Virus record (IMG/VR): IMGVR_UViG_3300040811_001959
Direction: 5' to 3' (one strand)
Length of the DNA: 64,000 nt
DNA from: a virus
Lineage: Duplodnaviria; Caudoviricetes
Below, piece after piece: positions 1-64,000 of this stretch. The notes beneath the pieces were generated by a model that had not been told where the DNA came from, ran no database searches, and worked only from the letters and a program-made list of their open reading frames with translations. The position numbers and the translations under genes are program-made. How positions within the stretch are numbered: the stretch's first letter is position 1; every line of letters begins with the position of its first letter.

Positions 1-411
1 ACCATCAGCAAAATAATATCTATAATATGCTTCAAATAATCCTGTTGCAATTCCTAGATTGTCATCATGGAAAGATATGTTAATAGGATTATAGGTTAAA
101 CCTGTTTGAATATTTGCTGTTCGATTGTATTTTTTCTTTGTTTCTATCTGTGCAGAAAAACTAGGTAAATCACTTGCTTTAACCAATAGGCCAGCTTCTA
201 ACGTGTGTTTTTTCTCACTCCAGGTAGGTAAAGTTTTTTTGATGGCCGGACTAAAAGTGAAAGCTACATGATATAGGAACTTAACTTTTGGGGCTAATCT
301 AAAACTATTTTTTACAAATGTTCTGCTTGCGTGTCGCCAATCGCCTAAATTTCCCTTAGGGTTGAGCACTCCGCTTACAAGATTATCTAAAAATCCGTCA
401 AAAAGTCCCAT
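1..411 (-). CDS. Tail tube-like / baseplate tail-tube initiator or cap protein (gp54/gp48-like), N-terminal 137 aa; runs off the left edge
   Basis: Not in the ORF track. ATG at 411 opens an uninterrupted frame to base 1: MGLFDGFLDNLVSG...LAPKVKFLYHVAF...LLVKASDLPSF...ETKKKYNR...YNPINISFHDDN. The 'DLP..........YN......Y.PI.I.FHDD' pattern resembles tube-fold proteins and it follows the tube gene. Confidence 0.6.
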   Translation of the reverse strand, partial: MGLFDGFLDNLVSGVLNPKGNLGDWRHASRTFVKNSFRLAPKVKFLYHVAFTFSPAIKKTLPTWSEKKHTLEAGLLVKASDLPSFSAQIETKKKYNRTANIQTGLTYNPINISFHDDNLGIATGLFEAYYRYYFADG

Positions 412-423
412 ATTTTGTTCTTT

Positions 424-451
424 AAAAAAATAAGGAGCGAAACGCTCCTTA
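424..451 (-). terminator. Intrinsic terminator after tail tube gene
   Basis: 9-bp perfect stem TAAGGAGCG/CGCTCCTTA (431-439/443-451), 3-nt loop, followed on the minus strand by T7 (424-430). Confidence 0.8.
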
Positions 452-457
452 AATTAA

Positions 458-1084
458 TTAAGCACCGCCGCCTGTTGCAAGAGTACTTACATTTCTTGCA
501 ATAGCTGTTCCAATGCCAACTCCTTGTGGAGTTTGAATTGCATTATCATAGCGTATGTTCAAGGTAATTGTTACCGGTGCTGACTCTGCATAGTTTAAAC
601 TATTATAATTCGCACTTTCTAAGTAGCAACCAAAAAGTTCAAAAGTTTCTAAAACGGTAGGTACATTTGCTGCGTTACCGCCATCTAAGATTTCTATCAC
701 AGTTGTAAATTTGTAATCTAAACCTGATGCTGCACTTGATTGCTCATAAAAATCAAATTGTTTCTGTAATTGTTCACCTACTAAAGTTTGTACTTCATTG
801 TTAACATCTTCACGTAAGTTAATTGTAATAGGTTCCCAAGTATGTTTTCCTGCCAAGTATACCCTAGAGTTATAAACATCTAGGGTAATTTGATCAAAGG
901 ATATATTTGGTTTGGTACAATCTATCACTTGTTTTGTTAATTCAGTTGTAGGTGTTTTAACACCAAAATTATTAAACGATACTCTAAATCGATATTGTAA
1001 TTTTGGCATCAATAGCCCTTGCGATGATGCTGAATCACCGGATGCTAAGGGCACTGTCATTTTAGATAATGTTGCTATAGCCAT
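458..1084 (-). CDS. gp19: Tail tube protein (T4 gp19-like)
   Basis: 208 aa; 'PKLQYRFRV', 'YLAGKHTWEPITINLREDV', 'FGCYLESANYNSLNY', 'ITLNIRYDNA' motifs; directly downstream of the sheath; SD AGGAG. Confidence 0.85.
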   Translation of the reverse strand: MAIATLSKMTVPLASGDSASSQGLLMPKLQYRFRVSFNNFGVKTPTTELTKQVIDCTKPNISFDQITLDVYNSRVYLAGKHTWEPITINLREDVNNEVQTLVGEQLQKQFDFYEQSSAASGLDYKFTTVIEILDGGNAANVPTVLETFELFGCYLESANYNSLNYAESAPVTITLNIRYDNAIQTPQGVGIGTAIARNVSTLATGGGA

Positions 1085-1100
1085 TTAATTTGCTCCTAAT

Positions 1101-1108
1101 GTATTTAT
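1101..1108 (-). promoter_or_regulatory. T4-type late promoter-like motif ATAAATAC upstream of gp19
   Basis: Minus-strand ATAAATAC in the 30-nt sheath/tube intergenic gap, just before the SD; T4 late consensus is TATAAATA. Confidence 0.6.
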
Positions 1109-1114
1109 CCTAAA

Positions 1115-4100
1115 TTAAAGCCCGGATATTTCGCCGGTATTCTTGATTCTTAGTGGTATATAGATAAATTCAATTGCTTTTACTGGCTCTATGGCAATAT
1201 CTACATACAACTCGTTTCTATCAATTCTACTCGGAGTATTATTTGATTCATCGCATACAACTAAGAAATCATATAATGCTCTTAATCCAACAAGTTCAAG
1301 CAATAATGTTTCTACTTGTTGTTTTATTTCGTCTCTAGTAATTTTATCATTTGGCTCAAACAAGTAAGGTTTAGCTAAAACTTTCAGTTGGCCTCTTAAG
1401 TAAATGATTAATCTAGCAACATTTATCCTATCTAGCGAACTGGCTACAAGTTGTCTTGTTTTCTGTCCAAAACATACTAATCCTGCACCTGTAATAAACG
1501 TAATTGGATTAACATTATTTGAATACAATGTATCTCGCATACCTTCATTCATTGCAAGAGTTTTAAACTCGCCTTCAGCTGTAATCGTACCGCTCGATGT
1601 TGCGTTAGTAATATTACCTCTCCTTGTACCAGCAGGAGCAAACCATGGATAAGAAACTTGATCACTAAGTGCAATAGTTCTTAACATCATATGACTTGCA
1701 GGTACTACTACATTATTACCGAAATTATCACTTGTGAAACCGCTTGGATAATAAACTGCCATGTATGGGTCTGAACTTACTAACCCTACTATATTATCTT
1801 CTGCAGCACCATTAACGTTAGTTGCCCATTCATTGAGCACTGTTGCATTTGGTTCTAATCTAAAAGGCGTGTCACCAATGATAAATGCTGATAAATTTCT
1901 ATCATAATTTAGTGAATTCATTTCACCTATTAATTCTGGATATCCTGGACATGCCATTAAATTAAACAATCGTGATTCGTCATCTCTAATTTCATCATTG
2001 CTGTTTACAAGGGCTTGTAATTGTTGGACAACAACTTTACGTTGAGCAATTCTTCCAAAAGATCCACTTCCGTCAATCTGATTACCGGATTCTGTAACCC
2101 ATCTATCTGGAAAATATGTTGTATCTTCTGTTAGTCCTGTCATTGCTTCGTTGTTATATCTAATATTCTTACCAGATAATTCTAAATAATTTTTATGATA
2201 TTTTTTAACATTAAACCCGCTTCGTCTTAGATTGAATAACAACATTCCTTTTGGATATAATGCTGGATCCGGACTGTCTGGATCAACATAATCGCTTGCT
2301 AATAAATCAGCAATATCGCCTGGTTGATCACTATTCACACCTGATGTGTTGTATCTTGCATCAGCAAATAAAACGCCATCCTCTGTGGTTTGATCGGTTG
2401 TATCTAGAATGAACCATCTATTTGCTTTTGGTAGATCTGTTCTATCGTTATTATAGCGATAAATTTGAGGATACTTTTCAATATCTGATGTATCAATCCA
2501 TAAATCTCCTGTAACCAAAGCTGTATTATCGCTTTGAACTTTTGGCATAGAAGCACTGACAATTGGTCCATTTGGATCGGTTTTTTCGCTATCTACTACG
2601 GTGTAGAACGGACTTGCAGTTCCGCTCATGCCACTTGTACCGTCGTATTGATATCCTACAAATTCGCTACCGTTGTGGACAAGTATGTCAACTTCGTCAA
2701 TTATTGAACTATACCATAATGTACCGTCTGCTGTGTCTGCTACAACTTCTGTATCGCTAGCGGTATAATTTAAAACTTTCCATAAAGTAGCAGTAAAATC
2801 TAAAGGATTTGTAGACGAATCTGTCCCTGGAGAATAATATAAATTTGGAGTGCCTGTTGTTTCGTCAACGTAACCACTAAATCCAGCTGCAGTAAGCACA
2901 CCGTTAGTGTCGATGAATTTTATATCTCCTCCAAGTGTATGTGAAATTACAACTTTATTTTGAGCATTTACAGCGGCACTTAAATTTTTTATACCAGCGT
3001 CATTGATCGCATCGGCTAAAATTGTTGCATCAGATGCAGCTCCTGCATAATCTGCAGAAATTGTAACTACATCTGTGTAATCTAATGTACCTGCATCAGA
3101 CACTTGGACTGTAAATGCTTGCGCATTACCTGAAAGTTGATTTGTAATCCTTACACCAACAATTTGTGTAGGAGCTACATCATCTCTTCTATAAAATTTT
3201 ACTGTTCCAACAGGACGTGATGCATTTCCTATGTTTGTTTGAGCATACAAATCTCCAGTTAATAAGCCAAGACCTCCCTGTGATCTATCTAATGTGTACA
3301 AAGCCTCTAAATTTGAGTCATAAACTGGAATATCTTGTTGTTCCCAAATTTTTGTTCCGTCGTTCCATTTGGAAACAGAAAATGCCATTCCTTTGTTTGG
3401 ACTAGTTGTTTTTAACCATAAAGATCCTGTAGGTCTTGGATTTGCTGCAGTTGACTTATATTCAGGTACATTTGTATGCGGACCAATTTGTAACATTGGA
3501 ACATAAAATAATGCATTGCCTGTTCCTACATCAAATGAAATTCCAAGTTCGTCTAGTGGATTAATATCAGCATTTGCATTATTATGAAGCAATAGTGTTT
3601 CAATTGCTCCACCTGCGCCATTTGTTCCATCACTGTAAATTTCTAATTTACCATCAACATTTGCAGCAGATACATTTCCATTTGGATGAGCAGTAATAAT
3701 TGATGCTACTACATCGTCAACTGTATCTCCAGGATTAACTGCAATAACAACTCCATTAATTTCAAAATCTGCTGCAACAGCACCTACATCATTTGAAAAT
3801 ACCGTGTTTACTGCTGTTCCTGCAACAGTAGCCCAGCTTTTCATCCATGCATTACTACCAACTAGTACCCATTCTGTGGTGTTTCGGTAGAAAATTTTGT
3901 TTAAGGTAGTTGTTGCTACAACTGCATATGATCCAGATAATCCTACGGATTTTTTAGGAATTTCTCCTGCAAATCCATTAAGGCTAAGTGAACCTGTATT
4001 TGTTAAATTTGTTGTATCGGTAATTACAACCGGAACTTGATTTGTAAAATTTTGTCCGCCATTTAATATACTTGCCCCATTCCATTCTTGTATACCCCAT

Positions 4101-4528
4101 AACGAAATGCTTGTATCTAGCCAATACGTACCGTCGGCTGGATCTGCTCCTGGTGCTGTAGCAGACCCTTCTAATGCGCCTAAATCTACATCGGCTCTTA
4201 CAATATAGGCTCTGTTTGCTATTCCCAAATATGAATAAGCTGCTTGTAATCCATATTCATTTAATTCACCACCGTGAATAGGATTATTGTTTGTATCAGT
4301 TTTAAAAATTGGGTCTCCAAAAGTATCTACAAGATCTCTTTGAGATGTAATCAGGTACGGTGTACCAGCATTTGCTGATAAAGTTCCAGGAGCTGTACCT
4401 GTACCGGCTCCGTTTGGTTTATTTGAAGCTGTTGCTACAAAAATACAAGGTAAGGTACCAGGTGTTGCCGGAGTATAAAAACTTTCGTCAACTACTTTAA
4501 CCTCTACCCCTGGTGATACTAGTGCCAT
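1115..4528 (-). CDS. gp18: Contractile tail sheath protein (T4 gp18-like) with large internal insertion
   Basis: 1137 aa; N-term 'MALVSPGVEVKVVDES', C-term 'PWFAPAG..RG', 'LDRINVARL', 'FEPNDKITR', 'VVCDESNNTPSRIDRNELYVDIAIEPVKAIEFIYI' sheath motifs. Confidence 0.95.
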   Translation of the reverse strand: MALVSPGVEVKVVDESFYTPATPGTLPCIFVATASNKPNGAGTGTAPGTLSANAGTPYLITSQRDLVDTFGDPIFKTDTNNNPIHGGELNEYGLQAAYSYLGIANRAYIVRADVDLGALEGSATAPGADPADGTYWLDTSISLWGIQEWNGASILNGGQNFTNQVPVVITDTTNLTNTGSLSLNGFAGEIPKKSVGLSGSYAVVATTTLNKIFYRNTTEWVLVGSNAWMKSWATVAGTAVNTVFSNDVGAVAADFEINGVVIAVNPGDTVDDVVASIITAHPNGNVSAANVDGKLEIYSDGTNGAGGAIETLLLHNNANADINPLDELGISFDVGTGNALFYVPMLQIGPHTNVPEYKSTAANPRPTGSLWLKTTSPNKGMAFSVSKWNDGTKIWEQQDIPVYDSNLEALYTLDRSQGGLGLLTGDLYAQTNIGNASRPVGTVKFYRRDDVAPTQIVGVRITNQLSGNAQAFTVQVSDAGTLDYTDVVTISADYAGAASDATILADAINDAGIKNLSAAVNAQNKVVISHTLGGDIKFIDTNGVLTAAGFSGYVDETTGTPNLYYSPGTDSSTNPLDFTATLWKVLNYTASDTEVVADTADGTLWYSSIIDEVDILVHNGSEFVGYQYDGTSGMSGTASPFYTVVDSEKTDPNGPIVSASMPKVQSDNTALVTGDLWIDTSDIEKYPQIYRYNNDRTDLPKANRWFILDTTDQTTEDGVLFADARYNTSGVNSDQPGDIADLLASDYVDPDSPDPALYPKGMLLFNLRRSGFNVKKYHKNYLELSGKNIRYNNEAMTGLTEDTTYFPDRWVTESGNQIDGSGSFGRIAQRKVVVQQLQALVNSNDEIRDDESRLFNLMACPGYPELIGEMNSLNYDRNLSAFIIGDTPFRLEPNATVLNEWATNVNGAAEDNIVGLVSSDPYMAVYYPSGFTSDNFGNNVVVPASHMMLRTIALSDQVSYPWFAPAGTRRGNITNATSSGTITAEGEFKTLAMNEGMRDTLYSNNVNPITFITGAGLVCFGQKTRQLVASSLDRINVARLIIYLRGQLKVLAKPYLFEPNDKITRDEIKQQVETLLLELVGLRALYDFLVVCDESNNTPSRIDRNELYVDIAIEPVKAIEFIYIPLRIKNTGEISGL

Positions 4529-4549
4529 ATTACTTTCTCCTATTAAGGC

Positions 4550-4611
4550 TATAAATATTCTAAAAGTATTTAGCAGAATATTGGGAATTTATTGGTTTCA
4601 AAACATAAATA
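4550..4611. promoter_or_regulatory. Divergent late promoter-like cluster between sheath and HNH-like gene
   Basis: TATAAATA on + (4550-4557), CTAAATAC on - (4566-4573), CATAAATA on + (4604-4611) in a 107-nt divergent gap. Confidence 0.5.
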
Positions 4612-4635
4612 GGAAAGGGGCAAAAAGGTGAGCTA

Positions 4636-4974
4636 ATGAGACCATTATGTATCTGTGGTATACGACCAGCAGCAATTAATTATAGAAAAAACAACAAAAC
4701 TTATTATAGAAAAAAATGTGAGATTTGTTTAAAAACGGATGAGGTAGCTGTCGGTATTCCGTTATGGCAAATTAATGGATATACAAAAAAAAATTACTGT
4801 GAAAAATGTAAATTTTCTAGCCATTACCAAGAACAATTTAACGTTTATCATATTGATGGTAATTTGCGAAATTGTAAATTTTCTAATTTAAAAACTATCT
4901 GTGCAAATTGTCAAAGAATTTTGTCTAAAGAGGGATTAAAGTGGAAACAAGGCGATTTAATACCGGATTTTTAA
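4636..4974 (+). CDS. Small zinc-finger / HNH endonuclease-like protein
   Basis: 112 aa; Cys pairs CxC, CxxC, CxxC, CxxC; 'VYHIDGNLRNCKFSNLKTICANCQ' HNH-like motif, terminal His position is Gln. Confidence 0.65.
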   Translation: MRPLCICGIRPAAINYRKNNKTYYRKKCEICLKTDEVAVGIPLWQINGYTKKNYCEKCKFSSHYQEQFNVYHIDGNLRNCKFSNLKTICANCQRILSKEGLKWKQGDLIPDF

Positions 4975-5729
4975 CCTATAATAAATCCATAGCCGGTTCC
5001 ACCTGCAACTGCTGTAGAAATTTCTTGTTCTAATTTTTCCATTTCTGCCTGCGCTTCGCTTTTTAATGCATCACCATTAAGTTGTCCTCCGCCTTGGGGA
5101 CCTGCGATTGTAGCAAATTTAGATCTTGCTTCTCCTAACATCATTTTACTAATAGCTAATGCATAATCTCTAATCCATACTTTTGCCATGTAATCACTTA
5201 ATAATTGATCATCTGGTCTATAGTTATAGCATTCAAGTAATAAAGTTTCTTCTGCTCTAGGACGTTGGAGTATTGTTAAGACATGTCTTGTCCTGTTCCA
5301 ATTAAATTCTATAAAAGATCCAAACATCCTGCCTACAAGTTCTTGGAATTGACTAAAAAAATCGTAAGTTGCTAATCCACCTAAATTAGAACTTGCAAGT
5401 AAATATGTGTTAGTGTATGCTAGGTTAAATGGTTCAAATATACTGCCACCGTCGCCGCCACCTGTTCGAGAGCCTATACTACGTCTAAATATTCGGCGCA
5501 CTTCTAAAATTTCTTTTGGTAAGGTGTAGGTATTCTGATCTACAATTGTTGGCATAAAAAAATAACTTTCTTCTGTGCTATTTTCAGTTCGTTGCCTATA
5601 TCTTGATAATGCTTTATCCAAAGCAGTTTCATAATGTACAGGATCAAGTTCTACATCTACCATTCCTCCGCCTAGCATGTTGTGAATGTAATCGTAAACT
5701 TCTTGTCTCAATGTAGCTATTTCAGTCAT
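4971..5729 (-). CDS. gp13: Neck / head-tail adaptor protein (T4 gp13-like)
   Basis: 252 aa; 'MLGGGMVDVELDP', 'WIRDYALA..K..LGEARSKF..I.GPQGG..LNG..L..EA..E...LE.E' gp13 pattern; adjacent to gp14/gp15. Confidence 0.85.
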   Translation of the reverse strand: MTEIATLRQEVYDYIHNMLGGGMVDVELDPVHYETALDKALSRYRQRTENSTEESYFFMPTIVDQNTYTLPKEILEVRRIFRRSIGSRTGGGDGGSIFEPFNLAYTNTYLLASSNLGGLATYDFFSQFQELVGRMFGSFIEFNWNRTRHVLTILQRPRAEETLLLECYNYRPDDQLLSDYMAKVWIRDYALAISKMMLGEARSKFATIAGPQGGGQLNGDALKSEAQAEMEKLEQEISTAVAGGTGYGFIIG

Positions 5730-5743
5730 ATTTTTATGTCTCC

Positions 5744-5774
5744 TATAGTATTTATCGACTCGATAAATACTATA
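5744..5774. promoter_or_regulatory. Palindromic back-to-back late promoter pair for gp13 and gp14
   Basis: 14-bp perfect inverted repeat TATAGTATTTATCG-act-CGATAAATACTATA; each arm carries ATAAATAC pointing outward. Confidence 0.7.
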
Positions 5775-6940
5775 TGCCTAGAATATCTTTATACAAACCC
5801 AGTAAAGGGAACGATTACAATTTTATAGATGCAAGAATATTTGAAATGTTTACTGTTGGCGGAACAGATGTAAATATCCACAAATATTTAGGACCAAAAA
5901 ATCCAACTGAGGAAGATGCAACTGCAGATATTCCTCGTTATGATGCTATAACTGAAACTAACATACAAGATTTATTATTTTTAGAAAATAGAGATAGGAA
6001 ATATGATCCGGATATCTATACAATTAGAGGAATTTATAGCGTTCAAGATATTGATTTTAATTTAAGTCAATTTGGATTATTTTTAAACAATGACACTTTG
6101 TTTATGACTATTCATATTAATAGTTCAGTAAAAACAATAGGTCGAAAAATAATGAGTGGAGATGTAATTGAATTGCCTCATATGAAAGATGAATATGCGG
6201 CAAACGATTTTCATGTTGCACTTAAGAGTTATTATGTTGTAGAAGAAGTTAGTAGAGCAGCAGAAGGATATAGTCCTACATGGTATCCGCATTTGTATAG
6301 ATTAAAATGTAAACAAATTGTCGATAGTCAAGAATTTAAAGAAATACTTGATTTACCAATGGACGAAGAAGTTCCTGCAGCAGGTAGTCTACGAGACTTA
6401 TTATCAACATATGAAAAAGACATGCAAGTTAATAATGCAGTAATTGCACAGGCAGAAGCTGATGCAAAGAAAAGTGGTTACGAAACTGGACATTATTTTA
6501 CATTGCAAACAAATGACGAAGGTAGGGTAGAGTTAGTTACAGCTGATTTAACAGAATTAGATGCAAGTGTTGCAAATGAATTGGCTGATAGAGTTATGCA
6601 AACTCCAGAAAGGACAGGCTATACTGGTTATTTACTTGGTGATGGAATAGCCCCTAATGGTGAAATTTTTGGTCATGGTACTCTTTTTCCTGAAGGTAGT
6701 GTAACAGGAGATTATTTTTTAAGGACAGATATGGTTCCTAATAGATTATTTAGATACGACGGAAGACGCTGGATTAAAATGGAAGATAATGTTCGTATGA
6801 CAATGACTCAAACCAATGATAGAAGTACGCAAAAAGGCACGTTTATTAATAATACAAATGTTACAACTGTCGCCGGCGAGTCTGTGCCTGAAAGACAGAG
6901 TGTAAGTAAAGCTCTTAAGGCTAAAACCGATAATGTGTAA
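5774..6940 (+). CDS. gp14: Neck / head-closure protein (T4 gp14-like) with C-terminal extension
   Basis: 388 aa; 'FLENRDRKYD', 'DFNLSQFGLF..ND..F.T.H', 'GDVIELP', 'YVVEEV......Y.P..Y.L.C'; position between gp13 and gp15. Confidence 0.75.
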   Translation: MPRISLYKPSKGNDYNFIDARIFEMFTVGGTDVNIHKYLGPKNPTEEDATADIPRYDAITETNIQDLLFLENRDRKYDPDIYTIRGIYSVQDIDFNLSQFGLFLNNDTLFMTIHINSSVKTIGRKIMSGDVIELPHMKDEYAANDFHVALKSYYVVEEVSRAAEGYSPTWYPHLYRLKCKQIVDSQEFKEILDLPMDEEVPAAGSLRDLLSTYEKDMQVNNAVIAQAEADAKKSGYETGHYFTLQTNDEGRVELVTADLTELDASVANELADRVMQTPERTGYTGYLLGDGIAPNGEIFGHGTLFPEGSVTGDYFLRTDMVPNRLFRYDGRRWIKMEDNVRMTMTQTNDRSTQKGTFINNTNVTTVAGESVPERQSVSKALKAKTDNV

Positions 6941-6948
6941 GGTGAACA

Positions 6949-8415
6949 ATGCAACATTTTTATGATGGTCAAATAAGAAGATACATAACTCAAATTGTTA
7001 GGATGTTGAGTAATTTTAGTCATAAAGATATTGAAGGAAATTTAAAAACTATTCCTGTAGTTTACGGAGATCTGGCTAGGCAAGTTGGATCTATCCTTAA
7101 AGATAATTCTGAATTAAAAATTATAGGAGCGCCTAAAATTTCAGTTTACATAACTGGTTTAGAATTAGATAGATCTAGATTATCTGATAGTAGCTTTGTA
7201 AGTAAAGTTAATATTAGAGAACGAGCATATGATTCTAATAACGAAGAATATTTAAACATGCAAGGAAAAAATTATACAGTTGAAAGATTAATGCCAACTC
7301 CATATAATTTATCAATTAATGCAGATATTTGGTCAACAAACACAGACCAAAAATTACAAATCTTAGAGCAAATTCTTATGTTGTTTAATCCAAGTTTAGA
7401 AATACAAACAACAGATAATTTTGTAGATTGGACGAGTTTAAGTGTAGTTAATTTAGAAAATATAACTTTCAGTAGTAGGAGTATAGGAACAAGTACAGAA
7501 AGTGAAATAGATATAGCAACTTTAGGATTTAGTACTCCTATATACATTTCACCTCCTGCTAAAGTTAAAAAACTCGGCATTATCCATACAATTATTACAA
7601 GTATTTTTAATGAATCTTACGGTAACGTAGATTTACATCAAACAATGCCAGAATTATTAGCTTACGCAGATAGTAGATATAAATCAGATGCTATCCATAA
7701 AACAGGTATTAACGAAGACGGAACAACAGTAGACGAATTCGGAAATTTAGTTGCAACAAGACCTGATACTGATGCAGTGATTGCCACCACGTATAAGGAT
7801 TATGATTTGTTTGTAATGAATGATACATTAAAATTAATACCAAATACTGCTTCTGCAAAATCAGTTACCTGGAAAGAATATCTAGATGCTTATCCTGATA
7901 TTTTTAATCCTGGCATCTCAGAGATACATTTGTATAGGAATGATTTAGATACAGATATTGTAGGAAGTATTACAATTAGTTCATTAGATGATTTTATTAT
8001 GAGTGTTAATTGGGATTATGATACTTTACCAAGTGATACTATCATATCAGGTCCTACAGGTGATAAAACAAAGATCGACTACATTATTGATCCCATAAAA
8101 ACTAATCCAACTAATTTAAAAACTGTTGGACTAAGGTTATTGCTACTAGATACAAATATTGGAAATACTAATAACACAGACGGTGCTGATGCATGGAAAA
8201 ATGACAACGGAACCGATTTTATAGCAGGAGCAAATGACATTATAGAATGGGACGGAAATACATGGCATGTGGTATTTGATTCAAGTGAACACGGAAATGA
8301 AATAGTGTATACTACTAATTTAAACACAAATATACAATACAAATTTATTAACAATGAATGGATCTTATCGTTTGAAGGCGAATATCCACATGGTTCATGG
8401 AGGATAAATTTTTAA
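6949..8415 (+). CDS. gp15: Tail sheath stabiliser / tail terminator (T4 gp15-like) with C-terminal extension
   Basis: 488 aa; 'FYDGQIRRYI', 'IPVVYG', 'MPTPYNL', 'LQILEQIL.LFNPS' motifs of the gp15 family. Confidence 0.8.
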   Translation: MQHFYDGQIRRYITQIVRMLSNFSHKDIEGNLKTIPVVYGDLARQVGSILKDNSELKIIGAPKISVYITGLELDRSRLSDSSFVSKVNIRERAYDSNNEEYLNMQGKNYTVERLMPTPYNLSINADIWSTNTDQKLQILEQILMLFNPSLEIQTTDNFVDWTSLSVVNLENITFSSRSIGTSTESEIDIATLGFSTPIYISPPAKVKKLGIIHTIITSIFNESYGNVDLHQTMPELLAYADSRYKSDAIHKTGINEDGTTVDEFGNLVATRPDTDAVIATTYKDYDLFVMNDTLKLIPNTASAKSVTWKEYLDAYPDIFNPGISEIHLYRNDLDTDIVGSITISSLDDFIMSVNWDYDTLPSDTIISGPTGDKTKIDYIIDPIKTNPTNLKTVGLRLLLLDTNIGNTNNTDGADAWKNDNGTDFIAGANDIIEWDGNTWHVVFDSSEHGNEIVYTTNLNTNIQYKFINNEWILSFEGEYPHGSWRINF

Positions 8416-8428
8416 GATAACTATTTTT

Positions 8429-8866
8429 ATGAAAGAAATAGTTTGTAGTGGGGCGCTAATTTACAGTAAAAAAGAAAAAAGGTTTTTATTTTTGCATAGG
8501 ACAAAAGGCAAAAATAAAAACTTTTGGGGGTTAGTGGGTGGTATTACCGAAAAAGAAGAAACTCCTTGGACTGGCTTGCAAAGAGAAATTGTTGAAGAAA
8601 TTGGTCCTATTAGTATTTGTAAAAGTATACCATTAGAAACTTTTGTAAGTAATGACAATCATTTTCATTTTTATACCTATCTCTGTTTAGTAGAAGAAGA
8701 ATTTATTCCGCAATTAAACGATGAACATGATGGGTATGCATGGACATCATTATCAAAATGGCCTAGACCGCTACATCCTGGTCTTAGAAATACCTTAAGT
8801 GTTAAAATTAATCAAGTAAAATTAGAAACAGTAATTAAATTATTAGATTTATTAGCAAGTACCTAA
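8429..8866 (+). CDS. NUDIX hydrolase
   Basis: 145 aa; canonical Nudix box G-x5-E-x7-REIVEEIG; 'LNDEHDGYAW'. Confidence 0.9.
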   Translation: MKEIVCSGALIYSKKEKRFLFLHRTKGKNKNFWGLVGGITEKEETPWTGLQREIVEEIGPISICKSIPLETFVSNDNHFHFYTYLCLVEEEFIPQLNDEHDGYAWTSLSKWPRPLHPGLRNTLSVKINQVKLETVIKLLDLLAST

Positions 8867-9453
8867 ACCTTTAACTGTGTCATTGACTGGTTGTTTACTA
8901 TTCCTCTGATAAAAGTATTAAAAGATAAACTAATCCTAGGTAAATCTGATACATTTGGCGTAACTAGATGTTCTAAATTGCTAGGAAAAATTAATATTGT
9001 TCCCGGATCAGGGCAAAAAGTCATAGATTTAGCATTAAATAAATTTGGAGTTTCAATTTCATATTCAAGAGTTTGATATTGTCCAGTGATAAAATTTAAT
9101 AATCCAGTATCTTTATCGGCCTGTAATATAACTATACCTGAATAAACAGAATTAGGATGCCAATGTCTATGGTGCATTTGATCTCTAATAGATTTGTTAA
9201 GCCAACTTTCTGTTATATAAATTTCAGTCTGTTTTTTGACACTTAAAACATCATAAAAATAATCTTGTAAAGAAAGCATTACTTGCTCTTTGAGTATTGA
9301 AAATTCTGGCATTTCTAACACGTCGGTGCTCGTGCTTATAAAATTGTTATAATTTTCTGCCCATACAATATTATCAAGATTGACACTATCTATATCTATA
9401 CGTCCCTCGTATAATGGTTGGCTAAAAAGCGGATGAATACCTAATTCATTCAT
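8863..9453 (-). CDS. 2OG-Fe(II) oxygenase-like protein (TIGR02466 type)
   Basis: 196 aa; 'SWLN', 'HWHPNSVYSG', 'LIFPSNLEHLVTPN....RISLSFN'. Confidence 0.8.
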   Translation of the reverse strand: MNELGIHPLFSQPLYEGRIDIDSVNLDNIVWAENYNNFISTSTDVLEMPEFSILKEQVMLSLQDYFYDVLSVKKQTEIYITESWLNKSIRDQMHHRHWHPNSVYSGIVILQADKDTGLLNFITGQYQTLEYEIETPNLFNAKSMTFCPDPGTILIFPSNLEHLVTPNVSDLPRISLSFNTFIRGIVNNQSMTQLKV

Positions 9454-9469
9454 ATTGTTTTCCTTTTAT

Positions 9470-9477
9470 TATATATA
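9470..9477. promoter_or_regulatory. Palindromic TATATATA, candidate bidirectional late promoter variant
   Basis: One mismatch to TATAAATA on both strands, in the 30-nt divergent gap between 9453(-) and 9484(+). The AT-rich context makes chance plausible. Confidence 0.3.
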
Positions 9478-9483
9478 CTTTAT

Positions 9484-9840
9484 ATGGAAGAAAAAGTTAA
9501 AAAAACTGATTGGGGATACGAATTAATATGGGCATCACATCCTACCTATACGGGAAAAATTTTAGTATTCGAAGGTTTAAATGCTCGTACAGATATGTAT
9601 CTTCATAAAACAAAAAATAAAAGTTTGTTTGTAAATAGTGGAAAATTTAAAATTAGATGGATTGAAACCAGTAATGGCGAAATTAAAGAAGTAGAATTTC
9701 TAGAAGGTAATACTTTTGATGTTCCTGCAATGATGCCAATACAAATTTGCAGTCTAGCATACAATGGATCGATTGCAGAAGTTTCTGATAACAATCAAGA
9801 CGATGTTTGTATAATTTTACAATCAAAAAATATTGGATAA
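9484..9840 (+). CDS. Cupin-fold protein (sugar isomerase-like), metal ligands degenerate
   Basis: 118 aa; 'K.DWGYELIWA....YTGKILVF', 'VNSGKFKIRWI'; expected HxH..E and PH positions read YLH..NKS and PI. Confidence 0.6.
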   Translation: MEEKVKKTDWGYELIWASHPTYTGKILVFEGLNARTDMYLHKTKNKSLFVNSGKFKIRWIETSNGEIKEVEFLEGNTFDVPAMMPIQICSLAYNGSIAEVSDNNQDDVCIILQSKNIG

Positions 9841-9843
9841 ATT

Positions 9844-10119
9844 ATGTTGCCTTCTTTACAAAATTCGTCTAATGTTAGAAATAATTTAGCTAGGTACAGT
9901 CATAAAATACAATATATTAAAAATATTAAAGCAAAAAATAAAGCACTTATAGCCTTAGAAAATTTAAAAAATGCTATCGCAGATATTGAACAAGCTCATC
10001 GAATTAGAACTTCAGGCGATTTACGTCCAAATTTGTTTGATTACCACAGAGAAAAAATTTTTTTATTTAGAAAAGAAATTGAAAAATTAATTAAAGAAAA
10101 TACTCAAAAGAAAAAATGA
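9844..10119 (+). CDS. Hypothetical helical protein
   Basis: 91 aa ORF co-oriented with neighbours; stop overlaps next ATG (ATGA). Confidence 0.6.
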   Translation: MLPSLQNSSNVRNNLARYSHKIQYIKNIKAKNKALIALENLKNAIADIEQAHRIRTSGDLRPNLFDYHREKIFLFRKEIEKLIKENTQKKK

Positions 10120-10940
10120 TATTTAAATCAAAAAAAAAATGGGTTAGATTTTATTGTTTAGACGAAAATGTTGCAACATTATATCCTTTAATTAAATCAA
10201 AAGCAGTAATTCGAAACTGGAATAATTTAGCAAGCACAGAAAGGAATCGTCCTGAACAAGGATCACAGACTGTTTTAAATTGTCCTGCTATTAAATTAGT
10301 AAAAGATTTTGGATATGTATTAACTGCTCCTGCAGATTTTGTTATAAAATCTGGAGATGAGTCTGCTTATTTTTCCTGGGAAACACCTTTTATATTTAAA
10401 AGGTCAAGTGAACGGTATACTTTTGGGGGTACCGATTATTACATCGATTGGCATAGTCATGCTCAGGTTGAACCAATTATTCCAAAGAGCAATACCCAAG
10501 TTAATAAACCATATTTACACACTGCAGTAAAAGTAGAAACTCCATGGAGGATAAAGGCAAGCAGTGATATAGTTTTATTACAAATTCCTGTTACATACAA
10601 TAATGAAGAAAGATTTACTGCTGCTATAGGAATCGTTGATCCAGAATATATGCATGCGGTCACTGTACAGTTGTTTTGGCATGTAACTAACAGCGAAACA
10701 CTTGTAAGAGCAGGAACTCCACTAGCACAATATGTTCCAATTCATAGGAACTTTTTAGAAAAAAACAGTATAGATTTTATTGTGGATAAAGCTACAGATG
10801 TAGAAAAAGAACTAGAAGATGCGTATGCCTTTGCCAATCATAGCAGATTTCCTCGGACGGATACTGCAAACAATAAAATTAAAATTATAAAAAATTTGTT
10901 CAACTATTTTAGAAAAAAATATCCTAAACAAAAGATTTAA
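10116..10940 (+). CDS. dUTPase-like fold / DUF6065-like protein (paralog of 23289-24077)
   Basis: 274 aa; 'NCPAI....GYVLTAPADF', 'PWRI', 'G.VD', 'GTPLAQYVP'; shares these motifs with 23289-24077. Confidence 0.5.
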   Translation: MIFKSKKKWVRFYCLDENVATLYPLIKSKAVIRNWNNLASTERNRPEQGSQTVLNCPAIKLVKDFGYVLTAPADFVIKSGDESAYFSWETPFIFKRSSERYTFGGTDYYIDWHSHAQVEPIIPKSNTQVNKPYLHTAVKVETPWRIKASSDIVLLQIPVTYNNEERFTAAIGIVDPEYMHAVTVQLFWHVTNSETLVRAGTPLAQYVPIHRNFLEKNSIDFIVDKATDVEKELEDAYAFANHSRFPRTDTANNKIKIIKNLFNYFRKKYPKQKI

Positions 10941-10942
10941 AA

Positions 10943-11521
10943 ATGAAAATAGAAAATTCGGTTGGTATTTTTGATAACGTTTTAAACACAGACGAATGCA
11001 AAAAAATAATTGATCAATACAATTTATTAGCAGGACTTAATTTATCTTTTAATCGTATAGATTTAGGTTCTTTTGATAGTCATAGAATTAAAGATAACGC
11101 TGTATTTTTACTAGAAGAAAAATCTATGCGTCTTTTGCCTACAATGGATTTTTTAGAAACTTTTTTGAATAAATTTTGGAATTGTTACAAACAATACACA
11201 GATCATTATAGTGTTATAAAAGAAGCAGGTAATCATTATATTAGATCAATGAAATTACAAAAAACTCTACCAGGCGAAGGTTATCATATATGGCATTTTG
11301 AAAATGATAGTGCCGAAAAGTGCTCTAGATTGTGTGCGTGGGGATTATATTTAAATACAATAAATGACGGCGGAGAAACAGAATTCCTTTATCAAAGTAT
11401 GCGGGTTTCTGCGTTAGAAGGAAGGTTAATATTATGGCCTGCAACCTACACGCATACTCACAGAGGAAATCCTCCTTTAAAAGGAGAAAAATATTTACTA
11501 ACAGGTTGGCTAGAGTACTAA
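10943..11521 (+). CDS. 2OG-Fe(II) oxygenase (prolyl 4-hydroxylase-like)
   Basis: 192 aa; 'QKTLPGEGYHIWHFE', 'YLNTINDGGETEF', 'WPA.YTHTHRGNPP...KY..TGW'. Confidence 0.9.
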   Translation: MKIENSVGIFDNVLNTDECKKIIDQYNLLAGLNLSFNRIDLGSFDSHRIKDNAVFLLEEKSMRLLPTMDFLETFLNKFWNCYKQYTDHYSVIKEAGNHYIRSMKLQKTLPGEGYHIWHFENDSAEKCSRLCAWGLYLNTINDGGETEFLYQSMRVSALEGRLILWPATYTHTHRGNPPLKGEKYLLTGWLEY

Positions 11522-12132
11522 TGGAAATTTTAAAACTTTTTCCTATAGATTTTTTTGTTTTTTATAACAAAAATTTTGATAATAAAAAGCTAATTGCAAA
11601 TTTAGAAACATTAGAAGATATACAAATAAAAAAAACTACTCAAATTAGTTTACTAATTAATTTAAAAAACAATAAAAACTTTCAAGATTTATTTAATTGG
11701 TTTAGTGACTGTTTAAAAGAAGTAAAAAAAATTAAGCAATATGATTGTGATCAAATAAAAATAACAAATAGCTGGGTAAATGTTTCATTAGCAGATTACA
11801 ACATGTATTTAGATACACACAAACACAGTATGAGTTTTTACAGTGGTATATATTACTTAACAGACGGATCTGCTACAACCTTCATTGATCCATTTGAACA
11901 AGCTATTGATACACAATTGCAGGTATTAAAATTTAATTATCACCCAGAAGAAAAAATTAGTCCCGAACCAGGAAAATTAATAATTTTTCCTAGTTACATT
12001 TATCATAAGAGCGATATACATATCGCAAATACTTCAAGATACATTATAAGTTTTAATACAATGCCAACGGGTAAAATTAACTATAATTTAGCAACAGACT
12101 CAAAAATTAATATTAAAATTGAAGATGATTAA
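11521..12132 (+). CDS. 2OG-Fe(II) oxygenase-like protein (TIGR02466 type); start re-assigned to 11521
   Basis: ATG overlaps the upstream TAA (TAATG); 'SWVN', 'HKHSMSFYSGIYY', 'IIFPSYIYH', 'RYIISFN'. Confidence 0.8.
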   Translation: MEILKLFPIDFFVFYNKNFDNKKLIANLETLEDIQIKKTTQISLLINLKNNKNFQDLFNWFSDCLKEVKKIKQYDCDQIKITNSWVNVSLADYNMYLDTHKHSMSFYSGIYYLTDGSATTFIDPFEQAIDTQLQVLKFNYHPEEKISPEPGKLIIFPSYIYHKSDIHIANTSRYIISFNTMPTGKINYNLATDSKINIKIEDD

Positions 12133-13615
12133 CGATATAATTATTTTAGGAGGAGGAAATGCAGGATTAATGGCTGCTATATATCTAAAAACTGCTATTC
12201 CTTCTTTAAATTTGTCAATAATAAAATCTGATAAAATTGGAACTATAGGTGTTGGCGAAGGTTCTACAGAACATTGGAAATTATTTGCAGATGCAGTTGA
12301 CATTAGCATGGTAGATCTCGTAAAAGAATGCGGTGCAACGATTAAAATTGGTATTAAATTCGAAAATTGGCACGGTGATAACACAAGTTATTTCCATAGT
12401 TTGCCCGAGTTTTTAGTAAATACAGATCCGTATTGCGGTGCACCATATACTTTAATGCGACTTATAGGCAATGGAATTTCCTCAGAAAAATTACATTGGG
12501 ATTTACCGTTACAAGGTTATGTTAAAGAACCTTTCACTGATTATTATCAATTCCATTTTGACAGTGAAAAATTAAATCTTTTTTTAGAAAATAAAGCAAA
12601 AGCATTAAATATTAAATTTGTAATTGCTGATATTGTCGATGTTTCTGTAGATAATGAAGGATTTGTAGAATCTATAATAGATAATAACAACAATAAATAT
12701 TTTGCTGATTTTTTTATAGATAGTAGCGGGTTTAGGCGGGTTATATCATCTAAGTTAGGGTCTACTTGGACAGACTGGTCAAAATATTTACCATTAAACT
12801 CAGCTGTTGCGTTTCAAACACCCAGTCAAAAAGATATTCCAGTTTTTACTTTAGCAAAAGCCATGGATGCAGGATGGCATTGGCGGAGTCCAGTACAAGA
12901 TCGATTTGGTAATGGATATGTATTTAGCGATGCTTTTATTAATGAAGAAACTGCAGTCAACGAAATACAAAAATATTTTCCTGATACTATCAACATTGGT
13001 AGGAAAATTAATTTTATCTCAGGAAAAATTGACAAAGCATGGACTAAAAATTGTGTATCAATTGGATTAAGCAGTAATTTTGTAGAACCTTTAGAAGCAA
13101 GCAGCATCAGTACAACTATACAACAAGTCAGATTATTAGCAAGTTCGTTATGGAATTGGTCTCGGAAAGATGTATCTACCAGTAAAAATTATAATAAGAT
13201 TTTTGATGATATGTTATATAATATTTTAGATTTTATACAACTGCACTATTTTACAAAACGTGACGATACTGCATTTTGGAAATGGTGTAGTAATGAAATG
13301 ACTGTAACAGATTTTAATAAAGAAAATTTAGAACTATTTTCAAATAATTTTGTAAATCAAATTTTATTACCTGAGGATTTTACTAACCGTACATATAGGA
13401 TTTATGATTGCTTAAATTGGATACAGGTAATGCACGGCTTAAGAATGTTTAATCAAACAAATATATTACAACTCTTTAAGACAAGATTTTCGCAATATCA
13501 AGAATATGACGAATTGCAAATTTCTTATGTTCCTAACAAATTAACAGAAGAATGGTATTCTAGTAGAGAAGCATTAGAGTACATGAAATCTATTTCAACT
13601 AATTATGTATTATGA
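12125..13615 (+). CDS. Flavin-dependent halogenase, tryptophan-halogenase family (copy 1)
   Basis: GGGNAG FAD motif, 'VGEGS', catalytic-Lys motif 'ATIKIGIKFENW', 'GWHWRSP..DRFGNGYVF', 'FVEPLEASS'. ATG at 12125 preferred over TTG at 12119. Confidence 0.9.
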   Translation: MINDIIILGGGNAGLMAAIYLKTAIPSLNLSIIKSDKIGTIGVGEGSTEHWKLFADAVDISMVDLVKECGATIKIGIKFENWHGDNTSYFHSLPEFLVNTDPYCGAPYTLMRLIGNGISSEKLHWDLPLQGYVKEPFTDYYQFHFDSEKLNLFLENKAKALNIKFVIADIVDVSVDNEGFVESIIDNNNNKYFADFFIDSSGFRRVISSKLGSTWTDWSKYLPLNSAVAFQTPSQKDIPVFTLAKAMDAGWHWRSPVQDRFGNGYVFSDAFINEETAVNEIQKYFPDTINIGRKINFISGKIDKAWTKNCVSIGLSSNFVEPLEASSISTTIQQVRLLASSLWNWSRKDVSTSKNYNKIFDDMLYNILDFIQLHYFTKRDDTAFWKWCSNEMTVTDFNKENLELFSNNFVNQILLPEDFTNRTYRIYDCLNWIQVMHGLRMFNQTNILQLFKTRFSQYQEYDELQISYVPNKLTEEWYSSREALEYMKSISTNYVL

Positions 13616-15120
13616 TAGATAAAATCTGTATAGTAGGTGGCGGAACAAGTGGATACATTGCAGCGTTAATGCTTAGATCTGCATATCCTAATTTAGATAT
13701 ACAATTAATTGAAAGTTCTAAAATTGGAATTGTAGGAGTGGGCGAAGGAACTACAGAACATTTCCGTAAGTTCATTATACATTCGAACATCAATATCTTT
13801 GATTTATTTAGAGAAACAGATGCAACTTTTAAAATTGGAATCAAATTTCAAAATTGGTTAGGAAATAATAAACATTATTGGCATAATCTTACTGAATTTT
13901 TTGTTACACAATCTGATACTAATGGTCTTTTTACATCATGGTTACAATTAGTGATGGATAATGTAGAGCCAGATAAAACTGTTTGGGATTTAGCTATTAA
14001 TGGTAAACATATTGCTCCTTTAGATAAAATTATATCACAATTCCATTTTAACACTTTTAAATTGAATTCTTTTTTTAGGAATCTTTCAATAACAAGGAAT
14101 ATCCATATTGTTGACACTGAAATAGTTGATACTATACTAGATGAAAATAATAATATTAACCATATTATCGACAAAGATAACAAAATTTATGCTGCAGATT
14201 TTTTTATTGATTGTACAGGTTTTGCAAGGATACTGGCTAGAAAATTAGAAGTTAAATGGCATACTATATTTGATAAACTTCCAATGAATAGTGCCTTGGC
14301 ATTTTCAACCGATATTACCGAAGTAATACCAAATTATACATTATCGACAGCAATGTCTAGTGGATGGGCATGGAGGATTCCTACACAGGAAAGGTATGGC
14401 AATGGATACGTTTTTTGTAACAATTTTATAAATCCTGATAGGGCGTTAGATGAAATAGAAAATTATTATGTAACCAACAATATTACAAAAAAAATTACAG
14501 ATGCAAGATATTTTAACTTTACAAGTGGGTTTTCTGATAAATTTTGGTATAAAAATTGTGCATTTGTTGGGCTAAGTGGATTGTTTGTAGAACCACTAGA
14601 AGCAACTTCTATAGGAGCCGTAATACAACAATGTTTTTTATTAACTAATTCTTTGTATTTTTTCCACAAAAATGATACCAAAGTAAGTAAAATACACAAT
14701 GACAGGATGAATAAGATTGTTAGTAACATAATTGACTTTATTCAACTTCATTACCTTACAAGTAGAAAAGATTCAAATTTTTGGAAATTTTGCAAAAATG
14801 ATTTAAAATTAACTGATTTTAATGCAGAGTATCTTGATTATATGTCTTATAATTTTCCTGATAGTCAACTTTTTCAAGATACTATGTTAATGTTTAATTG
14901 TTTAAATTTTGGCCAAGTTATGTTAGGTTTGAATTTAATATCAAAAAAAGGACAGGAAAATATTAAACAGCAATTTCAAAAACATTTATATATCAATTCT
15001 TTAAAATTAGAAGATATATATAATGACATGTCAAATCCAGATTTGCAAACCTATTCACACAATGAAGCTATTGAATTATTAAAAGAATTAGATAAACATG
15101 AATACAAATACAAGTTATGA
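13612..15120 (+). CDS. Flavin-dependent halogenase, tryptophan-halogenase family (copy 2)
   Basis: 502 aa; GGGTSG, 'VGEGT', 'ATFKIGIKFQNW', 'GWAWRIP..ERYGNGYVF', 'FVEPLEATS'. Confidence 0.9.
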   Translation: MIDKICIVGGGTSGYIAALMLRSAYPNLDIQLIESSKIGIVGVGEGTTEHFRKFIIHSNINIFDLFRETDATFKIGIKFQNWLGNNKHYWHNLTEFFVTQSDTNGLFTSWLQLVMDNVEPDKTVWDLAINGKHIAPLDKIISQFHFNTFKLNSFFRNLSITRNIHIVDTEIVDTILDENNNINHIIDKDNKIYAADFFIDCTGFARILARKLEVKWHTIFDKLPMNSALAFSTDITEVIPNYTLSTAMSSGWAWRIPTQERYGNGYVFCNNFINPDRALDEIENYYVTNNITKKITDARYFNFTSGFSDKFWYKNCAFVGLSGLFVEPLEATSIGAVIQQCFLLTNSLYFFHKNDTKVSKIHNDRMNKIVSNIIDFIQLHYLTSRKDSNFWKFCKNDLKLTDFNAEYLDYMSYNFPDSQLFQDTMLMFNCLNFGQVMLGLNLISKKGQENIKQQFQKHLYINSLKLEDIYNDMSNPDLQTYSHNEAIELLKELDKHEYKYKL

Positions 15121-16615
15121 TGTTGTAATATTAGGAGGAGGTATAGCAGGATGGCTAACGTCCTTATTTGTGAAAAGAATTTATCCAAACTTAAAAATTT
15201 TAGTTATTGAGAATTCTAAACATTTACCAATTATAGCAGGCGAAAGTGGCGCCACTACGTTTAATGATATTTTAAACTACTTAAATATTGATTTACAAGA
15301 TTTTCAAAAAAAAACAAATGCTACTCCTAAGCTAGGAGGAAAATTTTACAACTGGAGTAAAAATACCGAGTTTATTCATGCTTTACAAACTGATTATTCA
15401 CCATGGCTCGATAACTATAAAACATTTAATAATGAGTTTAGTTTTAAAAGTATGAATAATTTTTTACAAAAAGAAAGAGCTGGTTATTTTGTAGAATTGC
15501 ACTGTATTAAGAATAAAATACCTTTGTCAAAATTATTTTTTGCTGATGCTTTTATAGAGCAAAATAAAGTTCCTAAATCTAATGATAGTCGTTTACAGCC
15601 TATGTGGCACTATGAAAGTAGAGCAACTGCTGCTTATCTTAAAGAAATCTCTTTTAATAGAGGAATTATTTATAAAGATGCAATATTTGTAGATGCAGAA
15701 CGTAACTCTAATAACGGTAATATAAGCTTTTTGCAATTAAAAAATGGCGAAAAAATATACAGTAAATGGTTTTTTGATTGTACTGGCTTTGCACGATTAT
15801 TATTAGGAAATACGTTAAAAGAACCAATAATTGATAATAGTTATTATTTTCCAGCTCATTCTGTAGTAGCATGGTGGGGAGAAACAGAACCTAATGTTGT
15901 CACAAAAGCATATGCAATGGATTATGGGTGGTCTTGGAATGTAAATTTAAAAAATCGTAATGGTAGTGGATATATATATGATAGCAACCATACAACTTTA
16001 GATAATGCAATTCAAGAAGCTGAAAAAAAATTTAATAAAAAAATTGATCCTGTAGCTAATTTTACGTATCAACCAGGATTTATGGAAAACTCCTGGAAAA
16101 ATAATGTTATAGGCATAGGATTAAGCACTGGATTTTTAGAACCTTTAGAGGCAAATGGTATTGCTTTAATTTGTGAATCTTTATTTGCTTTAGACGATTT
16201 ATGGAATCCATATGAAGTTAATACTACACTACAAAATAGATATAATGAAAGATTGTATACTATTACAGTTGATATAAGAGATTTTTTATTGTTGCATTAT
16301 ACAGGACAAAAAAATAATACAGATTTTTGGAATATGTATCTTAATGAGATAGATTTAAGCGAATCCTTAAAAAATAAAATCTATTTGTTAACTGAACATG
16401 TCGAACATTCCAAAGAAAAACCTTTTTTTAATGGTTACTCGCCGACTGCATGGTTAATGGTAATGCAGGGTATGAATTATTTTGATAAAGAGTACAATAT
16501 AAACAATTCAGTAATAAATAATTTTTCTAATGTGTTAAATACAATTACAAATATTTATAGTAAAGAAATTGATAGCCATATTACTATAACAAAATGGCTT
16601 AATAATGAAAGGTAA
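15098..16615 (+). CDS. Flavin-dependent halogenase, tryptophan-halogenase family (copy 3, divergent)
   Basis: 505 aa; GGGIAG, 'AGESG', 'ATPKLGGKFYNW', 'GWSWNVN...RNGSGYIY', 'FLEPLEANG'. Confidence 0.85.
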   Translation: MNTNTSYDVVILGGGIAGWLTSLFVKRIYPNLKILVIENSKHLPIIAGESGATTFNDILNYLNIDLQDFQKKTNATPKLGGKFYNWSKNTEFIHALQTDYSPWLDNYKTFNNEFSFKSMNNFLQKERAGYFVELHCIKNKIPLSKLFFADAFIEQNKVPKSNDSRLQPMWHYESRATAAYLKEISFNRGIIYKDAIFVDAERNSNNGNISFLQLKNGEKIYSKWFFDCTGFARLLLGNTLKEPIIDNSYYFPAHSVVAWWGETEPNVVTKAYAMDYGWSWNVNLKNRNGSGYIYDSNHTTLDNAIQEAEKKFNKKIDPVANFTYQPGFMENSWKNNVIGIGLSTGFLEPLEANGIALICESLFALDDLWNPYEVNTTLQNRYNERLYTITVDIRDFLLLHYTGQKNNTDFWNMYLNEIDLSESLKNKIYLLTEHVEHSKEKPFFNGYSPTAWLMVMQGMNYFDKEYNINNSVINNFSNVLNTITNIYSKEIDSHITITKWLNNER

Positions 16616-16621
16616 AAAATA

Positions 16622-16825
16622 ATGAATTACTATGTAAAAATAATTAGGGTTCCAGAGCTAGAGAATACAGCTCAAAAAATGAATATTAAAAAAGTTTATG
16701 CAAAAGCTAACACAATTGCAGACGCAGAAATTATATTTGAGAAGGCATATCATCCTAAATATACAATAGCAGGTCCAAATAGAATAGATTCTGTTCCTAG
16801 TGGAGAATCAATTTTACAATTATAA
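16622..16825 (+). CDS. Hypothetical small protein
   Basis: 67 aa, last ORF of the + arm; weak SD (AAGG); stop overlaps the convergent gene's stop in TTATAA. Confidence 0.5.
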   Translation: MNYYVKIIRVPELENTAQKMNIKKVYAKANTIADAEIIFEKAYHPKYTIAGPNRIDSVPSGESILQL

Positions 16826-17443
16826 TTTAACTAATTTTGATAAAGTATTTGTTTTAAACATGTTATCTTGCATTTCAGTAGATGCATATTCAAAAGGAAG
16901 GCCTAATACAGGTCTAGTATCAAATTTTAGATTACTGTGAGGTCCTTCTGCATCTACATATTGCAAAAAACATTGCGTGTGACTTTGTTCTTGTAAAGGG
17001 TCTCTCCAATGCTGGTTTTCGTGACCTTTATAAATTACCCCATCGCCTATATTCAATTTAATTTCATAAATCTTATCAGATTTGTTTCTAATATACAAAG
17101 GCCATATATCTGTCTGCTCTAATGCTATGCTGACGGTATATTCAGAGCTTTGTCTATCAAAATGTTTTTGTAAAAAACTATCTTTGTAATATATTCGTGC
17201 ATATGAATATGTAGGATATAATTTTACTTTTAATTTTTTTTCTATTATTGGTAAAATTTTTACAGACAATGCTTCCATCATTAAAGGAGCGTATCTTGCA
17301 AATGTGTTTTCTGTTAAATCGGCAAAGTCTGTATTAGGATAAATTATTTTGCAAACATCTTCCATCATTTTAAATTCTAATGAAATAAAATTTGCTAACT
17401 CTAATGAAATAATATTTTTTACTGTAATAAAATCTTTTTTCAT
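16820..17443 (-). CDS. 2OG-Fe(II) oxygenase (PKHD/prolyl hydroxylase-like)
   Basis: 207 aa; 'PTYSYARIY', 'L.KHFDR.SSEY.VS', 'GDGVIYKG....HWR', 'Q.FLQYVD'. Confidence 0.85.
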   Translation of the reverse strand: MKKDFITVKNIISLELANFISLEFKMMEDVCKIIYPNTDFADLTENTFARYAPLMMEALSVKILPIIEKKLKVKLYPTYSYARIYYKDSFLQKHFDRQSSEYTVSIALEQTDIWPLYIRNKSDKIYEIKLNIGDGVIYKGHENQHWRDPLQEQSHTQCFLQYVDAEGPHSNLKFDTRPVLGLPFEYASTEMQDNMFKTNTLSKLVKL

Positions 17444-17994
17444 ACTAATGGTATAAATCCTAGATTAAAAAATGGTTTTTCATTAAATGTCCTATATAAT
17501 TTACCAGTTGGAATTGTATGCACATCAAACCCAATTGTAATTCTTTTATAACCGAAATTTTCTAACGCTACTACCTTGTGTTTAATGTGCCCATGTCCAA
17601 AATAAATTTGACCAGGTTTATTTTTTACAGTATGCGACTCAAAAACTGTTTCAGTTTTTTCACAATTTAAATTAATATATCCATGATAAGGCCATTCATG
17701 ATCGTGCCAATCTAATAAATCCTGATGAGTATGATAATTAATCCATGATTGTAACCAAAGTTCTTTATTTTCTGTTATATTTGTAAGTATTAAATTTTTT
17801 AATTCTTGGAAAATATACCAGAAATGACTTGAAGGTGCGAGTAGACTGAATGTATTATATTTAGGATACGTCCATGTTGTATCTTCGTAAGGAAATAATT
17901 CTTGATGTAGTCTCAAACCAATTTTAATATCTTCTAAAATACCTTCAATATTATTTGTGATGTAAGAACTTTGATGTAAAATATAATCTTTCAT
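17440..17994 (-). CDS. 2OG-Fe(II) oxygenase-like protein
   Basis: 184 aa; 'WLQSWINY', 'LDWHDH', 'HKVV', 'RITIGFD'. Confidence 0.7.
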   Translation of the reverse strand: MKDYILHQSSYITNNIEGILEDIKIGLRLHQELFPYEDTTWTYPKYNTFSLLAPSSHFWYIFQELKNLILTNITENKELWLQSWINYHTHQDLLDWHDHEWPYHGYINLNCEKTETVFESHTVKNKPGQIYFGHGHIKHKVVALENFGYKRITIGFDVHTIPTGKLYRTFNEKPFFNLGFIPLV

Positions 17995-18605
17995 AATATA
18001 ATATTAGATAAATTTGTATTAATGACGCATCTAAATTTACTTTTTTTACAAAAACTTGCAGTATGATAGTAGTATCCTGGAAAAACTAAAATTTTACCTT
18101 TCTCTGGTTTTACTCTTTTTTTAATAGTAAAATCTCTAGAGGAAATTTTTTCAATGTCTTTACTTCCTGGATCATAATTTTCATTTATTTCATTAAAAAT
18201 TATTGTATCTCCGTCGCTATCATTTACATAATAAATGGCTACAATATGTTTAAAAAAACTATCTATATGTGGCATAAATGCATTTTCATTAATTGCAGGA
18301 TTTTTAAAAACTAAATTAGCCCTCATTCTTATTAGCCTTGATATGTCTTGGTCTTTGATTTTATCTTGTAAATTTAAAATGATTGGATACACCATATCAA
18401 AGAAAGTGCTTGTAAAAGAATTTTGCTCATAAAAAAAGTGATTACATCCAGCAGGGTTGTCTAAATCATTAATAAAACATTTATCTCCTGATACAATGTT
18501 TTTATTTAATGCCCAAGAAAAATTAAATCCGGTCATTACAGTTTCAATATAATCAGCCTGACTTTTTGGAATAATATTTTTTATTTCAATAATTTCATTT
18601 ATCAT
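17991..18605 (-). CDS. 2OG-Fe(II) oxygenase (paralog of 19807-20391)
   Basis: 204 aa; 'RMRANL', 'PHID', 'YYVNDSDGDT', 'PEKGKILVFPG..YHTAS', 'RCVINTN'. Confidence 0.85.
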   Translation of the reverse strand: MINEIIEIKNIIPKSQADYIETVMTGFNFSWALNKNIVSGDKCFINDLDNPAGCNHFFYEQNSFTSTFFDMVYPIILNLQDKIKDQDISRLIRMRANLVFKNPAINENAFMPHIDSFFKHIVAIYYVNDSDGDTIIFNEINENYDPGSKDIEKISSRDFTIKKRVKPEKGKILVFPGYYYHTASFCKKSKFRCVINTNLSNIIL

Positions 18606-19108
18606 GTGACTTGTCCAAAAAATCTTAATATTACTAATTTATCATTTTCGTTTGGCATAAAAGAATTATGTATTTTAAAATATTCTTTTGGAGAAAAAAA
18701 TATACATCGGTTCTCTTTAATTTTTATTGTAATTGAAGGAGTAAAATTGCTATCAATAGAATTGTAAAATACAATATCATCGTTTTCATTTGAATTTAAA
18801 AAAATTATACCTCCAATATCAAAATTAGGATAGTAAATATTAATATCAGTATTATCTTCTAATTTAGTTATGTAATTAAAAACCATATACAATTGGTTAA
18901 AATCTTCTTTACCATTTGCATGTATAATAATTTTTTTAGCAATGTTATGAAATATTTTTTCGTTAATTTCATTAATTGGTTTAGATATATTGCCAGGAAA
19001 AATATGTTCTGTTGTTATATACTCTTCATCTAAAGCTAAATTTTTGTATAATGTATAAAATTCAAAAAAATCATCTATAATTTTTACAGGCTGGTTAAAA
19101 TAACGCAT
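18602..19108 (-). CDS. Degenerate 2OG-Fe(II) oxygenase-like (DUF6445-like) protein
   Basis: 'IIDDFF', 'FPG..S', 'GGIIFLN', 'ENRCIFF' mirror 19110-19814, but HxD and distal His are absent. Start probably the ATG at 19108 (track gives 19123). Confidence 0.6.
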   Translation of the reverse strand: MRYFNQPVKIIDDFFEFYTLYKNLALDEEYITTEHIFPGNISKPINEINEKIFHNIAKKIIIHANGKEDFNQLYMVFNYITKLEDNTDINIYYPNFDIGGIIFLNSNENDDIVFYNSIDSNFTPSITIKIKENRCIFFSPKEYFKIHNSFMPNENDKLVILRFFGQVT

Positions 19109-19109
19109 A

Positions 19110-19814
19110 TTAGATTTTAACAAAAAAAACTTGGGTTAGTCTAGCATCTTTTCCTTTACCAAAAAAGTTTTCAGCAGAATGCCAATTTCTAGTATCAAAC
19201 ATAATAAATCTATTAAACTTTGATTCAATTACTATGTCAGTATCAAACTTTGATCTTTGATCTTTCCTATATTTTTCAAATTTATTACTATCTATTTCAT
19301 CAGTTTGATTTACATCTTGCTCAAATAAATCTTTAAAAAACTCTCCATTATGATCGTTGCAATCTTTGTAAATACAGGTACCAGAACCTAAAGGTGCATC
19401 ATTGTTAAGATAGATAACACCGGCAACTTGATCTTGCGGATCGTCATCATGAACCCATCCGTTACCGTAGTTTTCGTCAGTTAATTGAAATCCGGTTTCT
19501 AATCTTTCAATTTTTGTAATGCCGTAATCTTTTAATATAAACAGGATTTTTTTTAGAAAAATTTGAAAGAAATCATAATTTAATTCGTGCAATAATGTAG
19601 TGCGTAATCCGGGCCAGTTACCTCTATCTCCTTTGTAAAATTCTTGCTGTAGAGCAAAGTGTCTTATTATATCACAGTCTTCATAAAAATCATCAATTAT
19701 TATTGTAGGAAAATATGGATATAAAAATCTATTTTTGACATCATGTAATTCCATGAATTGAGATACTGGCAAATTGTGTTTATTGTTGAAAATATTAATG
19801 TACCAATTATCCAT
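19110..19814 (-). CDS. 2OG-Fe(II) oxygenase (DUF6445-like)
   Basis: 234 aa; 'IIDDFY', 'WPGLRT', 'GWVHDD', 'AGVIYLN', 'GSGT', 'FNRFIMFD...WHSA', 'RLTQVFF'. Confidence 0.85.
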   Translation of the reverse strand: MDNWYINIFNNKHNLPVSQFMELHDVKNRFLYPYFPTIIIDDFYEDCDIIRHFALQQEFYKGDRGNWPGLRTTLLHELNYDFFQIFLKKILFILKDYGITKIERLETGFQLTDENYGNGWVHDDDPQDQVAGVIYLNNDAPLGSGTCIYKDCNDHNGEFFKDLFEQDVNQTDEIDSNKFEKYRKDQRSKFDTDIVIESKFNRFIMFDTRNWHSAENFFGKGKDARLTQVFFVKI

Positions 19815-20391
19815 TTATTTTTCCAGTAAAATTAAATGTAATTACAATTCTTTTCGTACACATTTTAGGACAAGTGCTTGCGTGATAATGCCATCCGTTA
19901 AACAATAACAATTTTCCAGCCTTGGGTGTACACGTATGCATAGGATAGTATTTTTCAGCTTTATCAATTTCATGGAATATAATTGTATCTCCATCGCTGT
20001 AATTTACATAATAAATTACAACAAAATGTTCTTGATCAAAGTCTCTATGCGGAGTATTGTACTTATATGGCAAGCTTGGCAATGAAAATTTTGTGTTCAA
20101 TAAAAATCCAGCCCTAATTCTTTTTAAATCAATTATTGTTAGAGAAAATTGTTTTTCTATTATAGATAACAAAGGCTTAAAAAAATCTAAATGCAGATTA
20201 CTTATGTTATTTTCATTATAAATTAAGTTACCAAAAGCAGGAGTTGAGTGTTGAGGCATATTAGAATTTTCAAAAGTTGTATCTTCCATAAAATGCCAGT
20301 CAAAATCTATATTTGTAAGATAATTATAAATTTTTTTAACATATTCTTTATCTTCTATATTTTTTTCGATAGGTTTAAAAATGTTACTCAT
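19807..20391 (-). CDS. 2OG-Fe(II) oxygenase (paralog of 17991-18605)
   Basis: 194 aa; 'RIRAG', 'TPHRD', 'YYVNYSDGDT', 'PKAGKLLLFNG.HYHAST.P', 'RIVITFN'. Confidence 0.85.
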   Translation of the reverse strand: MSNIFKPIEKNIEDKEYVKKIYNYLTNIDFDWHFMEDTTFENSNMPQHSTPAFGNLIYNENNISNLHLDFFKPLLSIIEKQFSLTIIDLKRIRAGFLLNTKFSLPSLPYKYNTPHRDFDQEHFVVIYYVNYSDGDTIIFHEIDKAEKYYPMHTCTPKAGKLLLFNGWHYHASTCPKMCTKRIVITFNFTGKING

Positions 20392-21103
20392 AATTTAATT
20401 TGTACCTTTCTCTATCAATAGAAAAATGTTTTGGATCAGTTTTATATTTATTCCAACACGGTATGCTCATACTTAATCGCTTACTACATGGATTTGCATA
20501 ATGATACATTCTTGACGGAATATACAAAACATCTCCTGGTTCTAACACAACATCTAAAGCAATAGATAAATCTTTTTCTTTAATAAAATTATTCATAGTA
20601 CCGGTAGGAAACAAATTTGATAATCTATTATTATAGACTTTCCACGGAGTTGTTCCTTCTACTTGAATAATAAAATTAGACGGATAATCTTCATGTATGT
20701 AAAAAGAACCATTTTTTTTAATGTTACAGTACACATGAATAGCTGCATTCACATAAAATTCTTGTTCAAAATATTTTAACAGTTGATTAGTGGCATCGTT
20801 GAATGATCCATAATTTAAAATTACAAGTCCAAATCCATTGTTAATTTTATCAAATATAAATGATTTGTCTTGTACAGTTTTTGACCAAACCCAAGTTTTA
20901 TTATAAGTTGGTATTTCTATTTTACTATTTGTTTGCGGATCAATAACTTCAAAGTCGAATAATTCAGGATAATTTAAACATTGTTCTACGTTGTGCCAAT
21001 TTAGATATTTTTCTGGTGCAGGAAAAATATTTTTCATATATAACGGATTATCATTTAAAAATAAATTACTTTGTTTTTTAAAATTTTCAAAAAAATTATT
21101 CAT
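20384..21103 (-). CDS. JmjC / cupin_4 (YcfD/ROXA-like) hydroxylase
   Basis: 'AAIHVY', 'FYIHEDY..NFIIQVEG...W', 'LEPGDVLYIPSRMYHYA', 'RLSMSIP'. Start probably the ATG at 21103 (SD AGGA) rather than 21124. Confidence 0.8.
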   Translation of the reverse strand: MNNFFENFKKQSNLFLNDNPLYMKNIFPAPEKYLNWHNVEQCLNYPELFDFEVIDPQTNSKIEIPTYNKTWVWSKTVQDKSFIFDKINNGFGLVILNYGSFNDATNQLLKYFEQEFYVNAAIHVYCNIKKNGSFYIHEDYPSNFIIQVEGTTPWKVYNNRLSNLFPTGTMNNFIKEKDLSIALDVVLEPGDVLYIPSRMYHYANPCSKRLSMSIPCWNKYKTDPKHFSIDRERYKLNYE

Positions 21104-21695
21104 ATATCCTATCAATCCTAACATTAAATGCTATTGATATTCTATCTTCGTCAGTAGGATTTCTAGAAACACCGTGAGCTAAATGTCCTGGAAATAATAA
21201 TAATTTTCCAGTTTTTGGTTTATAACTAATAGCACCGCAACTAATTTGAGTATAATTTTCGATAAAACTTTGACTTGTAATAATATAATCTGCTAGACTA
21301 TTTTTATAAAAAGTAATATCTCCTTGATTTTCTGTTGCTTTTAGATAAAATGCTCCAGATAAAAATGAATTATCATGTATGTGATGTGAGTTAGAATGTC
21401 CTTTTTTATTAATATTAAACCAATAATTTTCAATTTTTACTTTTGATAATTTTTCTATATATCCATAATCTCTGACGCATTGTTCTGCTTGTTCTAATAT
21501 TTTATTATTTAAAATTTGTAATGGTTTAAATGCTGTAGGTAAAAAATCTTTACTTTGCCATCCTCCGTCATTACTAAGTTCGCGACCTGTTGGGTCATAT
21601 TTGTATATATCGTAACACAAATTAAGTAAATCAGTTGTATCTATATTAGTCTCTTCCCACCATATCGGCGTCGGAAAATAAAGGTCAAAATGCAT
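21096..21695 (-). CDS. 2OG-Fe(II) oxygenase-like protein (TIGR02466 type)
   Basis: 199 aa; 'FPTPIW', 'GGWQS', 'WFNIN', 'HIHDNSFLSGAFY', 'LFPGHLAHGV..N....RISIAFN'. Confidence 0.85.
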   Translation of the reverse strand: MHFDLYFPTPIWWEETNIDTTDLLNLCYDIYKYDPTGRELSNDGGWQSKDFLPTAFKPLQILNNKILEQAEQCVRDYGYIEKLSKVKIENYWFNINKKGHSNSHHIHDNSFLSGAFYLKATENQGDITFYKNSLADYIITSQSFIENYTQISCGAISYKPKTGKLLLFPGHLAHGVSRNPTDEDRISIAFNVRIDRIYE

Positions 21696-22488
21696 ATCTT
21701 AAATCATTTAAAGTTTTTGGCACAGGTATAAAGCTAAAAGCAAACGAATGACTCCATCTAAAATCAACTTCAGGATCTACATATGCTAGGTGCGGTATGT
21801 TTGCTTTGTACATTGTCATAGTTTTTTCGTTTGTAGGTATTGACGCTAACAAATTAAATCCCCATTTCTTTAATTCCTCATCTGGCATGTTAAACCAATT
21901 ATTTGCCCTAGTAGCATTCCTGCTTATTTCTACCCATTGTTTATGAAATTTGTGGGTTTCGTCAACTTGAAAATCATAAACAGTTTCATACATTTTTCCT
22001 TCATAATGAAATAACTTTGTACATGACATGTCAAGAGAATGATCTGTAAACCATAAATTAGTAACTAAGCCATTAACATAATCTACGTGAGGAATTCTCC
22101 AGCAACTTATAGGTTTAGTTAATTCACGAAAGTATAAATTGCCCCATTCGTGTATTTGCTCTAAATATATATCATTAGAAATATTTTTTGAATAAAAATC
22201 AATAAGTAAATAGCAAATATCTTTATAAATCCATTCTGGTAAGTGTATGCTATCAAATGGGTTAGGATCAAAATTCGTTAATGCGCTATTGTCTTTTTGT
22301 ATTGGAAAAGATGCTATAAGATTTTTAAAAATTTCAAAATGCTTTATGTCAAACGGCGGATCAGTTATCCAATAACCATAATCTTTATCAATTGAAAAAT
22401 ATTTACAATTCCAATTGTCAACATTGTGAATTTTAATTACTTTGTCAAAATTATTTGCATCAGGATAGCATCTTTTAAATTCTGTCAT
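21685..22488 (-). CDS. 2OG-Fe(II) oxygenase-like protein (DUF6445-like)
   Basis: 267 aa; 'WRIPHVD', 'NLWFT', 'TKLF', 'MY.ANIPHLA', 'RWSHSF'. Confidence 0.65.
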   Translation of the reverse strand: MTEFKRCYPDANNFDKVIKIHNVDNWNCKYFSIDKDYGYWITDPPFDIKHFEIFKNLIASFPIQKDNSALTNFDPNPFDSIHLPEWIYKDICYLLIDFYSKNISNDIYLEQIHEWGNLYFRELTKPISCWRIPHVDYVNGLVTNLWFTDHSLDMSCTKLFHYEGKMYETVYDFQVDETHKFHKQWVEISRNATRANNWFNMPDEELKKWGFNLLASIPTNEKTMTMYKANIPHLAYVDPEVDFRWSHSFAFSFIPVPKTLNDLRYAF

Positions 22489-23066
22489 CTTATGTTAAAA
22501 GTAAATATAATTCTTTCGTGATCACTTAAATTGGGTTGGACTCTGTGTTTTAACCAGCCGGGAAATATTAAAACATCATTAGTGGTTACAGGTAATTCTT
22601 TATAAAGAGATTCTTCAGGAAAAATAGGATATATAGATTTATGATATTCTAATGGGTCTTTAAACTCTATATATCCAGAATTATCAGGAACTTGTAAGTA
22701 AGCCGTAACTACAAATGTTATAAAATTATGACTATGTTCTAAAGTTTGTCCACCTTTATAATGAATGTTAATCCATGATTCTGTAACTTCATTATATTCA
22801 TAAATAAATTTATTTTCTTTCCTAATAAAATAAATCATACTTCCTAGCCATTCTTGGAATTCACTTAGTTCTTCCCAAGTATGTGGCTGTTCAGTGTTGC
22901 TAGCTTTAATTGACGATTTTGAATTTCCTATTTCTAATAAACTTGTTTCTGAATTATTTTCTAATAGGTTATAAATTTTAGGTTTTAATATTTCAAATTC
23001 AAATGGAAATTGAAATTTGTAAATATAAGGAGTAAAAAGATTAACTCCATTATTCAATAGGTTCAT
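22485..23066 (-). CDS. 2OG-Fe(II) oxygenase-like protein (TIGR02466 type)
   Basis: 193 aa; 'SWINIH', 'LEHSH', 'AYLQVP.NSG.IEF.DP', 'LIFPGWLKHRVQPN....RIIFTFN'. Confidence 0.85.
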   Translation of the reverse strand: MNLLNNGVNLFTPYIYKFQFPFEFEILKPKIYNLLENNSETSLLEIGNSKSSIKASNTEQPHTWEELSEFQEWLGSMIYFIRKENKFIYEYNEVTESWINIHYKGGQTLEHSHNFITFVVTAYLQVPDNSGYIEFKDPLEYHKSIYPIFPEESLYKELPVTTNDVLIFPGWLKHRVQPNLSDHERIIFTFNIR

Positions 23067-23292
23067 TTTCTATTAGCTCCAACGCTAATTGTAGACCCAT
23101 TATTGTTCCTTCTATTTTAAGTAAATCAGAACTTAGTTCTTGTCTGGATGCAAAATCTATACTAGTAATACCGTATGGGTTAAGTTTTAAATCATTAAAC
23201 TCATTTTCAATACGTTCTAAGTCATTTTTTATTTCTAATGACTTATTTTCAAGATTTTTTAATGCATTGTTTATTTTATCAACATAAATCAT
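23050..23292 (-). CDS. Hypothetical coiled-coil protein
   Basis: 80 aa with heptad-like L/I spacing; overlaps both neighbours. Confidence 0.55.
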   Translation of the reverse strand: MIYVDKINNALKNLENKSLEIKNDLERIENEFNDLKLNPYGITSIDFASRQELSSDLLKIEGTIMGLQLALELIENEPIE

Positions 23293-24077
23293 TTTTTTCC
23301 TTTTGATAATATTCTATTTAGTCTTTTAATTCTAGCCAAAACAGAATCTTTCCTGTAGATTGAAGAATTTGAAGCATAAACAAAATCTCTTTCAAGTTTA
23401 TAATCAGCATTAGTTGCTTCTTCAACTGTTAAAGTGTAAGTAGAATCTTGCAATATCTTTTTATCTATTGGTAAAATTTGACAAAGAGGAGTGCCTGCTT
23501 TAATCAAAATTTCGTCATTTAATTTTTTCCAATACAACTGGACATTTAAAACATGCATGTAACTTGGATCTAAAAAACCAGTTGCAGCTTCAAACCTATC
23601 TTCATTATTATAAGCAACTGGCATTATAAGCAGTATGATATTATTTGAAACTTCAACCCTCCACGGAGTTTCAACTTTAATTACAGTCTTAAGGATATTA
23701 TCTTTATCATTTAATAAAGGTTCGGTTTGTATAGAATTGTGTGTATTTATATATGCATATTCTGCCATTTGTCCACATTTATTAAACTGATAACTTTCGT
23801 CCCAATAAACACTTACTCCATCTCCGTTTGTTTTTATTATAAAATCAGCAGGTGCAGTTAAAATATATCCTGTGTTTATTATTTTCTGTATTCCTGGACA
23901 ATTTTGAGAACTTTTAGTATTAGTATCTACTTCTTGTTTTATTTTTAACCAATCTCTTTTTACAAGTCGGGATTTTTGTATTGGATACAATTTTGCAACC
24001 CCTGGTTCAAGAGTATAAAATCTAATAAATTGTTTTTTTTTAAAAAAAGAGGTCAGTTTACTTGTTAATATATTCAT
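23289..24077 (-). CDS. dUTPase-like fold / DUF6065-like protein (paralog of 10116-10940)
   Basis: 262 aa; 'IRFY.L..GVA.LYP', 'NCPGI....GYILTAPADF', 'KVETPWRV', 'YNNEDRF.AA.G..DP.YMH...VQL.W', 'AGTPL.Q..P'. Confidence 0.5.
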   Translation of the reverse strand: MNILTSKLTSFFKKKQFIRFYTLEPGVAKLYPIQKSRLVKRDWLKIKQEVDTNTKSSQNCPGIQKIINTGYILTAPADFIIKTNGDGVSVYWDESYQFNKCGQMAEYAYINTHNSIQTEPLLNDKDNILKTVIKVETPWRVEVSNNIILLIMPVAYNNEDRFEAATGFLDPSYMHVLNVQLYWKKLNDEILIKAGTPLCQILPIDKKILQDSTYTLTVEEATNADYKLERDFVYASNSSIYRKDSVLARIKRLNRILSKGKK

Positions 24078-25674
24078 CTATGCCATTATATATATTATCT
24101 TTTAAAAAATCATAATGACTAGGAAGTGTAAGAACATGTTTTGTAATAGCCTCTCTATATTTAAAATAAGCACGTTTAGTAAAACCAATTTGTTCTTTTT
24201 TTGTTGCTAAATTTTTTGTATCATTAAAATTAAATATAAGATTTTTTGTAGCAATAGATTTTAACCCCATTCCAGCTGCAATGTACATATTTCCTATATA
24301 ATCGCTATGATAATGATGATTTATCATGCTTCCTAGAAAATTTGTATATTGATTTTGATTTAAAACAAATTCATTAAATTGTTCCGGAACATACTCATTA
24401 ATTTGTGTACACCATCTCCAATAAGGTGTATCAGTTCTCTGTGACAATGCATAATGTTGCGATACAAAATCTCTAAATTTTGTTACATCAAAATCAACTG
24501 CTAAATTGTAGGCATCTTTTTCTGCCCTTGTTACATATCCATTTCGTCTATTTAAAACATCTAATAATTTTACTATATTTTCGTGAGTGGTTAGCAAACC
24601 TGTTGATTCTAACGGCTCTACAAATCCGTAACTAAGTCCTATTCCTAAAACATTATTCAACCATGCTCTTCTTCTTTTACCGTGTCTAATACTAATAGGA
24701 AATAGTTCTGCTTTATCTGCTATTTTTTTACCATAAATTTTTTCTAAATGTTTACTAAATTCAATAGCGGCATTCTCTTTTTCAATAAATCTTTTAGAAT
24801 AAACATATCCTGTTCCTATTCTGTTCCATAACGGAATAGTCCAAACCCATCCATTATTTAGAGCAAAACAATCTGTTACATTTAGCATCTGCTTTTTTCT
24901 ATCTGTGTAGGGCAAACGACATGCCCATGCGCTATCATTAGCCAAATATTTTGTAAATGGCATAAATGCAGAACCCATCCAATCTTCTAATAGAAGTGAT
25001 TTGAATCCTGTGCAATCTATCCAAAGATCAGCAGTTAGAGTTCTTCCGTCGATTAAAAGTATGTCTGTTATATTGTTTAAGTGATCTTTTTTAAATGAAT
25101 GAGCATCACCTATTATGTGCTCAACACCATTTGGTATTGCTACATTATCTTTTAAATATTGACCAAATAATTGCGCATCAAGATGATATGCTGTGTCAAA
25201 ATCAAAATCAAAATTTCTTAATAATTTATCTTTGTTTTTTGTTTGTTTATTATATTTTGCTAATAATGTGTTTCCGGTGCAAAAAAATTCAGCAAATGAT
25301 TCCGGAGGAAACTCGTCAGGATAAAGCGTTGCTAATTCAGACCAGGAATCAGTTCCTCCGGGTTTATCTGTATAGTCTAATCCTTCTGAGAATGGATATT
25401 CAAACGATTCGCCTTGCCCAATCCTAAAATTTGTAAAACGTATTGAATTTTTATATGTTGCATTGCATTTTGGCATCCAATCTTCATCTTTTAGATCTAA
25501 AAGCCGCAAAAATCTATTAATATGTCCTAGTGTACTTTCACCTACACCAACTGTTCCTATTATTTTAGATTCTACAAGTGTTATAGATAAATGGGGACAA
25601 CATTTGCTTAAAGCGGCTGCTGTCATCCAGCCTGAACTTCCGCCGCCTATAATTACAACTTTTTTAATGTGCAT
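24058..25674 (-). CDS. Flavin-dependent halogenase, tryptophan-halogenase family (copy 4)
   Basis: 538 aa; GGGSSG, 'VGESTL', 'ATYKNSIRF', 'GWVWTIPL..RIGTGYVY', 'FVEPLESTG' (PrnA-like E-S-T-G). Confidence 0.92.
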   Translation of the reverse strand: MHIKKVVIIGGGSSGWMTAAALSKCCPHLSITLVESKIIGTVGVGESTLGHINRFLRLLDLKDEDWMPKCNATYKNSIRFTNFRIGQGESFEYPFSEGLDYTDKPGGTDSWSELATLYPDEFPPESFAEFFCTGNTLLAKYNKQTKNKDKLLRNFDFDFDTAYHLDAQLFGQYLKDNVAIPNGVEHIIGDAHSFKKDHLNNITDILLIDGRTLTADLWIDCTGFKSLLLEDWMGSAFMPFTKYLANDSAWACRLPYTDRKKQMLNVTDCFALNNGWVWTIPLWNRIGTGYVYSKRFIEKENAAIEFSKHLEKIYGKKIADKAELFPISIRHGKRRRAWLNNVLGIGLSYGFVEPLESTGLLTTHENIVKLLDVLNRRNGYVTRAEKDAYNLAVDFDVTKFRDFVSQHYALSQRTDTPYWRWCTQINEYVPEQFNEFVLNQNQYTNFLGSMINHHYHSDYIGNMYIAAGMGLKSIATKNLIFNFNDTKNLATKKEQIGFTKRAYFKYREAITKHVLTLPSHYDFLKDNIYNGIDEYINK

Positions 25675-25693
25675 AAATTATTCCTGTTATGGG

Positions 25694-25715
25694 ATATTTA
25701 TGCAAAGATATTTAG
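25694..25715 (-). promoter_or_regulatory. Tandem late promoter-like motifs upstream of halogenase 4
   Basis: Minus-strand CTAAATAT (25708-25715) and ATAAATAT (25694-25701) in the 42-nt gap before the SD AGGA. Confidence 0.55.
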
Positions 25716-25716
25716 A

Positions 25717-26211
25717 TTATGAATTAGAATTGAGCCAAACGGAATATCTACGCCATGCTGGTAGTTCCATAGTTGACGGAACTGGAGATCTATCAATAGA
25801 AGGTTCTGTATTTTCTAGTGCAGCCTGTTGATCCTCTGCAGTTAAAAATTCTTCTTTAACTGTTGGTTTGTCTATTATATCTTTTACCAAACTAATATGC
25901 TGGTACCATGTGCCATTTTGGCTTATTGTACCAGATTCTTTTAGTTCATGATAAAGCATGTCTAATTGTTCGCCAACTGTTCCATATGCAACTTGCCTTG
26001 CAACTGCGGTATTGGTAAAACCGCCATCTCTTTCTACCCATACCATATCTTGTTGTGCCGGACTCCATTCTAGTGTCCAATCTAAAGTAACATTATCCGG
26101 AGCATTAACCCATGCTATAGTTGCATCTGGGCCGTCATAAATTTCATATTCTTCTCCAGGATCGCGAATTTCACTTACAAAACCTTGATACGACATTAAA
26201 ACTTTTTTCAT
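25717..26211 (-). CDS. Putative tail-fibre assembly / chaperone-like protein
   Basis: 164 aa directly after three fibre-like genes; 'R..AYG..GEQLDMLYH' resembles motifs of small fibre-associated proteins of aquatic phages. Confidence 0.4.
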   Translation of the reverse strand: MKKVLMSYQGFVSEIRDPGEEYEIYDGPDATIAWVNAPDNVTLDWTLEWSPAQQDMVWVERDGGFTNTAVARQVAYGTVGEQLDMLYHELKESGTISQNGTWYQHISLVKDIIDKPTVKEEFLTAEDQQAALENTEPSIDRSPVPSTMELPAWRRYSVWLNSNS

Positions 26212-27065
26212 TTGTATTCCTCTATAACGATTATGCCTGGTCTACCATCTGATCCCCTGTGACCATGAAAATATCCTCCGGTACCGCCTGTGCCAGGAGC
26301 AGAGTGACCTTGATGATTATGAGCAAAATGACCACCTTGGGGATGTCCTCCTGGTGCTGCTCCTCCAAAATAACTGGTGCCACCTGGTCCAAAACTGTGA
26401 TGGTGGGCACCGCCACCGCCTTGATGTATATTTAAATTGCCACCTGATCCGTTTCCGCTCACACCGCCAGAGTGTTGATTCTGTCTGTTAGCTCCATGGC
26501 CTCCACTTGCGCTTACATATGGTCCAAAAGATGTTGTTCCGCTATTTCCTCCTGCACCAGAATAATAAGTACCACTGCCACCGCCACCTATATTACAACT
26601 TACAGAACTGATGCTATCTACGTTCATTATTCTCTCTGCATACCCTCCGGCTCCACCTGACTCTCCGTGCCCACTTGCACCACCACCAGGACCTTGTACT
26701 TTTACCCTAATATACCTAACTCCGGCTGGTTTATTCCATGTTCCGTTTGATGTAAATACTGAAATTCCACTGAACCCTAAATTAGCATATTCTAGAGCGC
26801 TACCCGAAGCACTTGTTCGTCTTAGGAGTTGTTGATTACTTCCTATTGTTGATAATCCAGTTCCTCCCTTATCTCGTGGCATTGTTCCTGCCACCGTTGA
26901 AGTGCTATAATCAATTGCTCCATCTTTGATATTATCTTCTATAATAGTATTATCTTCTATGTTAGCAGTGGCAATAGTATTATTGGCAAAACTTGTTGTT
27001 TCTAACGATTCGTTTGTTACAGATTGATTTGTTAGATTTTTTAGTAGTTGATAATTAAACGCCAT
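26208..27065 (-). CDS. Glycine-rich fibre / adhesin-like protein, paralog C
   Basis: 285 aa; N-term 'MAFNYQLLK.LT', 'FTSNGTW..P..VRYI.V.V.G.GGG' and a Gly/His-rich C-terminal domain. Confidence 0.7.
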   Translation of the reverse strand: MAFNYQLLKNLTNQSVTNESLETTSFANNTIATANIEDNTIIEDNIKDGAIDYSTSTVAGTMPRDKGGTGLSTIGSNQQLLRRTSASGSALEYANLGFSGISVFTSNGTWNKPAGVRYIRVKVQGPGGGASGHGESGGAGGYAERIMNVDSISSVSCNIGGGGSGTYYSGAGGNSGTTSFGPYVSASGGHGANRQNQHSGGVSGNGSGGNLNIHQGGGGAHHHSFGPGGTSYFGGAAPGGHPQGGHFAHNHQGHSAPGTGGTGGYFHGHRGSDGRPGIIVIEEYK

Positions 27066-28083
27066 AATTAACTTTCAATAAAATTCTGTTATAACAATAA
27101 TGCCTGGTTTACCATCTGATCCTCTGTGACCCGAATAATATCCAGATGTACCGCCTGTGCCAGGAGCAGAGTAACCTTGATGATTATGAGCAAAATGACC
27201 ACCTTGGGGGTGTCCGGCAGGTGCAGGTCCTCCCCAAAATGAAGATCCTCCCATTCCAGAAGATCTTTGTTCGTGGCTTCCGCCACTACCACAATGTAAA
27301 TTTAAACTACCACCAGATCCTCCTCCACTAAGTCCGCCATTATGTTGATTATGTCTGTTCGCTCCATGGCCTCCACCTGCACTAAGATAAGGTCCAAAAC
27401 TACTTCCAGCTCCGTTACCTCCTGCACCAGAATAATATGTACCACCGCCGCCGCCACCTATAGTTACTGCTACGCTTGAAATATTTGCATTTTCAACTTC
27501 TAAAATTCTTTCACTATAACCCCCGGCAGCTCCTGACTCTCCGTGGCCACTTGCACCGCCACCGCCTGCTTGCACTTGTACCCAAATAAAACGAACATTT
27601 GACGGTCTAGTCCATGTACCATTACTTGTAAAAACTACCATTCCTTTTATACCATATGGTCTAAATGATAAAGAATTGTTAGCACTATTTGACATTAAAA
27701 TTTCAAAAGGATTTCCACTGGCAGTTGTATTAGTTCCGCCTTTGTTTACAGGTAATGTACCTGACACACTAGTTGATGTGAGATTAACACTATTGTCTGC
27801 AAATTTTGCAGCTTCGATAGTATTACTGGCAATTTCTGTATTTGTAATTTCTTCATTTCCTATATCTGTTCCTGTTATTGAACCACTTATAAATGAATCA
27901 TTTGTTAATTTTTTTAATAGTTGATAATTAAATGCCATTGAAATTGCCTTAATAATATTCTGTGATAATTATAATACCTGGTTTTCCGTCTGATCCTCTA
28001 TGACCATGAAAATGAGCGCCTGCTCCGCCTGTGCCGGGTGCAGAGTAACCTTGATGATTATGAGCAAAATGACCACCTTGGGG
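26307..28083. repeat. 36-nt identical sequence in three paralogs (26307-26342, 27174-27209, 28048-28083)
   Basis: ACCTTGATGATTATGAGCAAAATGACCACCTTGGGG is identical in all three; encodes PQGGHFAHNHQG; spacing 867 and 874 nt. Confidence 0.9.
27075..27938 (-). CDS. Glycine-rich fibre / adhesin-like protein, paralog B
   Basis: 287 aa; same architecture as flanking paralogs. Confidence 0.7.
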   Translation of the reverse strand: MAFNYQLLKKLTNDSFISGSITGTDIGNEEITNTEIASNTIEAAKFADNSVNLTSTSVSGTLPVNKGGTNTTASGNPFEILMSNSANNSLSFRPYGIKGMVVFTSNGTWTRPSNVRFIWVQVQAGGGGASGHGESGAAGGYSERILEVENANISSVAVTIGGGGGGTYYSGAGGNGAGSSFGPYLSAGGGHGANRHNQHNGGLSGGGSGGSLNLHCGSGGSHEQRSSGMGGSSFWGGPAPAGHPQGGHFAHNHQGYSAPGTGGTSGYYSGHRGSDGKPGIIVITEFY

Positions 28084-28800
28084 ATGATTTCCTGGAGCAC
28101 CACCTCCAAAGAATGTGTTTGCACAACTTTGGGCACTATATGCATGATGGTTAAATCCGCCACCTGAATGTAAATTTAAATTGCCACCCGATCCGTTTCC
28201 GCTCACTCCTCCTGAGTGTTGATTCTGTCTATTAGCTCCATGACCTGCACTTGCACTTACATATGGTCCAAAACTACTTCCGCCTCCATTACCTCCTGCA
28301 CCAGAATAATATGTACCACTGCCACCGCCACCTATAGTTACTCCTACAGAACTGATTCCTGTTACATCAAGATATCTCTCAGCATAGCCACCGGCACCAC
28401 CGCCTTCTCCGTGACCACTGCCACCACCGCCACCGCCTTGTACTTGAACTTTGATATATCTTACATTTGCAGGTCTAGTCCATGTACCATTCCCTGTAAA
28501 AACACTCATTGATCTTAAACCATGTTCGTGGTAATCTAATGAGCTACCTGTACTTCGTATAGCTTTGAAGGCTCCTCCTAAAGATGTTAATCCGGTTCCG
28601 CCTTTTGAAGTTGGTAATGTACCAGTTGTTTTGCTATTTGAATTTACAACAGCATCGTCGGCAAATTTGTTTGCGGTTATAGAATCATCAATCAAATTTG
28701 CATTTACTATTTGATCTGTTCCTATATTTGATTGTAGTAAAGTGTTATCAATTAAGCTGTCGTTTGTATAATTTTTTAAAGTCTGATAATCAAACGCCAT
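27949..28800 (-). CDS. Glycine-rich fibre / adhesin-like protein, paralog A
   Basis: Same architecture; start probably the second Met (28800, 'MAFDYQ', matches paralogs and SD AAGGA spacing). Confidence 0.7.
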   Translation of the reverse strand: MAFDYQTLKNYTNDSLIDNTLLQSNIGTDQIVNANLIDDSITANKFADDAVVNSNSKTTGTLPTSKGGTGLTSLGGAFKAIRSTGSSLDYHEHGLRSMSVFTGNGTWTRPANVRYIKVQVQGGGGGGSGHGEGGGAGGYAERYLDVTGISSVGVTIGGGGSGTYYSGAGGNGGGSSFGPYVSASAGHGANRQNQHSGGVSGNGSGGNLNLHSGGGFNHHAYSAQSCANTFFGGGAPGNHPQGGHFAHNHQGYSAPGTGGAGAHFHGHRGSDGKPGIIIITEYY

Positions 28801-28808
28801 AGTCATCC

Positions 28809-29270
28809 TTAAATATTTTCAACTCTCCATCCTTCGGTATTATCGAACCATATAAGAGTAAAAGATGCACCAGTTGTGGTAACTTCCATGACATCAGTTG
28901 TGCCCATAATTGGATTAGATCCTGGATTAATTCTAAATATTCTGATGTTGTTAATTGAATTATTTTTATCAGTAAAAGTAATTTTGTCGTACTTTGATGG
29001 TGATGTTGGAAGTGTAACTGTAAATCCAGAGTTTGGTAAGCAGTCTACCCAATAATGTTTATTGACCACAACATTTGTATCGCTTTGTATATCAACACTG
29101 TGCATATCTCGAATTGAATGCCAACCGTCTCCGTCATAAATTTCTAGAGTATGTTTATCTGTATTGAAAAACAATGCTCCTTGAACTGCAGGATCCGGTC
29201 TGGTGCTATCTACTCCATATCCAACTGGTAATGATACAAAACTAGATCCATATTGTACTCTTCTACCCAT
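28809..29270 (-). CDS. Virion structural protein (fibre/baseplate connector-like)
   Basis: 153 aa; 'RP....G.LFFNT....LEIYDG..W' and 'YWVD......TVTLP.SP...D.I.F.D' motifs typical of fibre proximal modules. Confidence 0.55.
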   Translation of the reverse strand: MGRRVQYGSSFVSLPVGYGVDSTRPDPAVQGALFFNTDKHTLEIYDGDGWHSIRDMHSVDIQSDTNVVVNKHYWVDCLPNSGFTVTLPTSPSKYDKITFTDKNNSINNIRIFRINPGSNPIMGTTDVMEVTTTGASFTLIWFDNTEGWRVENI

Positions 29271-29279
29271 TAATCATCC

Positions 29280-29600
29280 TTATAATGTTGATGTTTCTAT
29301 TCCGTATGCTATGGCTGTAATATTTGCTACATCAGACCGAACCATTACTGAATAACCGTCATGAACAACAATTCCTGTTCTTTCTAAAACTCCATTTGGT
29401 ACAATTTGTGTATTGAATTCAATATAATCAGCAACACCAATTGTTCCGGTTTCACTTATTGCAACATTAATTCCAGCTGTTGCTGTAGATCTATTACAAA
29501 TATTTAAAGTAACAATTGCAAATGTGTTATCAGGGCAGGTATAGATTATAGTATCAGTATCAACTACAACATCAAATTTGCCTAAAACTCCAGTAGCCAT
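29280..29600 (-). CDS. Small beta-rich virion protein (similar to 43582-43908 and 60476-60919)
   Basis: 106 aa; 'IYTCP......V.LNICN......I' pattern; SD AAGGAG. Confidence 0.55.
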   Translation of the reverse strand: MATGVLGKFDVVVDTDTIIYTCPDNTFAIVTLNICNRSTATAGINVAISETGTIGVADYIEFNTQIVPNGVLERTGIVVHDGYSVMVRSDVANITAIAYGIETSTL

Positions 29601-29620
29601 TAAATCTCCTTATCTTTGTA

Positions 29621-29628
29621 TTATTTAT
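29621..29628 (-). promoter_or_regulatory. Late promoter-like motif ATAAATAA overlapping the stop of the 2697-aa gene
   Basis: Minus-strand TGATAAATAA, about 10 nt before SD AAGGAG of the 29600 gene. Confidence 0.5.
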
Positions 29629-32600
29629 CATCTCAAAAAGTAATTTAATGCTAATGGGACTCCTGTTATGCCTCTAGTAAAATTAGTTGTAACATTAAAT
29701 GTAATTGATGTTCCTGTTACTGTATTGATCTCATTTGTAGCAATGTAAATATCTCCAGCTGTCAACGAGTTAACATTTAATGCAGCACCACCACCACCAA
29801 TCTGGGCTTCAATGTAAGCTTTTATAGCTCTTTGAGTTGGTATAACTGTATCACTATTAGCAGTCATAAATGGATCTGTTGAGAATTCACTGACTGTTGC
29901 AGAACTACCACCAAGTGTTACTTCTCCTAATGTCAACTCTTGTAATCCTGCAATATTAAATGCATCTGCATTTAAAGTAGCAATACCTGTTGATTGTTCA
30001 ACATTAAATAAATTTCCTACCCTAAAGTTTCCGTCCTGATCTGTTGCTGTAAAGAAAACCCTACCGCCATTTGACTCAACAGTTTCTTGAGCTTGGACAG
30101 GATCTTGTAAAGGCAAATTTGGATAGTTTGTAGTTATAAAATTTCCAGTACCAATGTCAAGGAAGTCATGACCAGTAAGTCTTACTTGAGAATATCTAAT
30201 ACGCATTGTTATAGGCGTACCGTCTTCAGGGGATTGTATAGCTTCAACGGAAGGAGAAAGATTTAAAAATCCTGTGTAAGATCCATCGGTATCTCCTAGG
30301 AAAGAAACAGTGTTTACAAGTTTAAATACAGTGTCTGGTAAATGATCAAAAACTACATTTGATCCAGCAATAGGTCTTTCTGATAATCTTCTAACAGCAA
30401 TATACAAACCACTTTGATAAAAATCAGCATACCCATTTGACGATTCTGCTGCAATAGATCCTGATGCTGCTTCGTAACCTTGCCCTCTATCTATAAAAGT
30501 TGGGTTAGCCAGCACGCCGTTACCCATTCTTACTGTATATGTAACATCATAGATGTTATTAGGATCAGTTATTGTCATTGTAGGTGCTCCTTCATAGTAT
30601 CCGCTGCCTGGTTCAACTAAACGCACAGCAAATATTTTTTCATTTGCTATGCTCGGTCGTCCTATTGCTCTTACACCTAACTTTATCATAGAAATATGAT
30701 CGTCTACGTCTGCTCCTTTGACTACCCAACATCCTTGATGATTTGGATTGCCAAATGCCAGTGCATCAAATCCATTATTAGCAGTCGGAGCTGCTGTTAC
30801 AGTTCTTAACACCCAATTAATACCATCAGTTGATGTTCTTAAATTTTCACCTTGTACATCATCAATAACAACAAATTGACCTTGACCATATTTAATTTTG
30901 TTGCCCGATCCTTTACTTGATCCATCAGATGGTAAATCAACAAGTGTCCAAGTTTCTCCTCTGTCTATTGAGAATAATGCGTCATTTTGATCTTCTGATA
31001 TAATTATAAATCGGTTGTTGCCATACGCTATGTTAGCATAATTTCTTATTGCCGGAGCAACAATTTGAGTCCAAAGTCCTGGATTTTGATGATTAGCCCA
31101 AATAATTTCATCACTATTGTATTTTACTGCAACTAACCGGTCAGATCCAAATGTTAAGCCTACAAATCCCACACTTGGCAATGCATCTGTATATTGTAGC
31201 CACGATAAGCCTGCATCATCAGATACAAATATATGTCTAGAATTTTCAAATCCTAAATAAAATTTATTCCTTCCGTATGTGATAAATGGTTCACTATCTT
31301 GGGCTGCAGGAAGCGATACTGCAGCCCAATTGTCGTTATCATTACTTACAAAAATTTGATTTGGACTTGTACTTTGAGTTACAATTATTGTAGCACTAAC
31401 AGCATATTCACTTGAGCCATCATTGAATATAGCATTTGCTATTTTAGCTGGCCCTGACTGCCCGGTTCCTCCTACAATTTGTTGCGTCCACATCATACCA
31501 TCGGTGCTTTTTTCAATATTTTGACTTGAATTACCTACTGCAATAAATGATCCACTGCAACCTAAACCTTCCTGATCAAAATAAATAATTGCTCCAGTTG
31601 TACTATCAATTGATGTAACTGTTAGCACAAGATCGTTTATAGGGGTCATTCCTCCTAATTGTGTTCCTATAATTGTTATTGTATCACCTCTTGCATAGTC
31701 TTGACCTGCATTAACAATTGAAACTAAATATTTGCTTCCTTTTCTAATTACTGTAAATGTTGCACCAAACCCTACAACAGATACTTCTAAATCAGGTGTT
31801 AAATTACTGTATTCTACAGTGGTATAACACCATGCAATATCTGAAGTTGGATGACTTGCACTTAAAGTTGCGCTTGTTGAGCTGTATGGCGGATCAGTAA
31901 ACGAAACTTTTGGTTCAATTTGATAAATTGAACTTGCATTTGGAGCAACAATAGGTGTTCCAGGAAATAAATGTTCCCACCCTGGTGAATCGTCGTCTTT
32001 GACTACTGTTGCAAGTTTACTACCAGAACTGTATGTATCGATAGTTCCGTACTGCCCAACTCCTATGCCACCTGTAATGAATATCCTCATAGTTTTGCCT
32101 GAGTATGCAGTATCTGTATTTCCATCTGTAGCAGCAAGGGTAATATTTGCAGCCGTCACTACGCCATCGACATCTGTTGTAAGCAATCCAGTTTGAGCTG
32201 TATTTGAAACAAGTAAATATCCCGATCCGCCAAATTGTTCTTCGTCTCCTGTAAGATCCGTAATCCTAATCCGGTTTACAGCATTATCTCTAAATTCGTC
32301 TGCATATGTCTCTGCATTAATACCGTTGCCAAATACATTAATTCCTGCTTCGGTGTAATCATTTCCAGCATGATTAAATTCCACATTTAAAATTTTATCA
32401 CCATCTGCGTTTACTTGACCTATTTCTGCATTATATTGCAAACGATTGTCAACTATACAGGTAATTGGTATTTCGTCAGCATCTACTCCTTCGGCAACCG
32501 AACCAAAAGTACCGTAACTGTTATTACCGTTTGTTGCTCGTATTCTTCCGCCTGCTTCTGCTAGGTAACCTATGTGGGAATAATAAGTAAATACGGAAAC

Positions 32601-35600
32601 AAGTTCTGCTCTACCATTATTAGTTATCCATGCTCCTATACCATCACTAATAACCTGTGTAAAGTCATTTGAAACGATTGAATCGTTTCCTCCGTTATGT
32701 AGTGCGCCGTCTATTTTTTGACCTATTGCAGCATGACCAAATGTTGTAAGATTTTGAACATATGGAGATCTTGTCATAATCCATACACTTTCGTCATCTG
32801 GTCCCCATCCTGGATCCAGTGAGGCATATGCTCCTGCAGTTGGTCTTCTAGTTCCAAACTCATTGTTAGGTGATAAATCGCCGTTTAATCCATCAACTGT
32901 TTGTAATCGTAAACCAGTACCGTTCCGTAAGTAATACATATCCTCTTCACGAGAACCAAGAACAGCATTTACATAATACCTAGCAGCATATTTTGATTTG
33001 TAATTTGCCGGAAACTGGAAGTTTACTTGATATGATCTTAATTTTGTATCTAATGTAAATGTTCGTTGATATTCTTTAGGATGTACTAAATCCCAGCGCA
33101 TTGCGTCAACAATATAACGCATGTCTCTGCGACATAATGCAGTATTGTATTCATACCATTTTTCAACACCTAAATTAATTGTAGGATAATCTTGCGTTAT
33201 GATAAGAAATACACCACTTGCATCTTCTACAGTAAATTCATTTTCTGATAATATTTCGGAAACTACATATTCATTTCCAAATGCAATAGGAAACGTTTGA
33301 CCAATATCATTTTCAGGATAGGCATTGTCTAAATCAATAAATTTTATTGACATACCGGCATCAAGCCATTCGGTACCATTGGTCATGGTTAATCCGCTAT
33401 TTGTAGATGATATGGAAGTTACAGTTCCTGCAAACCAATTATCAACATAATTTACTGCTTCTTCTACAATGAAATCTTCATTTAATTGAAGAATTCTGTT
33501 TGTTGCCCACAAATCTGTAAAAGCTGTTTGCTTATTATTAGCTTCTGCTGCTACACCAAAAATTATGTCATTAACAAATTCAATAGCGTATCGTAATGCT
33601 TGTTTTGCCGGAGTCGATAATACGATAGCATCGGCTTGCTGCAAAGCATAAAAGTTTGCAGCCAAAGTCGCATCTTTTTGATATCCATATACTTTTGCAC
33701 TAGGTTGTCTAGCATAACTGTAAGCAGCAACTATACTTGCAAAGTTTTGATTTATAGTCCAATCGTATATTGCAGCATCAAAAATTAATGCTAAATCTCT
33801 TGTACATTTACTATGATTAAAATCAAATCCACTATAAGTTGTTGTGATACCTTGCAACGTAGCTTTTATATAGGTATCTGCGTTATTTGTTATTGTTGCT
33901 CCTGCTGCAAGGGCATCTGCGGTTTGCCAATCTAATGAAGGAGCAATGGCTGTAGCTAGAAAATCGTATTGGTTTTGAGAAATATTACCGGTAACTATAT
34001 CTCTCAGCGTATCAATCTTACCAGTTTCAGTAGGAGTTGTAAAATTAACAATGTCTGTATAAGGCTGTCCACTGATATTATTATTTGCTGCTTCCTTACA
34101 ATTAGTTGCTAAGGCTGAATATAATTGTATACTTGCTGCTCTTTCTGCAGAAGTACCATAAACTGGTTCGCCTGTAATATTATTATAGATCGATCTAACA
34201 TGATTTAATGTTGCTATATTGCATCCACTTGCGTCTGGAGTTTGATCATAATTTATATCATATGCCCATGCTTCGATCATTCTTGCTAAATCTTGTTTAC
34301 ATTTTGCTCTAAGATCAGTGCCTAATCCTTGCCAATAAGCATTAGCATTAGCTGTAAAATCAACAATGAAGTCTCTATTTTGAATTAATAAAATTTGAGT
34401 ATAGGTTCTATTAGGATAAGACGATCCTGATAAATCATGATATGTAACACTAGGAGCAGAATCGTCTCCGTCTATAAAAATGCTTTTAATCAAATTTAAT
34501 GATGAGGTTACAATTGTTGCTGCTGCATCTCCGTCTGTTGTTTCTAATGCTTCCATTCCAGCAACAGACTGATTCTTTAAAAGATCGATAGCATACAATT
34601 CTTGTTGCTGTTGTTCATTTTTTACTTTAGCTGATTGTAAACGATTGTAAGCATATCCAGAATACACCCCCCAATAATTAGATTGAAGCATACTATCATA
34701 AAATGCAGCATCTAATATATATCCGCAATCTCTTCTACAATAGGCACCTTTGTAAGTAAAATCTCCAAAATGGGTAATGATAAAATCAATAGTATTTTTT
34801 TGTATTGTATCATATTGTGCTTCAAGTAATGCTTTATCATCTAATAGATATTGTGGAGATGTAGTAATATCAGGATATACATAAGACGGTAAATTATTTA
34901 CATCTGTAATTGTTGTGATTACATCGTTCATTAAATCAAATATGTAATTACTAGCGGATAACGATGCATTGGTATTTGTAATTACTTGCTGGACATTTGT
35001 TTGATATGGAGGAGAAATTTGATTATTTTGAACTACACTCTGGAGCATTGCTTGTAAATATCCATACGCATCAAGAGTTGCAACTTTTTCTGTGCTATCA
35101 ATTACAAATACTCCTTCTGTTCCTCTATAGTATGCAAGAGCTGCAACTAAAGATTGCCATTGACAACCTAGTTGTATATCATAACATAAACCATCTAGTA
35201 AATAACCTACATCTTGTAAGCATTTTGTTCTACTATAATATAGATTAGGATAGTTAGTATCAAGAAATCCTTTAACCTCAGCTTTTAAAAATTCTCTGTT
35301 TCGTAGTATGTTATCTCTTGCATACCCTCCATCTGTGAAATTAAATGTATCTATCCACTGTACCTCTAATTTTGTACCTGTACCATGATCTATTAATCTT
35401 TTAATTAATCTAGTTAATCTTTCAGCAGAATAACCTGTAGTTGTATTCGCAGTAGGCCATTCTGTTATTTGAGCTTCATTATTATTATCAGTAGGTGTTA
35501 TTGATATTCCTTCAACTATTCCAGCTATTTGTGTTTCAATGTGATTTAATGCGGTATAGGTATAAAGTGGATCAGTTGCAGGTGTTAAATCTTCTTGATT

Positions 35601-37721
35601 TTGTCTAGGATATACTGTTACAGATCTAAGTTCATCGCCCATTATACAACATAATGCCGGTACTTGGATTGGTAAAACTTCATAGTATTTTCCAGTTGCT
35701 ACCCTAATTAAAGTATTTGTTTCGATCTTTGCAGGAAGGTTATTTGCATTGCCAGCTGTTATAGCATCAGTGATTAAGGTAATTAACTCTGTAACTCTTC
35801 CGTACGCATTTTCGTTTTCTAAATTTATATTTTTCCATTGAGAAACAACAGCAGAAGAATTATCTCCGTTTACTACCTGATAACTATTGTAACCAGTTAA
35901 ACCAATTTCCGGAGGATCAGTTTGATTTAAAACATGTTCCATTAACTGCCATGCATACACTAAGCTTGCAACAGTTTCAGTTTTTTGGCCTAAATAAGGA
36001 GATCCTACAGTATCATTAATGTATGATAAAGCAGCTTCTCTTGATTTTACATTTCCGCCATGTGTTAAATCCCAAATTACAGCATCTACAATAAATCCTA
36101 TATCTCTTTCACATTTTTCTGCAAAATATGTAAAATTAGTTGTAAAGGGATCTATACCTTCTGTTATTTGATAATCAGTCCATTCAGTTGTTTCTCGTTG
36201 AATATAAATTCTGTTTAATTCTAATAATCTTTTTGCATTAGGATATTTTGTTCCTTTGTCAATTTCTTGACAAGCAAATCTTATACTTTTCCAGGGTGAT
36301 TCTACAGTTGTTCCTCTAATAGGCGCAGGTTGATCTACACCTGTAGTGGATACATAATAAACATCTGGGTTTTGCCCAAAAAATGTCCATTGCGGTTCAT
36401 TATTAGGTGAAACACGTAATACTTGTCCTTCTTTACCGATAGGTAGTCTTGTAGGACCTGATCCACTAAAATAAACTATATCTCCTTGTGTAGTTAAGGC
36501 ATCAGTTTCTGCTCCAATTGCTAAGATATTCCAATATGTTCCTGTGATATCACGATCTGGTCTACTATTTTCTGCCCCGCCTCCTGGTGCAATTTTAGTT
36601 TCTGTTGAATAATCGTCATCTTCGCTTACATGGGACTCTATGCAAATGTAAGTAGCTGTATCATATCTTACCACGTCACCAATGACATAATATGCATCGT
36701 CTGCCCATACGCCTCTCCATTTTAATCCTGTATTGAGCCTATCCCAATATTGATTCCATGACTGATTCTCGCCTGGTTCTATGTTTGAATTATCAGTATT
36801 TGCAACATATACATACCCACCAACTGTAACTACATCTCCAGTTCTATAATCTTGAGCACTAGAATCTGCTCCCCATTCTCCTTGGAAAGAAAATCCTTTT
36901 GAAAATACAGCCCAATCCTCAATTGAAGACGTAGGAGCAATGTTAATATTTTGTCTTAGAGAAATGTATTGATACCCGCCCCATGTTACAATATCTCCTT
37001 GTTGGTATGTCGTTGTGTAGGTCCAATCGTTTTCAAAACTTAGTCCTTCTACAAAAACATCCCAACGATAATTATCACTAGCAAACTCAGCACCCGATGT
37101 ATGAAATTCATTACAAATCATTAATCCAGCACCATATTTTACAACATCATAAACTTTATAACGTGTATTTTGGGTCCATACTCCTTTCCATTCTACACCT
37201 GAGGTAAATCTGTCCCAATTTACAGCATCATTTTCTAAACCTGCAGCAAAATTATTAATGGAAGTATGAGCGGTATTACAAACAAATGTTCCGCTTCCGT
37301 ACTTTACAATATCACTTGCAAGATAATAAGTCGATGGTTGCCAATTTCCTTTCCAATCTAAACCTGTTGCGAATGTGTCCCAATTTGCTATTTCGTCTGC
37401 TAAAGTTATATTTGTGTCACTAGAGGAAGTATGAACTGTGCTACAAATATATAGATTTGCTCCATATTTAACAATATCGTTTAGTACATAGTAGGTATTG
37501 TTAGTCCAATTTCCTTTCCATGTTTGGCCATCTGACATTAAATTCCATTTAGGCGGAATTACCTCAAAGTCAGTAAAGAATAAAGTAGAACTTGTATGTC
37601 CTTCGATGCAAATATATACCCTACCCCTATAAAATACTACATCATCCTTGTAATAAACTGTATTATCTGCCCATTCATTTTTCCAAACAAACCTAATCCT
37701 ACCTAATTTAAATTCTGCCAT
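29628..37721 (-). CDS. Giant virion fibre/baseplate-associated protein (2697 aa)
   Basis: N-term tandem W-x5-Y-x3-D-x-V-x-Y-x-G repeats (CBM5/12-like), six helical C-x-[RQ]-D repeats, beta-helix-like region ('GDELRS', 'RSPYVQN', 'VSNDFTQV'), BNR/propeller-like repeats; paralog of 37759-43194. Confidence 0.75.
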   Translation of the reverse strand: MAEFKLGRIRFVWKNEWADNTVYYKDDVVFYRGRVYICIEGHTSSTLFFTDFEVIPPKWNLMSDGQTWKGNWTNNTYYVLNDIVKYGANLYICSTVHTSSSDTNITLADEIANWDTFATGLDWKGNWQPSTYYLASDIVKYGSGTFVCNTAHTSINNFAAGLENDAVNWDRFTSGVEWKGVWTQNTRYKVYDVVKYGAGLMICNEFHTSGAEFASDNYRWDVFVEGLSFENDWTYTTTYQQGDIVTWGGYQYISLRQNINIAPTSSIEDWAVFSKGFSFQGEWGADSSAQDYRTGDVVTVGGYVYVANTDNSNIEPGENQSWNQYWDRLNTGLKWRGVWADDAYYVIGDVVRYDTATYICIESHVSEDDDYSTETKIAPGGGAENSRPDRDITGTYWNILAIGAETDALTTQGDIVYFSGSGPTRLPIGKEGQVLRVSPNNEPQWTFFGQNPDVYYVSTTGVDQPAPIRGTTVESPWKSIRFACQEIDKGTKYPNAKRLLELNRIYIQRETTEWTDYQITEGIDPFTTNFTYFAEKCERDIGFIVDAVIWDLTHGGNVKSREAALSYINDTVGSPYLGQKTETVASLVYAWQLMEHVLNQTDPPEIGLTGYNSYQVVNGDNSSAVVSQWKNINLENENAYGRVTELITLITDAITAGNANNLPAKIETNTLIRVATGKYYEVLPIQVPALCCIMGDELRSVTVYPRQNQEDLTPATDPLYTYTALNHIETQIAGIVEGISITPTDNNNEAQITEWPTANTTTGYSAERLTRLIKRLIDHGTGTKLEVQWIDTFNFTDGGYARDNILRNREFLKAEVKGFLDTNYPNLYYSRTKCLQDVGYLLDGLCYDIQLGCQWQSLVAALAYYRGTEGVFVIDSTEKVATLDAYGYLQAMLQSVVQNNQISPPYQTNVQQVITNTNASLSASNYIFDLMNDVITTITDVNNLPSYVYPDITTSPQYLLDDKALLEAQYDTIQKNTIDFIITHFGDFTYKGAYCRRDCGYILDAAFYDSMLQSNYWGVYSGYAYNRLQSAKVKNEQQQQELYAIDLLKNQSVAGMEALETTDGDAAATIVTSSLNLIKSIFIDGDDSAPSVTYHDLSGSSYPNRTYTQILLIQNRDFIVDFTANANAYWQGLGTDLRAKCKQDLARMIEAWAYDINYDQTPDASGCNIATLNHVRSIYNNITGEPVYGTSAERAASIQLYSALATNCKEAANNNISGQPYTDIVNFTTPTETGKIDTLRDIVTGNISQNQYDFLATAIAPSLDWQTADALAAGATITNNADTYIKATLQGITTTYSGFDFNHSKCTRDLALIFDAAIYDWTINQNFASIVAAYSYARQPSAKVYGYQKDATLAANFYALQQADAIVLSTPAKQALRYAIEFVNDIIFGVAAEANNKQTAFTDLWATNRILQLNEDFIVEEAVNYVDNWFAGTVTSISSTNSGLTMTNGTEWLDAGMSIKFIDLDNAYPENDIGQTFPIAFGNEYVVSEILSENEFTVEDASGVFLIITQDYPTINLGVEKWYEYNTALCRRDMRYIVDAMRWDLVHPKEYQRTFTLDTKLRSYQVNFQFPANYKSKYAARYYVNAVLGSREEDMYYLRNGTGLRLQTVDGLNGDLSPNNEFGTRRPTAGAYASLDPGWGPDDESVWIMTRSPYVQNLTTFGHAAIGQKIDGALHNGGNDSIVSNDFTQVISDGIGAWITNNGRAELVSVFTYYSHIGYLAEAGGRIRATNGNNSYGTFGSVAEGVDADEIPITCIVDNRLQYNAEIGQVNADGDKILNVEFNHAGNDYTEAGINVFGNGINAETYADEFRDNAVNRIRITDLTGDEEQFGGSGYLLVSNTAQTGLLTTDVDGVVTAANITLAATDGNTDTAYSGKTMRIFITGGIGVGQYGTIDTYSSGSKLATVVKDDDSPGWEHLFPGTPIVAPNASSIYQIEPKVSFTDPPYSSTSATLSASHPTSDIAWCYTTVEYSNLTPDLEVSVVGFGATFTVIRKGSKYLVSIVNAGQDYARGDTITIIGTQLGGMTPINDLVLTVTSIDSTTGAIIYFDQEGLGCSGSFIAVGNSSQNIEKSTDGMMWTQQIVGGTGQSGPAKIANAIFNDGSSEYAVSATIIVTQSTSPNQIFVSNDNDNWAAVSLPAAQDSEPFITYGRNKFYLGFENSRHIFVSDDAGLSWLQYTDALPSVGFVGLTFGSDRLVAVKYNSDEIIWANHQNPGLWTQIVAPAIRNYANIAYGNNRFIIISEDQNDALFSIDRGETWTLVDLPSDGSSKGSGNKIKYGQGQFVVIDDVQGENLRTSTDGINWVLRTVTAAPTANNGFDALAFGNPNHQGCWVVKGADVDDHISMIKLGVRAIGRPSIANEKIFAVRLVEPGSGYYEGAPTMTITDPNNIYDVTYTVRMGNGVLANPTFIDRGQGYEAASGSIAAESSNGYADFYQSGLYIAVRRLSERPIAGSNVVFDHLPDTVFKLVNTVSFLGDTDGSYTGFLNLSPSVEAIQSPEDGTPITMRIRYSQVRLTGHDFLDIGTGNFITTNYPNLPLQDPVQAQETVESNGGRVFFTATDQDGNFRVGNLFNVEQSTGIATLNADAFNIAGLQELTLGEVTLGGSSATVSEFSTDPFMTANSDTVIPTQRAIKAYIEAQIGGGGAALNVNSLTAGDIYIATNEINTVTGTSITFNVTTNFTRGITGVPLALNYFLR

Positions 37722-37741
37722 TAATTATCTCCAGTGCTTCT

Positions 37742-37749
37742 ATATTTAT
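37742..37749 (-). promoter_or_regulatory. Late promoter-like motif ATAAATAT
   Basis: In the 37-nt gap upstream of the 2697-aa gene, before SD GGAG. Confidence 0.55.
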
Positions 37750-37758
37750 TATATTTTT

Positions 37759-40700
37759 TCATCTCAGTGCATCTCTAAAATAATATGATAAAGCTAACGG
37801 ACTACCTTTAACACCTTTATTTTGTGCTCCTATAAAATCTGCTCTTGTATTAACATTTAATTTAAATCCTGTCGTTGTACTAAAAATATTTTCATTTGTA
37901 CCAGCACGGACTTGACCAGCTATTAACTCGTTAGTTAAAACTTCGCCACCGCCTGCACTAATTCTTGATTCAATAAAGGTTACTACAGCTCTTTGAGTAG
38001 GTATGATATTATCAGAATCTGCATAAAAATTTACATCTGTAGAAAATTCTCTAATTACTGTACCTGATCCACCTAACCTTACTCCACCTAATGCTAGTTC
38101 AGACAACCCATCTAATGAAAAGAAATCTGCACTAATAGTTACAATACCAGTAGCTTGTTCTACAGCAAATAATTCTCCTGTCCTAAAGTTACCGTCTTGA
38201 TCTGTTGAAACATAAAATACTCTTCCTCCTCCATTTTCTATTACTTCTTGTTCTGGTTTAGCAATAAAAAAGGCTCCTTCGGCATAAAGAGCAGGATAGT
38301 TTGTATCAACAAAATTACCAGTTCCAATATCTAAAAAGTCGTGACCTGTAATTCTACACTGCGAATATCTTTCTCTTATTTCAATTGATCTATTATGTGT
38401 CAATAAATCTTTATTTTGAATTTTTGGACTGATCCTAAAGTCTGCTCTCAATGTTCCTGCTATACTACCATCTGATCCTAAAGGATCTATAGTTACAAGT
38501 GTAAAAATTCGTAAATCATCAGGATTTTCTTCGTCATAAATTCCATCTATGCGAAGTTGCGCACCTGGACCTGGATAGACGGTTAAACCATCGACAAAAA
38601 TATCTACATCATTAGATGGTATCCTATCTGCATACCCGTTACCTGATATAGTAACTCGAGTTGTACTAGATCTGTAACCAATTCCTCTATTTATAAATGT
38701 AGGTTGTGGTAAAACATAGTTACCTATCCGTGTAGTAACAAAAGCTTGAGACACCCATGAATTGTCAACAATTTCTAGCTCATAATCGTTACCATTTATA
38801 TACCCACTACCTGGATCCCATATAACGATTGCATCTATAGTAGAACTATCAACTTTTGCTCTTGCAAGTGCTCTTTTACCTGTTTGTATAAGCAAAATAT
38901 CACTATCATTATTTGAAATTAATCCATAATGAAACCCTGAATTGCCCTTGTATCCAAAGCTTATAGCAGACCATACGTTAAACGAAGGTAGTGTTTGTTC
39001 AGTCCAATCTATACCGTTTTCAGAAACTGCTAAAATATTTGAATTTGCAGTCCCTGTTATAAAATATAAACCATTTGAATTTTGTATTTTATTATAAGAG
39101 CCAGCAGGCGTACTGTATTCCACCCATCCATTTATAGATTCTGAAATAGATACAAGTAGTCTTCCTTCAGTTGTTAAAGCTATGATGTGTCCAGCGTTAG
39201 ATGTAATACTTATGAATTCGTGTGGTAACCCTGGTTGTTCAGGATCTGGTTGATTCAACGGAGTTGAATCCGCTTCAACCGTCCATATAATGTCTTCTGT
39301 ATCTTCGTCCCAGACTCCTAAAGCTATTGCCCTTGCATCTGATAAAGCAATAAATTTATTGTATTCATACGTAAGTACTGTCCAATCTGTTGTAACTGAA
39401 TTAGGAATTTCAGAACTAGCCCATGATGTACCATTAGTTGAGTAAAATGCAGTGCTTGAATTTGTCAAAATAACAAATATTCCGTCTCCGTACGCAATAT
39501 CTTTTATATTTCGTGTAGAAGGTAGGCTTGCTTGACCCCAGTTTGTTCCTGTTCTTGAGTAGGCAATAGTTGAACTTGTTCCATAAGGAATGCATATAAA
39601 AATTCCATTTCCATTTATAATTTTACTCCATGCTTGAATTAAAGGTAAAAATATTTCTGTCCAAGTTTTTCCATCTATAGAGTACCCAGAGAAGTTACCA
39701 TCTGAAACAACCATCCATTTTCCTTCTAATCCTTCTCCTGTAATCTGGATATTTGTAATAGTAGATGTGCTGTCATCTGTAACTTCTAAAACTTTTATTG
39801 TTAGATCATTTATGTCTACTTCTCCACCTAACTGATCTCCTTTTATTACAAAAATATCATCTACTGCATATCCGGCTCCACCGTTTAAAATATCAACTGA
39901 ATACTCTTTGCCTTGTTTTGTTACTCGAAAATTAGCCCTTAACGGAATAATTCCAACTACTTCACCATTGCCAAAGTCTAAAGATATGTTGTAAATTTCG
40001 GTTGTAGGCCCCCAGATTACGTCAGTCCATAATTTAGAATTACTTAAAAGTTCGGCAGTTACTGAAAATCCTGGATGTGGTACAATTATCCTAGGTTCAA
40101 TTGAATATGACGTACTTGCTGTAAGTAACGGTGCAATTGTTGTTCCTGGAACAATATGATCCCATCCTGGTTGATCGTCAGATTCTCTATAAATTGTTGC
40201 CGTCCTGTAATTTTGAGATAAATCATCATCCTCGTAAGCTTGTATGTACCCATATTGTCCTGTACCAGGTCCTGATGTAATGACTAGACGTTGTCCTACA
40301 TAATCATCTGCTGTAAATAAATCAGTTGCTGATAACTTTATATCTAAATCTGTTCCTAACTGAGCATTGTTTTTTCGAATAGTATATCCTAATCCTCCTA
40401 TCCTTGTACTATCTTGCGGTTCTTGTAATCTAAACTCAAAAATTCCGCCTTGCCGAAAACTGTTATATTCGCTCTGCACAAAATTTCCTGATCCTACTAC
40501 TGTTGCAGAAGCATTTGTATAATTTTCTCCGCAATGTGCATATTCAAATATTAGTAATCTGTCTAATTCTCCACTATCATCTGAAATTTCTCCAGCAAAA
40601 GCCTGATAAACTGAGGCTTCGGTCGTCCTTGTGTTAACGGTTGCATATCTAGGAGTTTCAGCATCGTCGATTCCGAGCGCAACTGATCCATACTCTCCGT

Positions 40701-43194
40701 AACTATTATTACCGTTAGTTGCTCTTATTGTTCCGCCATTTTCTGCAAGATATCCTACATAGCAATAATAGGTAAAAACACTTACTAATTCTACCCGGCC
40801 TCTATTTAAAATATATGCTCCAATTCCGTCACTTAATACTTGGGTAAAATCATTTGCTACCATTGATCTATTACCGCCATTGTGTAATATTCCGTCAATG
40901 TGTGCGCCTATACATCCAGTACCTATTGTTGTTACTCCTTGAACATACGGAGATCTATTATTAATCCATGCTTCTTCGTGGGCAGGTCCCCAACCTGGAT
41001 CTAAGCTAACAAATGCTCCGCCAGTAACTCTTGTTGTATTAATAAGAGGTGCTGCTCCGGTCAATTGCCCTACTAATCCTTCAGTAGTACAATTTCGTAA
41101 TCCAGTGATGTCTCGTACATAAAACATATTTGTATGTTTAGATCCAATTATTTGATTAGCTAATAGAGTAGAATATCTAATAGCTTTATAATTTCCAACA
41201 TAGTTAAAATCGTAAATAAATCCATTTAAAAACATTTCAATGTCTAATTTTATTTTATCTGGATCAATTTCATCGGACAAAGTTGTTGCAGTAATCAAAC
41301 ACTCTTGTGTAAGGAATTCATAATTATTAATTATTAGAGAACGTGCTCGTTGAAAGCTTTCTGAACTTATATTATTTGTGCCAGTAAGTTCTATATTTGA
41401 CGGACTACCTTGTACAATTGATGTAATATTTTCTTCTATATTTGCAAATAAATTATTCATTAAATTTATTACAACTGTTGGATCCTCAATTTCTAGTTCA
41501 GGAAAAACTTGTACTGCTGTATTGCCTAATTGCGGCGATATATTTTCTCCGTTAATCAGAGAAGGAAAAATTGTAGCTAAATGATTTAAATATGCTATTG
41601 TAACTTCACTATCGTCAAACCCTGTATTATTTGGTAATATAGAAACAGATCTAAGCTCGTCGCCCATTACTACTGTCATTTTAGGAATTACAATTGGCAA
41701 TACTTCTTCGTATCTTCCTGTACTTACAGAAATTTTGCAAGGCATTATGTTATTTTCTTCAACAAATCTGCAAGCATATTGTATAGTTCTAAATGCGTGA
41801 TATGGATCTAAACCTCTTCCTCGAGCATCAATACCAGTTGGTGATACATATACAACAGTTGTTTCTGTTTGATGCAACGTTCTCCAGAACAATCTAAAAT
41901 CGTCACTAACAGATAATAACTGATCTAACTCTCCAATTCTCAAGCCTGTTGGCCCAATTGTGCTATTATCACCTACTGCTTCTCTTTGGAAATCGTAGGT
42001 AAGTAAGTCACCAAAAAAGTTCATTCCTGCTTCACTACCAGATTGTACAATTAAATCCCAGTAAAAAAAACCTTTGCCATTGTCGCCTGGAAAATTATCT
42101 CCATTTGATAAATGAGGACTGTTACATTTCCATGATTGGCCTAGGTAATAAATTATATCATTTATAAAATATTGTACATTTATCCTCCAAAAATTTGCCC
42201 ATTTTTGTCCAGGTATAAATACTTTCCATTTTGTTTCGTCTAAGACTTCTTCGTAATTTTGTCCTTCTAAAATAGCTTGACATTCATATAACTCGCCGCC
42301 AAACAGAGCAAGATCACCGGGTTTATACTGATTTCCTATAATGTAGTTACCGGTTATAGAATTAGAGGAAACCAATTTGTTCCAATAGGCTACACTATCA
42401 TCTGTATTTGTCGGAGCAACATTTACGTTACTAGCAAGACATACATACCACGAACCACCAAATTGCACTGTATCACCTGCACCGTAATATGTGCTTGCAG
42501 TCCATTCGTCTGCATATACATATCCAGGTATAGCTACTTCAAAATTGTGTCGATAAAAGTTAGGTCCTGACACATGTGATACAATAACAACATATATTGA
42601 TCCACCAAAATTTACATAATCATTTTTTTTATAAAAAATTCCTTCTGTGTAATCTCCTATAAATTGATGACCATCTGTAAATAAATTCCATTTTGTTTCG
42701 TCATCTTCTAACAGTGTTCCAGAAGTATGAGACGTAATACATCTATAATTCAAACCGCTATATTTTACAATTGCACCTGCTCCAAAAACTTTATTTGGTT
42801 CCCAGTCCTTAACATATTCACTGCCAGTAATAAAAACATTCCATTTGCTTATGTCATTTGAAAATGCTCCTGAAAAATGTCCATCATTGCACAACCATAA
42901 CGATCCGTCAAATAGAACAATATCTCCTTGTTGATATTGATAAGAATTCTGCCATCTTCCTATAAAAGCTTGACTGCCGGTCATTACTTTCCAATGTATG
43001 TCTGGTAAAGGAGGATTGCTATTCGGAACGATTGCTTCTAAATCTACGTTAAAATCAGCATTTGAAACATGTTGCTTAAAACAAACATAAGTTTTTGCTC
43101 CTACTCTTACTACATCGTCTTTATTGTAGCTATAATTTGGCTGCCATTCACCTAACCAATTATATTTGAATCTTTCTAGTTTAAATTCTGACAT
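37759..43194 (-). CDS. Giant virion fibre/baseplate-associated protein (1811 aa), paralog of the 2697-aa protein
   Basis: Starts MSEFKLERFKYNW (cf. MAEFKLGRIRFVW); shares 'GDELRSV', 'SLDPGWGP', 'NDFTQV.SDGIG', 'YSQ.R.TGHDFLDIGTGNF..TNYP', 'TQRA', 'G.PLAL.Y'. Confidence 0.75.
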   Translation of the reverse strand: MSEFKLERFKYNWLGEWQPNYSYNKDDVVRVGAKTYVCFKQHVSNADFNVDLEAIVPNSNPPLPDIHWKVMTGSQAFIGRWQNSYQYQQGDIVLFDGSLWLCNDGHFSGAFSNDISKWNVFITGSEYVKDWEPNKVFGAGAIVKYSGLNYRCITSHTSGTLLEDDETKWNLFTDGHQFIGDYTEGIFYKKNDYVNFGGSIYVVIVSHVSGPNFYRHNFEVAIPGYVYADEWTASTYYGAGDTVQFGGSWYVCLASNVNVAPTNTDDSVAYWNKLVSSNSITGNYIIGNQYKPGDLALFGGELYECQAILEGQNYEEVLDETKWKVFIPGQKWANFWRINVQYFINDIIYYLGQSWKCNSPHLSNGDNFPGDNGKGFFYWDLIVQSGSEAGMNFFGDLLTYDFQREAVGDNSTIGPTGLRIGELDQLLSVSDDFRLFWRTLHQTETTVVYVSPTGIDARGRGLDPYHAFRTIQYACRFVEENNIMPCKISVSTGRYEEVLPIVIPKMTVVMGDELRSVSILPNNTGFDDSEVTIAYLNHLATIFPSLINGENISPQLGNTAVQVFPELEIEDPTVVINLMNNLFANIEENITSIVQGSPSNIELTGTNNISSESFQRARSLIINNYEFLTQECLITATTLSDEIDPDKIKLDIEMFLNGFIYDFNYVGNYKAIRYSTLLANQIIGSKHTNMFYVRDITGLRNCTTEGLVGQLTGAAPLINTTRVTGGAFVSLDPGWGPAHEEAWINNRSPYVQGVTTIGTGCIGAHIDGILHNGGNRSMVANDFTQVLSDGIGAYILNRGRVELVSVFTYYCYVGYLAENGGTIRATNGNNSYGEYGSVALGIDDAETPRYATVNTRTTEASVYQAFAGEISDDSGELDRLLIFEYAHCGENYTNASATVVGSGNFVQSEYNSFRQGGIFEFRLQEPQDSTRIGGLGYTIRKNNAQLGTDLDIKLSATDLFTADDYVGQRLVITSGPGTGQYGYIQAYEDDDLSQNYRTATIYRESDDQPGWDHIVPGTTIAPLLTASTSYSIEPRIIVPHPGFSVTAELLSNSKLWTDVIWGPTTEIYNISLDFGNGEVVGIIPLRANFRVTKQGKEYSVDILNGGAGYAVDDIFVIKGDQLGGEVDINDLTIKVLEVTDDSTSTITNIQITGEGLEGKWMVVSDGNFSGYSIDGKTWTEIFLPLIQAWSKIINGNGIFICIPYGTSSTIAYSRTGTNWGQASLPSTRNIKDIAYGDGIFVILTNSSTAFYSTNGTSWASSEIPNSVTTDWTVLTYEYNKFIALSDARAIALGVWDEDTEDIIWTVEADSTPLNQPDPEQPGLPHEFISITSNAGHIIALTTEGRLLVSISESINGWVEYSTPAGSYNKIQNSNGLYFITGTANSNILAVSENGIDWTEQTLPSFNVWSAISFGYKGNSGFHYGLISNNDSDILLIQTGKRALARAKVDSSTIDAIVIWDPGSGYINGNDYELEIVDNSWVSQAFVTTRIGNYVLPQPTFINRGIGYRSSTTRVTISGNGYADRIPSNDVDIFVDGLTVYPGPGAQLRIDGIYDEENPDDLRIFTLVTIDPLGSDGSIAGTLRADFRISPKIQNKDLLTHNRSIEIRERYSQCRITGHDFLDIGTGNFVDTNYPALYAEGAFFIAKPEQEVIENGGGRVFYVSTDQDGNFRTGELFAVEQATGIVTISADFFSLDGLSELALGGVRLGGSGTVIREFSTDVNFYADSDNIIPTQRAVVTFIESRISAGGGEVLTNELIAGQVRAGTNENIFSTTTGFKLNVNTRADFIGAQNKGVKGSPLALSYYFRDALR

Positions 43195-43197
43195 ATT

Positions 43198-43572
43198 TTA
43201 ATAACCTTCTGTAGATATTCCTTCTTCATAAACATGATTTCTATTAATTTTTATAGACAACCTGCCATTAATATCAATGTAATAACTTAAAAATCTATTA
43301 TCCCATTTTAATTGCGGGTATCTTAAATTAGGATATTCAATTTCATGATCGATTGTAATGCCTTCTAAGAAATCAATACCTTCTTCAAAAAAAGGATAAT
43401 TGTCATCTCCAGTACCAATTTCATTAATTACAATTTCATCATCATCTGTTCCTAACTGATCTATTGAAATAAAAAATAATTCACCGTCTTCGTTCCTTCG
43501 TAGTCCATATAGATATCTTTTTATAAAACTTTGGTTGATATCAGACGGTGTAATTCCAATAAAATAGCTCAT
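43198..43572 (-). CDS. Hypothetical acidic protein in the structural operon
   Basis: 124 aa, 3-nt gap to the next gene, SD AAGGA. Confidence 0.6.
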   Translation of the reverse strand: MSYFIGITPSDINQSFIKRYLYGLRRNEDGELFFISIDQLGTDDDEIVINEIGTGDDNYPFFEEGIDFLEGITIDHEIEYPNLRYPQLKWDNRFLSYYIDINGRLSIKINRNHVYEEGISTEGY

Positions 43573-43581
43573 AACTTTTCC

Positions 43582-43908
43582 TTAAATTGTCACATAACTT
43601 ACAATAACATCTATAGAATTTTCTGTACTAGATTGAACGTAGACTGAACTATTTTCTGTCAGAATTAATTTTTCTCCTGTAGAAATTAATCTTAAACTTG
43701 TGCCTGATGCTATTACAGTATTTTTTAAATAGAATACAGATGTATTAGTAGAATCTTCTAAAATAACACTTGCATTAATTAATGTAGGAGAAATATTTGT
43801 TAAACTTAATCCAATAACAGTAGCATTTACTTTAGTACCGGTAGATAATACAGAGACTGGCGTTTGACCAATATTACCAATTATGTTATTTTGTATTTGT
43901 GTTGGCAT
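43582..43908 (-). CDS. Small beta-rich virion protein (similar to 29280-29600)
   Basis: 108 aa; 'TVIGLSLTN', 'SL....GEKLIL......V.S....S.DVIVSY'. Confidence 0.55.
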   Translation of the reverse strand: MPTQIQNNIIGNIGQTPVSVLSTGTKVNATVIGLSLTNISPTLINASVILEDSTNTSVFYLKNTVIASGTSLRLISTGEKLILTENSSVYVQSSTENSIDVIVSYVTI

Positions 43909-43932
43909 AATTAACCCAATTAAACTATATTG

Positions 43933-43940
43933 TATTTATA
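43933..43940 (-). promoter_or_regulatory. T4 late promoter consensus TATAAATA
   Basis: Exact consensus on the minus strand 25 nt upstream of the 43908 ATG. Confidence 0.65.
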
Positions 43941-43956
43941 GTAATAATTATGTTAA

Positions 43957-44388
43957 TTAATCGTCGACTACTGCACCACGATAAAAATCAAGGGTCATTA
44001 GATACTGATAAGCCTGTGTAAGTTCATTATTTAGATTATTAATATCTAATAAAAACATGCATCTTGAATCGTATGCTGCATGTCCTACATGTTGGCCGTA
44101 TTCATTATCTGTAGGATACATGCCTATAAAACCTACAGGACGCATACCTTTTTCTTTATCTTTTTTTGATGCCCAAACAGTTATTGCAATAGTGCAAACA
44201 TAGCCAGCTTTCCAAAGAACTTCAGGGCCTTTGTCTCCTACTTCTGTAAAGCCAGATTCAGTTGAATCGTCTGGTGGGGGTAAAATGTCACTTACTCTTT
44301 TTTGGGTTGATATTTGTGTAATTACATGATATGCATTTGGTATTGTATATGATGTACCTGCTAGAGTATAATCTTTTATTAAAGCCAT
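43957..44388 (-). CDS. Putative tail fibre assembly / accessory protein
   Basis: 143 aa, coupled (TAATG) to the chaperone-bearing fibre; C-term 'QAYQYL.TL..Y..A.DD'. Confidence 0.45.
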   Translation of the reverse strand: MALIKDYTLAGTSYTIPNAYHVITQISTQKRVSDILPPPDDSTESGFTEVGDKGPEVLWKAGYVCTIAITVWASKKDKEKGMRPVGFIGMYPTDNEYGQHVGHAAYDSRCMFLLDINNLNNELTQAYQYLMTLDFYRGAVVDD

Positions 44389-47300
44389 TATTTAATCCTG
44401 TCTAATAATTTATTTACTAAATCTTTTAATTCTATAATTTCATTTTCTAATTTATCAATTTTTTTCTGCTGGGTTTTAATTGCTTCAATAAAAACACCTG
44501 CCATTTTTCCATAATCAACACCATATTGGTCAATATCAGCTGCGTAGGTTACAACTTCAGGAAGTATTTTTTCAACATCTTGTGCAATCACTCCTACCTT
44601 GCGGGTTTTTGCTTCGTCATCTTTGCGATTATAATACACCCCTTGTAATTTTAATACAATGTTTAAAGCATCGTCAACTGCTACAACATTTTCTTTTAAT
44701 CTTGCATCAGAATACGCTACAATATCACCGGTGCTATAAACTGCTTTGTCTACATATAACCCATAACTACTACTTGTTGTGCTTGTATTAATTCCTGTAC
44801 AATTATTATTCCTGTTATGATAAAGATACCACCGTGATGTAGAATTATTATTAAAATAAATTCCACCGTTGCCTCCCGAGTCACCCATGTAATGCATGTA
44901 ACTGTATGAATCTAGAAAACCGCCATACCCTCCCCTACTCCCATTCATTCTCCACGGTGTATACGATGTTAGAGTATTTGGATACCAATGTGCGTCGTTT
45001 GCATTAGAATAGATGCCTTGGGTGCCAAAATTCATCCAATTACCGGAATAATTATAACCACTACTTCCGTTAACTTGAAATACTACTGTATCTGAATCAT
45101 AATCGCTTGTAAATCGAACGCCATTGTAGCTGCTATTTGCTCCTATTTTTATTCCCGTATGATAATTAATACGTAAATCAGGATACGGTGTAGACCATGC
45201 ACCTCCTTCTTGATATAAAGCATAGGCATGAGCACTAGCTGATGCTGGTTTTCCACTGTCTTGACCAGTTTTGTAAAACCAAAGTGTTCCTACGCTAACA
45301 TCATAATTATCAGCTCCACTTACTGAGGTACCAAGTGCTGGAAAATGTTTTCCGTCAAGTGTGTCAGCATCTAGTCCTGAACTAGGACCATCATTACCTG
45401 CATGCCATACCGTATAGGCATTGCTTTCTGCAGTGTATTGCAATCCATTTATTCCATCATTTATATCTAAATATTCATCAGTTCTGTCATTATATAGCCG
45501 CAATGAACTGTTATTTACATATTGAATATATGCTCTTCTAGTAGTATCTTGCCAAAAAGATATATAAGGATTGCCTGTAGTGCTTTGAGTTTGAATTTTT
45601 ATCTGTTCATCACCATTTCTACGTAGAGTTAATAATCCAGTTGATGTATCATCTGCGTCACTCCTTATAAATGATCCACTATCAAGTCCGTCTACAGTAT
45701 CAGCATCTAAACCACTGCCTGTTCCATCATTACCTGCATGCCAAACAGTGTTGCCTAGGATTGTCATTCCGGCACCTGTACCTCCTAAACTGATAGTATT
45801 TGACCAACTAGGTATTGTTCCGTTGCTAACAAGTACAGTATCGCTCAGTCCTATATTCAATTGTGTCAAGCTGTTGTTAGAACCACTGTAAATCAAATCT
45901 CCTTGAGAATACGTTGTAAGTCCTGTACCACCTTGAGCAATTCCTATTGCTGCTGATTGGTTTGTAGGATCTAAGAAATATGCTGCACTAAATCCTCCTA
46001 ACAATCCTGCATCAATTACTCCTGATTTGACACTTACTTTTCCGTTAGTCACTGTAAATTGACTTTTAAGAAAGCTAGATAATCCTTCTGAACTATAGGT
46101 ATTATCATTGGGATTTGATGCTTGATCAGAAGCTCGTGTAATATCAATTACTAATGAATTATAATAATAATTGATATTACTTGTTGTAAAATAATCTCCT
46201 GTAAATGTTATTGGACTATTAGTATTTGGTCTAATATTCTGGAGTGCATATTGCCAAGAACTGTCTCCCCTAAGGAACGTTTTATTAGATGCAGAGCCTG
46301 CTGCTGCTAATCTAGAGGTTGTTATAACGCCACTAACAATGTTTGATGCATCTATAGTAGATTGAGCTATTCCGCTCCAGTTGGTTGCAACAGAACTTGA
46401 ATAATTGTAAGCCCCAATTACTTTAACGTTTTGCTCTCTTACTGATAAAGTACCAGCACCTACATCTGTAATATCAACTGCTGATGTTGTAGCTCCGTTG
46501 ACACTGCTTGTTGCATCTGCTACGTTATTGTGTAAACTAAAAGAATTTGTTGTAACACTACCTATCCAGTAAGAACTAAAATCATTTAAACCTCCGGGCA
46601 TTAATGAAGAGCTCGATAGTCTAACTGGAGTTCCAACAGTTAGTCCATGGCTAGGGTATATTATCCTATTTTCGTCAACATTTATTTCATATCTTGTTAG
46701 ATTGTGTGATCCGGTGCTTGATCCACTTAAACTTACTGCAGTTCCACTAGTAAAAGCATAATTTGTATATAGTTCAATTGAATCTGTTGTTATAACTTTT
46801 ACAAAATATGTCGTATTATTAGTGAGTCCTGTAATTGTTAAATTACCTCCATTACTATACCTAACCGGATCGCCGTCAGCAAATCCGTGCGCTGTTATAT
46901 TAATGTAATTATTAGCGTAATCAACATCACCGCTTTGAGCAATATCAGCGGCATTAAATGATTTTACAATCGATCCTGTTTGATTGACTCCAAAGATTGG
47001 AGCATTTGCATCAGTTATATAGTCTGGAATAGCAGCACTAGGAGAAAATTTAATATAACTACCTGTTAACTCTAAGAACAATCTATTTTGGATAGAAGTT
47101 ACAACTCCGGCAAAACCGCTGCCAGTTCCGCTGAAATCTGCATTTGAAACTGTTATAGTATCGCCTACTGTCCAATATTCACTCGCATCAACTATATCAA
47201 TATTTGTAATTACACCATTTGATACTGTAACATTACCAAGAGTATTACTGGCTCCGTTTCCGTATAACACTGCATTGTAGACAATAGTGTTTCCTCCATT

Positions 47301-50300
47301 GCTATATCCTGATCCTCCATTAGTTATATTAAGTGTGTACAAGATACCAAGTCTTAAAGGACTAACAGAACCAGTTCCTGTTGGACCATTAACCAAATTA
47401 CCTTCTGCACCTGAAACTGCTCCTATAACACTCACCGTTGTGCTAAAATTATAACTTTGTGAAGGGTCTAATACTAGAAATTGATTTGTGTTATCATTGT
47501 TTAGAAAATAATTTTCAACAATTGTTGTTACTGGTCCTACAACTGTTGGAACTGAAGCTGCACCAAGAAATGTACCATTATCTATCAATTGATTAGATGT
47601 ATTAAATGTGCCTGTTGGATTTACAAGTATTAAAGTTGTACCGTTGATAACAGCTTCTTTAACAGTACCAGATGCTCCACTGCTATCTTGAATTAAGAAC
47701 ACGCCTTTAACAATGTATGTTGCTGATGTAAGAGTTAATTCTATTTGATCATATGTTTCACTTGCATTATCACCTGATAGAATTTCTGTTACAGGTACTG
47801 TATTCCATAATGTAAACCTACCTTCGTATGAATCTACATTGTAAGTGGTTACACCTCGACTAGGAGGTAATAAATCTGCGTTTATTTGTCCTTGACTATT
47901 TAGTAATACTAAAGCACCAGGAACAGCATTAGAACTAGCTTGTTTATCTAACACATCACCTAATCTATTAGCAAAAAAACTCCGCACTGCAAGTTGCGTT
48001 GATAATCTACTATTAAGAGCTCCGCCTGGCTCATTGTCGCCTAGATCAACATCAGTAGATATAGCATCAACTTCAACATCTGATAACGACAACTTCAAAA
48101 CTGCTAATGTTGTAATTTGGACTTCTGTCCTAAAAATGATATTACCAGATTTATTTTCAGCAACAATAAAATCGCCAACTTTAAAATCACCTAATTCATT
48201 TGTACCTGAACTGTAAACTCTACCTGGTAATTCTGATATCTGCTCAAAAGATGCACCTCTTCCTAAACCACCGTTTTGTGGTAATGCATTGTAGTCAATT
48301 CCTGATCCGGCATATTCCCATGTATGAGCCGACGAGTTTACAATACTTGGACGATGGAAATTTATTTTTTGTAATAATGCCTGGGCATATTGCAGAAAAG
48401 TATTTCCTTCAACTGTAGATTGAATTTGAAACTGTGAAGTCCATAAATCTGTACGTGATGCGGTACCTGCAACACCAATATTGCTTGAACTTCCATTAAT
48501 GCTAGTTATAGAGCTAGTTGCAGACCAAAACACTCGTTGTTGTAATTCATTTATAACGCTGTACTCTACTGATACAACTAAAACATTTGTTGCGCTATTG
48601 TATGAATAAACATAAGCATTATTTTCAAATCCATCTGTTTCTCCAACTATTGAATCACCAGGAGAAAAACTGTATGTTCCAGGATCTAAATTTAATGTTT
48701 GATAATTATTGTGATAATCTATCATCCTATCGACAAAAAATTCTTCTGGAAAAAGCAACAGTTTGTGATTACCTACACCAACTGCTGTAATATCTATTTG
48801 AGCTAATAATCCTTCGTCATTGTATAATTCAATAGTATCTTCATCAATAGTTTTTATGTAATAGATAGCCTGATCAACTAAACCAGGAATATCAATATTA
48901 CCGTCATTGCTGTACTGTGCAGGTGTACTATCTAATATACCATGTCCTACAATTGTTATTTGGTTTAAAGTTGCATCAATGTCAACTGCTGCATCAAATG
49001 TCTTAATTGGCTGTACGGCCTTGAAACTACTTGTTATATCTAAATTTGTAGTAGCATCTTTAATTCTAATTACAAATTGTTCAATAACTCTTCTTCCTGT
49101 TCCAATAGAAGTTATTGTAAAAACACCATTTGATGTTCCTATGTTTGCAATCAAACCTCTATCAAATGTAAAACTATTTTGGCTATAACCTGTTGCTCGT
49201 AAAGCAAAATAACCAAAGTTTGTGGCTGAGTTTGTAATAGATAAGTATCCACCAGACTGGCAGTATGAACCATTTAGGCAAAATATTTGAAAACAAGATA
49301 CAATTTGGGCATATCCGTCATTAGTTACAAGCCATCCTGTACCGCCAAATGATACCATTGTGAAAGCGTTAGCAACCATAGATTTACCTTGTTCAGGCAC
49401 ACCATCTGTTAAATTAACTGGAAATTCTGCTTCGTCTGGAAATTGAGGAATGTTAGGAGTAAGAACTTTTGATCCGTCAACTTTGACTCCATTGCCGCCT
49501 AAGAATGATATTATTGATGAATTTTGAATATATGGAGATAAAGTTATAGTTGGTTTATCTTTAGACAGACCAAAATATCCTGTCCTATCAACTGAACTAT
49601 CAGTAGGATCATCAAATGCTACCGCAAAATCAAATGTGTAATCTGGACGCAAATCATTATCAAGGCCATCTCGGAAAGTGATGCCAGTGAGATATGCTCC
49701 ATTCCTTACCCTAAACATATCTTTATTTGCATTCAATGGTCGAATAACAACTGCTCGCAAACTATCTCCTACAACAGAAACTAGATCTGGAATAATAATA
49801 GGATTGTCTACATAAAAATCTCCACTAGCAACATTTACTGTAACTGGAATAGTCCTAAAAGATGCTGCTGTAACTGTTCCACTATATGCAGTTTCTGTGT
49901 CTAATATATCTACAATGATATTGTATAATGCTAAAATATCAGTTTCTGTAGTTGAAGCAGTAAGAGCAGGATATTTTACTTGCTGTACTATATTCTGATA
50001 TTTTGCTGGATGATCTGCACTGTTAATAATGCTAATACTTAAATCTCTTATGAATTTTATAGATTCAACAGTTGCTGTTTTTTGATTGTTTATTACTTCA
50101 GTAACTGTTAAATAGCTTTCTCCTGCTTCAACGGATTTTTCATTTCCGCCTAGGATTAAATCAAAAACAACAGCATCAACAATTAATCCTACGTCTCTTT
50201 CGCATGTTGCTGAATTGTAAGTTAGGTTATTGTAAGTTGTAGTTATAAAATTTATTGTGGCCGAAATAGTTGTTCCTCTTAAGTTTTGAACATTTGTAAA

Positions 50301-51845
50301 ACTAGAATATAAAGGTTCATTAGATACAGGAGCTTGTACTAATGTAGGAATACTATTCGGATTGCCTGCTGTGATTGCATCTTCTACAATTTGCAATAAA
50401 GCCGCAGCCAGACTAACTTCTGTAGCAGTAGAAGCAGGATTAGATATATCTTGACTACTTGCAGTTGAAATAGGACTCCAATTAATATCTGCTTGGATAA
50501 TATTTCCTAAAACAACTGAAAGATAATCATATGCATCTGCTGTAGCAGTTGCTTCATTTTGGCCTAATTGGCTCACTCCGTTGACATAATAAGATTGAGC
50601 TGCAGTTACTGATGCACTGTTACCTCCGGATATAATACTGCTATTATTTCCATACATGATGTCGTAGCACAAAGCATCAATTAAATATCCAACATCTCTA
50701 TAACATTTTGAACTATCGTAATTAAGTGTAGGATATTCTTGATTAATATAAGCGATTATTTCTTCTTGAGCAAAAGTCCTATTTGCAACAAGCTGAAGCA
50801 TGGCATTATATTGATTTGTAGTTGTTCCTGATGCAGCAGGAAAATTTAATGTTGCTACAATATCGTTTTCAATAATATTTGTTATGATATCAAAATTTGC
50901 ATCACTAGCTGCCTGTGCAGTTGGATTAGCTGTTAGATAACCGTTTACTTCACCTTTTGCAAAATTAATAGAACCAAGTGTTTGTATACTTTGATATGTT
51001 TGATTTGAGCTGGCATTTGCCCTTTTATAAGATAAACCTGCAGTTACAGAATTATAATTTGTTCCTAAAACAAAATCATATGTAACTGCATCAATAATTA
51101 GACCTGTGTCTCTTTCACACTTAACTGTATCAAAATAATTGTTGAAATAAACAAAATTATATTCAATAAATTCTATTGTTTCTTTTTGAATGTATCTTCT
51201 ATTGTCTTCTAATAATCTTTTTGCATTGTAAGCTTCGGTTCCGGGATCAACATTTGGAATTTGTCCTAAACTTGCTGCAATCTGACAAGCTCTTTTAATT
51301 GTTTTTACAGGTGCATTTACACCGTCATTTAGGTCATCGCCGTATCTGTCAGACGCAAAAACCCTGTTGCCGCCAAAAAAGTCAGTCTTACTCCATGTTG
51401 TATTTCCTTTGCCATCGTTTCCAAGTAAACTAAAATCAATAGGTTGTTCAGCAGGTAATTTTAGTATATAATTTTGTTCTATGGTATCAGGAGCTTGAAT
51501 AGCAATATATTTGTTATTTGCATTATCAAAAAGAGTGAATGTTTCTGCACCGTTTAGAGTTAACGGTCCTGAAAAAGTTATACCTCCTGCAGTAATTGAA
51601 ATTTTTTCAGTACCGTTAACATTTAATTGAATTGAACTTAGATCAGGATCACTGTTAGTATTTGTAATAACACTGGTGGTGTCATCAAAAATTTGTTTGG
51701 TAGTATCAACAATGTCATTGTTTAAATTTTTTAAAAAAATCTTACCATCTGCATAATTAATTGCAATTTCGCCATATTCAAGGTCGTTAATAGTAGGAAT
51801 TTTATTATTTACACCACTTCTTTTTAGTTTTAAAACTGTTGCCAT
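44388..51845 (-). CDS. Long tail fibre / spike (2485 aa) with T4 gp37-like N-terminus and C-terminal intramolecular chaperone (peptidase S74)
   Basis: N-term 'LKRS....P....L.YGE.AIN..D.KIF.K'; two 'VWHAGNDG..SGLDADT.DG' repeats; C-term 'YSDARLKENV...G.IAQDV....PE.V....VDY' plus coiled coil (about 44388-44711). Confidence 0.85.
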   Translation of the reverse strand: MATVLKLKRSGVNNKIPTINDLEYGEIAINYADGKIFLKNLNNDIVDTTKQIFDDTTSVITNTNSDPDLSSIQLNVNGTEKISITAGGITFSGPLTLNGAETFTLFDNANNKYIAIQAPDTIEQNYILKLPAEQPIDFSLLGNDGKGNTTWSKTDFFGGNRVFASDRYGDDLNDGVNAPVKTIKRACQIAASLGQIPNVDPGTEAYNAKRLLEDNRRYIQKETIEFIEYNFVYFNNYFDTVKCERDTGLIIDAVTYDFVLGTNYNSVTAGLSYKRANASSNQTYQSIQTLGSINFAKGEVNGYLTANPTAQAASDANFDIITNIIENDIVATLNFPAASGTTTNQYNAMLQLVANRTFAQEEIIAYINQEYPTLNYDSSKCYRDVGYLIDALCYDIMYGNNSSIISGGNSASVTAAQSYYVNGVSQLGQNEATATADAYDYLSVVLGNIIQADINWSPISTASSQDISNPASTATEVSLAAALLQIVEDAITAGNPNSIPTLVQAPVSNEPLYSSFTNVQNLRGTTISATINFITTTYNNLTYNSATCERDVGLIVDAVVFDLILGGNEKSVEAGESYLTVTEVINNQKTATVESIKFIRDLSISIINSADHPAKYQNIVQQVKYPALTASTTETDILALYNIIVDILDTETAYSGTVTAASFRTIPVTVNVASGDFYVDNPIIIPDLVSVVGDSLRAVVIRPLNANKDMFRVRNGAYLTGITFRDGLDNDLRPDYTFDFAVAFDDPTDSSVDRTGYFGLSKDKPTITLSPYIQNSSIISFLGGNGVKVDGSKVLTPNIPQFPDEAEFPVNLTDGVPEQGKSMVANAFTMVSFGGTGWLVTNDGYAQIVSCFQIFCLNGSYCQSGGYLSITNSATNFGYFALRATGYSQNSFTFDRGLIANIGTSNGVFTITSIGTGRRVIEQFVIRIKDATTNLDITSSFKAVQPIKTFDAAVDIDATLNQITIVGHGILDSTPAQYSNDGNIDIPGLVDQAIYYIKTIDEDTIELYNDEGLLAQIDITAVGVGNHKLLLFPEEFFVDRMIDYHNNYQTLNLDPGTYSFSPGDSIVGETDGFENNAYVYSYNSATNVLVVSVEYSVINELQQRVFWSATSSITSINGSSSNIGVAGTASRTDLWTSQFQIQSTVEGNTFLQYAQALLQKINFHRPSIVNSSAHTWEYAGSGIDYNALPQNGGLGRGASFEQISELPGRVYSSGTNELGDFKVGDFIVAENKSGNIIFRTEVQITTLAVLKLSLSDVEVDAISTDVDLGDNEPGGALNSRLSTQLAVRSFFANRLGDVLDKQASSNAVPGALVLLNSQGQINADLLPPSRGVTTYNVDSYEGRFTLWNTVPVTEILSGDNASETYDQIELTLTSATYIVKGVFLIQDSSGASGTVKEAVINGTTLILVNPTGTFNTSNQLIDNGTFLGAASVPTVVGPVTTIVENYFLNNDNTNQFLVLDPSQSYNFSTTVSVIGAVSGAEGNLVNGPTGTGSVSPLRLGILYTLNITNGGSGYSNGGNTIVYNAVLYGNGASNTLGNVTVSNGVITNIDIVDASEYWTVGDTITVSNADFSGTGSGFAGVVTSIQNRLFLELTGSYIKFSPSAAIPDYITDANAPIFGVNQTGSIVKSFNAADIAQSGDVDYANNYINITAHGFADGDPVRYSNGGNLTITGLTNNTTYFVKVITTDSIELYTNYAFTSGTAVSLSGSSTGSHNLTRYEINVDENRIIYPSHGLTVGTPVRLSSSSLMPGGLNDFSSYWIGSVTTNSFSLHNNVADATSSVNGATTSAVDITDVGAGTLSVREQNVKVIGAYNYSSSVATNWSGIAQSTIDASNIVSGVITTSRLAAAGSASNKTFLRGDSSWQYALQNIRPNTNSPITFTGDYFTTSNINYYYNSLVIDITRASDQASNPNDNTYSSEGLSSFLKSQFTVTNGKVSVKSGVIDAGLLGGFSAAYFLDPTNQSAAIGIAQGGTGLTTYSQGDLIYSGSNNSLTQLNIGLSDTVLVSNGTIPSWSNTISLGGTGAGMTILGNTVWHAGNDGTGSGLDADTVDGLDSGSFIRSDADDTSTGLLTLRRNGDEQIKIQTQSTTGNPYISFWQDTTRRAYIQYVNNSSLRLYNDRTDEYLDINDGINGLQYTAESNAYTVWHAGNDGPSSGLDADTLDGKHFPALGTSVSGADNYDVSVGTLWFYKTGQDSGKPASASAHAYALYQEGGAWSTPYPDLRINYHTGIKIGANSSYNGVRFTSDYDSDTVVFQVNGSSGYNYSGNWMNFGTQGIYSNANDAHWYPNTLTSYTPWRMNGSRGGYGGFLDSYSYMHYMGDSGGNGGIYFNNNSTSRWYLYHNRNNNCTGINTSTTSSSYGLYVDKAVYSTGDIVAYSDARLKENVVAVDDALNIVLKLQGVYYNRKDDEAKTRKVGVIAQDVEKILPEVVTYAADIDQYGVDYGKMAGVFIEAIKTQQKKIDKLENEIIELKDLVNKLLDRIK

Positions 51846-51863
51846 TAGGCAATCTCCTTTTGT

Positions 51864-52286
51864 TTAATATTCGCCACAATCTATTTCTGCAAGTCCTGCA
51901 ACGCCATTAATTTGAAAACCTCCATTTATGTTTAGAGCTCCATTTGCGGTTGCAAAGTTAATTGTAAAGTTGTCTGGTACAAGGAAATTTCTATTTACTT
52001 CTATCTTGCCGTCGGCTGCTGCTGTTTCTAATCTTAAATTGCTTTGTACAGTAGAAATTTTATTATCATCTATTACTACATCATGAATGATTGCACCGTC
52101 TGCGGATATTTCACCAACTGTTAAATCGCCTGTTATATCAAAATCAGAAGTTGGAGTAGTATTATTGACTCCTATACGTCGATTGTTTGTATCTAAATAT
52201 AATAAATTTGTATCAAAAACTAGATCTAATCCATTCCTAACTAGATTAGATTGTAAAAGCTGTCCACTAATCCTTCCTACTGCCAC
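51864..52286 (-). CDS. Small virion structural protein
   Basis: 140 aa, GTG start, SD AAGGAG; N-term 'GRISG..L..NL' shared with 56375-58513. Confidence 0.6.
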   Translation of the reverse strand: MAVGRISGQLLQSNLVRNGLDLVFDTNLLYLDTNNRRIGVNNTTPTSDFDITGDLTVGEISADGAIIHDVVIDDNKISTVQSNLRLETAAADGKIEVNRNFLVPDNFTINFATANGALNINGGFQINGVAGLAEIDCGEY

Positions 52287-52312
52287 TTGTGTTCTCCTTA
52301 AGAATTACTACA

Positions 52313-52320
52313 GTATTTAG
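52313..52320 (-). promoter_or_regulatory. Late promoter-like motif CTAAATAC
   Basis: About 15 nt upstream of the SD of the 52286 gene. Confidence 0.5.
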
Positions 52321-52334
52321 TAGGCAAAACCTTG

Positions 52335-52391
52335 TTAATGCAACCCTTTATTGTCTGCTAAACTTTTAGCTGTAATTTTAGCAATTGTCAT
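52335..52391 (-). pseudogene. 18-codon relic ORF MTIAKITAKSLADNKGLH, probable truncated fibre-gene N-terminus
   Basis: SD AGGA then ATG at 52391; resembles 'M.I.KIT..S.ADN' fibre anchor starts; stops after 18 codons. Confidence 0.4.
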
Positions 52392-52403
52392 TTTTTATTT
52401 TTC

Positions 52404-54224
52404 CTATCTTGCATTACTATATTTAAAAGGTTGCTCACTGAAGGCCATAAAGATGTACACCTGAGCGTCATTTGTTTCTGTGTTGCCTCCTGAACCTCTG
52501 AGTTTGAATCCATTTGAAACAAAATCAAAATCTAAAAAATCATTTGCCCCAATAAGAGTTGTTCCATTCCCTCTATATCCTTCTTGAGTACTTTGATTTG
52601 CCCATAATGTTTCTGGCCCTCCTGTTGGATTGTAAGAACTTCTTGAAGAATCAATCATTCCCCAACTGGAATACTCATGACTTGCATTAATATTTTTATA
52701 CATCACAAAAGCAGGACGGAATCCACAGTACACAAACGGCCCATCGGTTGACCCGTTGCCTGTGTAACTGCCGATCTTACTGTAGCCTTCTACCGAATGC
52801 CAGCAGTAGGCTATATGGTCATCATTATTAGTGTTTACACCAGTACTAAAGTTTGTAATAAAGTAAGAACTATTAACATTTCTGGTTCCAGACGATGAAG
52901 TGTCAACCGCTGCATTGGTCAGATTTAAAAATAAGGTATGTGACCAAGAATTTAATTCCCTGCTAAAAACATTCCAATCACTTGTAGAATTTGTTCTTTT
53001 AGTAATAATTAAATCAGGAGCAGTGCTTAACCCATGAGGTAGACTAGCAGTCCCATTACTGGATAAGTTTCCAACATACTTAATAATACTAAACCCTGCA
53101 GCTTGATTGATACTCATTAAAGTAGGTGTAATTACATTGCTAGCACCAGCATTTGTAGCTGCAGTGGCTAATGCACTACAACTGGTATCGTCTTGTGTGC
53201 CACTTGTATTTATTCGTTTAGCAGATCCAGTTGTTGATGTTGATCCACTAGGCGCACCTCCTGCTTTCCAACACCATGCGACATAATTTTTGTTAGAAGC
53301 GTTGACAGCAACTCCTGAGCTAGCTTTAAGAGTAATATCATTCGTTGAATTGTTGATGTCCAAATAATTATAGCTGAATTCTTCATCAGTTCCCTGAGTT
53401 GCTAAATAATTATCTACCCCACGAACAGTATCCATCACCCGATGTGGAGTGCTAGAATCTGTTCTTTGCTTAAACCATAATAAATCAGGGGAAAATCCGC
53501 AGTTTATTGTTTTATCTGTCCCACCATTCCCAGTATAAATCAACGCCTTAAAATAATCCTGCGGCACATCATCAGTAACGGTTGGGGTAAAGTCAGGCAG
53601 GTTGGCAGTACAAAGTGCTAGTGCGTCAGTTGGTGGTTGATAATAAAATGCGCCAATGCCGTTAGCGTCAGGAGCATCCGCTGATCCGCTAGTTTTATTT
53701 CCACCGAAAGAAGGGTCTTGTCCAAAGTTGCACTGATAGTTCATACTTCCTCCACTACTATCTGACGCACAACCAATATATAAAGGATAATCAGTGTTAG
53801 GTACGGCACTACTAGCAACTTGGCTCCCATTTTTGTAAAAATAAACCGTGTTCACAGATGTGTCATATAAAATACCCATGACATCATTTTCAGTAAAAGT
53901 TGTTAAACCAGTTTGAGTTGTAGTGCTAAATATCGCTCCATCACTACGATAATGAATCCTAGAGTCCCAACTTGTTGGATTTGCAAATACACCGATACTC
54001 CAGAAAGTACCTGATTTACTACCTATATAAATTTCACAGTAACTGTCTTCATTACCCAATGCATCAATCGTCATCGATGATAGAGCAATTCTTTGGTCAG
54101 TTGTTGGACTTGCCCACTTTAAATTGCCATCAGCAAATGTTCCGCTGGGATTGTTTAACGGATTCAACGTACAGAAATTATTCGTTGGACTGTCCGGTAC
54201 AATATCGTGTGTTGAAAAAGCCAT
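52404..54224 (-). CDS. Fibre-tip / lectin-like protein (SPRY/ConA-like plus 'YVAWCWKAG/YIAYCW' domain), C-terminal half of a split gene
   Basis: 606 aa; 'DSPTNNFCTLNPL', SPRY-like segment, 'YTGNG', 'GFSPDLLWFK.R', 'YIFMAFSEQPFKYSNAR'; SD TAAGGAG. Confidence 0.7.
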   Translation of the reverse strand: MAFSTHDIVPDSPTNNFCTLNPLNNPSGTFADGNLKWASPTTDQRIALSSMTIDALGNEDSYCEIYIGSKSGTFWSIGVFANPTSWDSRIHYRSDGAIFSTTTQTGLTTFTENDVMGILYDTSVNTVYFYKNGSQVASSAVPNTDYPLYIGCASDSSGGSMNYQCNFGQDPSFGGNKTSGSADAPDANGIGAFYYQPPTDALALCTANLPDFTPTVTDDVPQDYFKALIYTGNGGTDKTINCGFSPDLLWFKQRTDSSTPHRVMDTVRGVDNYLATQGTDEEFSYNYLDINNSTNDITLKASSGVAVNASNKNYVAWCWKAGGAPSGSTSTTGSAKRINTSGTQDDTSCSALATAATNAGASNVITPTLMSINQAAGFSIIKYVGNLSSNGTASLPHGLSTAPDLIITKRTNSTSDWNVFSRELNSWSHTLFLNLTNAAVDTSSSGTRNVNSSYFITNFSTGVNTNNDDHIAYCWHSVEGYSKIGSYTGNGSTDGPFVYCGFRPAFVMYKNINASHEYSSWGMIDSSRSSYNPTGGPETLWANQSTQEGYRGNGTTLIGANDFLDFDFVSNGFKLRGSGGNTETNDAQVYIFMAFSEQPFKYSNAR

Positions 54225-54233
54225 AGTTACTCC

Positions 54234-56378
54234 TTAGTTTGCTTGCCAGTGGTTGCCGTTACCACTAGAGTCTTTACCTAAATCATCATTTAATGGATAA
54301 TGTGCAATCAATCCATTGGTAATTTCCTCTTTATTGTAAAGAGATGTGATTTCACTAGCTGACAATGGAGAGCTAAACAATTTAATATTGGCAAGTTTTC
54401 CAGTGTAATAACTTGTATATACTGAATGTAAAAGTCTTTTACCAAAATGTAAGGTAGATGATCCAGCCCATGATATTGTATGACTATTAGTGTCTACTGC
54501 TCCATTATTCAGAACTAGTTTGTGGGCTGAAATAGTTACTTCAAAGTAAACATGATTCCAACCTATAACAAGTGAACCCGTGCTCGCCAATTCGCTATTA
54601 CCGGGTGGGCTTTCGTTGTAAAGCTGTATTTTTGCCTTGCCATTTGACAGAAATAAATCAAACCCCTTCCACCAAGTATTGTGATATACCGTTCTGTTAA
54701 TCACTCCAGTAGTATCTGTGCCATCATAATAAATCCAAGCAGATATATAATATGTAGTAGCAGTGCTTGGTATGGCGATGTATTGACTGCCATCAAATTT
54801 TGCTACATTGTCACCATAATCAGCATCGTACACCAAAGTGACACCGTAATTGGTTCCATTATTACCTCCAACCACATCTGATTCTATTGCGTTCTTAGAG
54901 TCAAATCGTAACCAAAATCCGTTTGTTCCATAAGTACCCGAATATGTTTTCGGCGTCCAGATACCATTTACAGGTTCTCCAAAATCGCTGGCAGACAATG
55001 CTTGTCCGTCTATGAATTGAATGTTGGCTAGGTAGCCGTAAAATACCTGCCCCGGTGCTTGCCCATTACCAATCCTGTGCTGATTTAATGTATTTACATA
55101 TGTTGAGTAATTAGGTGCTGGGGGAATATTACTTGATAAATCTGATACACGTTCCCCATTTACAAATAATTTATATCTATCATCGCCAGTTGAGTTTGTT
55201 GTGTCACAAACAAAAATCAAATGATACCAAGATGAATTGTCCCTATATTTTGCAGTGGAAATAATTTCTCCAGTTTTACTGGTATGGTATGAGTGGATAT
55301 TGATTTCATCTGACGTTTGAAATAACATTACTAGATAATCATTTCCATCTAACTTTGCTTCAAATATATTTTGATTACCACTTGAAGAATTAACTGATTT
55401 TTTGACCCAACAAGAATATGTAAATGTAGTGCTACTACTGCCTGTTGTTGTTGTAGGAGTCCTACTCAAATAACTAGTCCCATCAAACCGTAAGCTATTT
55501 TCAATTCCAGCTTTCTGCACAATGTTGACTGTTCTAGTTGTTTCAATCTGAGTTGCTCCAGGGTCTGAACCTGTGCTAAATGCTTTCACTGTTGGACTGT
55601 ATGTTGTATCACTGCTGACATTAGCCAAACTACCACTTATCAATCCAGTAGTTGAATTTAATGCGAGTCCACTTGGAAGATTTGTTGCTGCATAGGTGAC
55701 AACATCTCCGTCGGGGTCTATTGCTGTAGGCAACTGAATGTCTACAGCACTTCTAAAGATTGCATGAACTGTTTTGATTGTCTCATTTGGAGTGATAGAC
55801 CAAACCGGCTTGTTGTCAACATATAACACATTTTGTGCTATTACACCTAGTCCACTTGCCTTCACTACACGCACATCGTATGGTTCTTCTGCAGAATCCA
55901 AATCACTGGTGTTCACTGTGATCGAGAGTTCTGTTCCACTTACAAGAGTTGTACTAACCGGCACAATGTCTGTGTTTCCATTTGCCGGCACAAGTCTTAC
56001 ATATGTTCCAGAATCAAAGCCATTTCCTGTAATGGTGATTGATTGTGTGCTGGCAACTTCAGTTGTGCTGATGTGTGTTGGTGAAATACTAGCAATTGCT
56101 GGTGGGGCATCGTTAATCTTAATCCAACCGGCCACACTATCATAAAGTTCATAGTGTTCAAGTTGTATGTTGTACCTTATCATTCCAGTGACGGGACTGG
56201 ATGGTCGTTGTGCAGTTGTTCCTTTTGGTACAAGAATTGCATCAGTACGACCACCTATATCCAAGCTTACTGCAGGTGTATTACCATCAAATCCTATATT
56301 ACCCTCAGTATTAAAATTACCATTTGTTACATTAGTGGTACTATAATTTAAATCTACTAAATCTCTTACTCTACTCAT
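54234..56378 (-). CDS. Fibre-associated protein with Ig-like (putative Ig/He_PIG) and ConA/LamG domains, N-terminal half of a split gene
   Basis: 714 aa; 'PKGTTAQRP...GMIRYN', 'ITITGNGF', 'DPDGD.VTY....LPSGL.LN..TG.ISG', 'SLRFDG..YL.RT', 'GTYGTNGFWL.F', ends 'LGKDSSGNGNHWQAN'. Confidence 0.7.
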   Translation of the reverse strand: MSRVRDLVDLNYSTTNVTNGNFNTEGNIGFDGNTPAVSLDIGGRTDAILVPKGTTAQRPSSPVTGMIRYNIQLEHYELYDSVAGWIKINDAPPAIASISPTHISTTEVASTQSITITGNGFDSGTYVRLVPANGNTDIVPVSTTLVSGTELSITVNTSDLDSAEEPYDVRVVKASGLGVIAQNVLYVDNKPVWSITPNETIKTVHAIFRSAVDIQLPTAIDPDGDVVTYAATNLPSGLALNSTTGLISGSLANVSSDTTYSPTVKAFSTGSDPGATQIETTRTVNIVQKAGIENSLRFDGTSYLSRTPTTTTGSSSTTFTYSCWVKKSVNSSSGNQNIFEAKLDGNDYLVMLFQTSDEINIHSYHTSKTGEIISTAKYRDNSSWYHLIFVCDTTNSTGDDRYKLFVNGERVSDLSSNIPPAPNYSTYVNTLNQHRIGNGQAPGQVFYGYLANIQFIDGQALSASDFGEPVNGIWTPKTYSGTYGTNGFWLRFDSKNAIESDVVGGNNGTNYGVTLVYDADYGDNVAKFDGSQYIAIPSTATTYYISAWIYYDGTDTTGVINRTVYHNTWWKGFDLFLSNGKAKIQLYNESPPGNSELASTGSLVIGWNHVYFEVTISAHKLVLNNGAVDTNSHTISWAGSSTLHFGKRLLHSVYTSYYTGKLANIKLFSSPLSASEITSLYNKEEITNGLIAHYPLNDDLGKDSSGNGNHWQAN

Positions 56379-58513
56379 ACTGGCAAATACCTTATATCAA
56401 TACTTTGGTCTTGAAGTGGCGCAACTCCAAAACGTAAAGTAGTACTATTAATTATACTATAATCTTCTGGAGGTAAAATATAACCGTCTAGAATAACAAA
56501 AATATCATGTACAGTGTGACCTGATTCTATTGTAAAATCTACAGTTGCATTGTCACCTGTATACTGGTTACTACTGTATGTTAAGTTTAGTTTTTCATTT
56601 GTGACACTGGTGTCTTGTAATTTAGCTGTGCTTATGCTATTATCAGCAACTGTTACTACAGGTGATTGGAAACTATATGAGCTGTCACCATCTGATGTTA
56701 ATACTAAACCACTTGTAGTAGTTGGTGTATTAGTAGTAAAATCTACATCAATTGCCTTTGATAACTCAATCACAGCATTCCCAAAAATTTGTAAGTCAGT
56801 AGTACTAATGGCCTTACCAATCATACCTAATGTAGTAGGAGTTGTAGTTAGTGATCCTAGCGGGTTTACATAGTATACAGTATCTTTTACTAAACCTGTT
56901 TGACTTCTATTTATTGCACCTGATAAATCAATTAAACCTGTAGCAGTGTCTGCAATATCTTCTGCAGCAATACCTATCCACGATGATGCATTAGAATTGA
57001 TAGAAGCAAATGTAGAATAAGTTAGATAAGCAGGTCCTGTGCCGTAAACACCAACAACTCTATCAATACCAACTGTGGCTTTATATTGTTCTCCAGTATC
57101 ATATTTAAACATATTAGGTGTTTCAATACTATTTGCTAATGAAGGAGTTCCGTTATTAAATACGACATCTGCAGTGTATTCTTCACCGCCAGCATAAGGG
57201 AATTTCTTATAATAAAAATAAAATTGATCAATTAATTCTAAATATACCATTCCTAACCCAAGTACATCACTAGTACCTGTGAATTCTACAGTATTAAAAG
57301 TTAAGGTGTTAGTAACATTATCTATAGTTACTTCTCCTAACGAGGCTTTAAAATTAGTGGAAATATAAGGTAAATATATTTTACCTTCACTTGTTTTATA
57401 ATAAGGATTTCCAGGAGCATTATTATTAGGAATTGTAGTATACGCACCAAAAGTAATTGAATTATCACTATTAATTTGTGCAACTGCGGCTACTCTACCA
57501 TTAGCATCATGTCCTACAAAAAATCTTTGTGCTGTTTGATCATAAGCAACACCTGTCCATGTTGGACCTCCTGAAGCAGTTAATGATTGTCTTGTTCCTA
57601 AAACAATATTTTGACCATCTACATAACCTGCGTTACACCTCACATCTTGATAAGCACCGTAAATAACTAAAAACTTACCACTATCTGTATCATAGCCTAT
57701 GCTAACGTTGTTTATATTGGGGTTATCTGTATCAGCAGCAATATTTCCCATTGTAATAGTGTTTGTTGCAGGGTCAATTTCAAAAGCAGCTACCCGTAAA
57801 CCACCATCAGCATAGTTAGATCCACTACCTACCCAAGCACATATAATTTTATTTGCGTTTTTATCAATTGTTACCGATAACTCATTAGTAGTATAATTAT
57901 AAAATTGTAATTCAATTCCAAGTGTAAAACCTGTAGATGTTGCTTGAGCAACTACAGCATATAATGCGCCTCCGTTACTTCTAAACACAACATATCTATC
58001 CGTGACTTGGTCATAAATTACATTTGCTGCGAAGTATGGATCAGTTGCTAATGAATTAGAATCAGTAGCCAAAGCACTTAGGCCTGATGTACCCAAAAAG
58101 GTGGCTTTTACATAACTACCATTATCATATACTACAATATCTCCTGCAGCAAAATTGTCACTCGCTGTAATTAATTTTTGACCGCTTCCTATAGTATCAG
58201 TATCTAAACCTATACCATTTAATAACAATGCACCGTCTGTTGCTAAAGACATTGTTAAATTGTTATTATAAGCAAAATTTAGGGTATCTTGAGCATCCAT
58301 GAATATTGTCCACTCCATGGATAAATCTCCTAGTACTGTAAGGGTGTTCGCCCGTGCAGTGCCTGTTACATCTAATTCTACACCCGGACTGGTATTTTTT
58401 ATGCCAATTTTACCATCTGTTGTGATAGTAAGTGCATCATTATTAAATGTTAAGTTTCCTGTGAGATTTAAATTTTGCTCTAGCATTTCGCCAGATATGC
58501 GTCCTAATGCCAC
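56375..58513 (-). CDS. Virion structural protein with probable beta-propeller
   Basis: 712 aa; repeated '.YD...dkf.v.Y' blades, 'GIA.E.I....G', C-term 'YTGD....F.I......V.LDG..L.P.DY'. Confidence 0.6.
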   Translation of the reverse strand: MALGRISGEMLEQNLNLTGNLTFNNDALTITTDGKIGIKNTSPGVELDVTGTARANTLTVLGDLSMEWTIFMDAQDTLNFAYNNNLTMSLATDGALLLNGIGLDTDTIGSGQKLITASDNFAAGDIVVYDNGSYVKATFLGTSGLSALATDSNSLATDPYFAANVIYDQVTDRYVVFRSNGGALYAVVAQATSTGFTLGIELQFYNYTTNELSVTIDKNANKIICAWVGSGSNYADGGLRVAAFEIDPATNTITMGNIAADTDNPNINNVSIGYDTDSGKFLVIYGAYQDVRCNAGYVDGQNIVLGTRQSLTASGGPTWTGVAYDQTAQRFFVGHDANGRVAAVAQINSDNSITFGAYTTIPNNNAPGNPYYKTSEGKIYLPYISTNFKASLGEVTIDNVTNTLTFNTVEFTGTSDVLGLGMVYLELIDQFYFYYKKFPYAGGEEYTADVVFNNGTPSLANSIETPNMFKYDTGEQYKATVGIDRVVGVYGTGPAYLTYSTFASINSNASSWIGIAAEDIADTATGLIDLSGAINRSQTGLVKDTVYYVNPLGSLTTTPTTLGMIGKAISTTDLQIFGNAVIELSKAIDVDFTTNTPTTTSGLVLTSDGDSSYSFQSPVVTVADNSISTAKLQDTSVTNEKLNLTYSSNQYTGDNATVDFTIESGHTVHDIFVILDGYILPPEDYSIINSTTLRFGVAPLQDQSIDIRYLPV

Positions 58514-58523
58514 TCATTGTTCC

Positions 58524-60476
58524 TTACTTGTCTAAGTTGTGTATCACAGTAATTGGTTTTCCGATATCAACTGCAGATGAAAATTCTAAATATAGCCCAG
58601 CTCGTCTTACAGTTCCACTTCCTAAGGCTTTTCCGTCAATTTCCCAAACATAAACTGCGCCCTTTTCGGCTCCTTCTTCGTAAGCTCCTACTATCAAATG
58701 GGTATTTGTTATTGCTAAAGCACTACCAAATAAATCTCCTGCGGGTGCCTCGTCCCAGTCAACATCTGCTAAATTTACTAATTGTTCTCCAGTTAACAAA
58801 TCAAAAACATAAACAACACCTGCATCTTGTTCTAGAGTGTTTGGGTCTTCATAGTTAGGAATATCTTCGGTATGTCCACTGATCAAAGCATATACATCGC
58901 TTATTGAAACACTATAACCAAAAAAATCATTTAACGGAGTTCCGTAGATATTTGGATTTTTTATTCCGCCAAAATCATCATTTAGATAAGTATTTCCGCT
59001 TATATCGCTGTTTGGATCTGGATATAATTTTGGAGCTAGATCAGTTGGCTGCAACGGATCTACTTGCGGTATTTCATAAAAATAAACTCTACCAGTACCC
59101 GAAACACCATCAAAAGATTCATTAAAAGCACCTACTATAGCAAATCTATCACTGATAGCTACACTATGACCAAATCCATCGTCATCTGTCTCGGCAGTAT
59201 TAGGATTATTCAGTGTATAAAGATGATCTCCTGCTAGATTAAATATGTATGCTTTATTTTGATAAGTTTGTCCTTCGATATTATTTGTGCCAACAATTAC
59301 ATAATTTGATGAAATATCTACAGCAGATCCAAACCATAATCCGCCCGAATCATAGTCTAACGGATTATCAAGAATAACAGGAGTTGCAGTATCGGCTAAA
59401 TCATAGATATATGCTCTTCCTGACGGTTTTAGATTAACAGGTTCTTCTTTAGGTGCGCCAACAACTAAATGAGTTTCTGACATCGCTATAGCATAACCAA
59501 ACCAGTCTGTAGCATCACCAATACCAGTAGTTATTTCTAATTGTGTTGTTGGAACGTTTACATTAATAGTATTAAGTTCGTATAGAAATACTTTACCGTT
59601 GTTATCACCTACTCCAGCTGGAGCAGCACTGTCTTCTTGGAATGCACCTACCGCTATGTGAGTTTGATTTATTGCGACAGCAAATCCAAACCAATCTTCG
59701 GTTTCTGTTCCAAATGCTTGCGGATTTGGAATTTCGTATGCAAGAGCTCCTGCAAGGTTGTAAACATAAACTTTTCCTGCTTCTGTTGCAGTGTCTGAGT
59801 TTTTATAAGCTCCAGTTATCAATAAACTATTAACACCGTTATTTTGTATATCTACACTATATCCAAACCTGCCGCCTAACGTAGGTCCTAACTTATAATT
59901 TACAAAGTTTGTTTCTACTGTTAAGTCAGCTATAAATGTTTCTCCTGATACATTAACAGACGCTCCAACTTTTGTAAAATCAGTATCTGCTGGATCAACT
60001 ATAACATATTCAACACCATTAACTAAATAAAATGCATCAATCACCGCTCCAGTAGCTATACTTGCCGGATCTCTTGCTAAAAGATAATTTGTTGTTGGAA
60101 TTTGATATACATTTTCAACAAAAACAAGTATGCTTTGTGGATTTGCAGGTTCAGGAAAGTCATCGTCACCACTTTCTAAAGGTCCAAATACTGTATAAGT
60201 TCCATTTCCTGGTCCTAATGTTTGTTGTGTTATTTGCCCAGGTTCTTTGTATCTTACTACTTTCCAAGTATTTTCAACAAAAAATTCAAATGCGTCAATA
60301 TCGGTATTATATCTTACGTATCCGTTAACAGGTGTAAATGGTTTTGTCTCTGTAGTACCTTTTGGAACTAATAAAGCATTTGCATCAACTGACGCAATGT
60401 TACTTGCTAAATTGTATTTGTAACCTTTTCCTGTTATTGATCTAGCATTTGTTGTTTGTTGTTTTATTAATCTCAT
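58524..60476 (-). CDS. Virion protein with seven FG-GAP (integrin-alpha-like) propeller repeats
   Basis: 650 aa; seven 'FG.[SA]V.I....VGA..E....G.VY.Y' blades (RFGYSVDI, WFGFAVAI, WFGYAIAM, WFGSAVDI, GFGHSVAI, FFGYSVSI, LFGSALAI). Confidence 0.8.
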   Translation of the reverse strand: MRLIKQQTTNARSITGKGYKYNLASNIASVDANALLVPKGTTETKPFTPVNGYVRYNTDIDAFEFFVENTWKVVRYKEPGQITQQTLGPGNGTYTVFGPLESGDDDFPEPANPQSILVFVENVYQIPTTNYLLARDPASIATGAVIDAFYLVNGVEYVIVDPADTDFTKVGASVNVSGETFIADLTVETNFVNYKLGPTLGGRFGYSVDIQNNGVNSLLITGAYKNSDTATEAGKVYVYNLAGALAYEIPNPQAFGTETEDWFGFAVAINQTHIAVGAFQEDSAAPAGVGDNNGKVFLYELNTINVNVPTTQLEITTGIGDATDWFGYAIAMSETHLVVGAPKEEPVNLKPSGRAYIYDLADTATPVILDNPLDYDSGGLWFGSAVDISSNYVIVGTNNIEGQTYQNKAYIFNLAGDHLYTLNNPNTAETDDDGFGHSVAISDRFAIVGAFNESFDGVSGTGRVYFYEIPQVDPLQPTDLAPKLYPDPNSDISGNTYLNDDFGGIKNPNIYGTPLNDFFGYSVSISDVYALISGHTEDIPNYEDPNTLEQDAGVVYVFDLLTGEQLVNLADVDWDEAPAGDLFGSALAITNTHLIVGAYEEGAEKGAVYVWEIDGKALGSGTVRRAGLYLEFSSAVDIGKPITVIHNLDK

Positions 60477-60919
60477 TATATTTCCAAATAACTTATAAAT
60501 GCAGTCAAATCTGTTAAATTTAGTGTATCACCGTAAATTGGATTTTCTGGTGTACCGCTTACTTCTGTAAAAGTTTCTACTGATGGTCCGGCAAAGAAAA
60601 CAATACTATCGCCTGGTCCTAAAATAATTTTTTCAGTATCAAATGTAAAAGTTTCTTCTGCAACAAGAGTTAGTTGATTGATTACTCTCGTACCAGTGTT
60701 ACCTAATTGTCCATTTGAAACTGGATCGCCAAACGGAACTAAATGCATATCAAAAGTAGCTGAATTAAATTCATTATTATTACAGACAATTATATTTGTT
60801 ACAGCATATGTTTTATTTTGAGTATAATTTGTTCCAGTAACCGGATCCGTTAGTTCAGTTGACGGTGGTTGTAGTAATGTTAAATTAGTATTTTGTAATC
60901 TTACACTTTTTATTGCCAT
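60476..60919 (-). CDS. Small beta-rich virion protein
   Basis: 147 aa; 'AVTNIIVCN', 'TFTFDTEKIILG.GD', 'SYLEI'; related pattern to 29280 and 43582. Confidence 0.55.
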   Translation of the reverse strand: MAIKSVRLQNTNLTLLQPPSTELTDPVTGTNYTQNKTYAVTNIIVCNNNEFNSATFDMHLVPFGDPVSNGQLGNTGTRVINQLTLVAEETFTFDTEKIILGPGDSIVFFAGPSVETFTEVSGTPENPIYGDTLNLTDLTAFISYLEI

Positions 60920-60928
60920 ATTTTTTCC

Positions 60929-61975
60929 TTAAAAGATCAAACTATAAACTATTGATCTGTTCCTACTTATAAATTCGTCTTGTATTTCATTATCGTTTAT
61001 AAAATACAAACCAGTTCCACCATTATTACTGGATTTACTGTAAATTCTTATGCCATCTGACGGAGCTTCAGGATCAATCTTTGGATCATCTGCATGCGGA
61101 GTGGTTGTAAGTTCTAATACATCGTCAATCTGAACTTGGGATTGTCCTGGAGCTCTTAAAGTTAAATTATTACCATTCGTTTTTGGCCTAATAGAAGGTC
61201 CATCTAATGTCAAACCTTGAGTATCAATTGTTGAACTGTATACTGTAAAAACAATATTTCCGTCTATAAAATGATCAACTCTACTAGGAGTGCTATCAAT
61301 GTCAAAATCATGAGCTTGTACTTTTGTATCATATGCTTCTATTACTGCACCAGTTCCTATGTTTGTAAAGGCGTATTCAACATAATCTGCTACAGCCTCC
61401 ATATTTGGAATATGGAGATAATCTTTTATAACATTATTGTTTATCTCTACTAGATTATTTCCACTATAATTTAATACTTTCTTTTTATAATCCGGGATTA
61501 ATTCTGTTGTTATAGCATCACTTGCATCTATAAAAAATTTACCAGGTGTTTTAACTCCGCCGATATATATAGGTATAGGACCAATAAAATCGTCATCTTC
61601 AAATGTAAATGTTCCTCGTGTGCTAGTGCCTTCGCCATTGGTCCAAGCAATTGATTCGTCGAACACCATCCTAACCCTAGACCAATCACCTCTATCTATT
61701 TCAATACCGGCTCTATTTGAATTATCTATTATACCGTCAATACCAGAAGGGTTTTCATATTTGTTAATAACAACTATATTATCATAGACATTTAGATTTT
61801 GTGAATTTACGGTTGTAGTTGTTCCTTTGACCAATAAACCACCGTTGACGATTACTTCACCAACTAAATCGCCATTTGAATCAATTTCTCCTCGACTTGT
61901 ATCAAGGATGATATTTTTACCAGATTCAACTTTAACAATATAATTTCCGTTTTCTACACTTAAAACTTTTGACAT
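60929..61975 (-). CDS. Virion structural protein
   Basis: 348 aa; 'V.G.L.VKGTTTTVNSQNL.V.DNI..IN', 'AGIEIDRG', 'FDES..W'. Confidence 0.6.
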   Translation of the reverse strand: MSKVLSVENGNYIVKVESGKNIILDTSRGEIDSNGDLVGEVIVNGGLLVKGTTTTVNSQNLNVYDNIVVINKYENPSGIDGIIDNSNRAGIEIDRGDWSRVRMVFDESIAWTNGEGTSTRGTFTFEDDDFIGPIPIYIGGVKTPGKFFIDASDAITTELIPDYKKKVLNYSGNNLVEINNNVIKDYLHIPNMEAVADYVEYAFTNIGTGAVIEAYDTKVQAHDFDIDSTPSRVDHFIDGNIVFTVYSSTIDTQGLTLDGPSIRPKTNGNNLTLRAPGQSQVQIDDVLELTTTPHADDPKIDPEAPSDGIRIYSKSSNNGGTGLYFINDNEIQDEFISRNRSIVYSLIF

Positions 61976-61985
61976 ATTTTATTCC

Positions 61986-62016
61986 AAAATATGTAGGCAC
62001 AAGGTGCCTACATTTT
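61986..62016 (-). terminator. Probable intrinsic terminator after the 149-aa gene
   Basis: 10-bp perfect stem ATGTAGGCAC/GTGCCTACAT (61991-62000/62004-62013), 3-nt loop, short A/T tails on both sides. Confidence 0.65.
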
Positions 62017-62021
62017 ACCTA

Positions 62022-62471
62022 TTATACATCTTCAACGAAATCAGTAGCATTTGTTCCAGCATCATCATCGCCTGCTTCTTCTACTTCTACAGCACCATCA
62101 TCTAGAGCTGTTGAGAAGTTCCATGGAATTGATTTTCCGTCATAAGCATTTGCCCCTGTAGCTGTTGGAGCAACTACTGTCATTTTACGTCCAGCAATTT
62201 TTTTACAATTATATGTTTCGCCGTCGTCTGCTTTTACTGATATTGACATTTCAGTACCAGTTAGAGCTGCAGGTAATTTACCCCAAGTAAGAAATCTATC
62301 GTAAGTTGGTGTTCCACCTGTTCCAAGAGCTGCTACTCTAAATTTTTTGCTGCCTAATTGCTTTACAATGTATCCTTGTACAACACTTGCTGTTCCCCAG
62401 AAATCAACTTTGATTTCTTTACCTGCTGCAGTAGGTGTTCCAAAATACTTTTTGTTTACTGGTCTTCCCAT
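62022..62471 (-). CDS. Conserved-looking hypothetical protein near capsid gene (basic N-terminus MGRPVNKKYFG)
   Basis: 149 aa; strong SD AAGGAG; own promoter, leader and terminator; 'GYIVKQLGSKKFRV'. Confidence 0.7.
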   Translation of the reverse strand: MGRPVNKKYFGTPTAAGKEIKVDFWGTASVVQGYIVKQLGSKKFRVAALGTGGTPTYDRFLTWGKLPAALTGTEMSISVKADDGETYNCKKIAGRKMTVVAPTATGANAYDGKSIPWNFSTALDDGAVEVEEAGDDDAGTNATDFVEDV

Positions 62472-62479
62472 TTTTTTCT

Positions 62480-62562
62480 CCTTATTAGAAGTCCGATCCG
62501 GGTTCTATCCGGTACGCTGTGGGTCAGCATAAGTCCACCATTGTGGCACACTATCGCACAAA
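62480..62562 (-). ncRNA. Candidate structured 5' leader RNA of the 149-aa gene
   Basis: 39/70 G+C (56%) over 62491-62560 in an AT-rich genome; hairpins UAUGCUG/CAGCGUA and CCGG/CCGG flanked by direct repeat GGACUU; lies between promoter motif and SD. Confidence 0.45.
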
Positions 62563-62570
62563 GTATTTAT
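62563..62570 (-). promoter_or_regulatory. Late promoter-like motif ATAAATAC
   Basis: Overlaps the TGA of the 42-aa ORF; starts the structured leader. Confidence 0.6.
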
Positions 62571-62698
62571 CAAGTTTTATGCTTGTTTTGTTTTTGTTCT
62601 AACCATGCTTTCTTAGCCCAATTTGGGAGATCTTTAAAGCGATAGCTAGTTAAACCTATTTGTTCATTTTCGTCTTGGGTTTCTAATTTTTTGTGCAT
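62570..62698 (-). CDS. Unannotated 42-aa ORF overlapping the iscU 3' end
   Basis: MHKKLETQDENEQIGLTSYRFKDLPNWAKKAWLEQKQNKHKT; SD AGGAG 6 nt before the ATG; fills the gap exactly up to the next promoter. Confidence 0.55.
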   Translation of the reverse strand: MHKKLETQDENEQIGLTSYRFKDLPNWAKKAWLEQKQNKHKT

Positions 62699-63069
62699 TG
62701 TTTACTCCTGTAATCTTTTATTGCTGCTTTAATTGCATCTTCTGCTAAAACTGAACAATGGATTTTTACTGGAGGAAGTGCTAGTTCTTCTACTATTTCT
62801 GTATTTTTTATTTCAAAAGCTTCGTTTATTGTCTTGCCCTTTACCCATTCTGTTGCTAAACTACTGCTTGCAATAGCTGATCCACAACCAAATGTCTTAA
62901 ATTTTGCATCAACAATACGTTCATCTTCTACACGAATTTGTAATTTCATAACGTCACCGCATTCCGGTGCACCAACTAACCCTGTACCAACATCTGCTGC
63001 TGATTTGTCTAAACTGCCTACGTTTTTAGGATTGTTGTAATGTTCTAATACTGCATCATTATATGCCAT
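62683..63069 (-). CDS. iscU: Fe-S cluster assembly scaffold IscU/NifU-N
   Basis: 128 aa; 'HYNNPKNVG', 'GAPECGDVMKLQI', 'FKTFGCGSAIASSS', 'LPPVKIHCSVLAEDAI': all three Cys, Asp, His and the LPPVK chaperone motif are intact. Confidence 0.97.
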   Translation of the reverse strand: MAYNDAVLEHYNNPKNVGSLDKSAADVGTGLVGAPECGDVMKLQIRVEDERIVDAKFKTFGCGSAIASSSLATEWVKGKTINEAFEIKNTEIVEELALPPVKIHCSVLAEDAIKAAIKDYRSKQCTKN

Positions 63070-63081
63070 GGTTTTTTCTCC

Positions 63082-63119
63082 AAAAAAAAAGCTCTATAAA
63101 AATATTTATAGAGCTTTTT
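63082..63119. terminator. Bidirectional intrinsic terminator after the major capsid gene, containing a TATAAATA late promoter
   Basis: 15-bp inverted repeat AAAAAGCTCTATAAA-aata-TTTATAGAGCTTTTT; T9 tail on the minus strand; minus-strand TATAAATA at 63103-63110. Confidence 0.8.
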
Positions 63120-63148
63120 AGTTTTAGTATCTGAGTTAGATAATAATC

Positions 63149-64000
63149 TTAGCTAAAGAATACCTTGGTTGAATCCATTGCTACTTTATTCAAGTAATCA
63201 GCAGCATTACCAAGAGATGAAGCTGTATTTGTTAATTCTACATATCCATATCTTGTCATAAAGCTAACTACTGGCTCGAATGTAGCCGGATCAAGTACTG
63301 TTCCGCTGCTCATCAATGGAATGTATGGGCAGTAGAATGCAGCAGCATCGCTCTCGCTTGAACCTTTGTATCCAATAAGAACGTCTGTTGAATCTCCAGC
63401 ATATGTGTCTACATATACTTTCATAGCATTATTTAATGTACCAACAAATTTTGTATTTGTTGGAGCTTCAAATGTGCCTTCTGTTGTTCTAGCAAATGCG
63501 CTTGTTGTAGCACTTTGTAGTACAGTCAAAGCAAAAGGAGAAACAACTGCCCAGTTAGCAGCGCCTCTTCTTGTTCTTTGAGCAATAATATTTGCTGCTC
63601 TGTTAATCAATACTGCCAATGCAGCATGCTCATCGCCTACAAAAGTTGCAGTACCTGAAATGTTTGTTTGATCATATGATAAACCTGATGTACCGGCTAA
63701 AGTTCTTAAACTAGCTAATACTTCTTGATCAATTTCAGCAGTAATTTCTTGAGCTAATGCAGCCATAATTTCAGCTTCTACATCAATTCCGTGCATAGCT
63801 TGAGCATCTTGTGCAGCTTCAAAAGTCCAGCGAGCGCTGAGCTTTCGTGTTTTAGCTTCAACAGTTTGCTTCAAGATTTGAATTGACATTTTTCTGCCAG
63901 CTTGACCTTCTAGGTTAGCTGTTGCATCTGGCTTTCCAGGATTGCTACCGTTACCTGAATAAGCTTCAGCAATCTTAAATGGTGACAATGCTTCTTCTCC
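63149..64000 (-). CDS. gp23: Major capsid protein (T4 gp23-like), C-terminal 284 aa; runs off the right edge
   Basis: 'KTRKLSARWTFEAAQDAQAMHGIDVEAEIMAALAQEITAEIDQE', 'TRRGAANW', 'YCPYIPL', 'FMTRYG'; the frame stays open to base 64000. Confidence 0.97.
   Translation of the reverse strand, partial: GEEALSPFKIAEAYSGNGSNPGKPDATANLEGQAGRKMSIQILKQTVEAKTRKLSARWTFEAAQDAQAMHGIDVEAEIMAALAQEITAEIDQEVLASLRTLAGTSGLSYDQTNISGTATFVGDEHAALAVLINRAANIIAQRTRRGAANWAVVSPFALTVLQSATTSAFARTTEGTFEAPTNTKFVGTLNNAMKVYVDTYAGDSTDVLIGYKGSSESDAAAFYCPYIPLMSSGTVLDPATFEPVVSFMTRYGYVELTNTASSLGNAADYLNKVAMDSTKVFFS

Follow-up and report, generated by a model that had tools for sequence, protein, structure and literature searches.

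Sequence comparison points to a mobile, fibre-linked cassette of VirX1-type halogenase and Fe/2OG-type oxygenases in an uncultured marine jumbo phage

The halogenase/oxygenase island of an uncultured marine jumbo phage, a T4-superfamily myovirus outside Kyanoviridae, is composed of two joined parts, a minus arm (16820-25674) and a plus arm (9484-16825). Gene-by-gene comparison indicates that the minus arm, a gp40-like gene and three Gly/His-rich fibre genes together make up a single, laterally moving cassette, which corresponds to the Syn9 gp38-gp54 unit and appears to be the home locus of the viral halogenase VirX1. We favour the reading, with a probability of roughly 0.45, that the halogenase and oxygenases of this fibre-linked cassette tailor the fibre tip. 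The enzyme cluster itself is laterally shared, already published for Syn9 and not peculiar to this phage; what is new is the fixed order of fibre genes, gp40-like gene and VirX1-type halogenase, the joint absence of fibres and enzymes in some relatives, the conserved late motif and the Pam3-like fibre fold. All positions refer to the window, the whole 64,000-nucleotide stretch that was analysed.

Four flavin-dependent halogenases, all intact, are encoded in the island alongside about 13 Fe/2OG-type oxygenases, a single cupin and a pair of dUTPase-fold paralogs; gp15 lies on one side of it and the fibre genes on the other. This agrees with the preliminary description of this DNA, which had placed it between neck/tail and fibre genes and had noted its AT-richness and close packing: GC content is 0.24-0.31 compared with 0.34-0.44 in the flanks, and most genes overlap or abut. 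A search of the minus strand from 16000 to 30000 likewise returned no terminator-like site, as had been claimed for the minus arm. The gp15-like sheath stabiliser (6949-8415, +) and the adjacent NUDIX hydrolase (8429-8866, +) were assigned using PHROG and Pfam. Every gp15-anchored relative listed retains the order gp15-NUDIX-cupin, and these genes, together with the 91-aa ORF that accompanies the cupin, constitute a conserved core adjoining the variable island. The reported absence of NRPS/PKS genes was also borne out: among 30 ORFs, Pfam and PHROG detected neither scaffold-forming enzymes nor carrier proteins, nor any peptide recognisable as a precursor; judged by its genes, the island does not resemble an NRPS/PKS/RiPP biosynthetic cluster. 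The translations of its small ORFs are helical and contain few aromatic residues.

All four genes previously called tryptophan halogenases (12119-13615, 13612-15120 and 15098-16615 on the plus strand; 24058-25674 on the minus strand) matched PF04820 (Trp_halogenase), with E-values of 4e-79 to 8e-103 and scores of 267-345 bits against a cut-off of 21. We evaluated their translations for the motif set listed in PMC8407142 (GxGxxG, catalytic Lys, WxWxIP and a conserved Glu). GxGxxG, the catalytic Lys and the EPLE Glu are present in 4/4, and WxWxIP in three, the third gene (15098-16615) carrying WSWNVN at this position. Scores and motifs thus place all four in the flavin-dependent halogenase family, with predicted activity. 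No flavin reductase partner was recognised within the island, and we assume that the host supplies one. The minus-strand copy (24058-25674), with which the enzyme arm begins, matches VirX1, the flavin-dependent halogenase/iodinase of cyanophage Syn10 (PDB 6QGM), along its full length (E 1.8e-191; residues 3-531 against 4-529) with all catalytic motifs, and is 54-61% identical to the Syn9 and S-CREM1 copies. This full-length similarity, together with a common gene neighbourhood, argues for orthology with VirX1. VirX1 is a trimer with a large accessible pocket and halogenates many small aromatics in vitro, and PMC8407142 assigns it neither a natural substrate nor a gene cluster.

Behind this halogenase lie ten oxygenase-type genes in Syn9 order (16820-23066, -), as assessed by orthology, HMM searches and hhalign. 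With three genes elsewhere in the island they account for the 13 2OG-Fe(II)/JmjC genes claimed earlier, of which 7 were recovered by Pfam cut-off, 3 by hhalign and 3 by Syn9 orthology. The seven above Pfam cut-offs are 8863-, 10943+, 11434+, 19110- (DUF6445, gp52-like), 20384- (JmjC_2, a gp49-like JmjC protein of MINA/NO66 type), 21096- (gp48-like) and 22485- (gp45-like). Two gp53-like genes (17991- and 19807-) score slightly under the Pfam cut-off and cluster with the 2OG group by profile-profile comparison. A second gp52-like gene (18602-19123, -) joins DUF6445 at 100% using hhalign, and has lost the HxD motif, aligning N.Y with the H.D of its paralog; it may be inactive as an oxygenase. The genes at 16820-, 17440- and 21685- gave no match in any HMM library searched, and their assignment as putative oxygenases follows from orthology to Syn9 gp54, gp47 and gp46 plus an atlas lead. 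These three Syn9 proteins are counted among ten dioxygenases by Iyer et al. 2010 (PMC2938197). HxD/E...H-like iron-binding triads could be discerned by eye in most oxygenase translations. Among solved structures, the JmjC and P4H-like genes come closest to NO66, JMJD5 and Bacillus P4H, all of which are protein-residue hydroxylases.

Between the oxygenases and the halogenase, the minus arm encodes an 80-aa helical ORF similar to Syn9 gp44 (in the 23050-24077 region) and a Syn9 gp43-like protein with an invariant Cys (23289-24077, -). The latter and its plus-strand paralog (10116-10940, +; 37% identical to it and 44% to Syn9 gp43) had been described as dUTPase-like. AF2 models of the pair (pLDDT 90) adopt a dUTPase jelly-roll fold, with target-based TM scores of ~0.6-0.69, and the Foldseek PDB matches listed were dUTPases without exception, at 11-14% identity. 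No sequence match to solved dUTPases was found. The invariant residues of the phage proteins are Cys60, Asp78, His113 and Lys134. We recognise the predicted fold and do not file these proteins as dUTPases.

Upstream of the enzyme arm, the 164-aa gp40-like protein (25717-26211, -; phrog_1787) carries the atlas label 'Gp40 family' with weak leads to tail-fibre-assembly families, and in loci with the cassette its gene always comes after the fibre genes and ahead of the halogenase. It is preceded by three paralogous proteins of 285-287 aa (26208-28806, -), which score 28.8-42.4 bits with Gly_rich_2 (PF21722; cut-off 24.3) and contain 5.7-7.4% His, a richness compared with one control. Superposition of the fibre-tip model with the Pam3 fibre (7ypx_A) gave a Z of 15.2 and an rmsd of 2.7 over 164 residues; further matches were the Bxb1 tail tip (Z 13.8) and the ALK glycine-rich domain (GRD; Z 9-10). 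The His-rich stretch at 220-268 is modelled at low confidence. HMM score and fold match place these proteins with the TNF-like/polyglycine fibre tips of Pam3 gp24 type, as predicted virion parts. In Pam3, gp24 and its chaperone gp25 show the same TNF-like sandwich, polyglycine lattice and small gene directly downstream, and polyglycine architecture is likewise seen in the S16 gp38 adhesin and the ALK glycine-rich domain. In contrast to the hypervariable distal glycine-rich tip of Pam3, many of the His, Tyr, Arg, Pro and Gln positions in the C-terminal glycine-rich domain are here invariant over 46 sequences and the domain is His-rich; Pam3 also lacks the enzyme array that here comes after the fibre genes. 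Loops at the distal ends of the Pam3 glycine motifs are proposed receptor-binding sites (PMC9608196). Two fibre-associated proteins of 153 and 106 aa (28809-29600, -; PHROG tail fibre) precede the triplet in nearly all contigs that reach that far upstream.

The minus arm, gp40-like gene and fibre genes (25717-28806) match Syn9 gp38-gp54 and S-CREM1 ORF67-80 gene for gene. The locus shows the hallmarks of the Syn9-type cluster, namely several 2OGFeDO families, a MINA/NO66 JmjC, a Trp halogenase and a Cys-bearing dUTPase-fold protein, and runs in the identical family order from VirX1-type halogenase to gp54-type oxygenases (Syn9/Syn10; Syn9 gp41-gp54), sharing also the small ORF and the TIGR02466-type, gp46-type, P4H-like and DUF6445 families. 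Syn9 has the same gp38/39-type fibre genes and gp40-type gene upstream, with two fibre paralogs rather than three and two VirX1-type halogenases rather than one. It lacks the convergent arm with three PrnA-type halogenases, the second dUTPase-fold gene and the additional oxygenases. Linkage to fibre genes in relatives had been set beforehand as a test of the proposed tailoring; the minus arm passed, with the order Gly-rich fibre x3, gp40-like gene, VirX1-type halogenase in 53/53 related contigs, and the variable plus arm did not. The same cassette occurs in 8/10 cultured cyanomyoviruses examined, and related records without halogenases are likewise without the three short fibre genes. Given that the cassette proteins are 35-66% identical to their cyanophage copies, compared with 20-30% for the neck and gp15 proteins, we infer that the block moves as a unit. 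Contigs from RNA libraries span the fibre genes, gp40-like gene, halogenase and some oxygenases.

Two late-promoter-like motifs had been reported ahead of the VirX1-type halogenase. One of these, CATAAATA (25702-25695, -), lies 28 nt before the ATG and fits the NATAAATA motif found ahead of structural genes here; the other, CTAAATAT (25715-25708), proved to be only a variant. Of 36 distinct relatives, 27 have ATAAATA at -27 to -46 of the halogenase, compared with a background frequency of 1.8e-4 per base. A gene for a gp55-like late sigma factor is also present in the genome. The TATAAATA-like upstream motif and the gp55-type sigma factor predict a T4-type late transcription unit.

These data allow us to propose a mechanism for fibre-tip tailoring. 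The gp55-type sigma factor would fire the NATAAATA promoters late in infection, so that fibre genes and enzyme arm are made together, as suggested by the conserved motif and the gp55 homolog. The three TNF-like/polyglycine proteins would form the receptor-binding fibre tip, aided by the gp40-like protein, a candidate chaperone given its position, as in Pam3 gp24/gp25. The trimeric, open-pocket VirX1-type halogenase, using FADH2, O2 and halide, would halogenate fibre side chains, and about 10 non-redundant Fe/2OG hydroxylases (MINA/NO66-type JmjC, P4H-like, TIGR02466-type and others) would hydroxylate fibre residues. The targets would be conserved His, Tyr, Asn, Pro and Arg in the loops between glycine motifs, and their modification would alter receptor binding or stability. 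Support for this model comes from the Syn9/S-CREM1 collinearity, the 53/53 fibre linkage and joint presence or absence; from the late motif, gp55 homolog and terminator-free minus strand; from the fibre fold, the invariant residues of the glycine-rich domain and the protein-hydroxylase kin of the JmjC and P4H genes; and from the accessible VirX1 pocket, the lack of a scaffold enzyme and the RNA-library coverage.

Several points count against tailoring. Genes can be neighbours in a hypervariable region through inheritance or hitch-hiking, and the glycine-rich fibre domain is present in one relative's 78.6-kb record that lacks the halogenase, indicating that the enzymes are not needed for the fibre fold. 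HxH motifs bind metal in T4 gp37, and by analogy the His-rich loops could simply be metal-binding. A related halogenase in S-B64 (39% identical) is sited away from fibre genes.

An unlikely but serious alternative is that the enzymes act on a free amino acid or short host peptide to yield a small molecule bearing halogen and hydroxyl groups (an antibiotic, siderophore or signal, for instance), with the fibres as mere neighbours. This is in essence the published interpretation of the Syn9 set as a secondary-metabolite pathway (Iyer, Abhiman, de Souza, Aravind 2010, PMC2938197), where homologous enzyme sets are described alongside TonB receptors, NRPS and ATP-grasp ligases in gene clusters of bacteria and the term 'tail fiber' does not occur. 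The activity of VirX1 on many small aromatics (PMC8407142) fits it, as do the PrnA-type halogenases of P-SSM2 and S-MbCM6, which lie within AMG regions. However, neither the island nor its orthologs contain a scaffold-forming enzyme, carrier protein, ligase or exporter, and the block keeps a strict order behind fibre genes across two myovirus lineages, has a late-type promoter motif and sits among structural genes. It is less probable still that the enzymes are auxiliary and unconnected to fibres, acting on host or other phage proteins (for example EF-Tu or proteins of the ribosome, the kind of target that YcfD/NO66-type and P4H-type enzymes have) or in nutrient-stress physiology. The JmjC gene does fall in the MINA/NO66 ribosomal-oxygenase clade and cyanophage genomes carry 2OG oxygenases at many scattered sites beyond this cassette, but the fixed order of about 10 enzymes behind the fibres, their joint loss and the late rather than early motif would be left unexplained. 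Least probable is that nothing couples the block beyond descent and en-bloc recombination in a hyperplastic region, with loops that bind metal: hypervariability is known for this site (the host recognition cluster in the g15-g18 region), which in relatives holds unrelated genes, those for subtilases and FG-GAP proteins among them, and variation in the plus arm is evident, yet order and content persist at 35-66% identity across two lineages with core genes at 20-30%, and none of the 53 loci is an exception.

Precedents for fibre tailoring exist. A Mimivirus collagen hydroxylase/glycosyltransferase modifies a co-encoded surface fibre protein. In bacterial operons, dioxygenases have been predicted to target collagen-like or tail-collar proteins encoded alongside them for hydroxylation (PMC2938197). 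Both differ from the present case in enzyme families and substrates, and include no halogenase. The host recognition cluster, or g15-g18 hyperplastic region, of cyano- and pelagimyophages (Zaragoza-Solas 2020, PMC7029224; Millard 2009, as cited in PMC2984593) is likewise a large non-syntenic island of the structural region that lies beside neck genes and holds fibres and seemingly unrelated enzymes; these accounts emphasise glycosyltransferases and AMGs, and neither describes a fixed fibre-halogenase-oxygenase cassette. The linkage offers a testable guess at the substrates of VirX1-like viral enzymes. In the boldest form of the tailoring reading, somewhat less likely than the mechanism above, phages would halogenate and multiply hydroxylate the polyglycine fibre tip that binds the receptor; the Syn9-type cluster would be a virion-tailoring machine, Gly/His-rich fibres would be the natural substrate sought for VirX1-type halogenases, and fibre genes and enzymes would be traded together, as a module for host range, between cyanophages, jumbo phages and possibly archaeal viruses.

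The island had been proposed to act as a single virion-tailoring system, a proposal that fibre linkage partly supports for the minus arm and does not support for the plus arm, where three of the four halogenases reside and which varies among relatives without fibre linkage there. The plus arm is instead a lineage-specific pile-up of extra halogenases and oxygenases in the hypervariable slot beside gp15. Next to it lies a solitary minus-strand oxygenase (8863-9453; 2OG-FeII_Oxy_5, PF13759, 70 bits; TIGR02466, 65.8 bits). The arm opens with a small cupin (118 aa), for which the sole support is a PHROG 'cysteine dioxygenase' match (phrog_7851, 1e-14), and the 91-aa helical ORF (together 9484-10119, +; synteny in relatives). 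The plus-strand dUTPase-fold gene is followed by a P4H-like 2OG-FeII_Oxy_3 oxygenase (10943-11521, +; Pfam), whose nearest solved relative is Bacillus prolyl 4-hydroxylase, and a 2OG-FeII_Oxy_5 oxygenase (Pfam) listed from 11434 to 12132 (+), with its true start probably the ATG at 11521. The three tandem PrnA/T4-GC_212-type halogenases (12119-16615, +) find their best isolate matches in S-SCSM2R, P-SSM2 and HTVC008M at 34-40%, the first two being 42% identical to each other. A 67-aa ORF (16622-16825, +), unmatched in Pfam and PHROG searches, closes the arm; its 3' end and the convergent minus arm share 6 nt.

The halogenase/oxygenase island at 8863-25715, between gp15 and the fibre genes, is made up of two units: a plus arm (9484-16825, +) with three halogenases and a minus arm (16820-25674, -) with the fourth. 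The linkage to fibre genes proposed in the preliminary description was borne out in relatives for the minus arm, at 53 of 53 loci, and no fibre link was found for the plus arm in the relatives and isolates compared. Relatives anchored on gp15 share just gp15, NUDIX, cupin and an ORF of ~88 aa, and all beyond varies. In the closest of them (neck proteins 97-99% identical) the cupin region is followed directly by a giant structural gene, with two short unmatched ORFs in between in one case; others carry subtilases and FG-GAP proteins in the variable slot. The three plus-arm halogenases are of the PrnA/T4-GC_212 type, found in HTVC008M alongside a 2OG gene between terS and terL and amid metabolic genes in P-SSM2 and S-MbCM6. 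In a related record (G003) the plus arm holds a 2OG-FeII_Oxy_5-type (2OG5) gene followed by two halogenases. Identity is 37% between the two dUTPase-fold copies and 42% between the first two halogenases, and in our reading the plus arm grew by lineage-specific accretion of paralogs.

Several smaller features of this region were recorded. NUDIX, a small cupin and a helical ORF of ~90 aa (8429-10119, +) form a conserved trio directly after gp15 in all relatives and stand outside the variable enzyme set. At three loci the variable slot holds an alternative minus-strand block of a Peptidase_S8 subtilase, an FG-GAP repeat protein and two unmatched proteins of ~500 aa (L018:12562-17428, L027:13722-18468, L080:6542-12481); genes of the p7084-type dUTPase-fold family adjoin it in L027 and L080. 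Pelagibacter phage HTVC008M (L005; KC465899.1 56808-65157), a cultured pelagimyophage, carries four 2OG genes next to its neck genes together with a gp54-type 'ferrochelatase', which an atlas lead indicates to be a P4H-like oxygenase; this stretch gave no match to the Gly-rich fibres.

All 53 fibre-anchored loci with at least 2.5 kb of sequence downstream of the Gly-rich fibre anchor carry three fibre paralogs, then a gp40-like gene, then the halogenase, matching the window (fibre genes 26208-28806, -; gp40-like gene 25717-26211, -; halogenase 24058-25674, -). Longer loci continue on one strand, with minor variations in order, through dUTPase-fold, small ORF, 2OG5, gp46-type, 2OG5, JmjC, 2OG, DUF6445 and further 2OG genes. 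The presence or absence of halogenase and fibre matched across the whole records searched, both being absent from two and both present, and adjacent, in one. The gp40-like protein gave weak leads only, to tail-fibre-assembly families. In a 78.6-kb record lacking the halogenase, the Gly-rich domain occurs solely within a 1431-aa protein (L178, G004:C1:57600-59100).

Gene-by-gene comparison identified the minus arm and fibre genes with Syn9 gp38-gp54 and S-CREM1 ORF66-80. Within the isolate collection, fibre-domain matches fell in Syn9, Syn10 and S-CREM1, each a few kb from the phage's own halogenase, and the cassette is further present in Sf-FP1, S-RIM44, P-TIM40, S-WAM1, P-RSM6 and S-SZBM1; its copies in Sf-FP1 and S-RIM44 share a strand with the neck genes, which follow immediately downstream. 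Two phages depart from the cassette pattern: S-B64, whose halogenase is 39% identical, and S-MbCM6, whose halogenase is of the PrnA type and near psbA. The product of 24058-25674 is an ortholog of VirX1 from cyanophage Syn10 (6QGM, E 1.8e-191). VirX1 forms trimers, prefers iodide, has a pocket that is large and open, and was not assigned to a gene cluster (PMC8407142). Cassette proteins are 35-66% identical between the present phage and Syn9 or S-CREM1, whereas neck14 and gp15 reach only 20-30% against Sf-FP1 and S-RIM44, which indicates that the block moved, or was kept, as a unit. The enzyme cluster is already known, and the present copy is a new, enlarged one in a jumbo phage. The Syn9 array was described with a proposal of organohalogen secondary metabolism, in a text from which the term 'tail fiber' is absent (Iyer et al. 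2010, PMC2938197), and our literature search found no report of a fibre link for the cluster.

The enzyme content ascribed to the island in the preliminary description was upheld. All four Trp_halogenase genes were recovered (E 4e-79 to 8e-103) with GxGxxG, catalytic Lys and conserved Glu intact, WxWxIP being degenerate in the third only. Seven of the 13 oxygenase-type genes lie above Pfam cut-offs, three were placed by profile-profile comparison and three as Syn9 orthologs. These last, the minus-strand genes beginning at 16820, 17440 and 21685, gave no 2OG-family link by hhalign, Pfam at E 5 or NCBIfam; as a set they are orthologs of Syn9 gp46, gp47 and gp54, counted among ten dioxygenases (Iyer et al. 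2010, PMC2938197). In the DUF6445 paralog at 18602-19123 (-), alignment places N.Y at the position of the neighbouring gene's iron-binding H.D, suggesting that this copy may be catalytically dead; relatives alternate at this position between the N.Y-type paralog and a full DUF6445 gene. A dUTPase fold was supported for the two dUTPase-like paralogs (pLDDT 90; all Foldseek matches shown were dUTPases), which carry an invariant Cys like that pointed out in Syn9 gp43 (Iyer et al. 2010, PMC2938197). With the dUTPase-fold protein, a PDB sequence search gave no match and a single-sequence locus search returned identical contigs alone; megablast of the island against isolate phages gave no match. The island is AT-rich (GC 0.24-0.31 inside, 0.34-0.44 outside), its genes overlap or abut, and no terminator-like site was found on the minus strand of island and fibre genes. 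A DNA-modification role was rejected since the family searches gave no TET/JBP or AlkB matches. The idea that the ORFs of 80 and 91 aa encode RiPP precursors was also rejected, both products being helical and without His/Tyr/Trp-rich cores.

The AF2 model of the fibre protein is confident at residues ~80-220, but its confidence in the His-rich stretch 220-268 is low. Its fold matches the fibre of cyanophage Pam3 (7ypx, Z 15.2), the Bxb1 tail tip (Z 13.8) and the ALK glycine-rich domain (Z 9-10); the Pam3 fibre was found by fold search alone and not reached by the sequence profile of the family. The receptor-binding sites proposed for Pam3 are loops at the distal ends of its glycine motifs, and its fibre associates 3:3 with the chaperone gp25 (PMC9608196). 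The C-terminal glycine-rich domain keeps invariant His, Tyr, Arg, Pro and Gln across 46 sequences, and the identity pattern shows that orthology of the three paralogs by position is kept across relatives. His makes up 5.7-7.4% of cassette fibre domains against 0% of the cassette-free domain of L178, a single control.

Late expression was considered from promoter motifs. The start codons of tube, neck, fibre and giant structural genes are preceded by NATAAATA at a distance of 12-41 nt (25-32 nt in most cases), and this motif is also present before the VirX1-type halogenase, where a late-promoter-like motif had been noted earlier. There it is kept in 27 of 36 distinct relatives with diverged flanks (background 1.8e-4 per base); the conserved late-promoter-type motif of the block is TATAAATA. 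The 144-kb record that contains the window encodes a gp55-like late sigma factor. Four metatranscriptome libraries yielded contigs spanning the fibre genes, the gp40-like gene, the start of the halogenase and some oxygenases; being assembled contigs, they report presence in RNA and carry no information on strand, timing or level.

The enzyme set keeps a fixed place behind one set of fibre-tip genes in two distant lineages, presence and absence of the two sets agree, and there is a late promoter motif; together these data point to the fibre-tip protein as a concrete candidate substrate. We put at about 0.45 the probability that the halogenases and oxygenases are made late and would modify, at the polyglycine fibre tip, the conserved loops rich in His and Tyr. 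For the JmjC and P4H-like genes, the closest relatives of solved structure hydroxylate protein residues; a complex prediction for the VirX1-type halogenase with the fibre C-domain (score 0.28) was counted neither for nor against. That the set makes a small halogenated metabolite, as in the published reading, is the most serious rival, which we hold less probable than fibre tailoring; family searches found no scaffold-forming enzyme in the island. Action on host proteins is less probable again. Co-inheritance alone, with His loops that bind metal, we consider the least probable.

Marine phages commonly carry flavin-dependent halogenases, and VirX1 among these is valued as a biocatalyst. To our knowledge, the natural substrate or pathway is known for none of them, and we know of no explanation for the tandem dioxygenase arrays of cyanophages since 2010. 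Syn9, S-CREM1 and S-RIM44 are culturable, making fibre tailoring directly testable; if true, these would be the first halogenated or enzyme-hydroxylated phage receptor-binding proteins, and host-range evolution in the ocean would gain a chemical layer.

The 144-kb IMG/VR virus record has a completeness of ~39% (CheckV), and related contigs number several hundred (595 confirmed). psbA was not found on the 144-kb record, which gives no clue to the host in this respect. The 1137-aa tail sheath is nearest to those of the jumbo T4-superfamily myoviruses Vibrio 2.275.O, PA5oct and Atu_ph07, and the gene order runs tube, sheath, HNH, neck14, neck13, gp15, NUDIX, island, then fibre genes and giant structural proteins. 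The small HNH-endonuclease-like ORF between sheath and neck genes (4636-4974, +) holds the same position in every gp15-anchored relative examined, unusual behaviour for a gene of homing type. Divergent neck14 and neck13 share a 44-bp spacer (5730-5773) with a palindromic GATAAATA motif pair, one per direction. The strand of the baseplate/fibre-type genes also carries three giant ORFs (2697, 1811 and 2485 aa; 29628-51845, -; ends only compared), which lie upstream of the fibre cassette.

Follow-up and report, generated by a model that had tools for sequence, protein, structure and literature searches.

The window, a 64,000-nucleotide stretch of the IMG/VR virus record IMGVR_UViG_3300040811_001959, contains a cluster of tail fibre genes. 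Within the cluster lies the gene for P0001, a protein that matches the PHROG tail-fibre families 9851 (E = 3e-186), 17885, 5342, and 4527. Its neighbours also encode fibre proteins, one of them with a Peptidase_S74 chaperone domain, and three proteins of the cluster match the tail-fibre-assembly PHROG. P0001 and the neighbouring fibre belong to an uncultured marine jumbo myovirus. The features of P0001 are as follows.

29628..37721, minus strand: tail-fibre-type protein P0001, 2697 aa (open reading frame and translation, PHROG, fibre gene cluster)
36522..37721, minus strand: CBM_5_12 repeats at the P0001 N-terminus, about aa 1-400 (Pfam PF02839, 78.9 bits, 5 stretches)
35829..36341, minus strand: module 1, aa 461-631 (KCERD, Cys537, codon 36111-13, HMM 122.7 bits)
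35586..35774, minus strand: first strands of a β-helix-like domain, about aa 650-712 (BLASTP, P0001 529-712 versus P0121 540-710)
34935..35459, minus strand: module 2, aa 755-929 (KCLQD, Cys834, codon 35220-22, HMM 155.6 bits)
34524..34979, minus strand: module 3, aa 915-1066 (YCRRD, Cys995, codon 34737-39, HMM 94.0 bits)
34035..34547, minus strand: module 4, aa 1059-1229 (KCKQD, Cys1141, codon 34299-301, HMM 51.4 bits)
33513..34052, minus strand: module 5, aa 1224-1403 (KCTRD, Cys1306, codon 33804-06, HMM 113.5 bits)
32844..33392, minus strand: module 6, aa 1444-1626 (LCRRD, Cys1530, codon 33132-34, HMM 61.1 bits)
32487..32945, minus strand: the β-helix-like domain resumes, aa 1593-1745 (BLASTP versus P0121 708-886)

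The translation of P0001 contains exactly the six C-x-[RQ]-D motifs on which the initial annotation had based its claim of six repeats. When the protein is shuffled 20,000 times, this motif occurs on average 0.125 times and six copies are never reached; a longer motif pattern has zero occurrences in 20,000 shuffles. According to the profile HMM boundaries, each motif lies centrally in a helical module some 150 to 180 residues long. The span first given for the repeats, 33085-36120, was correct in location but too short, since the modules cover slightly more (32844-36341). Module 6 matches the HMM only in part (profile positions 45 to 141) and has an insertion after the motif.

Related modules are also present in two neighbouring fibre genes. 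The module coordinates in both P0001 and P0121 have been verified by translation.

44388..51845, minus strand: tail fibre P0121, 2485 aa, with a C-terminal Peptidase_S74 chaperone domain
50907..51332, minus strand: P0121 module 1, aa 172-313 (KCERD, HMM 98.1 bits)
50409..50939, minus strand: P0121 module 2, aa 303-479 (KCYRD, HMM 135.5 bits)
49920..50444, minus strand: P0121 module 3, aa 468-642 (TCERD, HMM 118.9 bits)
41020..41499, minus strand: degenerate module in an 1811-aa paralog (open reading frame 37759-43194; HMM 21.8 bits)

The degenerate module of the paralog has Ile at the Cys position and Leu at the Arg position, and retains Asp, Tyr, and Asp. In P0001 the modules form a head-to-tail series along the tail-fibre shaft. 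The two β-helix-like parts of P0001, which are split by modules 2 to 6, match a contiguous stretch of P0121 by BLASTP; judged from these alignments, modules 2 to 6 are very probably an insertion of about 880 residues into a β-helix-like domain.

Conservation of the module and its motif

The conservation analysis covered 267 proteins with 2,199 modules in all; a single protein may carry from 1 to 38 copies. At a mutual identity of only about 20%, the modules retain Cys in 96.4%, Arg in 91.5% (with Gln in another 5%), and Asp in 99% of cases. Loss of the Cys among homologs, an outcome that the initial annotation held would speak against its proposal, is thus not what is seen. Arg, Gln, or Lys is missing in 29 of the 80 modules that lack the Cys versus 35 of the 2,119 that have it, and 37 of the 80 have Phe, Tyr, or Trp at the Cys position. 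Two further residues, Asp(+14) and Tyr(+30), equal the triad in conservation without a counterpart in phycobiliproteins, suggesting that some of the conservation may reflect structure. The same absence of a counterpart applies to a conserved Asn(+20). The highest frequency of His in any column of the module profile is 10%.

Conservation is also evident within P0001 itself. Each of its six motif Cys residues is conserved in 36 to 38 of 38 full-length orthologs (median identity 42%), among which the remaining Cys residues of the module region are not conserved. Gln replaces Arg in modules 2 and 4, and the Gln of module 2 is kept in 33 of the 38. A search of 185,579 species genomes with a back-translated DNA pattern of the motif indicates that it is nearly absent from cellular genomes, as only 5 stretches were found, all in binned contigs. 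Free-standing modules, sought among proteins of 76 to 342 residues, yielded only three fragments.

Relationship to phycobiliproteins

The six repeats of P0001 are very probably homologous domains of the phycobiliprotein/bilin-binding-globin family that have kept the Cys-Arg-Asp triad within a tail-fibre shaft. The Pfam family PF00502 (Phycobilisome) has a gathering cut-off of 22.2 bits, which is exceeded by the homologous module proteins P0006 (29.3 bits, covering profile positions 14 to 141 of 155), P0030 (25.1 bits), and P0005 (23.3 bits). Nine of 86 diverse single modules match PF00502 (best E = 7.9e-5), the sole Pfam family matched by more than one of them. P0001, searched whole or as its six modules singly, has no match to PF00502 or to any other Pfam family in the modules at E values up to 10; its modules join the same HMM family as the PF00502-positive homologs, with 51 to 156 bits.

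Searches of PDB sequences lead to the same family. Eight of the nine matches of the module profile are phycocyanin α chains (E = 0.02 to 0.33), in which the motif Cys aligns with Cys84. In a search with a single module all seven matches are phycobiliproteins, among them phycoerythrocyanin β with E = 2.8e-4 over residues 27 to 149 of 172. The HMMER alignments with phycocyanin α and phycoerythrocyanin β place the module Cys, Arg, and Asp on Cys84, Arg86, and Asp87, bearing out the correspondence with the pigment-attachment motif that had been proposed at the outset. When residues 480 to 1620 of P0001 were searched against PDB chains, no match was obtained. Phycobiliproteins in the PDB are reached only by the profile or by a more consensus-like single module.

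The predicted fold agrees with the profiles in placing phycobiliproteins first, as expected from the globin/phycobilin fold that the initial annotation had suggested. An AlphaFold model of P0001 module 2 has a pLDDT of 85.5 and a pTM of 0.75. Foldseek, which had been recommended as a check on one repeat, returns with this model phycobiliproteins for all of the best 50 PDB matches (E = 4e-3, TM about 0.5). With VIA, the nine best matches are phycobiliprotein-family chains (Z = 9.7 to 12.4) except for rank 7, which is a bilin-binding photocobilin (Z = 10.1). Phycoerythrin (Z = 12.4) and far-red allophycocyanin (Z = 11.6) are followed in third place by ApcE (Z = 11.0, rmsd 2.5 over 107 residues). 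An ESM Atlas shape search was uninformative (TM ≤0.41), and a model of three modules gave confident domains (pLDDT 84.5) in an uncertain mutual arrangement (pTM 0.55).

The modules share with the phycobiliprotein α and β subunits a globin-type fold, a C-x-R-D in register on helix E, and a domain size of about 160 residues. However, only about 15% of the residues are identical, and the phage modules have the additional invariant residues Asp(+14) and Tyr(+30). Phycobiliproteins are free-standing subunits of about 160 to 180 residues that form the α-β discs of phycobilisomes in phototrophs, whereas the phage modules are fused, in tandem where there is more than one, within virion fibre proteins of 2,000 to 6,000 residues. 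ApcE resembles P0001 in that a phycobiliprotein-type domain lies inside a large multidomain structural protein, but it has only one such domain, without tandem repeats, and belongs to the phycobilisome of phototrophs. ApcE attaches its bilin autocatalytically. Our literature search found no paper describing phycobiliprotein-like domains in phage fibres.

Bilin genes in the phage genomes

The initial annotation had proposed a search for genes of bilin synthesis and attachment. The 144-kb fragment of this genome in which the window lies, about 39% of the whole, has neither bilin-synthesis nor lyase genes: heme oxygenase, bilin reductase, and CpeT are all absent. The complete 364-kb relative G010, which is syntenic with the window's genome, does have a heme oxygenase adjoining a bilin reductase; psbA was not found in it. 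The G010 cassette lies outside the region corresponding to the 144-kb fragment, and about 80 to 240 kb separate it from the modules. Its reductase is 49.6% identical to that of the pelagiphage Mosig. This arrangement, a heme oxygenase beside a Mosig-like reductase, is similar to the phage hemO-pcyX(-alaS) bilin cassettes that Ledermann and colleagues reportedly described in 2016. The role of the phage hemO-pcyX cassettes is unknown (PMC11480375).

Modules are present in all five of the longest IMG/VR contigs picked solely for that bilin reductase, and a heme oxygenase is present in all three that were checked for it (G041 to G043; G044 and G045 lay outside that check). Within the jumbo clade modules and cassette have been inherited together, so their co-occurrence is not independent evidence. 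In a neutral sample of sheath-related contigs, all are fragments of ≤53% completeness that do not include the distant cassette region. Mosig has hemO and pcyX and lacks modules, and modules are also absent from P-SSM2, which carries pebS and ho1. Thus, phage bilin genes have some module-independent use.

No lyase of the CpeT or CpeS type was found in the complete relatives of the jumbo phage. CpeT occurs in 1 of 40 long module-bearing contigs and is absent from G010. In S-PM2, CpeT lies 1.5 kb upstream of the module-bearing giant gene; this adjacency is not counted as support, because T-type lyases act on Cys153/155 and not at the Cys84 position. For the same reasons CpeT was rejected as a partner lyase. 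A 369-aa gene beside the G010 reductase was also rejected, as its product belongs to no recognisable family and bears no sign of a lyase.

Possible functions of the modules

In phycobiliproteins, Cys84 forms the thioether to the bilin, and Arg86 and Asp87 form hydrogen bonds with it. Because true phycobiliprotein relatives in the fibre keep these pigment-attachment residues, the virion may bear a bilin as pigment. The best explanation as a whole, whose chances we put just short of even, is that the modules carry a bilin on the conserved Cys. Every module would then most likely still hold its bilin covalently at the motif Cys. In this lineage, the bilin would be synthesised inside the infected cell by a heme oxygenase and a ferredoxin-dependent bilin reductase that the phage itself encodes. 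It would be attached without a known lyase, as described for the bilin biosynthesis-associated globins (BBAGs), which are related to phycobiliproteins. Once assembled, the fibre would form a chain of biliprotein domains, and the pigment could serve to stabilise them or to render the fibre light-responsive.

The BBAGs offer a precedent for such attachment outside photosynthesis. BBAG-1 and BBAG-3 are phycobiliprotein paralogs of heterotrophic bacteria that carry CXRD, attach bilin free of a lyase, and are linked genomically to heme oxygenase and bilin reductase (Rockwell et al. 2023, PMC10151467). The jumbo-phage relatives are like them, by description, in having hemO and a bilin reductase and no known lyase. 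They differ in that BBAGs are single soluble proteins beside the biosynthesis genes, whereas the phage modules follow one another within a structural protein, far from the cassette.

The strongest competing explanation, which we nevertheless consider doubtful, is that the modules descend from a bilin-binding globin but have become rigid helical beads whose sole role is to extend the fibre shaft. Instead of a pigment, the interior would then contain a network of hydrogen bonds and salt bridges formed by the triad and the other conserved polar residues. A copy number that is free to vary so widely fits a length-setting element, and the three conserved residues without phycobiliprotein counterparts fit such a network. 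In addition, the Cys-less copy of the 1811-aa paralog indicates that the fold persists without Cys and Arg, Mosig and P-SSM2 indicate that phages can use bilin genes without modules, and coloured cyanophage particles have, to our knowledge, not been reported. However, an empty spacer leaves unexplained why an extracellular protein should keep a Cys in 96% of such divergent modules, why this Cys stands at the position homologous to the attachment site, and why it is lost jointly with the Arg.

It is improbable that the Cys and Asp perform some other chemistry, whether by binding a metal ion at the threefold axis of a fibre trimer or through inter-chain disulfides or redox switches. T4 gp37 and gp12 have metal sites on their fibre axes, and Cys, both Asp residues, and Tyr are all plausible metal ligands. 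However, each module has a single conserved Cys and module counts are often odd (3, 5), so a scheme in which all Cys are paired in disulfides does not fit; nor could every Cys find a partner among the three that a trimer has at each level. The residue-for-residue match to a known bilin site also argues against this chemistry.

A convergent or chance resemblance to phycobiliproteins, with the repeats forming an unrelated helical bundle, is very improbable. It would account for the modest E values of the profile and Foldseek searches, and middling structural Z-scores are common for helical proteins; but in four independent kinds of search the phycobiliproteins always rank first, with an unchanged register, and they are the only family that recurs. 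Least credible of all is that the modules are haem-binding globins, as the initial annotation had allowed: globin-coupled sensors do appear lower in the VIA list (Z = 7 to 9.5), but phycobiliproteins outrank haem globins in every search, and the lack of a conserved His in the module makes haem binding unlikely.

A pigment on the fibre could bear on adsorption. P-HM1, P-HM2, and S-PM2 adsorb only in the light, and P-SSM2 adsorbs in the dark (PMC6628666). Among these four phages, all of them available in culture, modules are present in the three light-only adsorbers and absent from the dark adsorber. This pattern speaks for a bound bilin, as do the bilin genes of the complete jumbo-phage relatives; the module-free cassette of Mosig speaks against it. 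It is conceivable, although on balance unlikely, that tail fibres are holo-biliproteins, with the modules as the so far missing acceptor for the bilin products of the phage hemO-pcyX, pebS, and pcyA genes and the shaft as a light sensor that gates adsorption. If so, a pigmented, light-sensing shaft would explain the light-only attachment of S-PM2, P-HM1, and P-HM2.

Phycobiliproteins are known as subunits of light-harvesting antennae, and the BBAGs, their paralogs, are known as soluble proteins that bind bilins. A phycobiliprotein domain with an intact site, repeated in a virion fibre, puts the family in a place where nobody has sought a pigment. The modules make testable both the use of bilin by phages without photosynthesis genes and the cause of the light-dependent adsorption that, in some cyanomyoviruses, is independent of host photosynthesis. 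Even if the modules prove to be apo, they would represent a host-type pigment protein turned into a structural spacer of variable length.

The modules of P0001 and their fold

P0001 is a tail-fibre-type protein of 2697 residues that matches tail-fibre PHROGs (phrog_9851 at E 3e-186) and carries CBM_5_12 repeats at its N-terminus; such repeats are also present in an 1811-aa paralog. Two Asp-box motifs (S-x-D-x-G-x-x-W) and a weak BNR match (window 30960-31223, minus strand; residues 2167-2258) suggest that a sialidase-like beta-propeller may lie close to the C-terminus.

All six C-x-[RQ]-D motifs quoted in the initial annotation are present in the P0001 translation, with the Cys at residues 537, 834, 995, 1141, 1306 and 1530. 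When the protein was shuffled 20,000 times, the motif occurred on average 0.125 times per shuffle, six copies were never reached, and the extended motif pattern did not occur at all. A profile HMM seeded with the C-x-[RQ]-D-type motifs of 120 homologs delimits six modules in P0001, and a search with it across the entire 144-kb record found further copies in two related proteins.

Module-bearing features of the window
29628-37721, minus strand: P0001, ORF of 2697 aa (translation)
aa 461-631, 755-929, 915-1066, 1059-1229, 1224-1403 and 1444-1626 of P0001, minus strand: modules 1-6 (profile HMM, 51-156 bits)
32487-35774, minus strand: P0001 aa 650-1745, region with the insertion of modules 2-6 (BLASTP against P0121)
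37759-43194, minus strand: 1811-aa paralog with one weak module copy (module HMM, 21.8 bits)
44388-51845, minus strand: P0121, a 2485-aa fibre with three modules, KCERD, KCYRD and TCERD (module HMM)

Where no insertion intervenes, the Cys residues of adjacent P0001 modules lie 146-165 aa apart. This is the length of one phycobiliprotein domain, and thus the modules stand back to back, nearly without linkers. In the module of the 1811-aa paralog, Ile and Leu replace the Cys and Arg, and the Asp, Tyr and Asp are retained. BLASTP aligns P0001 residues 529-712 with P0121 residues 540-710, and 1593-1745 with 708-886. In P0001 a beta-helix-like domain, uninterrupted in P0121, is split, indicating that modules 2-6 constitute an insertion of ~880 aa at the start of this domain; the array of phycobiliprotein-like modules thus acts as a cassette that can be inserted.

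Four kinds of comparison address the fold. PF00502 (Phycobilisome protein) exceeds its 22.2-bit cut-off in the homologous proteins P0006 (29.3 bits, spanning profile positions 14-141 of 155), P0030 (25.1) and P0005 (23.3), and it is the sole Pfam family matched by more than one of 86 diverse modules scanned singly (9/86, best E 7.9e-5). P0001's own modules, being too diverged, gave no PF00502 match in the Pfam scan. When the 86 modules were combined into a profile and compared with PDB sequences, nine chains matched, of which eight are phycocyanin alpha, and the module Cys-x-Arg-Asp fell on K-C84-x-R86-D87. A single P0006 module matched phycobiliproteins exclusively (7/7), including phycoerythrocyanin beta (E 2.8e-4; residues 27-149 of 172). 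The AlphaFold model of P0001 residues 755-929 (pLDDT 85.5, pTM 0.75) retrieved phycobiliproteins as all of the best 50 Foldseek PDB matches (E from 4e-3; TM ~0.5, full length). VIA, an independent structure search, was led by phycoerythrin (Z 12.4), far-red allophycocyanin (11.6) and the ApcE bilin domain (11.0); its best nine matches are phycobiliprotein-family chains except for the seventh, a photocobilin that binds bilin (Z 10.1), and below these come haem-sensor globins and RsbR at Z 7-9.5. A three-module model gives confident domains in an uncertain mutual arrangement (pTM 0.55). Together, Pfam on homologs, the profile and single-module comparisons with PDB, and Foldseek and VIA on the model agree on the phycobiliprotein-type fold proposed at the outset, and it is very probable both that the repeats are real and that this reading of their fold is right.

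Gene neighbourhood and distribution

P0001 is surrounded by fibre proteins, of which one carries a Peptidase_S74 chaperone domain, and by three proteins matching the tail-fibre-assembly PHROG. These three are tandem paralogs of 285-287 aa, each a match to PHROG 863 (E ~1e-52 each; window 26208-28806, minus strand), and lie immediately downstream of the gene for the giant fibre. On either side of a low-GC block (26-28%), which adjoins the fibre genes and comprises ~13 small minus-strand ORFs at 16820-24077, lie tryptophan-halogenase genes, four in total (PF04820, 267-345 bits; window 12119-16615, plus strand, and 24058-25674, minus strand).

This phage does not belong to the T4-like cyanophages; its tail sheath is nearest to those of the jumbo myoviruses Vibrio phage 2.275.O, PA5oct, Atu_ph07 and SCTP-2. 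The 144-kb record is 39% complete by CheckV. It is syntenic with G010, a complete jumbo-phage relative of 363,943 bp, to which 73 of its 191 ORFs match (median identity 45%) across G010 1-135 kb. G010 carries 12 modules in three fibre genes.

The module profile retrieved 1,596 cluster representatives; the number of modules reaches 38 in proteins of ~6,000 aa. Long IMG/VR module contigs are mostly fragments (10-30% complete) of ~360-kb phages resembling this one. Module presence varies within the jumbo-phage clade, since G047, a sheath-related contig (the record behind L310; 175 kb, 49% complete) that includes the structural region, has none. Among GenBank phages, tblastn found 70 records, cyanophages only, including S-PM2, P-HM2 and the S-CAM and S-RIM phages; fold matches in BFVD were cyanophage tail proteins and uncultured Caudovirales. 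In the S-PM2 record (L001, AJ630128.1 165928-177267), tRNA features are annotated inside the span given for giant CDS S-PM2p218, which looks like a coordinate problem of the deposited annotation. A back-translated motif pattern occurred in at least 120 IMG/VR contigs and, among 185,579 species genomes of bacteria and archaea, in only five stretches, all on binned metagenome contigs; the module is thus essentially virus-specific.

The candidate attachment site and bilin supply

The motif Cys, which the initial annotation had likened to the bilin attachment residue, is conserved in homologs: each of the six in P0001 is kept in 36-38 of 38 full-length orthologs (median identity 42%), and the remaining Cys of the same region show no conservation across this set. 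From 267 proteins, 2,199 modules were compared: 96.4% retain the Cys, 91.5% the Arg (5% have Gln) and 99.0% the Asp. Arg is lost far more often from modules that lack the Cys (29/80) than from those with it (35/2,119). Phe, Tyr or Trp takes the place of Cys in 37 of the 80, a replacement that would fit the filling of a cavity. Asp(+14) (99.5% of modules) and Tyr(+30) (98%) exceed the Cys in conservation and have no phycobiliprotein counterpart.

The conserved triad is most economically explained by bilin attachment, a reading that we favour tentatively. The main rival, in which the modules would serve as apo structural spacers, is less likely. Haem binding, also raised initially, is unlikely because the module profile contains no conserved His.

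The 144-kb fragment (39% of the genome) contains no bilin reductase, heme oxygenase, CpeT or psbA. At ~287 kb in G010, outside the region that the fragment covers, a heme oxygenase (80 bits) adjoins a ferredoxin-dependent bilin reductase (54 bits). The reductase shares 49.6% identity with its counterpart in Pelagibacter phage Mosig and just 23-27% with cyanophage PcyA, and thus groups with the PcyX type of uncultured oceanic phages. Next to the pair (L144:4282-11263, a stretch of G010 at 284-291 kb) are phage-encoded HSP70, HSP20 and ClpS on one side and, on the other, the curli secretion genes CsgF and CsgG, with an SH3 domain; the presence of curli genes may point to a Gram-negative host that is not a cyanobacterium. 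Of 376 IMG/VR contigs picked solely by a G010-type reductase, the longest five all carry modules, and heme oxygenase was present in 3/3 tested of these five; as these contigs are kin, the clade has both traits, with no functional link implied. Mosig, whose complete genome encodes hemO and pcyX, yielded no module in the same search that detected modules elsewhere, and the module profile found none in P-SSM2; phage bilin genes therefore have some module-independent use.

No psbA, CpeT or CpeS was found in complete G010. In S-PM2, CpeT lies 1.5 kb upstream of a module-bearing giant gene; the site of action of T-type lyases is Cys153/155 and not Cys84. Since no known lyase was found in the jumbo relatives, bilin attachment there would have to be autocatalytic. 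Such lyase-free attachment is reported for BBAG-1 and BBAG-3, phycobiliprotein paralogs that likewise bear CXRD (PMC10151467). A 2024 paper on phage tetrapyrrole cassettes left the bilin acceptor open, with BBAGs or phytochromes as possibilities only (PMC11480375).

Light-dependent adsorption

No paper was found that links domains of the phycobiliprotein type to phage fibres. Adsorption fails in the dark for P-HM1 and P-HM2 but not for P-SSM2, and the light-dependent adsorption of S-PM2 is independent of host photosynthesis (Liu et al. 2019, PMC6628666). The module profile matches four times in P-HM1, four times in P-HM2, ten times in S-PM2 and not at all in P-SSM2, so that module presence is concordant with light-dependent adsorption in what are at most three independent phages. 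Light-sensitive tail fibres were named among the possible causes of this behaviour (Liu et al. 2019, PMC6628666).

Follow-up and report, generated by a model that had tools for sequence, protein, structure and literature searches.

What is the long GC-rich leader that separates a late promoter-like motif from the Shine-Dalgarno (SD) sequence of a 149-codon gene in this virus, and does it control the gene behind it? The window, i.e., the whole stretch of 64,000 nucleotides that was analyzed, belongs to a 144-kb IMG/VR virus record with an estimated completeness of 39%. The leader occupies about 86 nt of the minus strand (62472-62557), with a T4-type late-promoter motif on one side and a strong SD and AUG on the other. 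The promoter-like motif, GATAAATA, lies at 62564-62571 (-) and was assigned from the sequence only. T4-type late promoters consist of a TATAAATA-like -10 element, read by a gp55-type sigma factor, at a fixed short distance before the transcript start; here the transcript is predicted to start about 6-8 nt downstream of GATAAATA, near 62557. An ATAAATA motif was found upstream of 100 of 130 distinct related leaders, while GATAAATA itself shows no enrichment in the window. In the window, six further starts on this strand have NATAAATA 16-32 nt ahead of them, across gaps with 22-35% G+C, whereas the promoter-to-start gap of the 149-codon gene is 91 nt long and has 47% G+C. The G+C content over 62491-62560 rises to 55.7%, against 33.5% for the whole window, and 0.3% of all 70-nt windows are equally GC-rich. 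The SD, AGGAG, is located at 62478-62482 (-) outside all hairpins, and the start codon with the first two bases of codon 2, AUGGG, at 62467-62471 (-). The gene itself (62022-62471, minus strand) is followed at 61984-62013 (-) by an intrinsic terminator-like element, a perfect 10-bp hairpin (62013-61991) and a UUUU tract (z -3.8), which behind the stop codon makes the gene a one-gene unit. The preliminary description of this DNA had pointed out the GC-rich leader before the SD, the short and AT-rich gaps before other starts and the stand-alone gene with its own terminator, and all of these were borne out. The fold predicted for the single leader sequence is not significant (z -1.78), so support for its structure rests on the comparison with relatives.

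Rfam covariance-model searches were performed on 61800-63300, on the whole 64-kb window at gathering thresholds and on the whole 144-kb record. The leader matches RF02980, freshwater-2 RNA (type Cis-reg), at 62469-62550 (-) with 68.5 bits and an E value of 5.8e-10; the gathering cut-off is 49.9 bits, and the match spans positions 1-84 of the 84 positions of the model. It is the sole Rfam match in the window and is present as a single copy in the record. The model ends at the AUG (62471-62469), so that SD and AUG are inside it, and an AUG at the model end was likewise present in all 87 loci retrieved through the protein and in the 79 model hits checked. The leader shares with RF02980 the three hairpins, the ACUUAUG...CGUA and UAGAAC elements and the SD and AUG at the 3' end, and differs from it in nothing of kind, although a pairing between a hairpin loop and the start codon, described below, is absent from the Rfam structure line. 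With its full-length score, three covarying hairpins and a position 5' of a coding gene, the leader is a full-length member of an already catalogued family, and the element itself is not new. A match to a known family had been missed by eye before; the Rfam/Infernal scan proposed at that time gave one above the gathering score. Its classification as a cis-regulatory RNA is supported by the curated family, the covariation and the constant place of the motif in the 5' UTR before one gene family.

The preliminary description had also considered a stand-alone small RNA or a self-cleaving ribozyme, for which the GC-rich fold is the single argument. We regard this as barely credible: SD and AUG are inside the conserved model, the spacing to the start codon is conserved (25-44 nt), no terminator is found between the hairpins and the gene, and no ribozyme or sRNA family reaches its threshold in the Rfam scans.

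The name and the family description presumably refer to occurrence in aquatic, mainly freshwater, metagenomes. The motif was reportedly first described in the survey of 224 motifs by Weinberg et al. in 2017. The relatives collected here come from JGI, ENA, Logan and Tara assemblies and from IMG/VR contigs. Our literature search found no text that describes freshwater-2, and the main text of the 224-motif survey (PMC5737381) does not name it.

Three hairpins were identified, all on the minus strand. P1 (62534-62550) has a core CCAC/GUGG at 62546-62543 and 62538-62535; it was absent from the preliminary description. P2, UAUGCUG-ACCCA-CAGCGUA (62513-62531), has 7 bp, and P3, CCGG-AUAGAAC-CCGG (62498-62512), directly abuts it. 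Both had been picked out by eye before, and all three hairpins are backed by the Rfam alignment and by covariation. The sequence and length of P1 differ among relatives, and some of them, L207 among them, have no P1. In P2, the four outer pairs UAUG/CGUA, one of which is U.G, never change, and covariation is seen in the inner pairs; in P3, all four stem pairs covary and the loop (A/C)UAGAAC is conserved. No consistent complement of UAGAAC was found anywhere from the leader to +90.

Covariation was analyzed in two sets. The first contains the 40 distinct leaders of 87 loci in a plain MAFFT alignment that was not fitted to a model: 98.9% of the cells pair, compared with 32-42% when the partners are slid, and double changes are found at 8 of 15 pairs. 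The second contains 76 further sequences from the first batch of the scan described below, in an alignment fitted to the model: 97.5% of the cells pair, with double changes at 10 of 15 pairs. The covariation that had been proposed as a check on the leader was therefore found, and strongly, in the three hairpins. Because the pairs include G.U pairs, one of them the invariant U.G, the structure belongs to the RNA of the minus strand.

Several other features of the leader were set aside. The alternative pairing of a P3 strand with AUCGG, suggested previously, was not kept, as most relatives read AUAGGAC and the pairing is specific to the lineage of the window. The two GGACUU repeats reported together with it do exist, at 62536-62531 and 62494-62489, and are not conserved: of 130 distinct leaders, 54 have the second GGAC and 61 have GGACU before P2, so the repeat was rejected both as a core feature and as a CsrA-like double site. 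A closing helix between the GUC/CGAU segment 5' of P1 and a segment 3' of P3 is predicted in the single-sequence fold only; the alignment, inspected by eye, gives it no covarying partner, and short-form leaders do not have the 3' segment. The 5' strand of P2 carries an invariant AUG (ACUUAUG; 62528-62530, minus strand), present in all relatives, with no SD and no conserved frame. An upstream ORF starting at this AUG was rejected, since frame and stop shift with the loop length among relatives.

For the 149-aa protein, metagenomes yielded more than 1,200 relatives with 60-100% identity, some of them on contigs of up to 330 kb, and at least 481 viral contigs encode a relative. All 87 fetched loci that encode relatives have the leader, in the same layout behind the ATAAATA motif. 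In the other direction, viral contigs were searched gene-blind for the P2-P3 core, and the hits that passed a covariance model (R1) built from the 40 leaders amounted to 79 copies and then 15 more. ORFs that start with MG(R/N) or MAR were found downstream of all 79 hits of the first batch; they encode 116-512 aa, and about a quarter show no detectable similarity to the profile of the 149-aa family. Only some of the divergent copies found with our own model reach the RF02980 cut-off. The reverse association fails, as three of four distant family members checked (L206, L208, and L209) have short unrelated leaders, and the fourth (L207) has P2-P3 and lacks P1; the leader is thus not obligatory for the MGRP gene family. 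The IMG/VR record contains one MGRP-start gene and one copy of the motif. Two contigs contain two copies of the leader, at 1422-1515 and 3147-3232 in L105 and at 449-537 and 1641-1721 in L200, and on each contig they precede different MG(R/N)-start genes (297 and 460 aa in L105). The unit of leader and N-terminus is therefore duplicated within phage genomes. Among isolate phages (50,697 records), tblastn gave no match for the 149-aa protein or for two distant N-terminal modules.

The 130 distinct leaders were also used in the pairing tests of the P2 loop. Its last four bases are CCCA in 59 leaders, CCAA in 24, CCCG in 21, and CCAU in six. In the window, CCCA forms the 3' end of the loop (62520-62523, minus strand), and 62523-62520 are complementary to the UGGG of the AUGGG start (62470-62467); these are the two proposed strands of a pseudoknot. 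The UGGG is the sole consistent downstream partner (81 of 130 leaders; 8 for the next best offset), and no upstream partner was found in the 130 leaders. On its 5' side the loop has a stretch of variable length, 1 to 5 nt, while CC(C)R abuts the 3' strand of P2; an H-type pseudoknot that stacks on P2 has this geometry. In the alignment from the loop end to +6, 86% of the cells pair in register, compared with 55, 43, and at most 25% when slid.

Since AUGGG is fixed by the coding of Met-Gly, most of the apparent conservation of this pseudoknot is one-sided, and natural variants of the start were therefore sought. The Ala2 start (AUGGC) alone turned up, in 18 distinct leaders; a base other than G at +3 was not seen in any leader that carries the motif. 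Opposite +4, the loop has C in 49 of the 76 leaders with AUGGG, G in one and another base in 26; in the 18 leaders with AUGGC, it has C in none, G in six and another base in 12. Fisher tests that take the sequences as unrelated gave p values of 1.9e-7 for C and 1.4e-4 for G. The six AUGGC leaders with G carry GCCA, in some cases extended to UGCCA:UGGCA or UUGCCA:UGGCAA; one AUGGC leader shows GUCAU:AUGGC, and none has CCCR. The G cases are spread over five N-terminal sequence types. These comparisons give moderate support to a compensatory change, from C-G to G-C, at one pair, the fourth, of a loop/start-codon pseudoknot. In about 10% of the leaders (loops ACAAAA and ACAGAA) and in nine of the 18 with AUGGC, only two or three pairs are possible. 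For ACCCA, the calculated duplex energy is about -5.5 kcal/mol, and CCAA or CCAU loops reach about -3 kcal/mol; a 4-bp helix alone probably does not pay the pseudoknot penalty.

Two further observations concern the bases around the start. Codon 2 (62466-62468), where it encodes Gly2, is GGA in 118 of 131 leaders, whereas Gly11 is encoded by GGA in 46, GGT in 36, and GGC in 10; A at +6 is thus preferred at the level of the bases, beyond what the protein sequence demands. Where relatives have a GGG/CCC stem, the AUG of P2 copies the context of the real start (UAUGGGG and AAUGGGA, respectively), which would allow the real start to pair with the 3' strand of P2 as well.

The reading that we prefer, and to which we give an even chance, is that the leader is the freshwater-2 5' UTR of a late, one-gene mRNA for a virion protein and exerts translational control through a start-codon pseudoknot. 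The H-type pseudoknot stacked on P2 would occlude the start codon in competition with the 30S subunit, and this occlusion would set or switch translation initiation. As the 4-bp helix is marginal unaided, a factor is probably involved; this putative factor may stabilize or release the pseudoknot by reading the invariant base of P2 (UAUG/CGUA with its U.G) and the P3 loop AUAGAAC. Start-codon pseudoknots are used by a protein to control its own translation in the rpsO (S15) and alpha-operon (S4) mRNAs of Escherichia coli. The likeness to these is that the pseudoknot takes in the initiation codon, and the comparison is functional only: the helix of the leader has 4 bp, the gene is a phage virion gene, and there is no relationship of sequence or family.

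The hairpins might instead guard the 5' end of an abundant late mRNA from nucleases and keep the SD free, with no switching. The position of P1 near the predicted 5' end would suit such a role, as would its free sequence and variable length; P1 starts about 6 nt after the promoter motif in the TATAAATA-type relatives L044, L061, and L066. The SD is predicted to be mostly unpaired (mean probability 0.67 over 116 leaders), and the gene is probably highly expressed, given its predicted late promoter, strong SD and own terminator. However, P1, the most stabilizer-like of the hairpins, is dispensable, as L207 shows, and a mere stabilizer needs neither the invariant UAUG/CGUA with its U.G nor AUAGAAC nor CC(C)R. 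Moreover, no copy of the motif precedes the capsid gene or another abundant late gene, and the compensatory changes between loop and start would be left unexplained. A constitutive leader of this kind is unlikely in our judgment.

A small ligand pocket formed by P2, P3 and the pseudoknot, in which the ligand closes or opens the start codon, is very improbable. In its favor, the leader has a compact fold with a pseudoknot, unpaired bases that do not vary and a start site that takes part in the fold, and the related contigs L044 and L063 even have a glutamine riboswitch between the capsid gene and the MGRP gene; yet most of the conserved bases of the leader belong to hairpin loops and not to a junction of several helices, there is no obvious reason why a metabolite should control a late virion protein, and the gene family offers no hint of a ligand. 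The Rfam type of the family is just Cis-reg, and the leader matches no riboswitch family in the Rfam scans. The preQ1-I/II and SAM-II riboswitches are similar-sized H-type pseudoknots that hide the ribosome-binding region; the leader differs from them in having neither an Rfam match to these families nor a ligand logic, and in an extra invariant hairpin, P3, inside its long connecting loop.

The start-codon pseudoknot that we favor probably needs a factor, and the gene product is itself a candidate. The N-terminus of the 149-aa protein, MGRPVNKKYFG, is basic, as had been noticed before, and residues 1-125 have a pI of 9.6, while the last 24 residues have a pI of 4.05. Its AlphaFold model (pLDDT 87) shows an all-beta fold with a disordered acidic tail. 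No family for this protein was found in Pfam or PHROGs, no match in the PDB at an E value of 0.001 or better with Foldseek, and no usable match in the Atlas feature search. VIA-align against solved structures gave generic small-barrel matches only (Tudor/chromo/KOW/SH3-like), with Z scores of 4.9 or less. Matches among the predicted viral structures of BFVD reach an E value of 1.5e-7 and are all uncharacterized; two are from the Agrobacterium giant phage Atu_ph07.

In profile searches, the domain is always N-terminal, in proteins of up to 1,022 aa, and some of the ten longer relatives scanned have C-terminal fn3, PA14/GLEYA, Laminin_G_3, Big_2 or tail-protein domains. A gp23-type capsid gene is located upstream, on the same strand, in all 82 loci analyzed (82/82). 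Because the N-terminal module carries swappable domains and the gene always follows the capsid gene, the MGRP-family protein is probably a capsid-associated virion anchor module with exchangeable outward parts, of which the 149-aa form would be the stand-alone version with an acidic tail. One MGRPLKIAKAQ-type paralogue (L098:1692-3095; 468 aa) shows GYIVRQKGKTKYLV at residues 308-325, the counterpart of GYIVKQLGSKKFRV (residues 31-48) in the 149-aa protein, with an hhalign probability of only 21%; in this paralogue, a large insertion may separate the N-terminal arm from the barrel.

These properties bear on an autogenous operator, already suggested in the preliminary description, in which free MGRP-family protein, before its assembly on capsids, would attach to P2/P3 of its own mRNA and stop further translation, in the manner of ribosomal proteins S15 and S4 or of T4 gp32. 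Such an operator is compatible with the pseudoknot, and the protein would then be the factor that the pseudoknot lacks. All copies of the motif precede genes of this family, among them paralogues with little in common except the N-terminal MG(R/N)P or MAR; the folded core is basic in contrast to the acidic, disordered tail; and the SH3/Tudor/KOW-like barrel class includes RNA binders, although the matches obtained are generic. The exclusive association can, however, also arise by duplication of the leader together with the 5' end of the gene, and family members without the leader exist. The fn3, PA14/GLEYA, Laminin_G_3, Big_2 and tail-protein domains on the same module and its constant place behind the capsid gene suggest a virion anchor rather than an RNA-binding regulator, and we consider the operator unlikely. 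The operator of gene 32 in T4 and RB69, where a pseudoknot at the 5' end nucleates cooperative binding on an AU-rich stretch, resembles the present case in being a phage leader pseudoknot before a gene whose product has a basic core of the nucleic acid-binding type and an acidic tail; it differs in that the pseudoknot here takes in the start codon of a late structural gene.

A more specific version, assembly-coupled feedback, would have the capsid-free MGRP-family protein bind the invariant base of P2 and the P3 loop and so lock the loop/start-codon pseudoknot. We hold this to be doubtful; if true, it would match the synthesis of a decoration or adhesin protein to the capsid supply in giant phages, and would constitute an autogenous circuit in the style of ribosomal proteins within a virion assembly pathway. 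More generally, if the preferred start-codon pseudoknot has a protein partner, it would be a rare case of translational control of phage late structural genes.

The capsid gene of the window has its closest DNA-level matches, at 65-71% identity, in giant phages with sizes of 285-470 kb, such as PA5oct and the Rak2-like group, and an uncultured aquatic giant phage with a gp23-type capsid is the best explanation for the source of this DNA. To our knowledge, freshwater-2 is one of many orphan RNA motifs known from metagenomes only, with no assigned organism, gene function or mechanism. The context added here is that of a probable late leader in giant phages, exclusively linked to probable virion genes that start with MG(R/N) or MAR, with a pairing between loop and start codon. 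The motif can thereby be assigned to giant T4-like aquatic phages, where it comes directly behind the capsid gene and follows a predicted late promoter. It also gains a target, probable virion proteins with a common MG(R/N)/MAR N-terminal module and swappable adhesin-like ends, and a candidate mechanism, the start-codon pseudoknot, for which compensatory mutants are already present in nature.

In the window, the gp23-type major capsid gene extends from 63149 to beyond 64000 (Pfam Gp23, E 7e-81), and a NifU/IscU-like iron-sulfur scaffold gene (62683-63069; Pfam NifU_N, E 1.7e-53) and a 42-codon ORF taken from the ORF list (62570-62698) follow it, all on the minus strand. Genes of 348, 147, and 650 codons come after the 149-codon gene, the last of them with FG-GAP repeats, and a relative of the 348-aa protein is located downstream in 65 of 73 loci. 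Of about 200 related loci checked, only 3 have the NifU-like gene, which sits inside the head-gene module and looks like a lineage-specific auxiliary gene. In the marine relatives L044 (2631-2683) and L063 (2308-2357), the glutamine riboswitch (RF01739; 54.6 and 59.5 bits, respectively, with a cut-off of 35) sits between the capsid gene and the freshwater-2 leader, in L044 before a 63-codon ORF. The slot behind the capsid gene, filled by the NifU-like gene and the 42-codon ORF here and by the riboswitch in L044 and L063, is thus a variable insertion site.

Another contig with a divergent freshwater-2-like leader, L163, also bears Polynucleobacter-1 RNA (RF01718) at 13720-13854, with 85.2 bits and a cut-off of 37. 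Finally, the gap between the capsid gene and the NifU-like gene of the window (63069-63125, minus strand) contains an 11-bp hairpin followed by eight U, which is terminator-like. The 5' arm of this hairpin includes a TATAAATA motif, which places a late-promoter motif within the stem of a terminator-like element, and directly after this element comes the SD of the NifU-like gene.
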